DNA of 64,000 bases from Rhynchobatus australiae (lineage: Eukaryota). A model generated the notes under the pieces. It was not told where the DNA came from, did not search any database, and saw only the letters and a program-made list of their open reading frames with translations. The stretch covers positions 8,213,513-8,277,512 of the forward strand of contig JAUZTB010000033.1 in NCBI GenBank assembly GCA_034780895.1, read 5' to 3'. Positions 1 to 64,000 of the stretch are shown here, piece by piece. The translations under genes and the position numbers were made by a program. The stretch's first letter is position 1; each line of letters opens with the position of its first letter.

Positions 1-64
1 AAGACTCCTCCAGCAGATTGTTTTGTTGCTCCAGATTCCAGCATCTGCTGTCTCTTGTGTCTCC
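1..64 (+). mobile_element. 3' end of Penelope-like terminal repeat
   Basis: gctccagattccagcatctgc...ctcttgtgtctc, the same tail as the copies at 19948-20076 and 50175-50770. Confidence 0.6.
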
Positions 65-89
65 TTGTGTACAAGTCTGTTCCCTTTAA

Positions 90-460
90 TTAAGGAAGGA
101 TATGTTTGTGAGGGAGGGAGTGCTGTGAAGCGGACTAAACTTGGACTCTTGAGTTTAGAAAGAAGAATCTTACCGAAGCTTACAAAATCCTTGAAGGTGT
201 TAAGAGGTAGGTGCAGAGATGACATTTCCCAAGGTTGCAGTGAATAGAACCAGGATCTCAAAATGAGGGGTTGGCCATGTAGGACAGAGATGAGAAGTTG
301 TTTCTTCACCAGAAGACAGAGAATCTTTGGAGTTCTATGTCCTGTGGAGGCTCAGTTGTTGAGTATTTTCAAGAAGGAGAATGATAGGTTTTTAGATATT
401 AAAGAAATTGAGGGTATGGCAGAGGACTGCTATATTGAACTGATGGAGTGACATATGTTA
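90..460 (+). mobile_element. CR1-type LINE 3' fragment
   Basis: gagtttagaaagaag...gagatgagaagttgtttcttcaccagaag...gtggaggctcagttgttgagtatttt; decayed CR1 ORF2 C-terminus pattern seen many times in the window. Confidence 0.55.
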
Positions 461-1067
461 GTGCAACTGGAAAAAGTATGCTGAAGTTTCATTTGAATGT
501 GAATGGAGGACCAGATGGTTCTGAGTCTGTCAAATGTCAGTATGTAGGATTAGTTGTGGGTTGCAAATCTTTAAATGCAGGCTCTGATTTTAATGATGAG
601 TAGTAAATGGTCCACAAAGAGACTGTATTGCCAGTTATTTGTTGAAACCAAATAATAATTTATTCTTAGCGTAAAATCTTGTGTGACCCTCTATTGTGGA
701 TCACATTTCCACCACCCCCCACCCCACATATATCATTAAGCTAAATAAGACTTCTCATCTCCAAAATATACCACTGTACAGATAAGTATCTGTGTAGCTT
801 TAGTTTTATGAAAAGATTGAAATCAATAAAGATGAAAATGAAGCTCTTCAATTATAAAAATGAAGCTGGTTCACTCCTCCTTTACAGAAGGAAACCTAAA
901 CTCAGTTATGTTCACTGTTCTCTGAAGTGGCTTTGCAAGTTGGCAATCCATTCTTTTTATTATGGAGAACATTAGTTGATATTCTAATTAATAATATTTA
1001 ATTGTAGGATATAATTGTAGGACTTCAAAGTTGGTAAAAGTGGGCTTTGAATTTTAATTGCTTTCAG

Positions 1068-1165
1068 ATGAAATGTACTTGCCACATATGAGGAAGATTG
1101 ATAGTATGCTGAATGAGAACAAGAAGCGAATGATTTCTAAGTTCCCACTGCAGCCAGCACTCAAG
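1068..1165 (+). CDS. QSER1: QSER1-like coding exon (4th from last)
   Basis: ctttcag|AT GAA ATG TAC TTG CCA CAT ATG AGG AAG ATT GAT...CTC AAG|gtgaga; 98 nt, phase 1 to 0. Confidence 0.9.
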
Positions 1166-4100
1166 GTGAGAACTTTATTAAAAACCACATTTACATGTCT
1201 TTGAAAATAATGTCATTCCTCATTATATTTTACAATCGCTGTCTCCATCCACAGGCTTGAATATTACTTCAAAAAAGTAAGTTAGTTACTATTTCCATTT
1301 TAAAAATTTGGAGACAATACTGTGGTTGATGCTAGTCTTATGATACTTGTATAGGAATCTGAGGAGTAAATCTGTTTTGAAACTGTTTTGATGAAAGATT
1401 TGTTTCTGCGTGTAACACTGAGGTGATAAGCAGTTTTGATTTGCAGTATAGATCAATAAACCACAGGTTAATCTATAGAATGAGATTGTTAGTGTACAAA
1501 GAACAAGGAAATTTTGTGTTAAATCTTAAATGCAAGTGACAATGGGTAAATGAAGGAGCAAAATGAATGATTTTAGTCTTTTTATGAATTTGAAATGAAT
1601 CACTGGCATTGCTAACTTGACTTCTGGTGCTGCCACTTCACCCCCCCCCCCCCCCCCCAGGAGTTTGCAATTAGTAAAGTCTTGAAAGTCAAACTTTCAA
1701 ATTTTTTCAGATGCTGGAAATCTGGAAAAAAAAGCAGAAGATATTGGAAACACTCAGCAGGTCAGATAGCATCTGTGGAAAGAAAAAAAGAGTTAACATT
1801 TCAGGTTAAAGATCCTTTATCAGAACTGAGAAATTGAGAAAAACAAGTCAGTTTTAAGTTCCAGAGAAGATGGGAAGGCAAAACATGGCTACGTAAAGGG
1901 AATATCTCGAATACAGTGAGGCCAGACTTGCCAAGGTGATGTTAATGTTTACTCAGCCATCTGATTTGATTAATAGATTAATGAGGGAAGTTGGAGAGAG
2001 TGGTAGAAAACAAAGAGACCTGTTAAAGCTGTGAAATGCAGATGAGAACTGTTACTGGAACCTGAAACTAAAGAGAGGATGCTGGAAATACCCAGCATAT
2101 CAACCTGTAGAGAGAGAAAAACTAAGTTTACCATTACAGGTGGATAACTTTACAATAGAACTGGCCAGTTCTGATACAAAAAGGAAAAAACAAGTTATCT
2201 GAAATTGTTAAATTTGAAATCTCAAAGACTAAAACATGCCCAGGTGGAAGATGAGGTACTGTTCTCCAAACTTGTGTTGGGCCCTGTTGGAAGAGTACAG
2301 ATGACCACTGAGAGTTAGATCAGAGTGGGAGAGAGAAGTAGCTACGAGCAAGTGGAAAATCAGGAACTAGGGATGCTCCCGTGGACTGAATAATTCAAAG
2401 CTCTCAAACTTATTAATTTAGTAAATCTACCTTGTCTTTGCCTCTCATAATTTTACATACTTCTGTCAGGTTGCCCTTCAGCTTCCGATGCCCCAGAGAA
2501 ACAATCTAAGTTTGTCCAACCTCTTTGTAACTAATCCAGACAACATCCTGGTGAATCTCTTCTGCACCCTCTCCAGAGTTTCCACATTCTTCCTGCAATG
2601 TGGCCACCAGAACTGCACACACTACTCCAAATGTGGCCTAACCAAAGTTTTATACAGCTGCAAAATTACTTTGACTTCTATGCTCAACACCCTGACCGAT
2701 AAAGGCAAACCTTCGTTACCACCTATCTACTTGTGTTGTTACTTTCAGGGAGCTTTTGATTTGCATCCCAAGATCCTTCTATACATCATTGATCCTCAGG
2801 GCCTTGCCTCTTACTGTATACTCTTACATTTGACCTCCCAAAGTGCAACACCTCACACCTGTCTGGACTAAACTGCATCTACCGTTTCTCTGCCCACATT
2901 TCTAACTGGTCAATATCCTGCCGATCATTTGACAACCTCTCTCACTGTTCACAACTCCACTAGTTTTTGTGCCATCTGCAAACTTACTCCACTTGGTGCT
3001 TCCACTTCACTCAACTTCACATTACTTCCAGCTTTCTTGTGTTCTTTAAAATGTGGTGTTTGAGTTCATGCTGTTGACATGACGAAAATGGTTACTTATA
3101 CCCCTTAAGCTGTTTTAATAGTTGTATAGTTTATTTAGCATTTTTGTTTCCTGCACATTCTTTGCCTTAGTCCAAATCCAGCTTCATTTCTTGTAAATAA
3201 TTATAGAACAAGATCAAGAAACGAAACCCACATTCCTTTTTTCAGGCACAGTCATTTTGCCTTGTAACTTATTATTGTAAAACTGCTGCTTATCTCCTTA
3301 AGGGAGACCAAAAAATCCTGTTTTCCTCTTGAAGTTGCATCTGATGAAAGGTCATCAACCGAACTCATTAACTCTGTCTTCACAGATGCTTTATGACCCT
3401 CTGGGTATTTTTAGAATTTTTTTATGTTTGTGTTTCTTTTGCTCTAAAATTTATCTGTTTTGTTCTGTAGACTGCACTGGAGAATTTTCCTGAGCTAACA
3501 GTAGGTGTCCCAGGAACAAAGGGTGGCAATTCCAACCTGACCAAAATTAAAATGACTGGTAAAAATTACAACAAGAAAACGCTCCAATCATTAAAACAGA
3601 ATAGTAAGAGCTCAAAGGTAAGATCTGCTGCAAACTATCTTTAGTATTTTTTTTCCTCTGAATTGGTTGTTATTATGCTCTGTTAAATGTTGAAAACACA
3701 CAAATTTCTAGCACAATGCAGCCTTGATTACTCACTTATAACGAATAGTATTAGCTCATGACCGCAGACATTTTTAACCATTTTGCCAGTATCAATGGAA
3801 AATAAAATAGTTTCTAAGAGACAATTAAGATAGAAAGTTCTGTGTTAAAGATGAATCATTAAAATACCCCCACATAAGTCCCATTCAACTCTTGAGATCT
3901 TCATTGATTGATATAAACAGTATTGTTTTATGCAAAAAGGAACAGTAAAATCCTTTGGGCACTTGTCAGGCAGACACATCAAGAATGCATCCTAATGGAG
4001 AGGTTTGTGAACCACCAAGAAATTTAAGATCTTAGATTTAAGCAAAGGTTTTGTTACAGTACTGCACAGATTAGCTCTCTAGTTCTGGGAGATGGAAGAT

Positions 4101-7100
4101 GGCCATAATCTTCTACTGTAGATAGGAATTTGTCTGATTGAATGAACATGGGTATGGATCTTAAGTAGAAAGAACTGATGAGCAGGAGGTCTCAGGTGTG
4201 TGCACTGGAGTGATAAATGCTTATGTTGAGCAGAAGCTATGTGGCAGTGGAGCCAAGAAAACAACCCATGTTTGTTTATTGAGGGTAAAGAAATCAGGTG
4301 GGGAAGGAAGGTGATGGAATACGCATCTGAGCTTATGCAGGGACCCAGCAGTTTTACTGTTTGTGCAGAGCTTAATATCAACAGTTTTCATACGAGGTCT
4401 GCACAGAAAAAAACCCTGAATCAGTGGATGTAAACACCGGCCTTCTAATTAGAGTGCAGATTTTAAAATTGCAAGGAAATGGAAAGCTGTTTCAAAATAC
4501 TATATGAAACTACAAACTAATACATGAACCATTTTTATTTGTTCCGTCAAGGTGCTTTTCCTTCAAATTAAAATTATTCAAATTAAACTTGAATCCAATG
4601 CCTAATATAAAGATGCAAAACTATAAAGTCCTTGTTTGCATAATACAATTGCTTAAGTAACTTTTGTTTAAATCCAGTTGATCAAATCCTCCTCAGTCCC
4701 ACTTGGCATCGACCGTGTAACTGAAACCGTTTGGAATGGGCCCCATTCAGTTTTATTGCAGAAATTATTTGGACTGTTGATGATTATTTTAGTAAACTAA
4801 TTTAACTTATCATGCAATTCTTTTTATATAAAGTTAATCATGCTTAACCAGTGAGTGATAACATTTCCATTGGCTGATTAATATAATTATATGGCGGCCT
4901 GAGACTGGAGATTAGACTTGTCTTTGGTATTCTTTGTGTTATGCTTCATACAACAATGCCATTCAGGTTATAGCCAAAAAGGAATGAATAACACTTTCAA
5001 ATAAATCACAAAACTCAGTACTCAGTCCTGCAGTGATTCCTGGGACCTGCTTAAGGTGGGATCCCCTTACCTTGTAAGCAAGTGTATTATTTTTGGAATT
5101 AAAATCTGAAAGCAGTGTCAAAGAAAGGATGTACGTTTATAGACAAGAAACTGATCTTTAGGCCCTATTTTCTTCTTGCTGGATTCATCCACCACAGCTG
5201 ATTTGGAAATCCTGTCATGAAAACAAAAACCTTTGTCCAAAATATGCTCACTTCATTTGAGTACATATGGTATCTTTCCTTCATATGGCCTTTCAGTGGT
5301 ACAGTCGTTAAATTTAGTTAAGTGATTGTGAAAATGGGATTAAGTAGTAAGAACATAAATAATTCAATACTGNNNNNNNNNNATCATGAACTACAGATTT
5401 TCAGATTATATTTTCAGTGACTGCCCACATAGGTTGTCCTGGTATAAAAATATAAAAAAAAAATGATAAAATGACCATTGCTTAGTGGTAATTTTTAGAA
5501 AGCAGTTGAGAATTTTTACTTTGAATTTAATTTTTTTCTGTATTTTAAATATAGGAGTTTACTGTAGATCAAGAGAAATTGCAGTGCTGTACTTTATATC
5601 ACACCCTTCATCACTATAAATATCACACATACCTGATATGCAAGAAAGAGGTGAGTATTTTAAGCTCTGCAACATTTAATACTTGATTAGACTCTTAAAT
5701 TATTAGATTTCAACTAAGTAAAGCAGATCCCAGGGTAATACAATAAATCTAAGATTTAAAATGAGCATTAGGCATCTCTTCTGAAAAAGCATATTTGCAA
5801 ACCAACAGCAGTTAAAAGGTGTGTTCTTTCTTGAATTTCAGTGCATCATTTTAACTAACAGTTCTTTTGCAGTATATTTGTACTGTAAATTAGAGTACAG
5901 ACACTCTGCTGAGATGATGCTAATTATACATGCATAATTTTTCAGTCTAACTCTGTAATATGGCCTGGATTTTGTGGTTAGCAACAAAGTGACGGTGATT
6001 GCCATCGGCCTTGAATAATGCTGACCAGAGAGATCTGGGGATTTCTTTGGCGTGTATTTCCCTTTTTCCAGTGTTGGTGGCTATCAGGCGCCAATTTAAA
6101 GGGATCCTTCGAAGCCAGCAACAGTGATATCATCAGGTTGGCTTCACTAATTTTTGCAGACAGCAAACTAGGAAGGAAAAGCATAACTTTTAAATCCTTA
6201 AATATTGTACTAAGGACCAATTAAAGAATGGACTGCCTGCAATTGAAATTCCAAAATTTTTTCAAACCAAAATTAGTTTAAAATCCATTGTGTTTTGAAA
6301 AATTTTAGTTCATTACAATTCTCATAATGGCTAAACAATGTGTTAAATCTCTGCCATAGCTTAGTACATATGTTTTAAAAACTCAAGCCTTATTGGTTGT
6401 GGTTTGAGGTACTTTATTTCTCATGTTATGTATTTCTCATATTTTCTTCTGGCATAGTAGAGCTCTCAAGGCAATTCATTCTCTCCCTTATTTCCCTATN
6501 NNNNNNNNNNNNNNNNNNNNNNNNAACCTGTTCTGTTGTATGTCCATCAATGACAGCCTGATTTTCCTATAGCCCATTTAGATGATGGGTAATTTAGAAT
6601 AGCTAATTAACCTGCTAGCACATCTTTGGGATGTGGGAGGAAACCGGAGCATCCGGTGAAACCCACGGGGAGAATGTGCAAACTCCACACGGATGGCACC
6701 CAAGGTTGGGATTGGATTCCAGTTACTAGAGCTGTAAGATTCAGAATGAGTTCATCTTATAAGTACTTAATTTTCCTTTAATCTAGTGGTGGATGGTTTT
6801 AAAAAAAATACAGCTTGGAGGATAGCTAAATCACTGGTATTAATTTCAGGGTTTTCACTTTAAACTACTTACATTCAGTAATCCTGATATTGCTGTCACT
6901 TTTGTTGTATGCCACCTTTACAACGAGATTGTTTTGTTGTCATTGGCAACAGCACGATTCAGTTCTTTTGAGTCGAAGTGTTGATCCATGAAATATTAGT
7001 TACCAGATGTTTTAAACTATATATCTTTTCAAATTGGCAAAGGAAATCTGTGATATATATTCTTTAAAACTTGTAACTCTTTTCCAACCATTTGAACAGG

Positions 7101-7240
7101 CATCATCCATTCTGAAGCAGAACAAAGATCTAGGCCAAGTTGAAACTATCCAGCAATGCATGGAAAATGAGAAATGGGTGGAGGATCTCTTTGAAAAATT
7201 TGGCGACCTTCTGACACAAGCACAGCAGAACTGTTTATAA
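1068..7240 (+). CDS. QSER1: QSER1/PRR12-family (DUF4211) gene, 3' portion: join(1068..1165,3471..3617,5555..5650,7100..7240); 5' exons upstream of window
   Basis: Four GT-AG exons splice in frame to (D)EMYLPHMRKIDSMLNENKKRMISKFPLQPALK-TALENFPELTV...KIKMTGKNYNKKTLQ...SK-EFTVDQEKLQCCTLYHTLHHYKYHTYLICKKE-ASSILKQNKDLGQVETIQQCMENEKWVEDLFEKFGDLLTQAQQNCL*. This matches the recalled QSER1/PRR12 C-terminus (LYHSLHHYKYH, KWVEDLFEKFG). Family is confident; exact orthology is uncertain. Confidence 0.85.
1709..2390 (-). mobile_element. Penelope-like element 3' fragment with partly tandem terminal repeat
   Basis: Minus strand gives AQHKFGEQYLIFHLGM (PLE C-terminal EQHLIFRLG motif), followed by a decayed CTGATAA..GAAATGTTAAC hammerhead-like core near 1790-1830; the gatgctggaaa repeat occurs twice. 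Confidence 0.6.
2410..2990 (-). mobile_element. CR1-type LINE RT fragment
   Basis: ccagacaacatcctggtgaatctcttctgcaccctctcc...accagaactgcacacactactcc...catctgcaaactt (KFADG, VQFW, RVQKRFTRMLSG on the minus strand). Confidence 0.75.
3471..3617 (+). CDS. QSER1: QSER1-like coding exon (3rd from last)
   Basis: ttctgtag|ACT GCA CTG GAG AAT TTT CCT GAG...TCA AAG|gtaaga; 147 nt; TALENFPELT...KIKMTGKNYNKKTL. Confidence 0.9.
5555..5650 (+). CDS. QSER1: QSER1-like penultimate exon
   Basis: atatag|GAG TTT ACT GTA...AAG AAA GAG|gtgagt; 96 nt; contains TLYHTLHHYKYHTYLICK. Confidence 0.92.
6460..6737 (-). mobile_element. V-SINE (HE1-like)
   Basis: tttgggatgtgggaggaaaccggagcatccggtgaaacccacg is the reverse of the V-SINE core. 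Confidence 0.7.
7100..7240 (+). CDS. QSER1: QSER1-like terminal coding exon
   Basis: gaacag|GCA TCA TCC ATT...AAC TGT TTA TAA; DLGQ..QQCM..KWVEDLFEKFGDLL. Confidence 0.92.
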   Translation, partial: ASSILKQNKDLGQVETIQQCMENEKWVEDLFEKFGDLLTQAQQNCL

Positions 7241-8300
7241 TGTACATATGAGATTTTTCACCGGTTGTATCAATGGCACTAGTGATATCATGGGACATAC
7301 TGAAATGAACTTTGGCACCCGGGCTGATGCTTGGACTAAGCTTATAATAGTGGCACTCATGGGTTTTAATGGACCTTGTACTTTGGCCCATAGTTAAATG
7401 GTCATAGTGGCCAAGAAAACACATTTTGACATTGGGAGTAAAGTAATTATTACGACTGTAACCACATTTTTTATAATGGCCAATGTTTTTGATTTATTTG
7501 TATTCCGTGAACTTGAGGTATTGAGTAATGGTTATTTCCAAAAAAAAGTAAAACATTTTTTAAAAAAAATTTTGTGACCGATCAAAATGGCAAGGCATGC
7601 ACTAAGTATATTATGATTTTCTTATTAATATAGTTTAAACACATTAGGAAACTCTGTTCTACAAGAAATGCTTTAAAATTGATTACCTGACTTACTGATC
7701 CACAAAACAAAAAAGCCAGAGGCAACTAGGCCTTTCTAATGTTTGCCAACCACATTTCTACACATGATATAAGGAAAGTTGGTGTGCCGTGACATTCTTT
7801 AAAGTAAATTTGCCAACAGAAAATAACACTTTCTTTACAGACTCAAGATAGTAAGTTCAGGAAACTGGACGTGGAGTTGGTGCAATCCAATGACTGTGTC
7901 AATTCTGATAATGAAAATGTGATGAACACATCTATTTTCCCAATTTGAAGAAAAAATTATTTTTCCTCTTTATCCATATTTCTTCAAAAAATAAATTGTA
8001 CATTTTATCACATCAATAGTTGTATTTTTCAGAGAAAATATTGTGGTTTGAATTATGTTCATGTATCTTTGTAATACACCGCATTGTTTCCAGTAAATTC
8101 TTTTCACTTACATTGATCACACATTGTATACTTCATATACTGAGGTAAACTACTATTTCTGAATTCCTGAATACAGTTTGCTTCAGTGTTTACCAGATAT
8201 GCATATTGAACTAGTTTTGCCTTTTTAAGTGTAGCTGTGTTACACATTTCAATTATTTTCTGATACATGAAAATAAATTTCCTACTAAACCTAATGACAA
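7241..8300 (+). other. 3'UTR of QSER1-like gene with candidate poly(A) signals
   Basis: Repeat-free AT-rich region after the stop codon; AATAAA at 7990-7995 and 8272-8277, multiple upstream TGTA motifs and a T-rich downstream tract. Confidence 0.55.
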
Positions 8301-10519
8301 AAATATCTATTTTTATGTTGCACCATGATAAAGAGTTAGCAATTCAGCACTATGAACGATATTTGTAAAAGTAGTTTTAGTTTCACTATGTTTTGGCTGT
8401 ACTGTTGACAAATACTCTTACCCTGAGGGATTACCTATTTGAATTGTTACTTCCCATTCTGTGAATCAATGATATTTTGCTCTACTAAATTAACTCTTTA
8501 AAATCTTACAACTTTTAAATTTCTCTTCCCACATTCTTTATTATTTTAGTTATCTTTAAATCATACCACTGTATATAATGATTAACATTTCATGTAATTT
8601 TACATTTTACATTAATATGTAAAAATATTTTACATTAACTTNNNNNNNNNNNNNNNNNNNNNNNNNNNNNNNNNNNNNNNNNNNNNNNNNNNNNNNNNNN
8701 NNNNNNNNNNNNNNNNNNNNNNNNNNNNNNNNNNNNNNNNNCATTAACTTTTTGTTAACTTTCAGGGTGTGTCCTCAGTGAGAATGCAGTACTCTTTCAC
8801 TTTCAGAAATGTAGTTTTAGTATTCGGACTGCAGTATCTAAAGTTGTCTTGAGCAATGAGCTTTAATCCCAGATGTAAAAGACTGCCCACGCAGTACAGC
8901 AGTGTGCTCTTTTGCTTCATCACCGTCTTTGTCACCATTCTGAATAAGATTGCCAATGTTAAAGAATGGTGTTTTTTGTACCGCCGAAAAACGTCAGACC
9001 ATGCCCAAAGTCAACAGCAACAATGGACTATTTTAATGGCTTAGACCTCATGGTATTCCAAACCGCTTTGTAGAAGATGTTATCAAACAAGTTTTGACAC
9101 TGAGCCACAAGAGTTAACGAAAGAGAGGACCAAGAGCCATGCTTTAATGAACATCTGAAAGGAGTGAGCCAGAGAGTCTTGGGAAGAGAATTCCAGGCAG
9201 TCAAAGGTGGCTACCGGTGGAGGGATGAAGGGAATTGGGCATGCACAGAAGGTAAAACAGGAGAAGAGTTCAAGTGGGGTTGAGGGGCTGGAGATGGTTA
9301 CAGAAGCGCGTAGGAATTAGGCCATCAATTTTAAAGTTGGGGCCTGTAGGTCAGCAAATTGGTGTTTATACCTCCCAGCAGACGTGAAAGGAGGATCCCA
9401 GTGTGGGAGCTGGCGACAACAAGCTGAGAGCACAGAATGGAAACCAAAGGAGGGGTGNNNNNNNNNNNNNNNNNNNNNNNNNNNNNNNNNNNNNNNNNNN
9501 NNNNNNNNNNNNNNNNNNNNNNNNNNNNNNNNNNNNNNNNNNNNNNNNNNNNNNNNNCAAAGGAGGGGTGAGCATGATCCTCACGGGAGACTGGGTTGGT
9601 TGGTGAGTTGTCTTCTTCTGTATCAAGATAGTTGTTTGAGTGTGGGATGAGAGGGCTGGGATGAATAATGATTGAATTCAAAGCAGATCAACGAATTAGT
9701 TAACCAAAATATTGAATGGATAAAAGAATTTTATCTAATCGAAAATCGCAGAATGGTTATCATGTGGAAGGAGACCATTCAGTCTGTCAAATCTGTACTA
9801 GTTCTTTAAGAGCAATCCATCCAGGCCCATTCATTTACCCTCACCACATTAGTCTGCAGAATCTTTCAGATCCTTATCCATCTCCCTATTCACAGTTGAA
9901 TAAACTCCAAAACTTTCTACTTGTTGGGTTAAAATGGTCACTTCTGGTTCTTTTGCAAGTCACTTTCATGCTTTGTCCCCTAATTCTTGACACCTCAGTC
10001 ATTTACATGGTCTGTATTTTTTATGACATCCTCTGTTCCAAGGAAAATGACACCAGCTCCTCCATTCTATCCACGTAACCAACATCCCTCGTCCTTGGTA
10101 ATTTTAGTTGATCTCTTCTGCAATTTGTCCAAAGTTTGGCACCTGGCACTGGATACAACACTCCCATTTGAGGCCAAACCAATATTGTATAAAGATTCAT
10201 CATGATATCTTTGCTCTTGTATTCTATTCATCTTTTTTATATAAAAAAATAGGATCTCGTATTCTTTTTAAATCACTTTATCAACCTGCCCTGTCACTTT
10301 CAATGAACTCTGCACATACACCCAAAACTCTTGCTTCTTGTGTACCCTATGGTTTATTTTGCTACTTCCCATTCCTCCTCCCAAGATGTAACCGTTTTGT
10401 GATGTTTATCCTTGTCCTCCTCACAGTTAGGCCGTGTGCACTCAGGTCAAAACCACCGATTGATGTTGAGGATAGCAGAGGTCTGGTCCTGATCTATGCA
10501 TCGCAGTCAGATTTATTAT

Positions 10520-11170
10520 CATCGACTTAGATTACATGAAATTTGTTGTTTCGCAACAGTGCAAAGACATAAAATTACTATAAATTACAAAAGAAGGACT
10601 GATGAGGTCCTTGGGTACATGTTCATGGGTACATGGACCATTCAGAAATCTGATGGTGGAAGGGAAGAAGCTGTTTCTGAATCATTGAGCGTGGGTCTTC
10701 AGGCTCCTGTACCTAGCCCCCCGCCGCCCCCCCCAGTGATAGTAATGAGAAGAGGGCATGTCCCAGGTGGTGAGTGTCCTTCCCTCCAGTCTGGAAAAAC
10801 CACCTTTATTGTTCAATTTTTTGTCAGATCTTGTGCAGCCCCTTTTGTTTCATGGCCTTCAGTCTCAATTACAAGCTGCTTATGTGGCACTTTCTCAAAT
10901 TACTTTTGGATGTCAATTTCCAACAACATCTGCATTTCTCTCAACAACCATCTCAGTTTCTTCATCAAAAACCTAATTGTTAGTTGGATACGATTTGCAT
11001 TTAATAAGTCCATGATGTTTTCTCTAACCAGCCAACAAGTTCAAGTCCCTGTTTCTGGCAAACCCTGTTTCTGTCCCAACGCAGAAGTTCAATTGACTGG
11101 TATGTAGTTGCTGGGTTTATCCCTACATTCATTTACCAAACGTATGTAATTTTCCAGTCCTTGGACACCA
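10520..11170 (-). mobile_element. LINE fragments (Rex1/Babar-like tail plus CR1 RT)
   Basis: atttattatcatcgac...ttcagaaatctgatgg...gaagaagctgttt tail; minus-strand DKPSNYIPVN (CR1 PGNYRPVS) near 11090-11120. Confidence 0.55.
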
Positions 11171-12929
11171 GCCCTGCACCTAAAAACGTCCTTGGAAATT
11201 GGGTGGGAGGGGCTAGGGTTTGGATTGGGAAGTAAATTATGAAATTAAAAAGCATGATCAGAATTTGAGTATGGCAGGAAATGGGTTTAGTATAGATTGA
11301 TACTTGATGGTCAGTATGGGTCATAGTGGACCAAAAGACCCATTTCTGTGATGTATGACTTCATGACTCTATGACAGCCAGATTAGAATAATCAGGGAAT
11401 ACAATTAAAACAAGGACAAATGTAAAAAGCTGTAATTATAAAGGTATGTTCATAAAAATATAAACAGTGTAGGTCACTTTGCCCTTCATGACTGTTTTGT
11501 CATTTAATAAGACTATAGGTGATCTCTTACCAAGACACTTTCCTACACCAACCCGATATCCTTTGTTTCCCTTCATGCCCAAAAACTAATCAGTTTGATT
11601 TGTTCTCTGAAGACATCTCTTCTAAATCACCTACCCTTTAGAGAGACTGATCTCTGGTTCTTGAGATTCCATCCAAGGAAAGAACATCCTGCATGCACTT
11701 TTGCATGTTTCTGTCAGGTGATCCCCAATTTTTTGCTAAGTTCAAGGCTGTGTAGGATCAGTCTGTTTAATGTTCCCTCGTGGGACAAACCTTCCTCCCT
11801 CTTGCTCCTCATCCAAAGAATCAATCTAGGGAGCCTTTGTTGCACCCCCTGTATCACACGTATATTCTTTCTTAGGTCGGCACACCAGAGCTTTGACATC
11901 ATTTAGGGTGTGGTTTCAGTACCGCACCTTCTTTCAATAAGCGCTAATGTGTCATCTGCCTTCCTACATGTTGATGTTCAATCATAAGGATGCCCAAGTC
12001 TCTTTGACCACCAACACCTTTGGTGATCTTGGTTTATTATTGTCATATGTACTGAGATAAAATAAAAAGCTTTTGATTGCATGCCATCCAGGTAGATCAT
12101 TCCATACATAAGTACATCAAGGTGGTACAAATAAGGAAAACAGTGCAGAATATAGTGTTACGGTTATAAGAAGTGCAGTGCATGTAGACAAATAAAGTGC
12201 AAGGGCCATGACGAGGTAGATTGAGGGATCAAGAGTTCTTCTTTAGTGGATAAAAGGTAAATTGGTTTATTATTGTCACGTACTGAGGTACAATGAAAAA
12301 CATTATTTTGCATGCCTCCCTTAGAGATAATTTCATTACAACAGTGCCTGGAAGTAGTACGAGGTAAACCAAATACAGAATGCAAAATGAAGTGTTAACA
12401 GTCATAGAGAAAGTGCATTGCAGGAGGACTATAAGGCACAAGGCCATGGCCAAGATTATGGTCTGTTCAAGAGTCTGATAACAGCAGGTTGGAAGCTGTC
12501 CTTGAGCCTTTCAAGCTTGCACCATTTAAAAAAAAATATACCGTCTTTCTATTTTTCTACCAAAGTGGATGATCTTGCACTTTTCCACATTATGTTCCAC
12601 GTATCATGCCCTCATTAATTCCCCCAACCTGTTCAAGTCCTCCTGACACTTCTCTGTGTCCTCCTGAAAATCCAAACTGCCACCCAGCCTAGTAGTGACA
12701 CATCAATGAAATATTGAACTGAGGCTCCCTTTGTTTCATTGAGGTCACAAAAGCTTACGGAGCACTTACTTGTCTAGTATCCTGGCACATATTCAACTCG
12801 CAGTCTTATCACTAAAAGCAGATTATTATGTTATTATCACGTTGTTCTTGGATGGAGTTGCTGTGGGGAAAAATAGTTTTGTATTTGTTATCCTTCAAAA
12901 AGAAATAATTTTGATAGTTATAGTTGTAA

Positions 12930-13560
12930 AGTGCCAATCATCCCAACATCAAGATATTGATGCTGGAGCTCCAAGGTTTGTTCTAGGCCAAACAACCTTT
13001 AACTGCTTCATCAATGACTTTCCTCCCATCATGTCAGAAGGTGGGATGTTTACTGATGATTACAGAATGCTCAATTCCATTTAAGTATTCAACAAATGAA
13101 GCAGTACATTCTGCATGCAGCAAGACTGAAGAAACATTCAAGCACAAGCTAAAAAGTGGTAAATAATATCTTTGCCAGGCACCAACTAGAGAGTCCAATC
13201 ACATTCCCATTATATTCAATGGCATTACCATATCCCCCACAATCAACATCTTGGGGATAACCATTGACCAGAAACTCAATTGAGTCAGTCAGATGAATAC
13301 TGTGGCTACAGGAAGTGTGCAGTAATTAGTAATTGATTCTTCTCACACTGGAAATACACATCTTTTTACAAGGCAGAAGTTGGGAGCACAATGGAATATG
13401 CTCTCTGGATGAATGCAGGTCCAACAACACTCAAAAAGCTTGACACTGTCTTCACCCCTAAACGTTCACTTTCCCCCTCCCCCCACCACAAGCACATAGT
13501 AGCTGCAGTGTTTACTATCTACAAAATAGTATCAGCCACATAAACACAAGGGCAGGTAAG
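12930..13560 (+). mobile_element. Decayed LINE RT fragment
   Basis: AGAPRFVLGQTTFNCFINDFP...MFTDD, a degenerate GVPQGSVLGP.LF..FINDL / FADD RT motif. Confidence 0.7.
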
Positions 13561-13600
13561 TGAGTCACTTCCTGACACCCCAAAGCCATTCATTATGTGT

Positions 13601-13889
13601 AAGATATCTTTGTTCGTCACATGTACATCGAAACACACAGTGAAATGCATCTTTTGTGTCGAGTGTTCTGGGGGCAGCCCACAAGTGTCGCCACAATTCC
13701 AGCACCAACATTGCACGCCCACAACTTCCTAACCGGTATGTCTTTGGAATGTGGGAGGAAACCGGAGCACCCAGAGGAAACCCACACAAACACAGGGAGG
13801 ACGTACAAACTCCTTACAGACAGCAGCCAGGATTGAACCCAGGTCACTGGCTCTGTAATAGCATTACACTAATGGCTACACTACCGTGC
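13601..13889 (-). mobile_element. tRNA-derived V-SINE
   Basis: Reverse complement has a Pol III A/B box head, the V core gggtttcctctgggtgctccggtttcctcccaca and the tail ...aaagatatctt. Confidence 0.85.
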
Positions 13890-13982
13890 GTGTATAGGAG
13901 TGTTAAAATGCTCCCCACGTTCTTGGATGTATGCAGTTCTAACACTCAATACTGCCACCATCCAGGGTTCCTTAATGGTATC

Positions 13983-14059
13983 AATACACACAAAGTGCTG
14001 GAGGAACTCGCTTTTTGTAAATTGCTCCAGATTCCAGCAGCTGCAGAATTTCTTGTGTC
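13983..14059. mobile_element. Short inverted Penelope-like terminal-repeat insertion with 15-bp TSD
   Basis: TTCCTT(A/G)ATGGTATC at 13968-13982 and 14060-14074 flank cacaaagtgctggaggaactc...gctccagattccagcagctgcag. Confidence 0.7.
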
Positions 14060-14554
14060 TTCCTTGATGGTATCCTGCCTGCCACTCTCAATGATCATCC
14101 CCGGCAACACCACCAATTTTTGCTCATCCTTAATGGTCTTGGGGCTGAGGAAGTATGTATCAACCGGGCAGATTAGTGAGTCAGGAGTTACACCTAGATC
14201 AGATTCTATAATGGACAGCAGGTTTTCTTTAAAAGGCGTTGATGAATCCAGCATCTTTACAATATTCAGGTTGGTGAGTAACCCACTTTGCATGACAAGT
14301 TTATGCAATGTCCTAAATTTAATTGCCCCAAATGCCATGCTCTGATGTAAGATGTGAATGTGGTTTTATTTTCCTTTTTTTTCTGATTTATTATGTGCAT
14401 TTGTGCAAACTTGAGCACAATAAAGTTTTTAACACCACATAGTGACATCTGGTGACAGGAAAAAACTTACAAGACATAAATACTGGCTAATGAGATTTGC
14501 ATTTTAAGTGATATCAATATATTCTGCCGAATTCTTTTCATATCTTATTCAAAA

Positions 14555-15112
14555 GTAACACAGTAGTGTAGCGGTTAGTGCAATGCTATTACAGCGCCAG
14601 CAACCCAGGTTCAATTCCAGCCACTGTCTGTAAGGAATTTGTATGTTTTCCCCATGTCTGTGTGGGTTTCCTCCAGTGCTCCAGTTTCCTCCCACATTCC
14701 AAAGACATTTGGGTTGGGAAGTTGTGGGCATGCTATATTGGCGCTGGAAGCAGGGTGACACTTGCGGGCTGCCCCCAGAACACTACGCAAAAGATGCATT
14801 TCACTGTGTTTCGATGCACCTTATTGCACTGCACTTTCTCTGTAGCTGTGACACTTTACTGTTACTGTTTTTACGTTCAATGCACTTTGTACTAACTCAA
14901 TGAACTGTATTGTGTAATGAATTGACCTGTATGATCGGTTTGTAAGACAAGTTTTTCACTCTACCTCGGTNNNNNNNNNNNNNNNNNNNNNNNNNNNNNN
15001 NNNNNNNNNNNNNNNNNNNNNNNNNNNNNNNNNNNNNNNNNNNNNNNNNNNNNNNNNNNNNNNNNNNNNNGGTACAAGTGACTATAATAAACCAATACCA
15101 ATAAAGATATCT
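14555..15112 (+). mobile_element. tRNA-derived V-SINE with LINE 3' tail nested in its tail
   Basis: A box TAGTGTAGCGG 14564, B box GGTTCAATTCC 14608, V core; extra LINE-type tail 14820-15100 before the terminal aaagatatctt. Confidence 0.8.
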
Positions 15113-15279
15113 TTATATGTTGATGGGGGGGGGGGGCTGGAAGCATAGTCCCCAAACACCAGTCTGCATGAAGTGAACCGCATCATTATCTCCAGAGAGC
15201 AGGAATCGCAATCCTTGGGCCCAGAGTCTATTGTGGTGGAACCAACACGCTTGCCGGGAGGGGCTGGCTTGGACAATCA

Positions 15280-16270
15280 TTTTTTAAATTTTCCGGGGCG
15301 GTCATTGTTTAGTTTCTTTGCAGAGTAGGAAGTGGGCTGCAATTGCACATCGCTCTCAAATGTTATGAATTTGCATTCAGGGAATATAAAGTGTCCGGCG
15401 AGGGGAAATGCCTGCGATCGGAGCTGGGCTCGGCTCGGCTCCGCTGCAAACACCAGGGACTGGAGCCGCCTCGCGCCGACCGGCGCAACGTTCCAATCGC
15501 AACGGGCCGACTTCCGACTCGCATCGGACACCACCATCGCTTCACCGACGGGGGGGGAAGGAAGATAGAGGAGCAGCGCAGTCGCACTTAATAAGCATTA
15601 ATGGGGTAGTGAGTGAAGGATGACAGGGTATATACCTTTAAATATGCCAGTGCATGGCGGGGTTGGGGTGTAAGTTTGACGGGTGTTGTGTTTGGGATGG
15701 GTGTTAGGGTACAGTCCCCCCTCTATCCCGGGCCGGGTGGGGGGCGGGGCCTGTGGCAGATCACGTGGGAGGCGCCGGGTGCCGGGCGACCACACGAGGC
15801 AGGCGGGCGGGCGGAGCCGGGCGGGCCCGCTGCTGGTGGCCCGTCGGTCGGTGGGGTCGGTGGGTGGTGAGGGACGGGGGACCGGATGGGAGCGGCGGCA
15901 CCATGGCGCAGCCGGGCGGTGTGAGAGGTCGGGTGTCGGCCGACAGGCTGCGCTCCTGGTGGGAGGTGCCGGCCATCGCGCACTTCTGCTCCTTGTTCCG
16001 GGCCGCCTTCGCGCTGCCCGACTTCGAGATCGAGGTGAGGCTGCGAGTCGACGCCACCCCCCGGATCCGAGGCCTTGCCGTGCGGGGGAAAGGGGACGGT
16101 CGCGCCGGGACGGGCCTGGCCGTCTCCTGGAGGGGGGGAAATCCACTCTAACCGAGGCCCCAGGCCCTGTGGTTTATCTGCCCTACGGTGTCGGGTGTGA
16201 TAACCGTGAATCCGTCCCTAGTGTTTCACCCCCTGTCACGCTTTTGAGAGCTTCCTTGATCCAACCTCTG
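15280..16270 (+). promoter_or_regulatory. CpG island / promoter of CECR2-like gene
   Basis: Abrupt GC- and CpG-rich segment in a CpG-poor background; GC box GGGGCGGGGC 15741-15750, E-box CACGTG 15762-15767, strong Kozak gcggcaccATGG at 15903. Confidence 0.85.
15903..16034 (+). CDS. CECR2: CECR2-like exon 1
   Basis: [44 protein letters not shown]|gtgagg; 132 nt. Confidence 0.95.
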
Positions 16271-19200
16271 CGGTTGCTGCCTTTCATTNNNNNNNNNNNN
16301 NNNNNNNNNNNNNNNNNNAAGGGCGTTTATTGCCCGCTTTCCCCTTGTATTTGCTCTCTGCGGGATGTATGTTGCCCCCTTGCCTTTGGATCTGTTGTTT
16401 CTCCCTCCACTTGGCATCATTTATTGTTTGTAAGGGTGTTTATTGCCTGCCTTCCCCTTAGGTTTGGTCCTTGGAGGATGTTTGTTGCCCCCGCCCCTCC
16501 ATTTGGATCCATTTATTGTGTGTAAGGGTGTTTATTGCCTGCTTTCCCCTTGGATTTGGGCTTGGGGGGGGGGGTGTTTGCTGGCCCCGTGCCCTTGGAT
16601 CTGTTACCCCCACGGGTTAATTTATTGTGGGTAAGGGTGTTTATTGCCTGCTTTCCCGTTGGATTTGGTCTCTGGGGGTGTTCTTGCCTCCTTGCCCAAG
16701 GATCTGTTGTTCCCCCACCCCAGCCACCCTTGGACTTGGGTGTGATTGTTCCTTGTACTGAATTGTTACCCAACTCTCCAGTGGGGGATTTACTCGGGTT
16801 TGTATTAGCGTAGTTGAGTTGGTTGTTGTGAAATCCGAATCTTTTCCTTGGAATAACGTAGGTGGGCCAAATCATGTTTGGATTTTTGTTTGATTGTCAG
16901 GGTTAAGTGAGCTGCAATTAGGATAGGGTTTAGGAATGTTTTAAATTTTCTTTTTATTTAAAGAAAAGGAAACACTTGTTAAATTGTGCCAAGTATAGTA
17001 TTATTGTGATGGTTCCTTTGTTGTTTTTTTGTCTGGCTGTTAAGGCTTAGTGACTCATGTCTCTTTAATGTACAGCATTATATTATTTTATTCATTTTGT
17101 AATGTCTTCATGTAGGCGAGCTCTGGAAAGAGTGAAAACTTGCCTTGAGTCTAAGCCAATGATGCAGTAATGTTTCCTTTTAAGCAAGGTGTTGCTTACG
17201 GAAAATTGTGTTTGCAAATTATTGTTTCGTGAGAATTGATCTAGCACTTAATGAATTTCTGAAATTTAAGGGAAAAGTTTGTTAAATCAAAAACTGGAAA
17301 TACTTGAGAGAATACATCTGAGGGTGCTGTGAAAAGCATGAAGTGCTTTGGATTTCTTGATGGTTTAATATGTTCAGTTGGATTTTATAGCATAATGTTA
17401 CAGTATGCACTGAGTGACTTTTGTTCCAACACTGTAAATTATTTCCTTGTGCTGTTTTTGACAGTGTCACCAACCACATTCCTCGTCATCTGGTGAATTT
17501 GACTAGTTATTTTTAAAACAAGACTTGCATGTGTAAAGGGCATTTCACAGTCATGGGTATAAAAGGCTGTTACAACTAATGGAATACTTTTTGAAGCATC
17601 GTCAATGCCCAAGGAATTTAGTAGTAAATCTGCGCAAACAGGATTTTGACGCTGTAAACTTAACTCTTTGTCGAGGAAGCAGCCTCAATATTGCCCATTT
17701 GAACACTGTAAGATTGAGACACAAGAGAGACAGCAGATGCTGGAAATTTAGAGCAACACACAAAGGACCTGGAGGAACTCAGTGAATCAGGCAGCATCTG
17801 TGGAGGGAAAGGGATGGTCAACGGTTTGGGTTGTAACATTTCGGGTTGTGACTCTTCATCAGGACGGTACAGGAAGCGGGGAGATGGCCAATATAAAAAA
17901 AGGGGTGGAGCAAGAGCTGGCAGGTAGGGGTGGGTGATAGGGAGGAGGGAGAGTGGGAATGAAGTGAAAAGCTGAGAGTTGATGGGTAGAAGTAACAAAG
18001 GGCTGACGAAGATGGAATCTGATAGGAGAGAACAGTGGACCATGGAATAAAGGGTGGAATGTGGAAACTGGTGGAGGAATGTGTGGGTGATGGGCAGATT
18101 GAGAGGGGAAAGAGGGTGATGGCTGGTGGGATAAGAAAAAAAGGGGGACAGAAGGTAGTGGTTACATTGTAAGTGGGTGCTGTGATACTCCCTCAACACC
18201 ACCATGATTTTGTGATGTAATATCTTGAACCCACAACCTTCTGACTTGGTGGCGAGTACTATATACCACTGAGTCACAAGGTTCACTTCTTCCACCACAC
18301 TTCCACTTCCCTGCCTGAAGTAAGCAAACTTCTTAACCATGACTTTCATTGCTGATTCACTCGCTGACTCATTTCTTTACTTGTAGTTTTTTGTGAATTT
18401 TAAGAGAAATCTTCATGAAATTCTTTAAGAACTGTTTCCCTTTTGAATTTTTAATTGAAAGAGCAAGTTTTTTGTTTTAACCAGTCAACAATTTGCACAA
18501 TGATGCATTTACATTGGCTCCTTTGATCATAATGGCACATATGGCCACTGTGCACCTTAATCTCTGGAATGGGATTAAAATGTAACACTGAACAAATGAA
18601 ATTTGCTACTCTCGTCCTATATGAATTATTGATAGTAAATGTGTGTGTTGCCATTCAGTGGAGATTGTCTTGAGACAAAAGCAAAATACTGCTGATGTTT
18701 AGAATTTGAATAAGAAGGGAAAATGCTTGAAGTACTTGGATGTGTAGCAGCTGTGTAGAGAGATGCAGAATTAACACAAGTACATTTGAAATGTTGCCTG
18801 TTGGATTTTAAAAGATGTGTTGATTTTAAAAGAACTTTTTTTTTCTGGTGAAATGGCTGGCACTGTTCTCTGGTTTTGGCTTAAGGTACACACTGGGCAG
18901 GATTTGTAGTGAATTGTTGACATTTCCAGTTCTTTGGCGGTTTCTTGTGAATACTCTGGACTCGCGTGTTGAAATAAAACTGCTGCACGTGCAGAGAATC
19001 CTTCCAGAATAGCCCTGGTTAAATGAGCTTTGATTTATTTGAATGAGGAGGAAATATAATGGGGAAAGGGGTGTTGTTAGTTTACTTGGTTTTCTGACTT
19101 TTTTTATAGCTTTTATGTGATTGTCAAATATTTCGCTGGTGGGAGTTCTTCTGCCTCCTGATCTGAGGGCATTTGCTGCGCAAGGCCCAGCCCAGTGGTT

Positions 19201-22200
19201 TGCCTTTTACAAATCCCCAGTGTTGATGTGTGAGTGAGTTTGGGCTTGCTGATTTTGAAACTGTGAATGTCTGTCATTAGCAGGAAGTTCTGGGATGGGG
19301 AAATAGATGCACATCTCCATGGTGTTCTCTGAGGAGTTCAGTACAAGGTATGAGCATTTGAAAGTAAAATTGGAGGAAAAGACCAAATGGTTCTCCAAGA
19401 CTGTTAGAAAGGTCATTTGAGTGTGTGAGGTGTCTAGAAGATTCCTTTCCAACTCATGTTGGTGATTAAAACATTGACTATAATTCATATAACTGAAAAT
19501 TTTTGTGTTCCACTGAGTCTGTCCCATGATGACAGCATGTTTCTATTGTCCTCCTGGGGTGGAAACGCTTAACATCTAATCTATTTCTGCTCCTGTGATT
19601 TGTATACACAGTCCTTGGTGCTTAATCTGTTTAAATGAAATAATCTGTCAGCGTGAACACGGTATAATACTCATTATGCTGAAACACTTCTAGCAAATTC
19701 ACATGGAGGCTATGTATCTCTTAAGCAAAGTAATGCAAATTTTTTTTTCCAGCCTACCTGGTTATCTATAACCAACTAGACTGCAATTTCTTTTGTTCAG
19801 CGGTAACTACTGTGTCACTCAAACTTTGCAAAGTAGCTCAGGTACTGTAATTGGAGGTGGCGTTGCTGTTACAAACTTTCCCTAACTCAATGGCCCATCT
19901 CCATGCAACGTATGATGGACTATGAAAAGCAATGTAATACTCAAAGTCCTGATGAATGGTCTTGACCTGAAACATTAACTGTTTATTTCCCTCCATAGAT
20001 GCTGCCTGATCTGCTGAGTTCCTCCAGCATTTTGTGTTGCTCCAGATTCCAGCATCTGCAGAATCTCTTGTGTCTCTGTAATACTCAAAGTGCTATTTTT
20101 CTTGTAATTTGACCCTCGTCTTTACTGTAATGCTGTGAAGCAGAGTCCTGGCCAGCAAGAGCGACTACTTTTATAGTGGACCTTTTGTCCACAGGAAGCA
20201 CATCATTCTCCAGATCATTGCTGACAGTCAGTGCCTGGTCACTACAGTGAAACACATCTGGTTTGACACAATCCAGGATTTAGACTCCAGTAATGACTTG
20301 CAAAGACACTAGCTTTAAAGATGTGACTCAGCATATTTATTGTTCATCGGCTCACTTTTAAACTTCAGTGGCAACTATTTTTAATGAATGATGTAGAATT
20401 GATACATATACACATCGAGTATGACTAGATTTTTGAATTAATCGCAAGCAATGTAAACACATCGAGTATGACTAGATTTTTGAATTAATCGCAAGCAATG
20501 TAAGGGTAAAACAATTTCTACAATCCTTGCATCTAGGAAAAATTGATGAATTCACTGAGGAAAAACTTTGCACAGGAACTTTGAGAGGATGGTTTGGATC
20601 CATGGATGGACATCAGGGCATCTACAGTGGTGATAGTTAGAAATCCTTTTAGTCAGAGGCTAGCTGCAGAAGTGGTGCTGTAAATTTGAGAGGTAAAATT
20701 GAAACGGAAATAATTACTACTTCATAAATAATTGTTGTCTAATAATTGGAAACTACCAGCAGCATTGTCTTAAAATTGAAGTGATTTGGGTGGATTGGTT
20801 CATTACATTTGGCACAATTAACCAGACTAAGAGAACAAATTTGGTGCAATAATGTTAGTGGCAGGAATGTTGTTGAATACTGAAGTGATCCTATTGGGAC
20901 AGAAATGGGCAATGTATCCATTTTCAAAAGTGGCAATTGCCTCCATTTATTATATAGGAAGAAGGTGAGAATTGCTTGCCCAATTACTTTAATACGATCT
21001 GGAGGTGTTCAGAAGTTATCTGTCAATCTCTGGCAACTTGAGTAATATCCCATGTGGATTCTGAAGGAATTTTGTGAAGTTGTATGCCTTGACTTTAATC
21101 AGCATAGCGATCTTTGAAAGTATTTTAAGTTTTTGGTGGAGGGCATTCAAGGCAAAACAGAAGTCCACAAGATGAGGAAGCTAATAAATAAATTACCTGC
21201 AATGACTGTCATTGCCAATTCCTGCATCAGCACTTCAGCTGTTTTAAAATTAAATATCAAAGATTTTTAAATGAAATGATTTGAAGGAAAGACTGTTTTG
21301 ATACAGATTTCTCCTGAACTGTTTTCCATTGGGTGGCAGTTTTGTCTTCAATTATTATACCATTGCATTTATTTCATAAACCATGCCTGCATTTTTGAAA
21401 AGTATTGCACATTCAGTGAGTTGATAGATTGTTAAAGGAGAATGTAACATTGTGCCTTTAATCTGCTGAAGTGATGCTTGGCTCTTGTAGGGTTATATAG
21501 TTTGATACCCTATGCTAAAAATCTTTTTCAATCTTCTCATGTGACCAGCTTCGTACCCGCTGATTTTTATTTCAAGCATGGGGTTCTTTATTTGTTACTG
21601 GCACAAGTTTACTATTGGAGGATCTTCTTGATTTCTTTGGGCTAAAGATGAGGCTATGGACTTTCTGGCCTCACTGGGTTCTGTATATGTTTCAGTTGTG
21701 TCTGCATTTAAGCTCCTGTTGCAAGGATGTCTGCAAAAGTTCATGCCTCACTGAAGATGTAGCTATTTGAACAATGGGTTAAATTCTACATCAAGGTTGC
21801 AGACCCATCCCATGGCTTCGGGTGAGGCTGTGTGGATGAATACTATGCCAGCACTACAAAATCTTGCAGAACAATTCCAGATGTGAACAATTGGTCCGAT
21901 TGGTTTGCAGTGATTGCAGCTGGGGGCTTTTTTCTCATTTTGCACATGGAGCAAATGGTCGTACTTCAAACAACAAATTGGCTTTGATCCTGTGGGTGAT
22001 GTTGGTAAATGTTCACCTTAACCAACCAGGTTAATCTTCTTATTCCTAAAATTGCTGGTTGGCCTCAGCTGAATCTTGACTACATTTATGTGGCAACTTT
22101 TCAACTGGTTGTGCATTGGTTTGTCAGTTGTCATGACTACCAAAGTAAGCAAAGCTCTGTGTGATTTGCTGACATTGCTACCCCAAGTTGTGTCAGCTAA

Positions 22201-25200
22201 CTGGAATAGATAATGAGGTTATGTGGTTCTTGTAATAAATTCTGTCCTTTCATGCACTAATAATGAAGCAGTATAACTTAATGCAAGGAAGTAACTGAAA
22301 TTGGGGAATAATTTTCCAAGTTTCTTAATGCATAAGCATCAAAATATGAAATGCATCTTTTCAATTTTTAATGATGAATGGACTATTGATCGAGAAGGAC
22401 ATGTCCATATCAGTCTAATACTTCAAATTTCACATTTTCTTTTACAATTGTTTATAGCCTCTCAGTGGGGATAGGAAGAAGAGACTTGTGTCATCACTGA
22501 GCATGTTCCTAGTATTGAAGCTAATTTTTGATGTGTTTGGCTTTATAGTGCTCTTAACAATTCAACATGTTTGCTTCCTCTTTTTTTTAAATTTCTGAAA
22601 TGAGGCTTTGAATGATGCAATATATTAGAACTGTGGAATGGTATAATGGGAGGAAGTTATTTGTCCATTAAGTATGTGATGAGCTTTTGTAGAGTAATCC
22701 AATAAGTTGTACATCTCACCTATAAACAAAGATTTCCCCCCCTTCTTCTACCCCCCCAAAAAAAACCACCACCACCATACTTCACAAGGCTGTGGAGAAG
22801 AGAACATTATTAAGGCTGATACTTATGAAATACTCTGGTGGATGCGAATGTGGGTAATGAAATGATCAGCCATTTATCTTATTGCAGAGCAGGCTTGAAG
22901 GTCTGAGTGCCTACTCCTAATTTGTATGTAATTAGTATTCAGTTTGAGAGAGAATATGTAACTGCATATGCAAACTAGTCTTGCATTCAGATTCCAACTG
23001 GAGTTTTGCAGTATCTTATGTGAACACCTATGTTCTCCCCTGTCTGTCAATCCCCTGCCTCCCAGTAGTACCATTTAACTCAACTATTCTGGCGTAGTAA
23101 CTAAAATGCAGTAAAATGCATCTGAGTAATATCTGAAGATGGCAATATCTGCAATATGTCTGACAAATAATAGTTTAGGAGCTGTGCTACATAGATCAGT
23201 ACTGCACAGGATCAGGCCATTCAGCCCAGTATGTTTATGCTGACCGCAGTAGCAATTTAAGCTGCACATCTGCCTGCACATGATCTATATCCATCCCCAC
23301 TGCATGTCCATGTGCCCATCTAAAGGCCTCTTAAACATTGTTATCATGTCTACTACCACCAGCTCCCCTAGCACCATATTACAGGTACCTAGCACTCTTC
23401 CTTTCTTAAAAAAAGTTTCTTAAATCGCCCTTTAAACTTTTCTCCTCTTTAAAACTATGCCCTCTAGTATTTGATATTTCCACTCTGGGGAGAAAAGGCT
23501 CTGACTATATGCTTCTCATAATTTTGGATATTTCAGGGCATCCCTCATCCTCCAACATTTCAGAAAAGACAACCTAAATTTTTCTCATGTCTCCTTGTAG
23601 CTAATACTCTCTTAACCAGGCAGCATCCTGATGAACCTCTTCTGCACCCTCTCCAAAGTCCCCACATCCCCCTTGTAATGCAGTGACCAGAACTGCGCAC
23701 AATACTCTGGAAGAGAAAAGTTTGAGGTGGTTAAATCTTGAATTAAGGGATTGTATCAGATGCCTAATCCTATTTAGATTTTTGGAAACATTCCAACATT
23801 ATCAAATTTTAAGTAATAAATATGTATGTTGCATCATAGAAAATGTGACACGGGAGACCATTTTGTCCTTTCATAATGTTGAGATGGTGCTATCCATGCC
23901 TAATCCCTCTTTCCAATAATTAGTCCGTATTCATAGGTCACAGCTTGTCAAATACATATCCTCGTTTCAGCCTCTACCACCCTTTTTGGCAGAGAAATCC
24001 AGGCCCCTGACCACCTTTATTACCACCCCACAGTTTATATGGCGGAGTCCTGCATGGTATGCAAATGCTTAATGGTAATCCTGCCCTTAATAGCACAGGT
24101 GTATGTTGTGGCACAGTTATCATTGCTCATCACTTTCAAGGAATACAAGGAACACCAAATTCCACTATACTGGGATTTGTTAAACATAAATCAGAAAGTT
24201 GTCAAATTTGCCCAGCTTCCTGCAGGCTTTCTTGCATTAGTCCCTCACCAAAAGACTTAACAGTCTAATACACAGGGCTAGAGACTGCTGTTCTTACCTG
24301 CTAAATACCCATAAAAGCTTGTGAGTTNNNNNNNNNNNNNNNNNNNNNNNNNNNNNNNNNNNNNNNNNNNNNNNNNNNNNNNNNNNNNNNNNNNNNNNNN
24401 NNNNNNNNNNNNNNNNNNNNNNNNNNNNNNNNNNNNNNNNNNNNNNNNNNNNNNNNNNNNNNNNNNNNNNNNNNNNNNNNNNNNNNNNNNNNNNNNNNNN
24501 NNNNNNNNNNNNNNNNNNNNNNNATTCTGTACTGAATTAAATACTCTGATGCAACATTTGCAGTTTCAGGTCAGCAACTCTGGAAAGGTTCTTCAGATCC
24601 CCTGCAGAAAGTTCTGCATTCTATTGATTCCACATTGACAATGTCACCATTACCCCAGACCAAGTGTCCTTGGCAGCTATAAGCATAATTAATGGTTCTG
24701 CATCGGAAATCTAGGTCATGTGGTCACCTAAACCTAACCCATTTCAAGATCTGGTACTATAGTAGGATTAAGACTAAATAAAGTTCCTAATTACCTGTAA
24801 TTTTACTCAGCACAGTAAAACTCTGTTAATCTGGTACGCTCAGGATTTTGGTTCCAGATCGACAGATGTTTCAGATAATTGGATATTATTCTAATTAATG
24901 AGCTAATGTTCTCAAATTTATTTCTGTAGATGTAAACATAGTACAGTGGTATAATATTCCAGTGAGTTTCAAGGAACTGTGGAAACTGGGACTGAGCGAA
25001 ATGCTGGGCCATCGGGATTTCTGAGCAAACAAACCGTGGATTATCAGAGTTTTGTAGTAATATGAAATCACTTTGACATTTATGGATTTTTTCAGTTAAC
25101 TTCCAGGGTTGGATAACTTGAAATTTGAATTCTGGAATACTTTGCCAAAGGCGTTGTAAACTCAGACATCATCTGATTCTTATTCTTTTGTATCTAGATA

Positions 25201-28200
25201 CCTGCAAGTTAAACGTGCATTCATTAAAATCTGTTGTGTTTGGAATTTGAACACTCAACCCATGGATTACAAATTTAATACTATTAGCACCATCCTGCCG
25301 TGTTCTAAATAGAGAATACCTTAAAGTATGTGGTTATTTCCATTCCCTCTGTAACAATAACATGCTATCCAAATGCCATTGAGGATAGCAGGCATATTTG
25401 TCTTGTACCTGGATTACAAAACAAAGATGAAGCTGATGTCATTGACTTTTCTTTACACCTTCTTCCCTTCCCCCCCCCCCCCCCAACCAAAAAAAAGATC
25501 CTGGGAATGGCTTGGTATTCTCCACTGTTAGTTTGAACAGAAAAACTTATAAAGCAATTTAAAAAGTTGCTGCTTTGTTGAAATCTTGTCAGCATAGAGT
25601 TTACACTTTCAAATTTTCTACAAACAACTTAAATGTGAATTTTTATATTTGTAGCATTTAGATCATCACAACCATTGAGATTTTAAATGAATTAAGTAAA
25701 ATCTTCATAGTGTTCATCGGATGGAAGGTTTTTTAGGTTTTTTCAGATGTATGTTGCTTAGTGGAGAGCAATGGCTGTTGGGGGAGGAAAAATCAAAAAT
25801 GATAATGGAATTATTTAAATCCTGAATGCTGCAGTTGTAAAAACCAATGGCCTATTCTTTTAATGGTCTGTCCTTGGAGATGGTGTGAAGGATATTTGAC
25901 CAGATCAATAAATGAGTTATGTGGAACTAGAAAGTAGATTTGTTCACATTTGAGCAGATAAAGTTTTGGGATTTAGTAGAACTCTGCATGTTAAGAGAGA
26001 ATTGAAAGTGTGTCTAATGCAGGATCTTGCACAACCTTGTCCCAAGAGGAAATTGCTGTGGGGGTTGGTGGTGATGTGCTGAGACACATCACTGATGACT
26101 CGTGAAAGGTATACTTGTTCAAACCCTTAATTGCTAAGATATAGTACAATTACTCAAACATGTGTAGCAAGCTACTCATCAAAACAAGGTGATTGGTCTC
26201 AGACTTGTACTCTGTTTTCTCAGAATCCCAGATTTTTTTTGGGGGGGGAGGGGGGACAGTTCTCTTTTGAGTGTTTGTCCAAGGTTCTCATGCTGCTCTG
26301 GGGTTNNNNNNNNNNNNNNNNNNNNNNNNNNNNNNNNNNNNNNNNNNNNNNNNNNNNNNNNNNNNNNNNNNNNNNNNNNNNNNNNNNNNNNNNNNNNNNN
26401 NNNNNCAGTTCTCGTGTGAGTGTTGGTCCAAGGTTCTCATGCTGCTCTGGGGTTCAGTAAGCAGTTAAATCCTGTTTCCTAGATCCATCTCCCTCCTGCT
26501 CCTTCTCTCCAATGAGGTGATACCACATGGATATTCCATTCGAAATCTGACTCATGGAATCACCTCCATTTTCCACAATTGTATAGCATTGTAGTTATCG
26601 GTACAGAGGAGTGTGAAATTGATTGCTCTTGACAGTTGATACAGGGACCTTATTCCCCACCTGGGTCTTGTGAGCAAGTATCACCACTTAGATACTTTGC
26701 CATCCTAACCTAGGTCTTTATCTTGTATTTCCATAATAATCAGCTCTTCTGCCTGCTATTAAGGCCCAATACACCTTTGGAGGTGAACCCATGTCTCTTA
26801 CCTCACCGCAACCAGGTGGCCACTATCCTGCCTCTAGTATAATTTGCCTCTCGAGGTCTTGAGTCTTGGTAAAGCAAGCTAACTTCTCAATTTATGGCTT
26901 CTGCTTACTGAAGCAAAGAAAACAGTACATTGGGTAATCATCCCAGTCTGGCTTCAGCCTGCATTTATGTTTATTTCAGAATCTTAATTGCCACTGATAG
27001 CTTCTCAAAGCCATTCCTAATTCAGAATGCTGTGATTTATCAATACTGGAGCTTCATTCCTTCAATTAAGTAATTACCAAACTCCTTATTTTCTTAGTAT
27101 TCTCAGAACTTCACAGACCATTAACCATCTTTATGTGTGGCAATCTTCTGGTGTCTGTTCAGGCAGTATATATGGAGGGGGAAACCAAGGGATTGTTTTA
27201 GGTTGACAACATTTCATCAGAACTGGTTTCAATGGTGGTTTTCAAAGGGAAACTATTTATTTCAAGAAGAAAACAGTGCAGTGCTATTGGGTAACTGGAT
27301 AACTTCCAAAGAACCAGCACCATCAGGATGATCTCCTTCTGCTCTAAAGTTCTAAGAGTTTAAAATGGGCATTGGAGATAGCAGTTAATGGGAATTTAAT
27401 AGCTGAATGGCATTTGGAATTAATAACCTTGAACTGTTACCTGGCTTACTCAATAAGATAGTTTCAGCTGACTGAGTAGACTCTAGAGTCAAAACTTACC
27501 TCATCATAGAAGACTAGCCCTGGAATCAATTAAATTTAAATGCTCTTAATTTTTTTTAGATAGCATTCTTTATAAATTTCCAATCTATTTGGGGTCTGCA
27601 TATCTAAATAGTTGTCTCCTGATGTGCCCACACCTGTATTTAGTTAGATTTGTAAGTTTAACATATTATTTTTGAGTGTGGAGAGATAATCAGGATTTAA
27701 TTTGTGTTGACTCATTACAATGGCATTTTTGTCATATCTTATAGAGGAAGTGTTGATGTGCATACACTTGCATGATGCAAGTTCATGAGTAAGAGTTTGA
27801 TGACAACAATATTCTCCATGGGACTTTTATTGAACGAAAGCCACAGATGGTATAAGATGATACGGTTGTTGCTAGGCTTTTTCAGTGAAATGGCCAAGAC
27901 AAATTTTCATTATAGATAAATCACCAGTTACTCATTCATGGGATGCAAGTGTAGTTGTAAGGCCAGCATTTTATTGTTCATCTTTACTTTGAGAAGGTGA
28001 TGTTAAGCTGTTGTATTTAGCCATGATACTGGTCTGAGATAGTGAAGTGAGTAGCTCAGTGACATAGATCTGACGTCAAGCAGGCCTGACGGGTGAATAC
28101 AGNNNNNNNNNNNNNNNNNNNNNNNNNNNNNNNNNNNNNNNNNNNNNNNNNNNNNNNNNNNNNNNNNNNNNNNNNNNNNNNNNNNNNNNNNNNNNNNNNN

Positions 28201-31200
28201 NNGACGGGTGAATACAGCAGATTTCCTTCAGACAGATATTTGTGAATCAGGTGCATTTTTGTAATAATGCAGATTTCACTACTGATTCCAACTTGTTTTA
28301 TTCCAGATGTATTTAATAAACTGAATTTGGATTTCCCATCTTTATGCTGGTATTTGAAATGTCTCCAGATCACTAGTCTTGGACATTGGATTACTAGTCA
28401 AGTCAGAAATTGTGCAGCTATTGATTTTTTTTCTTAAGAGTTATTTTGAGCTGCAAAACACAAAGGTTAAGGTGGCTTCATTACAGATCTGTTATTAATA
28501 GTTCCAGATTAAATTGCATCTATGCCTTGCCAGTTTATGAAGAAAACTAATTCTGATTTTGATTTATACCCTATTAAATTACTGGACAATCAATTGAGAT
28601 GAGAGTAAACTTCTGACAAGTGCAGAATCATTGGTGAATTTCAATTGGCCAAATAGTAACAGGAATATCGTACGGAGGGCCAGAATTTCTATATTGCTTT
28701 CAAGAGAACCTTAGCCATTATACATGGAATAATACAGCACAGAACAGGCCCTTCAGCCCACAATGTTGTGCTGACATAGCAAAGCCAATAAAAGGAGAAC
28801 ATTCTGTCTATAGTTTGGGGAAATAAAGCTGAGGTGGAAGGAGAGATTGTAGTGATCATAATTCAGTTGGGCTTAGACTAGTTAGGGAAAAGATAAAATA
28901 AGAATAAAGGTTCTAAGTTGGGCTAAGGACCAATGTACAAAATTAAAATGATTTAGCAAAAATACACTGGAAACAGCAACTTGAAGATAAATCAGTTACA
29001 GAGCATGGAAGGCAGTGAAGGGGATTTGAGGGGCTCGGGAAAGCCTGTTACACACAGGTGGGATTGTCAGATCCAGAATTGCCTGAATGATAAGGTACAG
29101 AGGCGATAAGTTGAGGTGTAAAGGGAAAGCTTGTGTGAGACAGAGTTATATATAACAAATCTGAGAAGAGCAGTTGTCAGGCTTAGGAAATCAATGTGGG
29201 TTTGTGAAAAAATATTGGCAAGTAGGAAAAAAAATCCAAGATGCTTAAGAGAATAACAAAGTAATGAGTAAGTCTATTCAGGGCCAAAAACAGTGGGGTT
29301 GTTGATAAGTTTTCATGATGAATGTTCTGCAGCCCTCTTAATAAAGGGGGAAATATTGCTGATACTGGAGTTGGGAGGACAGTGTTTTAAACAAAAATAT
29401 TGGATGAGATCAACTTAAGGAAAAATATTAATAGGTGTAGGATCTTTAAAGGTGGATACATCCGTTCTAGATGAACCATGGCTGTCAAAAGTAAGAGTAG
29501 GGGAGATGGATTGTGGATGCTCTGACTCAATCTTCCCTTTCCACTAGAAGATTGGAGGGCTGCTGTTGTGTCATGGTTTAAAGAGGGAGGAGGGGATAAA
29601 TCAAGTGGTCAGGCCAGTTAGTTGCACTTCAGGAAATTATTGGAATCATTTGAGGAACAGTATAATCATCTTGAAAAGCAAGATAAGTCAAGGACAGTCG
29701 GAGTTGTATAAAATAATTAGTGCCTTAGATGGAGTAAATAGGAAGAACCTATTTTCCTTAGCAGAGTTGTCAAAAAGCTGGGGTGTAGATTGAAAATAAT
29801 TGGTAAAAGGAGGAGATGGGAGATGAAGGAAAATATTTCTGCCTGGAGGATGGTAGGAGTCTGGAACTTGCTGTCAGAAAAGGATAATTGACACAGAAGC
29901 CTTCATCACATTTTCTAAAAGAAAGTACCTTGATATGTATTAGAAAAGCTGAGTCCTGCAGGATTACAGACCTAATGCTTGAAAGGAAGATTTTGCAGGG
30001 TAACTCTTTCTCAAAAGGTGTCCACGTGGTCAGCTGAAGGATCCTTCTCTTACTGGTTTTGTGGTTTCTGGAGAGATTTCTGCATAAGTGTAAGAAGTTG
30101 CACATTATTGCACTCTTGACTCACCAGTTAATTCTATCATTCTCATAATTTTTTTAAACAAAAATTAATTCAAAGACTCAGCATTCCTAGGAGTGGCGTT
30201 TCCAGATCAAACATATCTTCAGTAGATGGAATATTTCATAATTCTAGTTACTTAAATGCATCTGGTTCATGTGGAATGTGCATTGACTACAAATATCAGT
30301 GAATTAAACAATGACATAGTGATGTTTTTATTATTTGAAATCTCAGCAACAACTTTAACTTGAAGAAAATCGCAATCCAAGAATTCCTTTCGGTTTAATT
30401 GCTTTGAGTTAGGAGTGTCTAGCTTGATCTTATCAAATGACTGTTCAGTGACAGCTTACTTCCCCCCCCCCCCCACTGTTACTATTATGAGAAATGGTTA
30501 AATTTAGTTCAGATGTAGATTTTGTGGTGTCAAAGGGGCTGTTTGTACCAACTTGGAACATTTGACCATTATGCCTTGGCAAGATTTTTTTTCAGTTACC
30601 TGGCAACATGGATTCTAACAGATGGTGTGATTTGCATCAGTCAGCTGGTACCTTTCACATCTCATTTGGCATAGAAGGTGGCTGCGACCTTTTTAATTTT
30701 AGTTTTTTAAATAGTGATCANNNNNNNNNNNNNNNNNNNNNNNNNNNNNNNNNNNNNNNNNNNNNNNNNNNNNNNNNNNNNNNNNNNNNNNNNNNNNNNN
30801 NNNNNNNNNNNNNATTTTAAATATATAAACAAGATCAAACTGGGATTTTGTTTGGGGCATGAGGAAAGAACTTTAGCCCAGAGACTAAATCTTTCAGTAT
30901 TATTCATAGAGGGATACACCACAGATTTGACAAGCAAATGCAGAGTAAGAGGTGACACTATATTTATCAAGTTGTTGAAAGCAATTTTTATTTTTTCATT
31001 TTATTTTTCTAGTAGATTATGCCTTGTATTGCTTAAGCCTCTTGCAGGCAACTCCATTGATGTGTCCAAGCTCTCAGTGAGAAACACTATCCTTTCCCCA
31101 CCACCGAAATTTAGTGGATTTTCATACAAACAATTTTTAAAGTTGCAGTAGTCGCTTGTTATAGTGGCAACGCTGCATGCTCTTGGTGTTAATATAACTA

Positions 31201-34200
31201 TTTCATGCATTGTTGTAAATGAGGATATGATTTACTTCCTTGGTCTGTTAAGCAAATTTTCTGCTTTTGAAAGAAACAAGCTGAATTGATGGCCTGATAC
31301 CTTTTCTTTTGCTAAATACAAACATTCAAAATGTAGTTGTGAGGTTTATAGTTTGAATTTCTTCCACATTCCTATAGCACTGAAGTAATTGAATGAGCTG
31401 TATCAATTTCTCGGGGTATAACATCATTGGTCCGAATGCCATAGTATCAATAGCATGTTTATGGGACAAGAGAATCCAGCAGATCATTGGAATTGGTTTG
31501 CATGCCTTGTAGAAAAATTAATTTATGTAGTGTTGATATTCTCTTTCTCTATTGTAATAATATGATTAAGGCAGCTAAGGTAGCAAAGTCTTCAACAGCT
31601 GTATTGTAGGAGTTGATTTGTATTTAATTGAGCATATTATTGCTCAAAAATTTTGCTGACTTTCCATAATGCTGTTAAGTTACAGATATGACTGGTTCTT
31701 GCAAGTGATGTCAATGCTGTTGGTGGTTTGAGTATGTGTTCAAGATTGTGTGTAGAGTTTTTTTGTATCTTTGGCCACCAGTTTCTCATTTACATCAATG
31801 ACATGGATTTTGAAATCGACTTAAAGTAGCCAAATTTGTGGATGACATCAACGTTGGGAACCATGAAGATAGAGATGGATCTGATCATTTACATGGAACT
31901 TTCAGTTGCTGATTCATCATAGCCTACACAGTGGTAGCTAAATGACCAATGCTCTTGTATCCTAGTATAGTTTTCTCATTGTCTGGGTTGTCATGATGAA
32001 CAGAAAATATATATTATATTTACATCACTTAGTAAAAGTCAAATTGTCTAGTCTGATTTCTGATATTAATCATTTAATTTATTATCTTAAATTAACTGCT
32101 CAAAATAATTACTGTCCTGGTGCTTTGTACCACATGTTGCTTCCCATTCNNNNNNNNNNNNNNNNNNNNNNNNNNNNNNNNNNNNNNNNNNNNNNNNNNN
32201 NNNNNNNNNNNNNNNNNNNNNNNNNNNNNNNNNNNNNNNNNNNNNNNNNGGTGCTTTGTACCACATGTTGCTTCCCATTCCACCACCTCATCTCCTATAG
32301 CCTTTTCTATTTCCTTTCCCTTATCTGCTTTCCTTATGGAAAATATTAAAATTATTTTGCCTCATTCATTTCCAGTGGCCGCAATTATGTAGGGCTTTGT
32401 TGAAACAACTGGAGTATTGTGTACAATTTTGGTCTCCTTATCCAAAAAAAGGACATTCTTGCCTTGGAGGAAGTGCGGTAAAGATTCACCTGACTATTTC
32501 CTGGGGAAATTTGGCTCATATAAACAGATATACAGTCTATTCCTATGTTATACTTTTTTGTGTTTCTCATTGAAATATAAAGTACAGCATAGGAGCAGGC
32601 CCTTTGGCCCACCATAATTGCACTGACCATGATGCCAAATTAAACTAATTCCATCTGCCTGTTCATGGATCATGTTCTTCTCTTCCCTGTCTGTTCATGT
32701 GTCTGTTTAAATGTTGCTGTCATATCTGCTTCTAACACCTACCCTGGCAGTGTGTTCCAAGCACCTACCACTGTTTACTTAAAAGAAAAACTTGCCTCGT
32801 AAATTTCCCCCTCTCGCCCTTCAATCTCTGCCCTCTAGTGTTTGATATTTCCATCCTGAGAGGCACCCTCTGGCTGTCTATCCTATCTTTGTCTTTCATA
32901 ACCTTGTATGCTTCCATCAGGTTGTCCCCTCAGTCTCCAACACTCCCAAAGAAATCCAACTTTGTCTGACCTCTCCTTTACAGCTCATGAGAAATTAGAA
33001 GTTGGTCCTCTTCTAAAGAACAGAGTCTAGAAGAATGAGAGGAAACCTCATTGAAATGTACTGAATTCTGAGAGGGCTTAATGTTAGATGCAGAAAGGGT
33101 ATTTCCTCTTGGAAGTCCAGAACTAAGGGTTAAAGTCTCAAGCTAAGTAGTAGGTCATTTAGGATTGAAATGCTCAAATCTCTTCTGTGGTAATTTGGTC
33201 ATTAAGTTCATTCAAAACTAGTACAGATTTCTGTACATCAGAGGAATCAAGGGATGTGGAGATAAGGCAATAAGAAAAATGGTGTTGAGGTAGAAGATCA
33301 GGCATGATACTAAATGGTGGTTTGAGGGCCAAATTTCCTTATGTTCTTATGAAGCAGATAAAGATGGTTGGATCTCAGATACAGCAATGAGGTACTCCAA
33401 CATTTTCCTGGGAGTGAGATTGTTGGAATCTAATATCCACAATGATCTATCATTAGGTCAAGTATGCCACCAGCCACTGGAGAGTTTTCCCCATGATTTC
33501 CATTGGCCAGTTTTACTATGGCTTCTTTATACCACACAGCCTTGATGTTGAGGATGGTCTTGTGGGTTTTCCCTCTGGTACATATTTGGATCTTGGCTCC
33601 GTTGAGTTTTGGAGCTGAGGAGGTTCAGGCAAAATCCAAATCTAGATATCAGTGAGCAGGTTATTTGTGAGTAAGAGCTGCTTGTTTGTTCTGTAATTTG
33701 ATCAGTGCTGACATTTATAGTGCAAAGATTATCCCTAAATACAGAAATAGTTCAGAGTCAACTACGTTGTTGGATGTGGAGTTGGATATTGAGCAATATG
33801 GGGGGAGAAATGGCAGATTTCCTTCTCCAAAGGATGTCAGTGGACCAGAAGGGTTTTCACAGCAGCTTAATGGTTTTGTGATTTGTTGCTATAGTTAGTA
33901 AGTTTGCAGATGGCACCTAAAATAGGTGCTATAGTGGGCAGTGAAGAGGGTTATCAAAAATTACAGGGGATTTTGATCAGCTGAGTAAGTGGGCTGAGGA
34001 ATAGCAAATGGAGTTTAATTTAGATAAGTGAGGTGTTGCATTTTGGAAAGTCAAATCAAAGTAGGATTTTCACAGTGAATGGGTAGGGCCCTGGGGAGTG
34101 TTATAAACATGCTGGTCTTCATTCAGGACANNNNNNNNNNACATGAAGTATAAAAGTTGAGAGGCCATGATGTGGTTGCACAGGACGCTGGTGAGGCCGC

Positions 34201-37200
34201 ACTTGGTGTTCCGTTTTGGTTGCCCTGCTATAGGAAAGATGTTATTAGACCGAAAGGAGTGCAGAAAAGATTTAAAAGGATGTTGCCAGGACGTGAAGGA
34301 CTGAGTTATAGGGAGGTTGCACAGACGAGGGCTTTATTCTTTTGAGCACAGAAGACTGAGAGCTGACCTTAGAGGTGTGTATAATCATGGGGGGCATAGA
34401 TGAGGTGAATGCATACAGTCTTTATCCCAGGGTTGGGGAATCGAGCTAGAACGCATAGGCTTAATGTGAATGGGGAAAAAGTTAATAGAAACTTGAAGGG
34501 CAACTTCTTTACACAAAGTGTGATGTATATGTGGAATGAGGTGCTAGAGGAAGTGGTTGAGGCAGGTACAATAACAACATTTTTTTAAAAATAGCAGTTG
34601 GATAGGTACACGGATAGGAAGGATTTAGAAGGTTATGGGCCAAATGCTGGCAAATGGGACTAGCTTGGATGGGCATCTCAGTTGGTGTGCACCAGTTGGG
34701 CCTGTTTTGACTCTTAACTCTTTCAAGCTTGTCTCTCAATTAGTGGTCTAGAGCTCTAGCTGCTTGTCCACTATTGCAATCTCTATGCTACCATCTCCCA
34801 TCACTTTGGGAGTGATATGGAATGTGAATAGTTCCTAATCATGGATTTTTTATAACAACGAAGGATGTCATTTGGCCCATTTTTTCCGCACTGGTTCTTT
34901 GTATAGCATTCCAGTCAGACCCATTTCTTGCTCTCATCCCATAGTCTTTCAAAAATGTTGTCCTTTATATATTTATCCAATTCCCTTTTGAAAACCACAA
35001 TTGAATCCACTTTCAAACTGTGCATTTCAGGGCATAATTGCTTGTTGAAGTATCATCCTTCACATCATCCTGCATCTTTTGCCAATCTCTTCAAATCTGT
35101 ATCCTCTACTCATTGCCTGCAATGGGCAGTTTTTCTCAGCTTATCCAACCTAAACCCATATTTTATACACCACCTATCAAGTCTCTTTTCGACCTTCTCG
35201 AGCAGAACAACATATGATTCTCGTGTGTGTGTGTGTATGTATAATGCAAATCCCTCATCCATGGAACTATTCCAGTGAACTGTCTTTGCGCACATTTGTA
35301 CTTTTTTAATTCTTTAGACAGTGTTCACAGTAANNNNNNNNNNNNNNNNNNNNNNNNNNNNNNNNNNNNNNNNNNNNNNNNNNNNNNNNNNNNNNNNNNN
35401 NNNNNNNNNNNNNNNNNNNNNNNNNNNNNNNNNNNNNNNNNNNNNNNNNNNNNNNNNNNNNNNNNNNNNNNNNNNNNNNNNNNNNNNNNNNNNNNNNNNN
35501 NNNNNNNNNNNNNNNNNNNNNNNNNNNNNNNNNNNNNNNNNNNNNNNNNNNNNNNNNNNNNNNNNNNNNNNNNNNNNNNNNNNNNNNNNNNNNNNNNNNN
35601 NNNNNNNNNNNNNNNNNNNNNNNNNNNNNNNNNNNNNNNNNNNNNNNNNNNNNNNNNNNNNNNNNNNNNNNNNNNNNNNNNNNNNNNNNNNNNNCTTTGC
35701 TGGTTGATAACTGGGACTTCTTGGAGGACTTTGTTTCTAAACTTCTTCGGGTATGTTACCAACGCAAAGATATTATGTTAGTTGTACAGCCAATTCTCAG
35801 CAACATTCACTGTTGTATGTACATTTAAATTTGTTCATATTGCATTTCAAGTTAGGATAATTGAGATTATTCTGTTTGTTAGGTAGAGTTTAAGATGTCA
35901 TACTTGCAAGGTGTCCCTCTCTGCCTATGTGCAGTTAGCAACCTCTTTTTCTGAGATGTTGATGGTCAGGCAGACAGGATTAAGTAAATGTTGGTTTTGT
36001 CAAACTTCAAAGGAACAATAATTTGGAGGTAAGCTACAGTGTGTCGTAACTGACGATGTGGTTAGAAAAGCTTGTTTTTGAATTTTCAAATTCAAGCTTT
36101 TCATCAACTGTCTTCACACACAAAATGGTCGCAGCATAATAGGAGGCTATCAGGTCCATAATATTCTTGCTTGCTCTCTACCAGAGTAGTGCTCTATTCA
36201 ATCCACCAGCCCTTTGTCCATAAGCTTGAAAAATTTACTCCACTATATTTATCAATTCCACACTTGAACTGCCTCTACTACATCTTCAGGTAATTCATTA
36301 CAGATTCTAACCATGTAGTGAAAAAAAAATTTCTATTGCTATTAATTATCTTCCAGTTTGGTTTGCACCTGTGACCTCTAATTCTTGACCCTTCCACCAA
36401 AGTGAACAATCTGCCACTATCAACTCTGTCAAGACCCCTCATTTATCAAATTGTTAATGGAATTCCCCAATTCTATTCGAGTTTGCTTACTGCATTAAAA
36501 GTAAAGCATATCCTTTTTTTTACACCTTACTTTTTAAATACAGCAACTAGTTACAACTCTCCCATTAAAAGGAAATTGAAGAATATGTATGATTATCAGC
36601 GAAAGCTTGTATTTGTATAGTCCTTCAACGTGGCATAATTCCCCAAAGAACTGGGAGCATTATCAAATAAAAGTTGACACTGAGGATATGCTGGGGCGGT
36701 TGACGAAGTGCTTGGTTAGAGATAGATTTAAGAAGCATCTTAGAGGAGAGAGTGGTTGTGGTAGGGAGAAAATTCCAGTTCAGGCCTTCGCAGCTTAGCA
36801 GAGTGATAGATGAACTGTGCCCAATAGGAGATGGACCACAGGCAGAGAACCTCTCTTTTAGAAAGAGTGGGAAAATTGAACTGTTGGGTACAAAGCCGCC
36901 ATAATCATTTCAATGGCAGGTTGAGTTGAGCAGTACTCCTTCAATAAAAGTAGGCAGTCTCACTAGAAGTACTGAGGTTGCCCAAAACTCAAATCTGTAT
37001 TGGCTGTAAGATCAGGGGTCCAGACAGTCCTAGGTGAAGCAACAATTCACTTGTTCCACTTTAGTGTATTGTATTAGGTACTCCCAATGTGGTGGTGTCT
37101 ATATTGGAGAAACCACAAGCAGAGTGGGTGACTACTTTACAGAACACCTCCATTCAGTCAGCATGAGTAACACTCATTTCCCAGTTGCCAATCACTTAAA

Positions 37201-40200
37201 TTCTCCATCCCAGTCCCACTCCGAACTCTTCAAGCTTTAGGAAAGAACACCTCATCTTCCATCTGGGCATGTTGTCATCTTCCTGACTTGATACTGATTT
37301 AGCAGTGTTATATAACAATTCTTTTTCCCCTCTCACTCCACAAGTGTGCTATGTCTTTCTATTTGAATGTTTCCTTTTTTTTCCACTTTTGTCTCCAACT
37401 GCTGTTTTTTAAGGTAATTGTTACCTTGACAATTTTGCTCTGTACTCTTTCACAGATTTTGTTTTCTTCAGCCTCTTGCTCACTGCAATTTAAATCATGA
37501 TGGTTTTCTCTTTTTCCTACTTCTGATGAAGAGTCCTTGACCTGAAATGTTGACTCTGTTTCTCTCTCTGCTGATGCTGTTTGACCTGCTGAGAGTTTCC
37601 AGCATTTGCTGGTTTTGCTTTGGATTTCCAGCGTTGGCCATTTTGCCCATCTTTGGGAGGTGGTAGGAAACTGGTGCACCCAGGGGAAATGTACACAGTC
37701 ACAGGGAGAAAGTACAGGCAGCACCCAAAGTTAGGACTGATCCCGGTCACTGAAGTTGAGACGCAGCTGCTCTACTTGCCGCAACACTGTGCCCCCCCCA
37801 CCCCCCACCTAAATAGGGAATATACTGCTAGCCACAATGTAAGAAGGAACAAGANNNNNNNNNNNNNNNNNNNNNNNNNNNNNNNNNNNNNNNNNNNNNN
37901 NNNNNNNNNNNNNNNNNNNNNNNNNNNNNNNNNNNNNNNNNNNNNNNNNNNNNNTCCTTTGTCACACCCTTGCCAGTCCAAAGACGTGAATGGATATCTC
38001 AGAATGCAGTGTTGCCACTCTTCATCTGGGAGGCATTTTCTCAGATGTGCTGCGTTGTGGGGAGCTGCAGTGGCCATTGCCAGCTCTTGCATCAGCTCCT
38101 ACAAGTAATCTCTTGTCCTTTACTCCACTTCCATGGTCCAGCGCTTTAACCCTCAACTCTGTTGAACTCCTCCTGCACCATCTTTCTGACACAACCCCAC
38201 CCCCATCATCTGTACTTGTTTTCTATTTCTGGTGAAAGGAATAGTTGTGTTAGACAGTTGTACTGTTTAACAGAATAATAACTAATTCTAAACTCTACCA
38301 TTGTGACATAAATGAATTATTGTAAACAAATAATATAATTATGGTAACATGAGATTTTCCTATGAAATCAAAGCGCAGTGCAGAAATTGCCTTATTGTAT
38401 CTGATGTTCACCACCACTTTAAATAAGGTGGTGTCTGTTTTAATATGAATAAATTGATCTTTCTGCTAAATGACTTGTACTATTTTGTGCAAAACTTAAG
38501 CAAATCTTATTAATGCATATTTCCTGTTTCATGGCCAGCTTATTTTGAGACATCTTTAATTTCTGCACTCTGAACCACACGGTGTGGTGTTTGCAAGGTG
38601 GAAAGTGAAAGCAAAATATTTGAAAATGTGTGGAATAGGAAAAATAGCATGCTTCTCCATGTGGTGAGAAACTAGTAAGTCTTGGTGTTCAGGTGATCTT
38701 AGTGTGAAGGTTAACAAAATAGAAAGTAAATATGAAGGTTATAGAAAACAATGAGAAGAATGAATTGTATGTTTATTGGAAAGGGGTTGGATTAAACTGT
38801 TGAGATGACATCTGGAATACTGTGATCAGTTTAGATCTCCTTAAAAAAATATATTTGCCTTTTGAGATATTCACTAGATTAGTTTCGAGAGTTTGTCCAC
38901 TGTGGAGAAATATATGTATATAAAATTGGTCTACACTCCTTAGAGTTTAGAGTAATACAAAATGATTTCATCGAGACCTGCACAATTCTCAGAGGGATTG
39001 TCATAGTAAATACCAAGAGGCAGTTTCCTTTGGCTGGAGATTCTAGGACTAGTGTCCTAATCTCAGGATAAGGTATTGGCTAATTAGAATTGAGTTGAGA
39101 AATTTCTTCGCGCACAATTCAGAGGGCAGGGTTGTTGAATATATTCTAGGCTGATAACAATTATTTTTACATGAAATGAAGGTTATGCTGATCTTGCACC
39201 TCATTCAATCTTGAATGTTGGAACAGATCCTTTTATGTTATAGGTGTCGATTTGTAGTATTGTGTTTCAAGTTTGTTTTCTACCATAAATGAGGAAAATG
39301 AGTTCTAGCTGAAACTGTAGTGAACAGATTGAATATTGTTCCATGCATTGTAACTCCTTTCCTCCCCTCCAATATTGCACTGTGAGAGCTGGAAAAACAA
39401 TTCATCAGTGCAACCCTAGTATATGTTAAGTGACATGTCCTCTTTCTGTTCTTGATATTTCATCTCTCCTCTGGGAGAACAGCTGTTCCACAGAAGTCAG
39501 CTCATTGCCAGCTGCATATTTCTGGCTTAAGCTTGAGTCCAGCTTCTCCTGGTCACCTTCCACATTTAATTCAATTTACTCTAAGACCCAGATAGTTGAG
39601 ACCAACTGGTAATTTATCAGTCCTGAATCATGGTATTAGGTAAACCACCTCCCCTTTGGGGGGGAAAACTAATATTCCATCTGTTATTTTCATGAAATGC
39701 ACCAAGCAAGTAATTTTGAAGTGGCACAAGTACTAACCTGCTGTTCAGTAGGAATTTTCTCATCAGAAAATCCGGCCAGAAGAATTAAAAGCCAATCTTA
39801 AATATACAGCCATTTAATGTGCTCTGGTCCATGTTCTGAAGCTTGCATTGCCTCCGATTATAAATATGAGAAGTTTAACAACATTTAATCAACTCGCTGT
39901 TGTGTTGTTGATCTTTGTACTTTCAGCCTCGGTGCCAAATTAAGCTTTTGTGTTCCTGAACCAAACCCATTCTGGCAAATTTCCATCACTATCTGGGATC
40001 TAATCTTCTTGTTGGTACTTTGCACCATGGTGGGGGGAATGCAGTGATTTTTGTAATAGCCACCATAAGCCATTATTGACATACTTGAAGTTTCCTTGAT
40101 AAGTTCCTGAAACCTACTGTATTGTCGTGCTTGATTGGTAAGATAAGATTTTGAACTTTTGCAGTTAAGTATATTCTAATTTGGAACCTTGAATTGAAAG

Positions 40201-43200
40201 GATTCCAGCCAAGCTCCAAACCATAACTTTTGTAAAACTTGTGAAATATCCCACTGTGCTTTTCAGGGACATTATCAATGGAAATCCAAATGTCTTTTTA
40301 TGCAGCCAGAGAAGACCAAAAAGTAGATTTAAGCATGGAGACTAAAAGGCATGGCAAAAAGTACTGATGAATACTTTGGGACTGTGTTTACCACAGAAGA
40401 AAAAGCTGCCAAGTTACAGTAAAAGAAGAGGCATATAATTCATAATTAGAAAAAGGGAATAAAATATAAGAAATAGAAACAGGAGTGATCTTGCCATTCA
40501 AGCCTACTCTACCATTCATTGAAAGTATGACTGATCTGCCTTGACTCTATTTTTCTTCATTATCCCCATATCTTTCAATTTCCTTAAACAGCATATTTCT
40601 GGATATTTTCATTGAACCCCGTGCTTGAAGAAATATCTCCTCATTTCAGTACTCAGTGGCCTACCTTTTATTCTCAGTGTGACTGCTGGTTCTAGACTTG
40701 GCCAGGGAAATGTCCTCCCTGTGCAACCTATTGATCCCTGTAGGAGTTTTATAAGTTTCCATGGAAAGCTGACTAGACTTGGATAAGTCACCAGCTTTGT
40801 GTGATAGATCCAAGGTTACTGAATGGTGAAAGTTGTAGAGGTCTGGGACGTGTCCTTCTGATTTTATCTAAATACGGAATGGTCTACGTAAGTATGTAAA
40901 TACAGAACAGAAACAGACCCTTTGGCCCATCAAGTCCATGCTGACCATCACCCACTTACACTCATCCCTTTTTTTATTCTCCCCACATTCCCATCAAATT
41001 TCTCCAGGTTCCACACGGGGACAATTTACAGCTTAATTAACCTACTTAGCTGCAGGTCTTTATGTGTGAGGACACCAGAGCACCTGGGGGCAACCCACAC
41101 GGTCACAGAGAGAATGTGCAAACTCCAAATATACAGCACCCCGAGGTCAGGATCGAACCTGGGTCTCTGGCGCTGTAAGGCAGCAGCTCTACTAGCTGCT
41201 CCACTGTACTACCTGAATGGCTTTAGAGGAAAATTGCAAATCTTACATATTTCAAAGATAACCCAGCAACCTTAAGCTCATTAGTTTAACTTCTTTTGTG
41301 GGGAAACTAATAATTCAGGACAAAATGAATACTCATTTGGAAATTGAAGATTAATAAAGGGAAGCAAACATGGGTTTGATAAAGGCAAATCATGTTAAAG
41401 TATCTGAATGCACATTTCATGAAATAGTAGAGAATTGAAGTCATTGCAGTTGTTTGTATTTTCAAAGGTTATTTGATAAAGTGTAATAAAAAACTTGTCA
41501 GCATAATTGAGACCTATGGAATAAAATTGACTTTGGCAGTGTGATTAAGAAATTTGGCTTGGGGCAGAAAAAAGATTAATGGTGAATGGTTGCTTTTTGG
41601 ACTGGAGAAGGATGAAATTTGTTCCCCTGTGTGTGGTGTTGGGACCACAGCATGTATGTAGGACACAATTTCTAAACTTGAAGTGTGGCAAGCCATGAGA
41701 AGGCTAGTGAGAGCAACACAGCAAAGAGCATGCCCTTAGCACCCACTCCACTATTCAATAAGATCATTGCAGATCATCCACTTCAATATCCTGTTCCCAC
41801 CTTCTCAATTGGTCTCTTTAGCATTAAGAAATACATTTTCTAATATATTTAATGATGACTCCTCTGCTTTCCGTGGTAGATAATTTCACAGGTTTGCCAC
41901 CCTCTGGGTGAAGAAATTACTCCTGATCTCTGTTCTAAATAGTATAGTTCCATGTCCTGAGATTGTGACCTCCTGTTCTGACTCCCCAGCTGTTAGGGAT
42001 GTCTTCTCTGCATCTAGTTGTCTACTCCTGTTAGAATTTTGATATCAGAACTTTACAAAATACATGGACTGGTGGGATGATGAAATTTAACACTGGTGCA
42101 GAATTATGTATTTAGCTAGTAAGAGTAAAGGGTGGCAATATAATCTTTACAAATCATTTCTAAAAGAAGCTCTGGGAGCAAAGAGGCAGTGTCCACAAAT
42201 CTTTGAAATTGGCAGGAGATGTTGCGAAAGCTGTTTTAAAAAGGCTTGATGGATCCTGGGCTTTGTAAATAGAGGCTCAAAGTGCAAAAGCAAAGCAGTT
42301 ATATTTAACACTAAAGACACTGGCTTGGAAAGAAAGTCTCAATCTGGGCATTGTGCTTCGGGAAGAATGCAGAAAAGTCAGGGATGATAGATTTCAGTCA
42401 ACCGGAATAGCAGGGAATGCTCTCCTGGGAGCAGCCTAGGTGGGGAAGAGATTGGGCAAGTGTTTGTAATCATCATGAAATTTAAAAAATGTTCTACTGG
42501 AGGATGGGTTGAGAACCACAAGTTTGCTGATGATGGCATAACAATCAAAGGTGATAAGAGAAAAGCTTTTTCATTCAGAGAGTATTCATGATGAGGAATT
42601 CACCCAGAAGATTAGGGAAGCAGTTTCAATCACAACATTCAAAAACTAATCAGATAACTGCATGGGTTTAAAAATAAATGCAGGTCTCTGGGGTAAAGGT
42701 AGAAATGCTCTGGATCACTTTTACTTTAAAAAGTTAACTTAGGCTCAAAGGCCTCCTGTCACTAAGCAACATTAAATATTAAGACAAATGTCCAAAAAAA
42801 TTGTGGGCCTTATTAAAAGAACATAGAAATGAGAAATTTGGGGATGGTTCTAGACTAATGCGTCACTGAAAGTTATCAAGAAAAATCAAAGATTCAAGGA
42901 TGCAGGTCAGAATTTGAGGATTGCAGATCTCTTGGTCAGAGATAACAGGTTGCCTGAAATGGGTGGGACAAGGTCACAGAACATTTAAAATAAAAAATGA
43001 CATTTGCAGGAAAAGACACCGAGAAATGTTGTAATGCAGGAGGAGGCTAATTAGCCTGTGTCGTGCTGACGGAGGACGAACTGCCTTGCTTTAATCCCAG
43101 TTTCCAGCATGAGGTCTGCAGCTGTGCAGTAGATTATGGCTCTTCACATCCACCAAGAGGGTTTCTGCCTCTACCAACCTTTCAGACAGTGAGTTTTGGA

Positions 43201-46200
43201 CCTCAACCACCACCTCAATGAAAAAAAGATTTTCTTCACTTCCCTTCTAATCCTACCAATTACCTTGTATCTATGTGCCCTGATCTTTAACTCTTGGTAA
43301 GGGAAATACTAATCTTGGCCCCTCATAACTTTAGGCACCTCAATTAAATCTCTTCTCGACCTCCCCTATTACAAAGAAAACAACCCTGGCTCATCCAGTC
43401 TTTCTTCACTACTGCAATTTTCCAGTCCTGGCAATGTGTGAAAGTGCAACATCTTTCCTGTAATGTGGTGACTAACTGGACTGGGAGCTATTGTATGTCA
43501 GTGCGGACAATCTGTCTCTACATGGTTTCTTCATTTCCACTCTATCCTATAGAGGAGATGGGGAAAATTAATTTGCACCCAGAGGGTGATAGAAATCTGG
43601 AACTTGCTGTCTGAAAGGTTGGCAGAACCATAACGTATAAGATTACAGATGTCATGCCGGAAACTGGGATTAAACAGGGTAGTTTTTTTCCAAGGGCTAA
43701 GTAGTCTCCTGTATCATAAATTTTTTTATGAATCTGCCTTTATTTGAATGTCCCTTTTCATGGAGCTCAAATTAATATGAACTATTTATTTCGTGGAGGT
43801 GAGTTTCAGGACAGCCAAGACAGTTGACCAGTTTTTCCTGAGGATTGACCATGAATTTCTGTGATGCATGTTAGCGTTGGCAAATGAAAGTTGGAACTTT
43901 ATGAAATGAATAAGGAAGAAAGTACTTTAAAGTATTCTCAGAATTATAATGCACTATCCTGCTGTTGTCTTGATTTAACAATGGTCTCTGCCAGAGACCC
44001 AGGGTTTTGAATGGAGGGAGAGGTTGTTGACCTTAGTTGTGTGATGCAGCTGAATTAATATACAGCTGAGATAACAGATCAGAGAACTAATTCCCTTGAG
44101 CCCTTCCTGTGCAGATGGTAACAGTGCATTTGCCACTTAATCAACATATTCTGGTTTTGGTTCTGAAAGCTTCCTCTTTGTTTCTTAATGTATTTAATGT
44201 TTTGAACCTAAAACTTAAAATATCTCTCCAATTGGCACAAGAAGCATCCACTCTAATGCATCAAAGCCCTGTTGTGGCCTGAGTCCAAGATATTTAATTT
44301 GATGTGNNNNNNNNNNNNNNNNNNNNNNNNNNNNNNNNNNNNNNNNNNNNNNNNNNNNNNNNNNNNNNNNNNNNNNNNNNNNNNNNNNNNNNNNNNNNNN
44401 NNNNNNGAGGACAAGGAGAGATTTTTGAATTAAATCTTGGCATTCAGCTTAAGCAGATAATGGCAGTATTCATTTTAATGATTTTCTTGTAAAACATGAC
44501 TTTTTACATGCAGGTTTCAAGTTCAATTGTATGAAAAGATGTATCACAAAGCTTTTAATAAACTCTATTCTTAGTGCCTTCTAACCTGAGACTATAGAAA
44601 TGATTTAACTCAAAGACGGGTGCATGGGGCATGTTCTTTTGCTGCTGCATTGGAGGTGCTTGATCCATTTTAAGAGTTCTGCCCTTCACTCACCGCTGTT
44701 CTTCTGAAATACATTTCCAGGAGCATCCTGCTAACTTTAGGATACTCAGACCAGGTAGTCCTGGGAAATCCAGGCTGGCAATTAGTTCAATTGCAGTAGG
44801 GAAGGACTTGGAAGCACTTCCAGGTGAAGAATGGTAGAGTGATGCAACTGCAGAAATACTTCCACCCAAGGTTGGCTTTCTGCCGGACCACTGAATACCA
44901 GGTCCACATTGCACAACCATTCAGATAAATGTTCAAAAAATAAAAGGGCTCTGATTTGCACACAATTATGGGCTTCTGATAAAATGTGGCAAATCAAAGC
45001 CAAACATTGGTCAAGTCTTCAGGCAGTTTTGATGCAGGCGATGAAGTTCACGAGTCGAAGGGGATGGCTCTAGCTAAATAATGGCTCAGAGTATTTTCTT
45101 TGAACCCAGGATAGCACTTTTTATTTATCTTTCAAGATCTGGGCTTCACTAGCAAAGTTAGCATTTATTGCCTACCTTAATTGCCCCTGTGCCACCTTGT
45201 TAAATACTACAATTGTTCTGATAAAGGTACTCTCACAATGCTGATGGGTAGGGAGGACCAGGATACAGAACCAAAGATGAAGGACTTGCATTATATTTCC
45301 AACTCAGTGTGTTGTGCAACTTGGAGGGAAACCTGCAAATGGCAACATTCCCAGTACCTACTCCCCGTGTCCTTGTTGCTTGAGGTCATAGATTTGGGAG
45401 GCACTATCAGAGTAGCCTAACCAAGTAACTGCAGAGCATTTTATAGATGGTACACACTTCAGCCTCTTGTGTATTCAAAGTGGAGGGAACAAATGGTTAA
45501 GTTAGTTGATTGGGTACCAGTCAAGTGGGATACTGTGTCTTGATTGGTGTCAAGCTTCTTGAGAGTTGTTGGAGTTGCACTCATTCAGGCAAGTAGAGAA
45601 ACTTTCATCACATCCTTAACTTTTGCCTTGTAAACCACAGAAAGTCTTTGCGACATCAGAAGGTGTGTCAGTTTCCACAGGATACACAGCCTCCAATCTG
45701 CTCTTGTAACCACAGTATTTATGTGGCTTTCTGGTCAATGGTAACCCGAAGCATGTTGATGGTGAGGGATTTGGTGTTGGTTATGCCACGGTAGGTAGTT
45801 AAACCCTCTCTTGTTGGTCACTGCCTGGCACTTTATGACATGAATGTTACCTGCCACTTATCACCCCATGTCTGAATGGTTGCGTAGGTCCTGCTGCATG
45901 CAGGGATGGGAGCTTCATTTGCTGAAGAGCTTCAATTGGAATTGAGCATTGTGCAAACATCAGCAATAGTCACCACTTCTGATCTGATGATGAAGCAGCT
46001 GATGCAGATGGTTCAACCTGCAGCGATGTCCTGGGGTTGATTGATCTCCAACAACCATGACCACTTTCTTTCTGCAACTAAACCAAACTGGTCACTGGGA
46101 AACAAGTTATTGTTAATAAGTGGTGCATGATACTTTCCATTGACTTTGTTTCTGGCATGTATCCTCTATTCCTTCAAATAGCATAATAGTGGCCTGTAGA

Positions 46201-49180
46201 ACTTCAAGCAATATCTTTACAATTTCAGAATTACTTAATTCAAACTACTGCAAAATCTTTTGATACAGCATTTAATATATCCTGCTGTGACCTGAAGCTT
46301 GAATGAGGAGAGCTGGCACTGATGAAGGCACTAGTTCACTTACTGAAATGTCACTCAAAAGTACTTTGTTTATCTTATCAGCATAGAGAATTTCCACATG
46401 TATCTTGAAGACATCATACGACATCGATGGGAACTTGAAGAGGGGAAGGAAAACCCACTGCAGGGAATACACTTTAGGGCTCTTTCTTCCAGGATAATTG
46501 TAGAAATTTTGCACAGACTCTGTGATTACCGTCTGGATGCCACAGATGTATTTGACCTTCTCAAGGTGAGGGTTTTTTCTGAAATGTATTATGGTACAAG
46601 GTATCTAACTAAGCACAATGGCATGCAGCAGCATTGGTCACGTTGTTGAAATGTTGATGTTTCTGTAAATTCAGTGCATAAAGGATTACAGTACCATTTA
46701 CATTGCTTGGTGCTTGTGTACAGCAATTTTTCCAAGCTGCTAACCTTGTGTGGTGTAAGATTTGTTTTTGAATGGCTTCCCAGTCCAGCTCTAAAGTTGG
46801 TTAATACATCTTGCCCATAAGATCTTGCACTTTGTTCTTCTCTGATTTAAGATGCTTTTTCACCTATTTCTTTCAAAGTTACATTAATTATAGTTTTTGT
46901 TAAAACATTGCTGTTAATACAGGAACATCAGAAAAACTGAGATGGGAAAGGACATCTATACTGAATTTCGCTGTTGTATTAATGCTATCCTAAACTGTTT
47001 AAATGTTTCCAAATTCACTATCCTACTTAAAATTATCAAAGATTTAATTCCTTATTATTTTTAAATGAATTTCAAGTTTCTTTTCATTGATTTAATTTGT
47101 ATACAACTGATCATTATAGAGTCAGAGTTCTACAACATGGTAGATTGAATAGGAACCATTTCTATCATGCCTGTCTATATTCATCCCATTTGCTTGCATT
47201 AGTTCCATATCCCTCTATGCCCTGTTCATTCAGGTACCTATAAAGATGCCTCTTAAACGTTTGTAACTGTTCCTGCTTCTGCCAGTCTGGCAGCTCATTC
47301 CAGATACCAACTACTTTTGTATGGGGAAAAATTTACCCTTCAAATCTCCTTTTAAAACTCCTTCCTCTCACCTTAAACCTGTGTGCTCTAGTTTTAGACT
47401 CCCCTGCCATCAGGAACAGACGCTGGTAGATAATCTGAGCCTCTCATAATGGTATATACTTTTTTAATATGTCTCCTTTCGGCCTCCTTCAGTCCAAGGA
47501 AAACAATCCTAGCCAATTCAATTTCCCCTGATGACCCAAGCCCTCCAATCCAGGTAACATCCTTGTGATACTTTTCTGCGCCTTTCCTATAGTGTGGGTG
47601 ACCAGAACGGCACACAATACTCCGTGCAGTCTAGCCAACATTTTGTACAACTGTAACATCCCAACTCTTATACTCAGTTCCTCGGCTGATGAAGGCACGT
47701 ATGCTATATGCCTTCCTCGCTGCCCTGTCTACATGTGTTCCCATTTTCAGGAAACTATGTACTTGTACCCCAAGGTGTCTGTTCAACAACATTCCCCGGG
47801 CCTTGCCATTCACTATGTCCTGGCCTGGTCTCGCTTCCTGAAATGCATCACTTTGCACTTGTCTGAGTTAAATTCCATCTGCTTTTCCCTTGCCTGCTTT
47901 ACCATTTGTTTCATATCCTGTTGTAACCTTAGACAACCTTCACTGGTTCCCCTGGCCTGATTGACATTCTAAGTTTACATTGTCCAAGCCATTTAATATT
48001 AATGAAGTTGCCCTTTTTCCTCCAGGCTGTAAAAGTTAGGCTCCTTTGCTTGTAGAATAATGGAATGGTCCAGCACACAGCCCAATCTGTTCATATCTGT
48101 GCCAGCTCATTGGGAGAACTGTCCAGTATATCCTCTGCTCTTTCTCCACAATGCTGTATATTTAAAAAAAGAAACTGGATTAAGTACTTCAAAGGAAATA
48201 ATTTAGTTATGTTGACGTGTGCATCCATGCTTCACCAACCTCCACTCCCCCATGGCCACCCAACCTCTTCTAGATGCCGTATTCCAAATCAAGACAACTC
48301 ACAGCTTTAAAGGCCTTTGTCTGCCCTAAGGAGGAGTACCCAATGTTCCATGTTCCTGGTGAAGCCTTAATATTAAGTATGGTACTCAAATTGAAGATGG
48401 TAGTAGAACTATGGCCTGAAAAGATGTTTTACAAAACTTGTGTGGTTTCTTTGCACTTGTATCTTGTGCCTCTGTTAATAAAACTAAAGATGCTTTTTCT
48501 TCAAGTTATTTTCACAATGTATCTTGCTCCCTTTGGAGATTTGTGTACAACTCTCTGTCCCTGCATCCTCTTAAACTTTTGATTATTTGCCTCTTTTTCT
48601 TTGTGAAAATGTATCAGTTTACACTCTTGTGATAAATTTTATTGGCTGTGCATCTGTCATCTTCACCAATCTATATGACCTCTTGAAATCTCTTTGTTAC
48701 CTGCAAACTATAAAATTTATGTCCTGTTCTGGTCATCCGAATGCCCGACCTATGCACAGCCATAGATATGAACAAGTTCCCATAATATTATGTTTGAACT
48801 GCAAAAATAGTTTCCCCTCCCTCCACTTTTAGTAATTGTTTCTTATCAGTCTTGTATGTGTTTTGATGCAATTCATTACGACACTGTGGGTACTGTTAGA
48901 ATATCAAGTGATTTTGTTGTATTTTCCGATGAGGACAAAATCGACTTGCAGGCATCTGTAAAAATGGAACCCATTCATTATCTGTGTATCTAAGTTTGTA
49001 TAATTACTGTATTTAAAGAGGAACCACGGTCCTAATCCTGAACTTGGGTATCACANNNNNNNNNNNNNNNNNNNNNNNNNNNNNNNNNNNNNNNNNNNNN
49101 NNNNNNNNNNNNNNNNNNNNNNNNNNNNNNNNNNNNNNNNNNNNNNNNNNNNNNNAACTGTGTGTGTCTCTCTCTCCTGT

Positions 49181-49229
<49 letters not shown>

Positions 49230-52200
49230 GAAAAATAGCCAGTGCAAGGACTTGACCCATCTTTAACTCCCCCACCCTAGGCAATTTGTCTCTGCAGGTT
49301 GTGCTTAATAAATTTCTCCATGTCTTATAACTTTTGTGGGTATTTTACACTTTTAATCAGTTTAATGAGATTTGTAGACTATAGAAAAAAATAAAGGTCT
49401 TTATTGGGAAGAATAGCAAGGTTTTGAATTCAACTCTTTGTATCACGTATATGAATTTTGTTTCAGGGTCTTGAAGCAGATAGCTTAAGAGTAGAGGCTC
49501 TCGGAGAGGACAACACTGGGGCTCGATACTGGTATTTCTATGGCACCAGGCTGTACAAAGAGCTGCCTCCACCAGCACCGCCAAAGGAGGAACCAAAATA
49601 TAAAACATCAAAGAATGATAATAAGTAATTTACATTTTGTATTGTAAATAGTTTAAATTTGTTTAAAAGTAAGGCTGATTTGAATTAGCTGTTAATTGAG
49701 TGAAAATATTCAAGTTGGTCAGTGTGCTATGCTGTTTCTTAATTGATGGATAGGAATGAGAGAGATCGTGGACATTTCAAGTAAATCTTGAATAGGTGCT
49801 GCCCTGGTGATTTTCTTATTGTCCTTTCCCCCCACAGTTATTCTTCTGGAAGCCATGGGTTGATATTACCAATGTTTTTACTTTTTAGAATAAAAACAAA
49901 CATTGGAGGAGGAATAGACTGTTCAAGATGTTCATGGCAGATCCTCTAGCTCAATGTCATATTCCTAGTATCTCCCCTCTCATGTCTTTTGTGTCGAGAT
50001 TGCTTGTGCCTTTGTAACAAGATATTTTCTTAGTATTCCAGATACTAGTTTTCATCTCTGAATTCTACGTCTTAGCTTTCCCAATTTGCTCATTTTAAAA
50101 CAATTGACTTCGTTATTTGCCTGTGTCACAGATCTAATATCTTCAGCCAGCCTTTGAACAAATTATTTAATGCAGCAGCAAACAATCAGCTGGAAGAACT
50201 CAGTGAGTTGAGCAGCATCTGTGATGGCCCGTACAAAAAAAAAGAGGGGGAGCAGTGAGACTCCCCTTTCACCCCCACCCCCATCTGGTTCTGGTTACAT
50301 CTGCCCTTCACCTCTCCCCTAATAATTCCCTTTATCACCTTCCATACTTATCAGATTCTAGCACCAATAGCCTTTGTGTTCCACCTTATCACCCTCCTTG
50401 CTGTCTCCACCTTCAATCCCCTCCCTACACATGACTCCATCTGTCTTTTCTGTCTGTGTGCCTCTATCTGTCACCCAACTGCATCTGCCTCCCAATTCCA
50501 CCCCCTCCCCCTCGTCCATCTGGCTCCATCTGCCTGTCATCCTTCACCCTTCCTTGGTCCGTCAGTCACCTACTGGCCTCTTTCTCACCACTACCTCTCT
50601 CTTCCCTCCCCATTCTTACTCCTGATGCAGGGCTTCCACCCAATACGTTGACAATTCCTTCCCCTTCTCCCACTGACCCCCACCCCCTCAAGCAGCTACT
50701 CTTTGGCCCACTGAGTTCCTTCAGCAGATTGTTTGTTGCTCCAGATTCCAGCATCTGCAGTCTCTAGTGCCTCTTAAATACAGAACTTTGCATTACCTGA
50801 GATGGTTCCAGGAACTAAGTTGAATAGTATATCACCTATTTGGAAATGGTTTTGTGATTTTTGTAAATCTTTCATAATCCTTGAAGATCAGGTGCTGACC
50901 AGAGCCCCCACATCTATACTTTCAGAAAATGTTTGATTCACAGCTCTAGAGCATTAGACAGAGACAGTGGATGAACTGCCCTGCCCATTATCGGTGCAGA
51001 TAGTCATTGTAATTCCCCGTTCTCACTCGTTCCATCTGTGGATCTGAAGACTGCAGTTGAAGTAAAATGGAAGTGGTTAAATGATCAAAGACAAATTATT
51101 TGCTTTGAGATGTGGGCAAGGCCGGTATTTATTGCTCCTTTCCAATTATCATTGAGACAATGATAATGAACCAGCATCTTGGATAGTTGAAGTCATTCTG
51201 GTGCTCATCAGCTTCTTAGTTTTCGAGCAAACAAAAGCAATTTAGGATGATGTGGGATATGGAGGCAAATTTCAAAGTGGGAGATTTTCCCATGCTCCTC
51301 ATGTCTTTGACCGAGGTGGTAGAGGTTTTGGGTGATACTGAGGTGGTCTTGGCAAGTAATTGCGGTGCATTTTGTAGATGCAAACATGGTGTGCTCATGA
51401 TGGAGGGAATGAATGTGGCATGTCCAGGATAAAGTGGGCTGCTTTCCCTGGATGGCTTTGTACACCAAAAGTGACCTTTTGTAATCATTTAACGACTTGA
51501 AGCATGAATGCAGAGTAGTGAGTGTCAACCTCCAATGGGTCACNNNNNNNNNNNNNNNNNNNNNNNNNNNNNNNNNNNNNNNNNNNNNNNNNNNNNNNNN
51601 NNNNNNNNNNNNNNNNNNNNNNNNNNNNNNNNNNNNNNNNNNNNNNNNNNNNNNNNNNNNNNNNNNNNNNNNNNNNNNNNNNNNNNNNNNNNNNNNNNNN
51701 NNNNNNNNNNNNNNNNNNNNNNNNNNNNNNNNNNNNNNNNNNNNNNNNNNNNNNNNNNNNNNNNNNNNNNNNNNNNNNNNNNNNNNNNNNNNNNNNNNNN
51801 NNNNNNNNNNNNNNNNNNNNNNNNNNNNNNNNNNNNNNNNNNNNNNNNNNNNNNNNNNNNNNNNNNNNNNNNNNNNNNNNNNNNNNNNNNNNNNNNNNNN
51901 NNNNNNNNNNNNNNNNNNNNNNNNNNNNNNNNNNNNNNNNNNNNNNNNNNNNNNNNNNNNNNNNNNNNNNNNNNNNNNNNNNNNNNNNNNNNNNNNNNNN
52001 NNNNNNNNNNNNNNNNNNNNNNNNNNNNNNNNNNNNNNNNNNNNNNNNNNNNNNNNNNNNNNNNNNNNNNNNNNNNNNNNNNNNNNNNNNNNNNNNNNNN
52101 NNNNNNNNNNNNNNNNNNNNNNNNNNNNNNNNNNNNNNNNNNNNNNNNNNNNNNNNNNNNNNNGAGGTCACTGCAACAAGTCCTTGATTTGCATTCCTAC

Positions 52201-55200
52201 TTAAAAAGGAGGGAAGTTGTTGCATTATCCAACAATGCTCAATAACCACCTCCATGTTCCTCCTGCAGACTAGGCATGATGTCTTCTGCCATATTGTATT
52301 GAAACTTCTGAAAATAGGCATTGAAGATAGTCCAAGGATAATTCACATTTACATCTCTTGTGTTCTGGAGGCGTAACATCAAAAAACTTTAACATTTGGG
52401 GATCTGTATTTTTTTTTCCAGTTTCACTAGGTCTGATTTGGCATGTAATATTTGCTACCTGTGTGCATTTCGAGTGGAGGTGAGGAGAGTTGCACTGGAC
52501 TGGGGTTCTTTAGCCCTTAAGTTTAACTTGGATGTGCTTTGTCATATAGTTTGACAACATTCCCCAGTGGTGGATGCAATTTAATTAAAGCCAATATATA
52601 ATACTAACTTCCTCTGTGTTTCATTCCTGGAACTAGTTTCTTCAGTAATGCACGTAGAAGAAAGGAGTACATGGAGTCTCGTATGTCACACTTTAGAAGA
52701 ATGGAAACATCTGGCTGAATCTTTTAGAGAGAGTCAGTGTGCAAAAGAAAAGAAGCTGNNNNNNNNNNNNNNNNNNNNNNNNNNNNNNNNNNNNNNNNNN
52801 NNNNNNNNNNNNNNNNNNNNNNNNNNNNNNNNNNNNNNNNNNNNNNNNNNNNNNNNNNNNNNNNNNNNNNNNNNNNNNNNNNNNNNNNNNNNNNNNNNNN
52901 NNNNNNNNNNNNNNNNNNNNNNNNNNNNNNNNNNNNNNNNNNNNNNNNNNNNNNNNNNNNNNNNNNNNNNNNNNNNNNNNNNNNNNNNNNNNNNNNAGTG
53001 CAAGACGTACCTTTTTATGTGGAGGATTGTTATGATCCACTACTTACTGCATTTTGGCTGGTAGAAACAATCACTTGGGACTTTCATGAGGGAATTGGAT
53101 GGGAAAAGTACGAAATATGACTGAATAGCTCTACCAGTAGCCAACATAGAATCAGTGTGCTGAATGGCAGTGTCCCATAAGAATTTGAAATAAAAGCACC
53201 TGCAGTTTTTTTTCCCTTTTTTAGAATTTTTTTTGTTGCTTGATGCATAATGGCAAATTGCTAAGAATGCAGGGGACCTGTTTCATCTCCAAACAGATTG
53301 ATCTAATTGCTAGGTTTTCAGAAATTAGTTAATATAGTCAGCTTCCAAGATCAGGGTTTTATTTTCCCTTTTTGAAAGGATTGGACTTGTAACTGATGAG
53401 GGGAAAAAAGGTTTTATTTTTCTCTACTTTTCAATTACCCATTGTGCTGGTCCCAGGAAGCCAAGTTCAAAGTGGAATTAGAAATTGGAAAGATAATTGA
53501 GCTACAGCATGAAAATGTAATACATTCCCTTTTTTTTAATCCAAACCTCTTTAAATTGTGGATTTCATGGTACTTGTATCTGAATAACACAAATTAGCAA
53601 GGAGTTTCTCCAATACAGACTGACATGCAACACTGAAACATCACTTTACCGTCTGTGCCAGAGGCTAATTCCAATATGACTAGGTCGCATTGCAAGTCCT
53701 TGTTTAAAGTGTGGGTAGATGAAGGTGCCCAACATGAAATCCATGGAATCATAACACTGTCAACCTGCAAAGCTGTCAATAATACTCCATTTCCCCTTCA
53801 CTGAGAGAGTGACTGCTTATTTCAGTGTCAAAAAATAATTATGAGACTGACTTAAATTTTCTTCTGTCTGCAGGAGAAACAATTGCAGAAGAAGTTTGCA
53901 GAAATTCTTCCTCGTAGGGCTTCAGATCGTCTCCTTGTGAAACGTACTCAGCAGGAGGAGTTGGNNNNNNNNNNNNNNNNNNNNNNNNNNNNNNNNNNNN
54001 NNNNNNNNNNNNNNNNNNNNNNNNNNNNNNNNNNNNNNNNNNNNNNNNNNNNNNNNNNNNNNNNGAAACGTACTCAGCAGGAGGAGTTGGTAAGTGATCA
54101 GTCCCACCATCTCTTTCCAAGTTCATGGTAGTGATAATGGGCGAGTAGTCTTCATTTTAACTTTAGAGTAACACTGTACAGATGAGGTGAAGAGTTGGAT
54201 GGGAGCAACAACTGCCTCCTATGTGAGGATAGCCTAGAAAGATCAGATCACTTCCTCCTCAACTCCATGCCTATGTCCCATCAATTACTGCATCCTCCCT
54301 CCATTGTATTTGGCCTTTCCAGAAGTTCAGTATGTGCCACCCTATGAATTAACAATTGATGTGCAAATACCAAGCATGATGTACTGGCACTGATGTCAAA
54401 ATTAAGTTCCCAGAGTGTTCCAAATGTTGAAGATTGTCAACACCTAGTAGGCAAATAAATGTGCAAGTATTGTGGCTCCCAACAAATGTAGGTAATGTGA
54501 ACAACGTTAAAAATGTAATATCCAGCCTAGTTTCATGACTAATAAGTTTTATAATAAATCTGTCCTGCATTATGCATGTTTTAACCCAAGACCTTGTGAT
54601 ATTTTCAGGTTTCATCCCTGTTGAAAGAAAGGCAGGCTGTATATGGTAGACTGGGAGATAACAGAATGAAAGATGGGTACTACTATGCAGCCCAGCGGTT
54701 ATTTACACCACAGGAAATTAAACAAATTGAGGAAGAAGGAAGAATTCTTGCACGTGAAGGTAAGCCTGTGTACTTCAATGTCTTCGATACAGCAATTTGT
54801 TTGGCAGAGCAGTATTTGAAATAATTTTCTTCAGCAATTTTGTTATGCACCCTGGCTTAATATTTCTGAACTGCAGAAAATACTAAATAAAAATTACTTA
54901 AACAATGGCTTAATCTCTATACCATCAAATAGGATTATTAAACAATGATAGCAGTAATAGCAATCCGCTGAATTTTCAGACTCTCGGGCAAGAAAAAACA
55001 CAGAATAAAAAATGAACCTTCTTTGGCCTGTCCTAAATTTTCTTGGAATCAGCCACTGCACTTTCAGTTAGAAGGCACTTCATTTCTGGCTTTAGTAGCT
55101 CTTGGATTCCATCTGATTGTATATCAAGAGGGTCTAAAACTGATGGTTCAAAATCTGAAAGAATAAAAGAAATATATTTCCAAACTACAGAGCTACCAGA

Positions 55201-58200
55201 AGTTTATTCACAAATGCTGATTGTATTTGCCTCAAGTGGTGGGGTAATTTAATTGTACTCAGGTATGAGCACACAGTTAGCTTTGGAATATTGTGCATAA
55301 AATGTGCAGAGATGTCATCTGTACAATGGTCAATGATAATCTCTCTCTCAGCAGATGTTTTGTGAACACGTTGCCAGTCTGTCCAGTAAATGCAATCACC
55401 CAAAAGAGTAAAACCAAAGATGTGTGGTAACTTATCCTCCACAAGGACTTGTCTACCAGTGCTGTCACAGTTCATTACCTCTAAATCTTATCAGTTTTAG
55501 CATCACCCCAATACATTTTTCTTTCTTCATAACTAACATGGGTTTTAAAGTTCCTTCGTGCAGCACAACCTAAATGATATTCTGACATGGGCTGATGTGT
55601 TAAATAACATTTATGTTATACACATGCAGCCAGTGACAATCTTCTACAAAGGAGTCCAACCTCTTGCCCTTGATATTGTTTATTTGTTTGTGTTTGGGCT
55701 TGGGCTAGATGTTGTACAGAAACCTTTTAACTGATTTGTTTTGCTTGCATTGTAACTTGCTGTCAAGGTGGATTTGTTTTACTGAACACTTAAGAGTTCG
55801 GAAGCATTATGTCTATATTACTGAACTGGTAATCAAAGGAATAAAAAAAAATCTAGAGATATGTTCAAATCTCATTGCAGTAGCCAGAGCATTCGGATTT
55901 GGTTAATTAATTTCATCTGGAAGTGGGGAGGAAACTGATTATTCATGTTGATACTGAAACTTAGCATTCTCTTAAATGTGCTTCAGTGAAGGTTAATTTG
56001 GTGTTTTCTTGATCACCTGGGAAATCACTCAAATGGTACCATAATCTTCAAGGGCAGTTAGGTTGAGTAATAGATGGTGGCCTTTTCCATCCAAGGACAA
56101 ATGGTAAAATAATTAATTGGAAAAACTGTAAATCACTGGGACTAATGCAGCAAGTGTACATCCTTGAAGTTCCTTTGGATTTCAAGCATTTCTGACCCTG
56201 TAATTCCACCCATTACCAATACTGCCTGCTTCCATCTTCATACCATTATACATGTCTGCTTTTGTCAGCTCATCTCCTGAGGCCCTTAATCATACATTTC
56301 TTTTTAGACTCAACTATTCTAATGCTTTCTTGTTTGCCTCCCGTATTTGATCCTCCATAATCTTAAATACTGTCCAGAATTCTGCTGCCTCCATGTTAAC
56401 TCCTACCTAGTCCTGTCTGTCCATTATTCCTAGGTTCACCCTGTTTGGCTTCTGGTCCACCGGCACAACTGTCTGAAAATTCATTCGTGGACTTTACACC
56501 TTAAAATCTCTAACCACATACCACTGCCTACCCAATTTTAATTACTCTCCCATCGGTGCTTAAGCCCTGAGCCTTGCAGTTGTACAGGACACATTTTTAT
56601 AACCATACACAATACTGTAGCATGGATCACTGGACATCAATCAAAAACTAGAGGACACAGGTTTAAGGTGAGAGGGGAAAAACTTAAAACAGACTGAGAG
56701 ATGACAACTTCACACAGAGGATTGTGCATATATGGAATGAGCTGCCAGAGGAAGTGGTTGAGGCAGGTAAAATAACATAATTTAAAAGACATTTGGATAG
56801 GTACATGGATAGGGAAGGTTATGGGCCAAACACAGGCAAATGGGACTAGCTTAGATGGGTATCTTGGTCAGCATGGAGAAGTTGGGACGGTGGGTCTGTT
56901 TCTGTGCTATGTTACTGACTGACTACTTCTCTCCACCTTCACGGAGCTCACTTAAAAAAAAAAAATTAATTCTTGTCAATCTTCAGTCGTGTAAAGCTTC
57001 ATTGTGTGACTCAGTTTGTTACGGAGCACCTTGGCACAGAACATCATAAATGCAGGATGTTGTTTGAGGGAAATTTTGTCATGAGGGTGACTTCATTTAT
57101 CTCCTCCCCAAAATAGAACGAGCAAGGCGCCGACAAATGCGAGAAGAGAAATCGATGCTGATGTCCAATGTCAAAAGTGCCCTGAAGAGAAAGCAAAATG
57201 CAACACCGCACTCTCCAGTCAAATCGGAAGAACCTGAGAAGAAAAGGCCTGAAGTGTAAGCAGTCTTCAGCTCTGCCCTCTTGCCATTCTGACATTCTAA
57301 ATCTTCGTACACTTCCCACTTTGTTTACGAAGTAGGGTAGAGGGAGTTCAAGCTCCAATTGTGGACTAGGCAAGCAAACTATAGTAAAACAGATAACCTG
57401 TAATCCGATCATATGGAAATCACGATGCTTTGACATCTGGCTCANNNNNNNNNNNNNNNNNNNNNNNNNNNNNNNNNNNNNNNNNNNNNNNNNNNNNNNN
57501 NNNNNNNNNNNNNNNNNNNNNNNNNNNNNNNNNNNNNNNNNNNNNNNNNNNNNNNNNNNNNNNNNNNNNNNNNNNNNNNNNNNNNNNNNNNNNNNNNNNN
57601 NNNNNNNNNNNNNNNNNNNNNNNNNNNNNNNNNNNNNNNNNNNNNNNNNNNNNNNNNNNNNNNNNNNNNNNNNNNNNNNNNNNNNNNNNNNNNNNNNNNN
57701 NNNNNNNNNNNNNNNNNNNNNNNNNNNNNNNNNNNNNNNNNNNNNNNNNNNNNNNNNNNNNNNNNNNNNNNNNNNNNNNNNNNNNNNNNNNNNNNNNNNN
57801 NNNNNNNNNNNNNNNNNNNNNNNNNNNNNNNNNNNNNNNNNNNNNNNNNNNNNNNNNNNNNNNNNNNNNNNNNNNNNNNNNNNNNNNNNNNNNNNNNNNN
57901 NNNNNNNNNNNNNNNNNNNNNNNNNNNNNNNNNNNNNNNNNNNNNNNNNNNNNNNNNNNNNNNNNNNNNNNNNNNNNNNNNNNNNNNNNNNNNNNNNNNN
58001 NNNNNNNNNNNNNNNNNNNNNNNNNNNNNNNNNNNNNNNNNNNNNNNNNNNNNNNNNNNNNNNNNNNNNNNNNNNNNNNNNNNNNNNNNNNNNNNNNNNN
58101 NNNNNNNNNNNNNNNNNNNNNNNNNNNNNNNNNNNNNNNNNNNNNNNNNNNNNNNNNNNNNNNNNNNNNNNNNNNNNNNNNNNNNNNNNNNNNNNNNNNN

Positions 58201-61200
58201 NNNNNNNNNNNNNNNNNNNNNNNNNNNNNNNNNNNNNNNNNNNNNNNNNNNNNNNNNNNNNNNNNNNNNNNNNNNNNNNNNNNNNNNNNNNNNNNNNNNN
58301 NNNNNNNNNNNNNNNNNNNNNNNNAATAGTTTGGGAAATCTGATAGTACAGCACCACCAAGTGTGCCTGAATTTGAGTTTTACTGTTCACTCCCTAGCTC
58401 TTGTGTGTAAATAGCCACCTGAATACTAGACATTGACAGACTGTAAATATGTATGGGTTTAACATCTTCAAATGAAAACAGTTGGTGGCCAGAATCCAAA
58501 GTTTTCATGGTCTTCTAGTTGCAAGCCACCTGCCTTCTCTCATTTGAGAAATTCAGCAAAAGGTAGGAGAAATGCTGTATATCTGTTAGTGAATAATAGT
58601 GTTTTGATTTTCTCTTTTAGCAGTTTGACAATTGCAGTCTTTTTGCCCCCCTCCAGGCATTATACAGATGATGAACAGTATGTTTCTATGTATAAAGGTT
58701 GGTGATATTTCTAATTATTTTATCTATAATAATTGATGACAATGCTTCAAGAGCAATTTGCTGAAATTCTATGACAATGGTCAGCTGCTTTTAGTATATC
58801 TGAACATTTAATATCTTTGCACTGTGGAAGTTAACTTTGTTGTCTTGAGCCTTGCCTTCTGACTGGGCGTTTGCATCATAGTTTTGAATAGCTTTTATAT
58901 TTGGGCCTTTTTTCAGAAGTGAGCTTGTAGAAAAATCAATAGTGCTACACTGGATGCAAGAGATTTGTTGGAGGTGTCATTAAAGTCTAGCAAGGAATTC
59001 ATTTAAATAAATTTTATCCTCTCAGAGGATTATTTCGGATCTCTGGGGATAAAAGCCAACTTTGGTGATTAGACCACAGCAAAAAGATTGGGTCACCAAT
59101 ACAAGACAATACCAATTTACCCAGAGTAGTTTGTGGAACAGCATTGACATATCTAAGGGCTAGGTTGATAGGCACCTAAAGGGGTGAAGAAGAGAAGGAT
59201 ATTCTGACAGGGTTGGATTAAGTAGGGTAGCTGGTGGCTTGTGNNNNNNNNNNNNNNNNNTACAGAGAAAACTTCAGAGCCAAACACATCCATCAGAAGT
59301 TTGGAAAAGAATTCAATAGGATTACCAGTTTCAGTGTCTTCACAAAGGCCAATAATTCTCAAATTGTTTTTCTGTCTGCGGCTTTCTAAATCAATAATCT
59401 TCTGTCTTTGCTGTTGCAGTATTTGGGTGGTCGCAGTTAAATCTTTTTCCAGTAAGCTCAGTCTACGATCTCTCTCTTTGCCAGCTTCATCCAGTTCAGC
59501 AGTTAGTTGCTGTTAATTTACATTTTCCTATATAAATGTTGTTTGTCTGTCTTCAATCTCCTTTAACAGTGCTTCCAAAGTGGAAAATCTCTGATCGAGT
59601 TTTTTTTTAATCCAGTTTAGAAATAGGTAATGGAAACCCTCAACTTACTATCAGCTGCAGCTTTAGCTCTGGTGTTCACTTCTGACAATTAAAAATCAAA
59701 ATCAATCTTATATAAAAGTATTATAAATGTCTTATTAAGAGGTGGTGTACAAGAGATTAAATGGCGAGTAGAGCGGTGCCAAGATGCGACCTACTCCAAG
59801 TGCCACCGAGAGAGCCCAAAAAAAATCAATTCTGTTTGAAGAAGTTTGACCATTCCAGTACATTCAAATTCCATCCATAGTAACTGGGATATTCAAATTC
59901 AGGTAGTAATAAAGACTAATAATAATGACTGAGGAAGTAAAAGCTTTTTGTAAAAACCCAGCTGGACTCTGTAAAAGTGAAGTCTGCTAACCCCAATCCC
60001 CAACCCCCACCTTGCCTGCTGTAACCGTTAGGTGACTCCAGTCCCACCAATGTTGGTTAAGTTTTAACTGTCCTCCTGAAGTAACCCAGAGATGGAGTGT
60101 TTCCATATTCTGCAAATGTTTTTTTAAATAAGGCTTTTCAGCATTTCTCAATGTATTGATTTTATTATGTATCACAGCATTGCCTAACCAATGCAGATAA
60201 TGGGAATAGAGTGGTAAATCATAGTCAAACAACATAGAAACAGGTCCTTAGCCCATTGTGTCTACTGACCATCAAGTGCCAACCTACATTAATCCCATGT
60301 TCCAGCACTCGACTTGAAGAATTTATGCCATAGTGTTTCACGTGCTCATCTAAGTAATAGTGAGTGCACCTGTTTCGCCAGCCTTTGAAGTTTGTTCCAG
60401 ATTTCAATCACCCTCTTGATGAGAAAATTCTTCTTTTAAATCCCCCTCTGTATCTCCTATCCCTTAAAACTATGGTTATAGACACCCCTGCTAAGGGGAA
60501 AAGTCTCTCACCTGAGCAATGCCTCTCATAACTTTTGTATACTTCAATGGGGTCAGCCTTACCTGCTCCAAAAAAAACAAACACAGACTGCCCACTCTGC
60601 TCAGTCAGATGCGCTATCCCCTTTAAAATCATGTTGGTTATCCCTGATCTGTCCCTGTCAGTGTGGTTTATTAGGAAGATATCTCTTAACAAATTGCAGT
60701 GCAAATTACTCCTGTCCCTCAGACCTTTTTGTTCAGTATTTTCCCTATTATTTATGGTATGCTGACCTGTAATTATCTGACCTCTTCCTCCTGTGTCCTC
60801 GCATGTACTTGTACCACAATAGTTGATTAACTTTTACCTTTTACCTTCTAAATGTATTATCCTTTTCATACCTCTAGCAAAGTTGTCATCTTGCTCTAAT
60901 TGTCCTATGCCAGTAACACGTATTCATTCTGCTGTTGATAGGAACCGATGGATCTGTCAACTATTGAGAAAAAGCTAAGCGAGAAAAAGTACAACAGCAA
61001 ATGGGCCTTTGTATCTGACTTTAGGCTCATGTTTGAGAACTGTGAGCAATACAATGGNNNNNNNNNNNNNNNNNNNNNNNNNNNNNNNNNNNNNNNNNNN
61101 NNNNNNNNNNNNNNNNNNNNNNNNNNNNNNNNNNNNNNNNNNNNNNNNNNNNNNNNNNNNNNNNNNNNNNNNNNNNNNNNNNNNNNNNNNNNNNNNNNNN

Positions 61201-62067
61201 NNNNNNNNNNNNNNNNNNNNNNNNNNNNNNNNNNNNNNNNNNNNNNNNNNNNNNNNNNNNNNNNNNNNNNNNNNNNNNNNNNNNNNNNNNNNNNNNNNCT
61301 TCACCCTGCCATTCCTTCTCTGCCTCACTGGGACAAATTTATCCCTAACATCCTGCAAAAGATCCCTGAACATCATCCACATCTCCATAGTACATTTCTC
61401 TTCAAAAAGGACATCCCAATTTGTACTCCCAAGTTTTCTCTCCTTATAGCCTCATAGTTCGCCCTTCCCCAGTTAAATATCTTCCTGTCCTCTCTGCATC
61501 TGTCCCTGTCCATGATAATTCTAAAGGTTATGGAGCAGTGGTCACTGTCCCCCAAATGCTCACCCATCTTCTGGATTATTATGAAGGGCTTCTATTGTCG
61601 GCTAAACTATTCTGCATTTTTGATAGTCTTCTAAAAATTATATTCTTTTGTTCAAGAGAATGTTATTTCAGTTGTACTTTGCAAATATTTCTAAATTCTT
61701 CAACTTTTTGAATTTCATTCCTGACTTATCTGTAGAATATACCCTGATGGCCCGAGCTGTAGAGAAGTGCTTCAACAAAGCAATGATCAAGTACTTTCCA
61801 AAGGATGAAGTGGACAGTGATGATGAGTTCTCAGCTAAGATGATGTGTGGAAAGAAAGACAAGCACAAGAGCAAACCAAGCCATTTAGCTAAGGATGAAA
61901 CCAAGACTCTAATCGAAACAACTGATGATGGGCTTGGAGCACCAAAGGTTAATGGTTTCATGAACAGTAGTCCAGCCAGTGACATTCCACAAGTAACTGC
62001 TGAACCCAAGGAGGAGGGAAATTCTCAACAACCAATGCTTGCCCCAGTCCAAAAGCAAACCACAGAG
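15903..62067 (+). CDS. CECR2: CECR2-like chromatin remodeling regulator (DDT/WHIM-type N-terminus + bromodomain), multi-exon, 3' end beyond window
   Basis: 11 visible exons are collinear with recalled human CECR2: [71 protein letters not shown], and bromodomain [11 protein letters not shown]...FENCEQYNG...EYTLMA. Confidence 0.9.
16319..16760. repeat. Degenerate minisatellite (~90-110 bp unit) in CECR2-like intron 1
   Basis: aagggYgtttattgccYgcYttccc recurs near 16319, 16432, 16524 and 16633. Confidence 0.75.
17515..18282 (-). mobile_element. DeuSINE (SacSINE1/AmnSINE1-like) interrupted by a Penelope-like insertion
   Basis: Tail aacaagacttgcatgtgtaaagggcatttcac...aatctgcgcaaacag; head cttgaacccacaaccttctgact...ccactgagtcac (reverse tRNA-like head). 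Confidence 0.6.
17713..18163 (-). mobile_element. Penelope-like terminal repeat with hammerhead core; 10-bp TSD
   Basis: Minus strand cctgatgaagagtcacaacccgaaatgtt; TSD ACA(C/T)TGTAAG at 17703-17712 and 18164-18173. Confidence 0.7.
19945..19981 (+). ncRNA. Minimal type-I hammerhead ribozyme motif (decayed)
   Basis: agtc-CTGATGA-a-tGGTC tt GACCt-GAAAC-att-aact; core boxes and stem II intact, cleavage region altered by CpG-type changes. Confidence 0.55.
19948..20076 (+). mobile_element. 129-bp Penelope-like terminal-repeat insertion with perfect 15-bp TSD
   Basis: TGTAATACTCAAAGT at 19933-19947 and 20077-20091. Confidence 0.85.
20410..20503. repeat. Perfect 47-bp tandem duplication
   Basis: acacatcgagtatgactagatttttgaattaatcgcaagcaatgtaa x2. 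Confidence 0.9.
23190..23710 (-). mobile_element. CR1-type LINE 3' fragment
   Basis: caggccattcagccc tail ... ccaggcagcatcctgatgaacctcttctgcaccctctcc...gaccagaactgcgcacaatactc. Confidence 0.7.
24813..25057. mobile_element. Tigger/pogo-like MITE
   Basis: Imperfect TIRs CAGTAAAACTCTGTTAATC (24813) and GATTATCAGAGTTTTGTAG (25039-25057), followed by TA. Confidence 0.5.
32380..33350. mobile_element. Nested CR1-type LINE fragments
   Basis: A + strand ctggagtattgtgtacaattttggtctcc...agaagaatgagaggaaacctcattgaa copy is interrupted by a minus-strand CR1 3' end (32580-32985). Confidence 0.6.
33895..34710 (+). mobile_element. CR1-type LINE RT C-terminus and 3'UTR
   Basis: [40 protein letters not shown]; [12 protein letters not shown]; typical tail. 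Confidence 0.8.
35695..35776 (+). CDS. CECR2: CECR2-like exon 2 (5' end hidden in N gap)
   Basis: [28 protein letters not shown]|gttagt aligns to CECR2 LHRDDVEFISDLIACLLQGCYQRRDI; phase 2 fits the next exon. Confidence 0.85.
37013..37632 (+). mobile_element. 5'-truncated Penelope-like element: GIY-YIG endonuclease C-terminus plus terminal repeat with hammerhead core
   Basis: [38 protein letters not shown]...[14 protein letters not shown], then EHLIFHLG, then CTGATGAagagtccttgacctGAAAtgttgact at 37523-37555. Confidence 0.85.
40900..41210 (-). mobile_element. HE1-like V-SINE with CR1-derived tail
   Basis: acagaaacagaccctttggcccatc tail; caccagagcacctgggggcaacccacacggtcacagagagaatgtgcaaactcc core; ggatcgaacctgggtctctggcgctgtaagg head. 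Confidence 0.75.
41300..42750 (+). mobile_element. Decayed CR1-type LINE with nested minus-strand fragment
   Basis: catgggtttgataaaggcaaatcatg (HGF.KG.SC), ttcaaaggttatttgataaagtg (F.KAFDKV) and tggattaagaaatttgg-like motifs. Confidence 0.55.
45120..46150 (-). mobile_element. Decayed LINE RT + 3' end (same family as 12930-13560)
   Basis: ttgagcattgtgcaaacatcagcaatag (FAD-type motif on minus strand) and gtgtcaagcttcttgagagttgttggagttgcactcattcaggc. Confidence 0.6.
46382..46565 (+). CDS. CECR2: CECR2-like exon 3
   Basis: ttatcag|C ATA GAG AAT TTC CAC ATG...CTC AAG|gtgagg; 184 nt; [26 protein letters not shown]...[21 protein letters not shown]. Confidence 0.95.
47115..47960 (-). mobile_element. 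CR1-type LINE 3' fragment
   Basis: Minus ORFs [34 protein letters not shown] and [11 protein letters not shown]. Confidence 0.8.
49183..49222. repeat. (TA)n microsatellite
   Basis: About 20 uninterrupted AT dinucleotides. Confidence 0.95.
49467..49624 (+). CDS. CECR2: CECR2-like exon 4
   Basis: tttcag|GGT CTT GAA GCA GAT AGC...; [54 protein letters not shown]|gtaatt. Confidence 0.92.
50175..50770. mobile_element. Penelope-like terminal repeat with inverted 5' segment
   Basis: cagcaaacaatcagctggaagaactcag at ~50176 is the reverse complement of ctgagttccttcagcagattgtttgttgct at ~50711; decayed CTGATGC..AATACGTTGAC core at 50622. Confidence 0.7.
52637..52758 (+). CDS. CECR2: CECR2-like exon (3' end in gap)
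   Basis: Branch-like actaac and pyrimidine tract, aactag|TT TCT TCA GTA ATG...; [31 protein letters not shown] versus CECR2 GTWWLLCQTEEEWRQVTESFRE; alternative in-frame acceptor at 52646. Confidence 0.85.
53874..53963 (+). CDS. CECR2: CECR2-like exon (donor seen in duplicated copy at 54090)
   Basis: ctgcag|[30 protein letters not shown]; the 3' part is repeated after a 100-N gap and ends TTG|gtaagt. Confidence 0.8.
54609..54759 (+). CDS. CECR2: CECR2-like exon (divergent linker)
   Basis: ttttcag|[51 protein letters not shown]|gtaagc; phase 0 to 1 bridges the flanking exons exactly. Confidence 0.8.
55317..55536 (-). pseudogene. LRP6: Decayed intronless LRP6 (LRP5/6) mRNA fragment, second YWTD propeller
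   Basis: [16 protein letters not shown]/(2-nt insertion)/[38 protein letters not shown](RSIER deleted)[13 protein letters not shown] versus recalled LRP6 [66 protein letters not shown]. Confidence 0.85.
56630..56915 (+). mobile_element. CR1-type LINE 3' end
   Basis: actagaggacacaggtttaaggtgagagggg...gctgccagaggaagtggttgaggcagg...gggccaaacacaggcaaatgggactagc; highly similar to 34440-34710. Confidence 0.75.
57117..57255 (+). CDS. CECR2: CECR2-like exon
   Basis: aaatag|AA CGA GCA AGG CGC CGA...; (E)[14 protein letters not shown]...[17 protein letters not shown]|gtaagc versus CECR2 DRAKRRKLREERAWLL. Confidence 0.85.
58657..58697 (+). CDS. CECR2: CECR2-like 41-nt exon (start of bromodomain helix Z)
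   Basis: ctccag|G CAT TAT ACA GAT GAT GAA CAG TAT GTT TCT ATG TAT AAA G|gttggt; [13 protein letters not shown] versus CECR2 FELDDDFTAMYK. Confidence 0.8.
59261..59815 (-). mobile_element. L1/Tx1-type LINE 5' end with decayed ORF1
   Basis: Minus strand coiled-coil...[42 protein letters not shown] (L1 ORF1 [14 protein letters not shown] motif); stops upstream; runs into the N gap. Confidence 0.8.
60942..61057 (+). CDS. CECR2: CECR2-like bromodomain exon (3' end in gap)
   Basis: gatag|[39 protein letters not shown]; canonical PMDL motif and acetyl-lysine-anchoring YN. Confidence 0.92.
61299..61570 (-). mobile_element. CR1 APE-endonuclease/linker fragment
   Basis: [21 protein letters not shown]...[13 protein letters not shown]; [20 protein letters not shown]. 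Confidence 0.8.
61736..62067 (+). CDS. CECR2: CECR2-like exon (bromodomain helix C + low-complexity tail)
   Basis: tgtag|AA TAT ACC CTG ATG...; (E)[31 protein letters not shown]...KQTTE|gtgaag versus CECR2 [32 protein letters not shown]. Confidence 0.88.
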
Positions 62068-62799
62068 GTGAAGGAAATACCATTTTCTAATTGTAACTTC
62101 TTGAGTGGTATCATATTTTGCCTCCATTATCTTTCACAATTCCTCACTTACCTGTTTTATTCAGTGAGATAAGTGATTCCAATGATGCAGTTGGTGATAA
62201 AGTCCTAATGCCCTCAATAGTTTTACAAATCAGTCAGTTTTTGGGATGACAAGGAATCAGGCATTTTGTTCAATAATTTCTTGGGTCTGAGATTGAGGAA
62301 TAATTGTGGTCTTTCAGTTTTATTCATACCTCTAAAATATGCTAATAGAAGGATATGGGCTGGGGTATAGAATATAAGAGCATGGAGGTCATGTACAACT
62401 TCATAGAACTTTAGTTCCCTTTTTCTTGCCATTTCCTCCTCCCAGCTGGAATGCTACTTTTATTTAGGTCCCTTTCATTTAGATGTCAACCAGACTGCTT
62501 GCTATGGAAGTTGAATTTGGTGCAGTAAATTCAGGGCTTCATGGAATCCTATGGGGGAGGAGGTTGTTCTAGGCTGATGGACTGTCAGTTTATCCCCACT
62601 CCACAGACTGGTCTCCAAGTATATGCCTAGATACCTGTTTTAAATGTATGGAATCTGATTCCACCAAATTTTGTCTGGATTGCAACAATATATTCTGGTG
62701 TGTCTTAATGAGAGGCTTGTATTAAATCCACATTCTGTTAGAACAGAACACCTATACTCATTCTTGACGTTGAATGCAGTTATTATCAAAGGGTACGTG

Positions 62800-63585
62800 A
62801 CAGAAAATAGTGGTGGTGTTGATAGCAAGGAGGATTGTCTTAAGTTACAGAATGATATTTATCAGCTGGTCAATTGGCAGGAGCAATTGCAGATGGAATT
62901 TAATCCCAATAAGTGCCAGGTGATGCATTTTGCAAGGTCTTATGAGGGTAGGACTTAAACAATGAATGATGAGGCTTGAGAGAGTATGGAGGAACAGGGC
63001 AACCTTGGTTTCCAGGTAAATAAAGTAGTGAAGGAAACAGACAGGATGCGAGTCTTCATTCACCAGGGCATAGAATGCAAGAGCATCAGGGTTGTATGCA
63101 ACTTTGATTAGTTCACAGCTGGAGTACTGAGTGCAGTTCTGGTGCCACACTGTAGGAACCACGTGAATGCACAGGAGAGGGTGCAGAGGAGATTTACCAG
63201 AATGTTGCTTGGGATGGAATATTTTCAGTTGTAAGGAGTGATTAGATAGGCCAGGATCTGTTTGCTTTTCTTGGAGCAGAGGAGGCTGAGGGACCTGATA
63301 GAAGTATACAAAATTGAGCATAGATGGGGTGGTTAGTAAGAAACTTTATCCCATGATGGAAACATCTAATTGAGAGGGCATAGGTTTAAGGTGAGGAGTA
63401 AGAGGATCTGAGCAAAAACATCCTGAAGATGGCTGTAATCTGGAGCATGTTGCCTGAGAGGACACTCTCTCAACATTTAAAACGTATCTGATTAGCTGCA
63501 GAAGGCTACAAACCAAGTATTGAGATTAGTATTGATGGTCAATGTGGATGTGGTGGGCTAAAGGGTCTCTTTCTGTGCTGTGACT
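62800..63585 (+). mobile_element. CR1-type LINE RT C-terminus and 3'UTR
   Basis: GGVDSKEDCLKLQNDIYQLVNWQEQLQMEFNPNKCQVMHFARS; ERVQRRFTRML. Confidence 0.8.
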
Positions 63586-64000
63586 TTAACGTTAAACCAT
63601 TGTCAGGAGTAGAACTGGGGCCAAACTTCCCACTTGTTTCTCCTTTTATTGTCCCTTTTGCTTTATTACGTTCAAGTAATTGGTAGCTTCATAGCCTGAT
63701 TTTCCCAGGGACATTCAGTCTGCAATTTATTAAGCTGCTGAGTGGGTTCTTGTGCATGAGTGGATCTTTACTGCTTCATTTCATTTTCTACACACCTTCA
63801 GTTTAGTCTTCCAAAGCTCTCCACTGGGTCTCTCATCTAGCTACAGCATAAATATTGCTTTTGTTAGTAGAACCTAGTATTTATCACACTTTAGTATTAA
63901 GACAAGGCATTTAATTTTTGAATCAACTATGTGAAGCATTGTGAACTCGCACCAATAGGACCAGACAGTATTTGATTACAAACCAAGATTTGTGGAGAAA

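Follow-up and report, generated by a model that had tools for sequence, protein, structure and literature searches.

The window, a 64,000-nucleotide stretch of the Rhynchobatus australiae genome (contig JAUZTB010000033.1, positions 8,213,513 to 8,277,512), carries part of a CECR2-like bromodomain gene, whose first coding exon is at 15903-16034 and whose later ones are at 35697, 46377, 49458, 52636 and on, together with 12 matches to a second-round nhmmer profile of one repeat family (Table 1). Six sites had been proposed in a first-pass annotation to belong to a single dispersed family, and all six are matched by the profile. The accompanying statement that sense copies lie in introns holds for those at 19.9, 37.5, and 50.6 kb, whereas those at 1.8 and 3.3 kb precede the first coding exon.

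Table 1. Penelope-like element (PLE) copies, associated duplications and host gene in the window.
Feature	Coordinates	Strand	Gene context
Tail fragment of PLE 3' end, cut by window edge	6..64	+	
Old-subfamily copy: GIY-YIG C-terminal remnant (2238-2342), hammerhead remnant (1784-1828; G8 to A), tail	1702..2342	-	
Short decayed old-subfamily copy; CUGAUGA intact, GAAA box broken	3336..3421	+	
Head-to-head pair of small tail fragments (13980-14009 minus, 14010-14061 plus), without hammerhead	13980..14061	.	
CECR2-like bromodomain gene, coding exons; runs past window	15903..62118	+	
5'-truncated copy: ORF end, pyrimidine-rich 3' UTR, hammerhead remnant, tail	17715..18243	-	antisense, CECR2-like intron 1
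Weak tail fragment (E 5e-4)	18688..18775	-	
15-bp target-site duplication, left copy; last 3 bases overlap element start	19933..19947	+	
Best-preserved short copy, begins at hammerhead front edge	19945..20076	+	sense, intron 1
15-bp target-site duplication, right copy	20077..20091	+	
Decayed short copy, absent from first-pass list	27157..27225	-	
Copy with GIY-YIG remnant, 3' UTR, hammerhead remnant (37518-37562), tail	37012..37634	+	sense, intron 2
Inverted tail fragment upstream of 50.6-kb copy, head-to-head	50171..50230	-	
Copy with broken core (CUGAUGC, GAAA lost), insertion, tail	50605..50778	+	sense, intron

The window copies are degraded to different extents. A hammerhead core had been reported at all six sites; both core boxes are kept in three of them, and CTGATGA is exact in four (3341, 17856-17862, 19949, and 37523), but the 1.8-kb site reads CTGATAA, the 50.6-kb site reads CTGATGC, and GAAA is lost at 3.3 and 50.6 kb. 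Even the best-preserved short copy (19945..20076), which keeps both boxes, has mismatches at the first pair of stem I, at that of stem II, and at the stem III pair; stem I is down to 2 bp in the 37.5-kb remnant, and the remnant within 17715..18243 has stem II mismatches and a short internal duplication 3' of GAAA. The claim that most copies lack any ORF was only partly borne out, as three window copies extend to or into the endonuclease ORF. GIY-YIG remnants are detected by tblastn at 37013-37228(+) (53% identity, E 4e-19) and in the 1.8-kb copy, and the 17.7-18.2-kb copy aligns to the last ~90 nt of the ORF plus the 3' UTR. Within 1702..2342 a second decayed remnant occupies 2050-2162, and which of the two owns the ORF piece is ambiguous. 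The copy at 50605..50778 is preceded by ~330 nt of pyrimidine-rich sequence that resembles a diverged 3' UTR.

With a probability of roughly 0.9, the window repeats are 5'-truncated 3' ends (pseudo-LTRs, pLTRs) of an ORF-bearing PLE, likely of the Neptune clade, whose pLTR carries a predicted minimal type-I hammerhead; the window copies are decayed and likely inert. The earlier attribution to PLE pLTR ends is borne out by colinearity with an ORF encoding a reverse transcriptase (RT), a linker and a GIY-YIG endonuclease (EN). Natural loci and a computed consensus carry a single ORF with a PLE-type RT followed by a GIY-YIG endonuclease with CCHH; in translated natural loci the RT motifs DKG, MGTRMGP, and YIDD can be read, followed by a C-x4-C-xx-C linker and GIY-YIG with an internal CxxC. 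This motif set is given in the available text of PMC8557442 as defining C-terminal EN+ PLEs of the Neptune/Nematis type. The linker agrees with the Neptune pattern CX2-5CxxC between RT and EN, Nematis carries the same linker, and the clade, placed by its motifs, is likely Neptune. Among three fragments searched against Pfam, one gave a sub-threshold GIY-YIG match (E 0.079), and a protein homologue search with one RT-EN fragment as query passed none of 1570 candidates.

The family is very abundant in this cartilaginous fish: 80 random 10-kb stretches gave 179 matches in 663,558 unmasked bases (~270 matches/Mb), and reversed control DNA of this sample gave no match to the PLE-end profile. Candidate counts drop away from the 3' end, from 35,489 at the EN C-terminus to 11,715 at the RT end and 1,208 at the N-terminus. 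Thirty N-terminal loci yielded no complete element preceded by a direct pLTR; two of these loci (L341 and L348) have direct UTR pieces upstream that are interrupted by masked DNA. No shared 3' flank marking a pLTR-to-ORF junction was found among 35. Dispersed truncated PLE hammerhead copies, as such, are ordinary and have been in print since 2014, and this PLE family may well be catalogued already; a literature search that covered few subscription journals and lay outside Repbase and Dfam returned no paper on the chondrichthyan family or on the front-edge pile-up described below.

The consensus computed from genomic copies agrees with the one reconstructed earlier from the window, and it forms a predicted minimal type-I hammerhead in which the core boxes, stems I and II, and a NUH site are present. 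The self-complementary stem III claimed at the outset is also seen in the family consensus, in the form described in available portions of PMC4209133, and as a predicted two-base helix its fit to a dimer model is supported. Genome-wide there are 146 exact matches (75 + 71) to a 34-letter consensus pattern (control, 0), and one intact copy folds stems I and II (z -1.77). In the window no copy passes a strict minimal-hammerhead descriptor, none of the six reported sites folds better than its shuffles (z from -1.14 to +0.82), and an Rfam scan returned no hammerhead and one weak unrelated match. Across subfamilies (98 copies) stem pairs are swapped as C-G/U-A (31/30) and G-C/G-U/A-U (38/31/16). 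Pairing is seen in 68.7% of cells vs. 20-38% in slid controls, yet 249 of 500 shuffles get there too, and neither mutual information nor pair counting detected covariation above controls.

Insertion structure was characterized in 114 copies chosen by the tail alone, 32 of which are masked upstream. Main 3' ends fall mostly at +126 to +130; an adjacent inverted partner accompanies 29 copies, and 21 of these 29 partners end at +86 to +90. The two preferred 3' ends are 40 nt apart, and a 30-40-nt tail is described as a PLE signature in the available portions of PMC11167929 and PMC8557442. Target-site duplications of at least 8 nt flank 7 of 51 copies vs. 12 of 2550 control pairs.

Truncation at the other end is non-random. 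Within the 82 unmasked 5' ends, 35 cluster in a 20-nt stretch at the front edge of the hammerhead; by exposure, and with the -10 to +9 bin picked after the data were seen, there are 35 ends in 932 nt (-10 to +9), 20 in 3139 nt (+10 to +49), and 9 in 1843 nt (-100 to -11; p 9e-13). The pile-up survives counting all masked copies as long, and copies simulated under a constant hazard show none. The ends do not share one base but scatter over ~20 nt, where sub-peaks lie at -4, 0, and +4, and no peak was found at the predicted cut site (+28), where one of the 82 ends lies. An initiator-like motif overlaps stem I, and the -4 starts fall on its A. The consensus C at -5 is missing in 348 of 2067 exact matches vs. 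2 of 45 long copies. By hand count, the base before the first 100 of these 348 -4 starts is G in 48, A in 21, and T in 31; before the first 100 of 229 starts at position 0 it is G in 32 and A in 68, a control counted from listed letters alone in which A may be inflated by inverted junctions. The G excess at -4 relative to this control is significant (Fisher p 2e-6; background G/(G+A) 0.39). In 12 of 18 cases T precedes the -5 G, a bias that a cap alone does not explain. Non-inverted short copies in 30 loci gave 6 G, 6 A, and 6 T by script, in a set that on visual inspection still included four long copies.

Most copies are short and begin near one place, as would be expected if they formed a separate non-autonomous, retrozyme- or SINE-like family with its own short, possibly circular RNA moved by PLE protein, as the first-pass annotation had suggested with random truncation points as its counter-indication. 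Retrozymes are, moreover, proposed as pLTR-derived and were found in the sole chondrichthyan tested, according to the available text of bioRxiv 10.64898/2026.07.22.740005. The truncation points here are not of the random kind, but the short copies behave as part of the larger family: they are colinear with the ORF-bearing element, short and long young-subfamily copies are equally diverged (identity 0.930, n=35, vs. 0.931, n=21), 4 of 118 positions differ between them at p<0.05 and none is diagnostic, and no flank is common to short copies among 30. Tandem hammerhead units define retrozymes, but the 179 random matches include 9 direct neighbours within 300 nt vs. 30 head-to-head pairs; there are no tandem arrays among them or in the window, although rare arrays elsewhere in the genome are possible. 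A cleaved template also predicts ends at +28, in conflict with the single end found there. We thus regard a separate family as quite improbable. That the sense intronic copies act as ribozymes on the CECR2-like pre-mRNA is more improbable still. Three sense copies do lie in introns; they are 13-18 kb apart, however, the matches in the gene span seen are 4 sense and 6 antisense, and no copy passes the descriptor or folds as a hammerhead. Published minimal hammerheads are described, in the available portions of the respective papers, as cleaving poorly even as dimers (PMC4209133) or needing PLE protein (PMC11167929). Cleavage of host pre-mRNA here is unlikely because the intronic sense copies are decayed.

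The cause of the pile-up is less readily decided. Under a PLE origin it could reflect RT stalling or template switching, either in the hammerhead core or where the C/U-rich UTR begins, rather than an RNA 5' end, an explanation we rate as a serious contender at somewhat below even odds. The spread of ends over 20 nt with several sub-peaks is consistent with it, as are the inverted partners, whose ends share this zone (-7 to +15 in 17 of 29), and T-rich bases before G could reflect target-site or junction chemistry. Against it, the G excess is present at -4 starts and absent at 0, and the motif at -6 to 0 fits an initiator consensus. Splicing could also place ends at the front edge if this edge were a 3' splice site and short copies derived from spliced RNA: a pyrimidine tract ending in CAG sits upstream of stem I, a donor-like site lies at about -681, and the intron of D. 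virilis Penelope ends at helix I (PMC4209133, available portion). Of 145 distinct hammerhead starts, however, none is linked through a GT donor to element sequence further upstream; the one joined case is an internal deletion, and splicing is accordingly improbable.

A further reading, with odds well short of even, puts the hammerhead right at the start of the PLE transcript, which would begin at the initiator-like A in stem I; the solo pieces, numbering hundreds of thousands, would be run-off copies made on capped and uncleaved RNA by internal priming in the first pLTR, and many junctions would retain a G derived from the cap. The PLE's own RT/endonuclease would copy uncleaved RNA, with internal priming at one of two tail sites, as in vitro work demonstrated for the anole element (PMC11167929). 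Priming in the downstream pLTR would yield long, randomly truncated copies, and priming in the first pLTR would lead to run-off at the RNA 5' end and ~135-nt solo pieces. Transcription starting at the motif overlapping stem I is the likeliest origin of this RNA 5' end, at somewhat better than one-in-three odds, and the G before the -4 A may mark reverse transcription of capped RNA that starts there. If true, transcription from this site would explain why PLE hammerhead motifs are mostly single and dispersed, and the ribozyme would be a decapping switch on the PLE's own RNA, not a template processor. The role of PLE hammerheads is stated to be unclear in the available text of PMC8557442. Very many natural insertion products here come from templates that are uncut at the predicted site, with copying that ends at the ribozyme front edge, and the 5'-end pattern bears on where PLE transcripts begin and on the purpose of the ribozyme.

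The following comparisons refer to the available portions of the cited sources. Animal non-LTR retrozymes (bioRxiv 10.64898/2026.07.22.740005; PMC7229834) share with the ray family a type-I hammerhead, pLTR ancestry, and ORF-less short pieces, but they are tandem repeats with a hammerhead per unit (bioRxiv 10.64898/2026.07.22.740005), whereas the ray copies occur singly at scattered sites or as head-to-head pairs, with a gradation into ORF-bearing copies. Published PLE minimal hammerheads have in common with those of the ray the type-I topology without a real helix III, an extra base between position 9 and stem II, a G10.1-C11.1 pair, self-complementary 15.2/16.2, a 4-5-bp stem I, and a predominance of lone, dispersed motifs left by truncated PLEs. 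The ray stem II has 5 bp vs. 7-8 in the published motifs, and decayed matches here are of the order of 10^5 vs. 4,000-9,000 published motifs, the latter being descriptor matches; the available text on those motifs names no chondrichthyan family. The green anole's Poseidon_Ac (PAc; PMC11167929) likewise has a tail bounded by two internal RT start sites and an uncleaved RNA template, and neither its RNAs nor its insertions stop at the hammerhead's cut site; PAc is without the linker motif and its ORF begins inside the hammerhead, whereas the ray family has the linker, its frames through hammerhead and tail close early, and its ORF start was looked for but not found. A pile-up of 5' ends at the front edge, as seen in the ray family, is absent from the available description of PAc. 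Relative to Neptune/Nematis EN+ PLEs (PMC8557442), no full-length or partial-tandem source was recovered here, and the microsatellite targeting of those elements was not evident, by informal look, in the flanks listed; shared with them are the DKG RT, the CX2-5CxxC linker, and the C-terminal GIY-YIG with CCHH, as well as heavy 5' truncation, an adjacent inverted copy, and a 30-40-bp tail.

The six sites at about 1.8, 3.3, 17.8, 19.9, 37.5 and 50.6 kb, grouped as one repeat family in the first-pass annotation, do belong together, as profile matches occur at all six; a profile remade from copies sampled at random in the genome finds 12 matches in the window. The consensus reconstructed in that annotation was correct, agreeing with one computed from genomic loci, and a 34-letter consensus pattern is matched exactly at 146 places in the 2.23-Gb genome and at none in the control; the core said to be shared by the six sites was found in part, with an exact CTGATGA at four and GAAA at four, but both boxes at only three. 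A random sample of 80 stretches of 10 kb, all on large scaffolds and with 663,558 of their 800,000 bases unmasked, held 179 matches to these Penelope-like element (PLE) ends. The density is thus ~270 per Mb; scaled up to the genome, it gives roughly 600,000, inverted partners being counted separately.

In long copies the hammerhead is preceded by a ~350-nt pyrimidine-rich UTR and, farther upstream, by the terminal part of an ORF; the pyrimidine-rich stretch is present in 34 of 98 copies, against a background of 5.5%. Genome protein searches with three parts of the ORF returned first-look candidates in numbers that fall from the C- to the N-terminus (35,489, 11,715 and 1,208), as 5′ truncation would predict. 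Natural loci encode a DKG motif, RT motifs, a C-x4-C-xx-C linker and a GIY-YIG domain with an internal CxxC; judged from these encoded sequences, the element is a C-terminal EN+ PLE of the Neptune or Nematis type, by criteria in the available text of PMC8557442. Since the PLE clades reported from vertebrates are Neptune and Poseidon (bioRxiv 10.64898/2026.07.22.740005, in part), Neptune is its likely clade. Pfam support for the ORF is weak, and a protein homologue search with one RT-EN fragment retrieved no named PLE relative.

The suggestion that short copies (solo hammerhead-tail pieces) form a separate non-autonomous, retrozyme-like family was not upheld and is very unlikely: short (n = 35) and long (n = 21) copies are equally diverged (identity to consensus 0.930 and 0.931), 4 of 118 positions differ between them at p < 0.05, about as many as by chance, and flanking sequence is not shared between any of 30 plain short copies. 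Retrozymes are by definition tandem hammerhead repeats (bioRxiv 10.64898/2026.07.22.740005, in part); the 179 random matches include 30 head-to-head pairs and 9 direct neighbours, and no tandem arrays.

The family consensus shows every feature given for PLE minimal hammerheads in the available text of PMC4209133. Stems I and II of one intact natural copy are predicted to fold (z −1.77), and two copies are predicted to co-fold through the self-complementary stem III region, in a form that would be fully intermolecular, unlike the catalytic one. The 98 unselected copies form six or more sequence clusters. Pairing is seen in 68.7% of their stem cells, versus 20–38% in slid controls, and two stem pairs swap between subfamilies (C-G 31/U-A 30; G-C 38/G-U 31/A-U 16), but 249 of 500 shuffles score as high, so no covariation beyond that of shuffled alignments emerges. 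A strict minimal-hammerhead descriptor found two motifs in the 80 random stretches, none in the reversed control and none in the window, where an Rfam scan gave no hammerhead match and none of the six copies folded better than shuffled sequence. In two clusters (clusters 3 and 4, with 28 of the 98 copies) the A of hammerhead position 9 is replaced by C. This change would be expected to impair the core, and its presence in whole clusters suggests that for some period the element was propagating in an altered form of it.

The window also holds a CECR2-like bromodomain gene, whose top homologues come from sharks and rays; the homologue lists suggest two CECR2 paralogues in cartilaginous fishes (~95% and ~73% identity classes to the first exon). 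Sense copies do lie in its introns, as annotated, at 19.9, 37.5 and 50.6 kb; the 3.3-kb copy, like that at 1.8 kb, is upstream of the first coding exon. Copies at 17.8, 18.7, 27.2 and 50.2 kb are antisense, and PLE matches within the gene, next contig stretches included, number four sense and six antisense. The 17.7–18.2-kb copy extends to the ORF end, and a 15-bp target-site duplication flanks that at 19.9 kb. The copies in the window are probably inactive and carried passively in introns.

Features of the window and of L118 and L120, the stretches that continue the host gene beyond it
Feature	Position	Strand	Remarks
CECR2-like gene	15903-62118, continues in L118 and L120	+	GC-rich first exon; tblastn coding exons from 15903 on
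GIY-YIG remnants	37013-37228; 2238-2342		tblastn
Altered position-9 hammerhead core	50617-50661
Decayed longer PLE copy	L120:6605-7607	−	Same element as in the window; RT and endonuclease remnants; downstream intron of CECR2-like gene
Head-to-head PLE tail pair	13980-14061		Small; enclosed by the long inverted repeat
Long inverted repeat	13635-13888; 14559-14809		Another dispersed repeat; arms 82-90% complementary in 30-115-nt pieces
Degenerate tandem repeat	16319-16716		92-113-nt units; just within intron 1
SNORD59-like weak Rfam match	27445-27512	−	28.4 bits (gathering 45), E 0.11; antisense to host gene; probably chance
Other abundant repeats, fragments	2531-2900; 23611-23707; 34507-34705; 47358-47960; 56641-56891; 62845-63404		LINE-like in appearance, presumably CR1-type

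The 5′ ends were mapped in 114 young copies chosen by exact tail patterns alone (first listed rows of 581 and 965 matches; 6 duplicates dropped; 32 masked upstream, handled as censored), with positions counted from C3 of CUGAUGA. They pile up at the front edge, the 5′ border of the hammerhead: 35 of 82 uncensored ends fall within −10 to +9, a bin picked after the data were seen, at a rate per base 5.9 times that of +10 to +49 and 7.7 times that of −100 to −11 (p = 9e-13); counting every masked copy as long changes these ratios to 4.7 and 11.7. In simulations with a constant rate of truncation, the ends do not accumulate in this way (median end-calling error, 1 nt). A single end of the 82 lies at +28, the predicted cut; cleaved RNA is therefore not a main template, in agreement with the available text of PMC11167929. 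Of 2067 exact matches across the genome, 348 do not have the consensus C at −5; this C is retained in 43 of 45 long copies, which means that many copies begin precisely at the A at −4. The base before these starts is G in 48, T in 31 and A in 21 (first 100 listed of 348, counted by hand), and before starts at 0 it is G in 32 and A in 68, an A count that inverted junctions may inflate (first 100 listed of 229, counted by hand). In loci starting at the −4 A, T or TT often stands before that G (e.g., the fetched loci L377, L380, L388 and L399).

The element's own protein probably primes internally on uncleaved RNA. Front-edge ends could then arise by run-off at an RNA 5′ end near −4, a tentative reading with a probability of roughly 0.35–0.4. 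The enrichment of a preceding G at −4 relative to 0 (G versus A, Fisher p = 2e-6; background G/(G+A) 0.39) favours it, and the sequence from −6 to 0 fits an initiator consensus. Reverse transcription of the cap has been linked with an untemplated G (PMC9341517, in part), and the pLTR of D. virilis Penelope has an Inr-type internal promoter (PMC2377424, in part). However, the ends scatter over 20 nt, T precedes the G in 12 of 18 fetched cases, plain short copies in a small fetched set have G, A and T equally often by script (6 each), and among 30 N-terminal loci no full-length element with a pLTR-ORF junction was found. Stalling of RT at the hammerhead could also produce these ends, and to it we assign somewhat less than an even chance. 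Very improbable is a 3′ splice site at the front edge, with short copies derived from spliced RNA: an intron of D. virilis Penelope offers a precedent at the same edge (PMC4209133, in part), but among 145 starts no GT-donor junction was found.

Both the minimal hammerhead of PLEs and its occurrence as dispersed single copies have been described before (PMC4209133, in part). A search of the literature found no paper on this cartilaginous-fish PLE family or on a front-edge pile-up; the family may well be catalogued in repeat databases. Target-site duplications of at least 8 nt flank 7 of 51 plain copies, versus 12 of 2550 control pairs. Main 3′ ends of the young copies concentrate at +126 to +130; 29 have a head-to-head adjoining partner, and 21 of these partners end at +86 to +90. 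The two kinds of end thus lie 40 nt apart, a tail signature that has been linked to two internal RT starts in the anole element (PMC11167929, in part).
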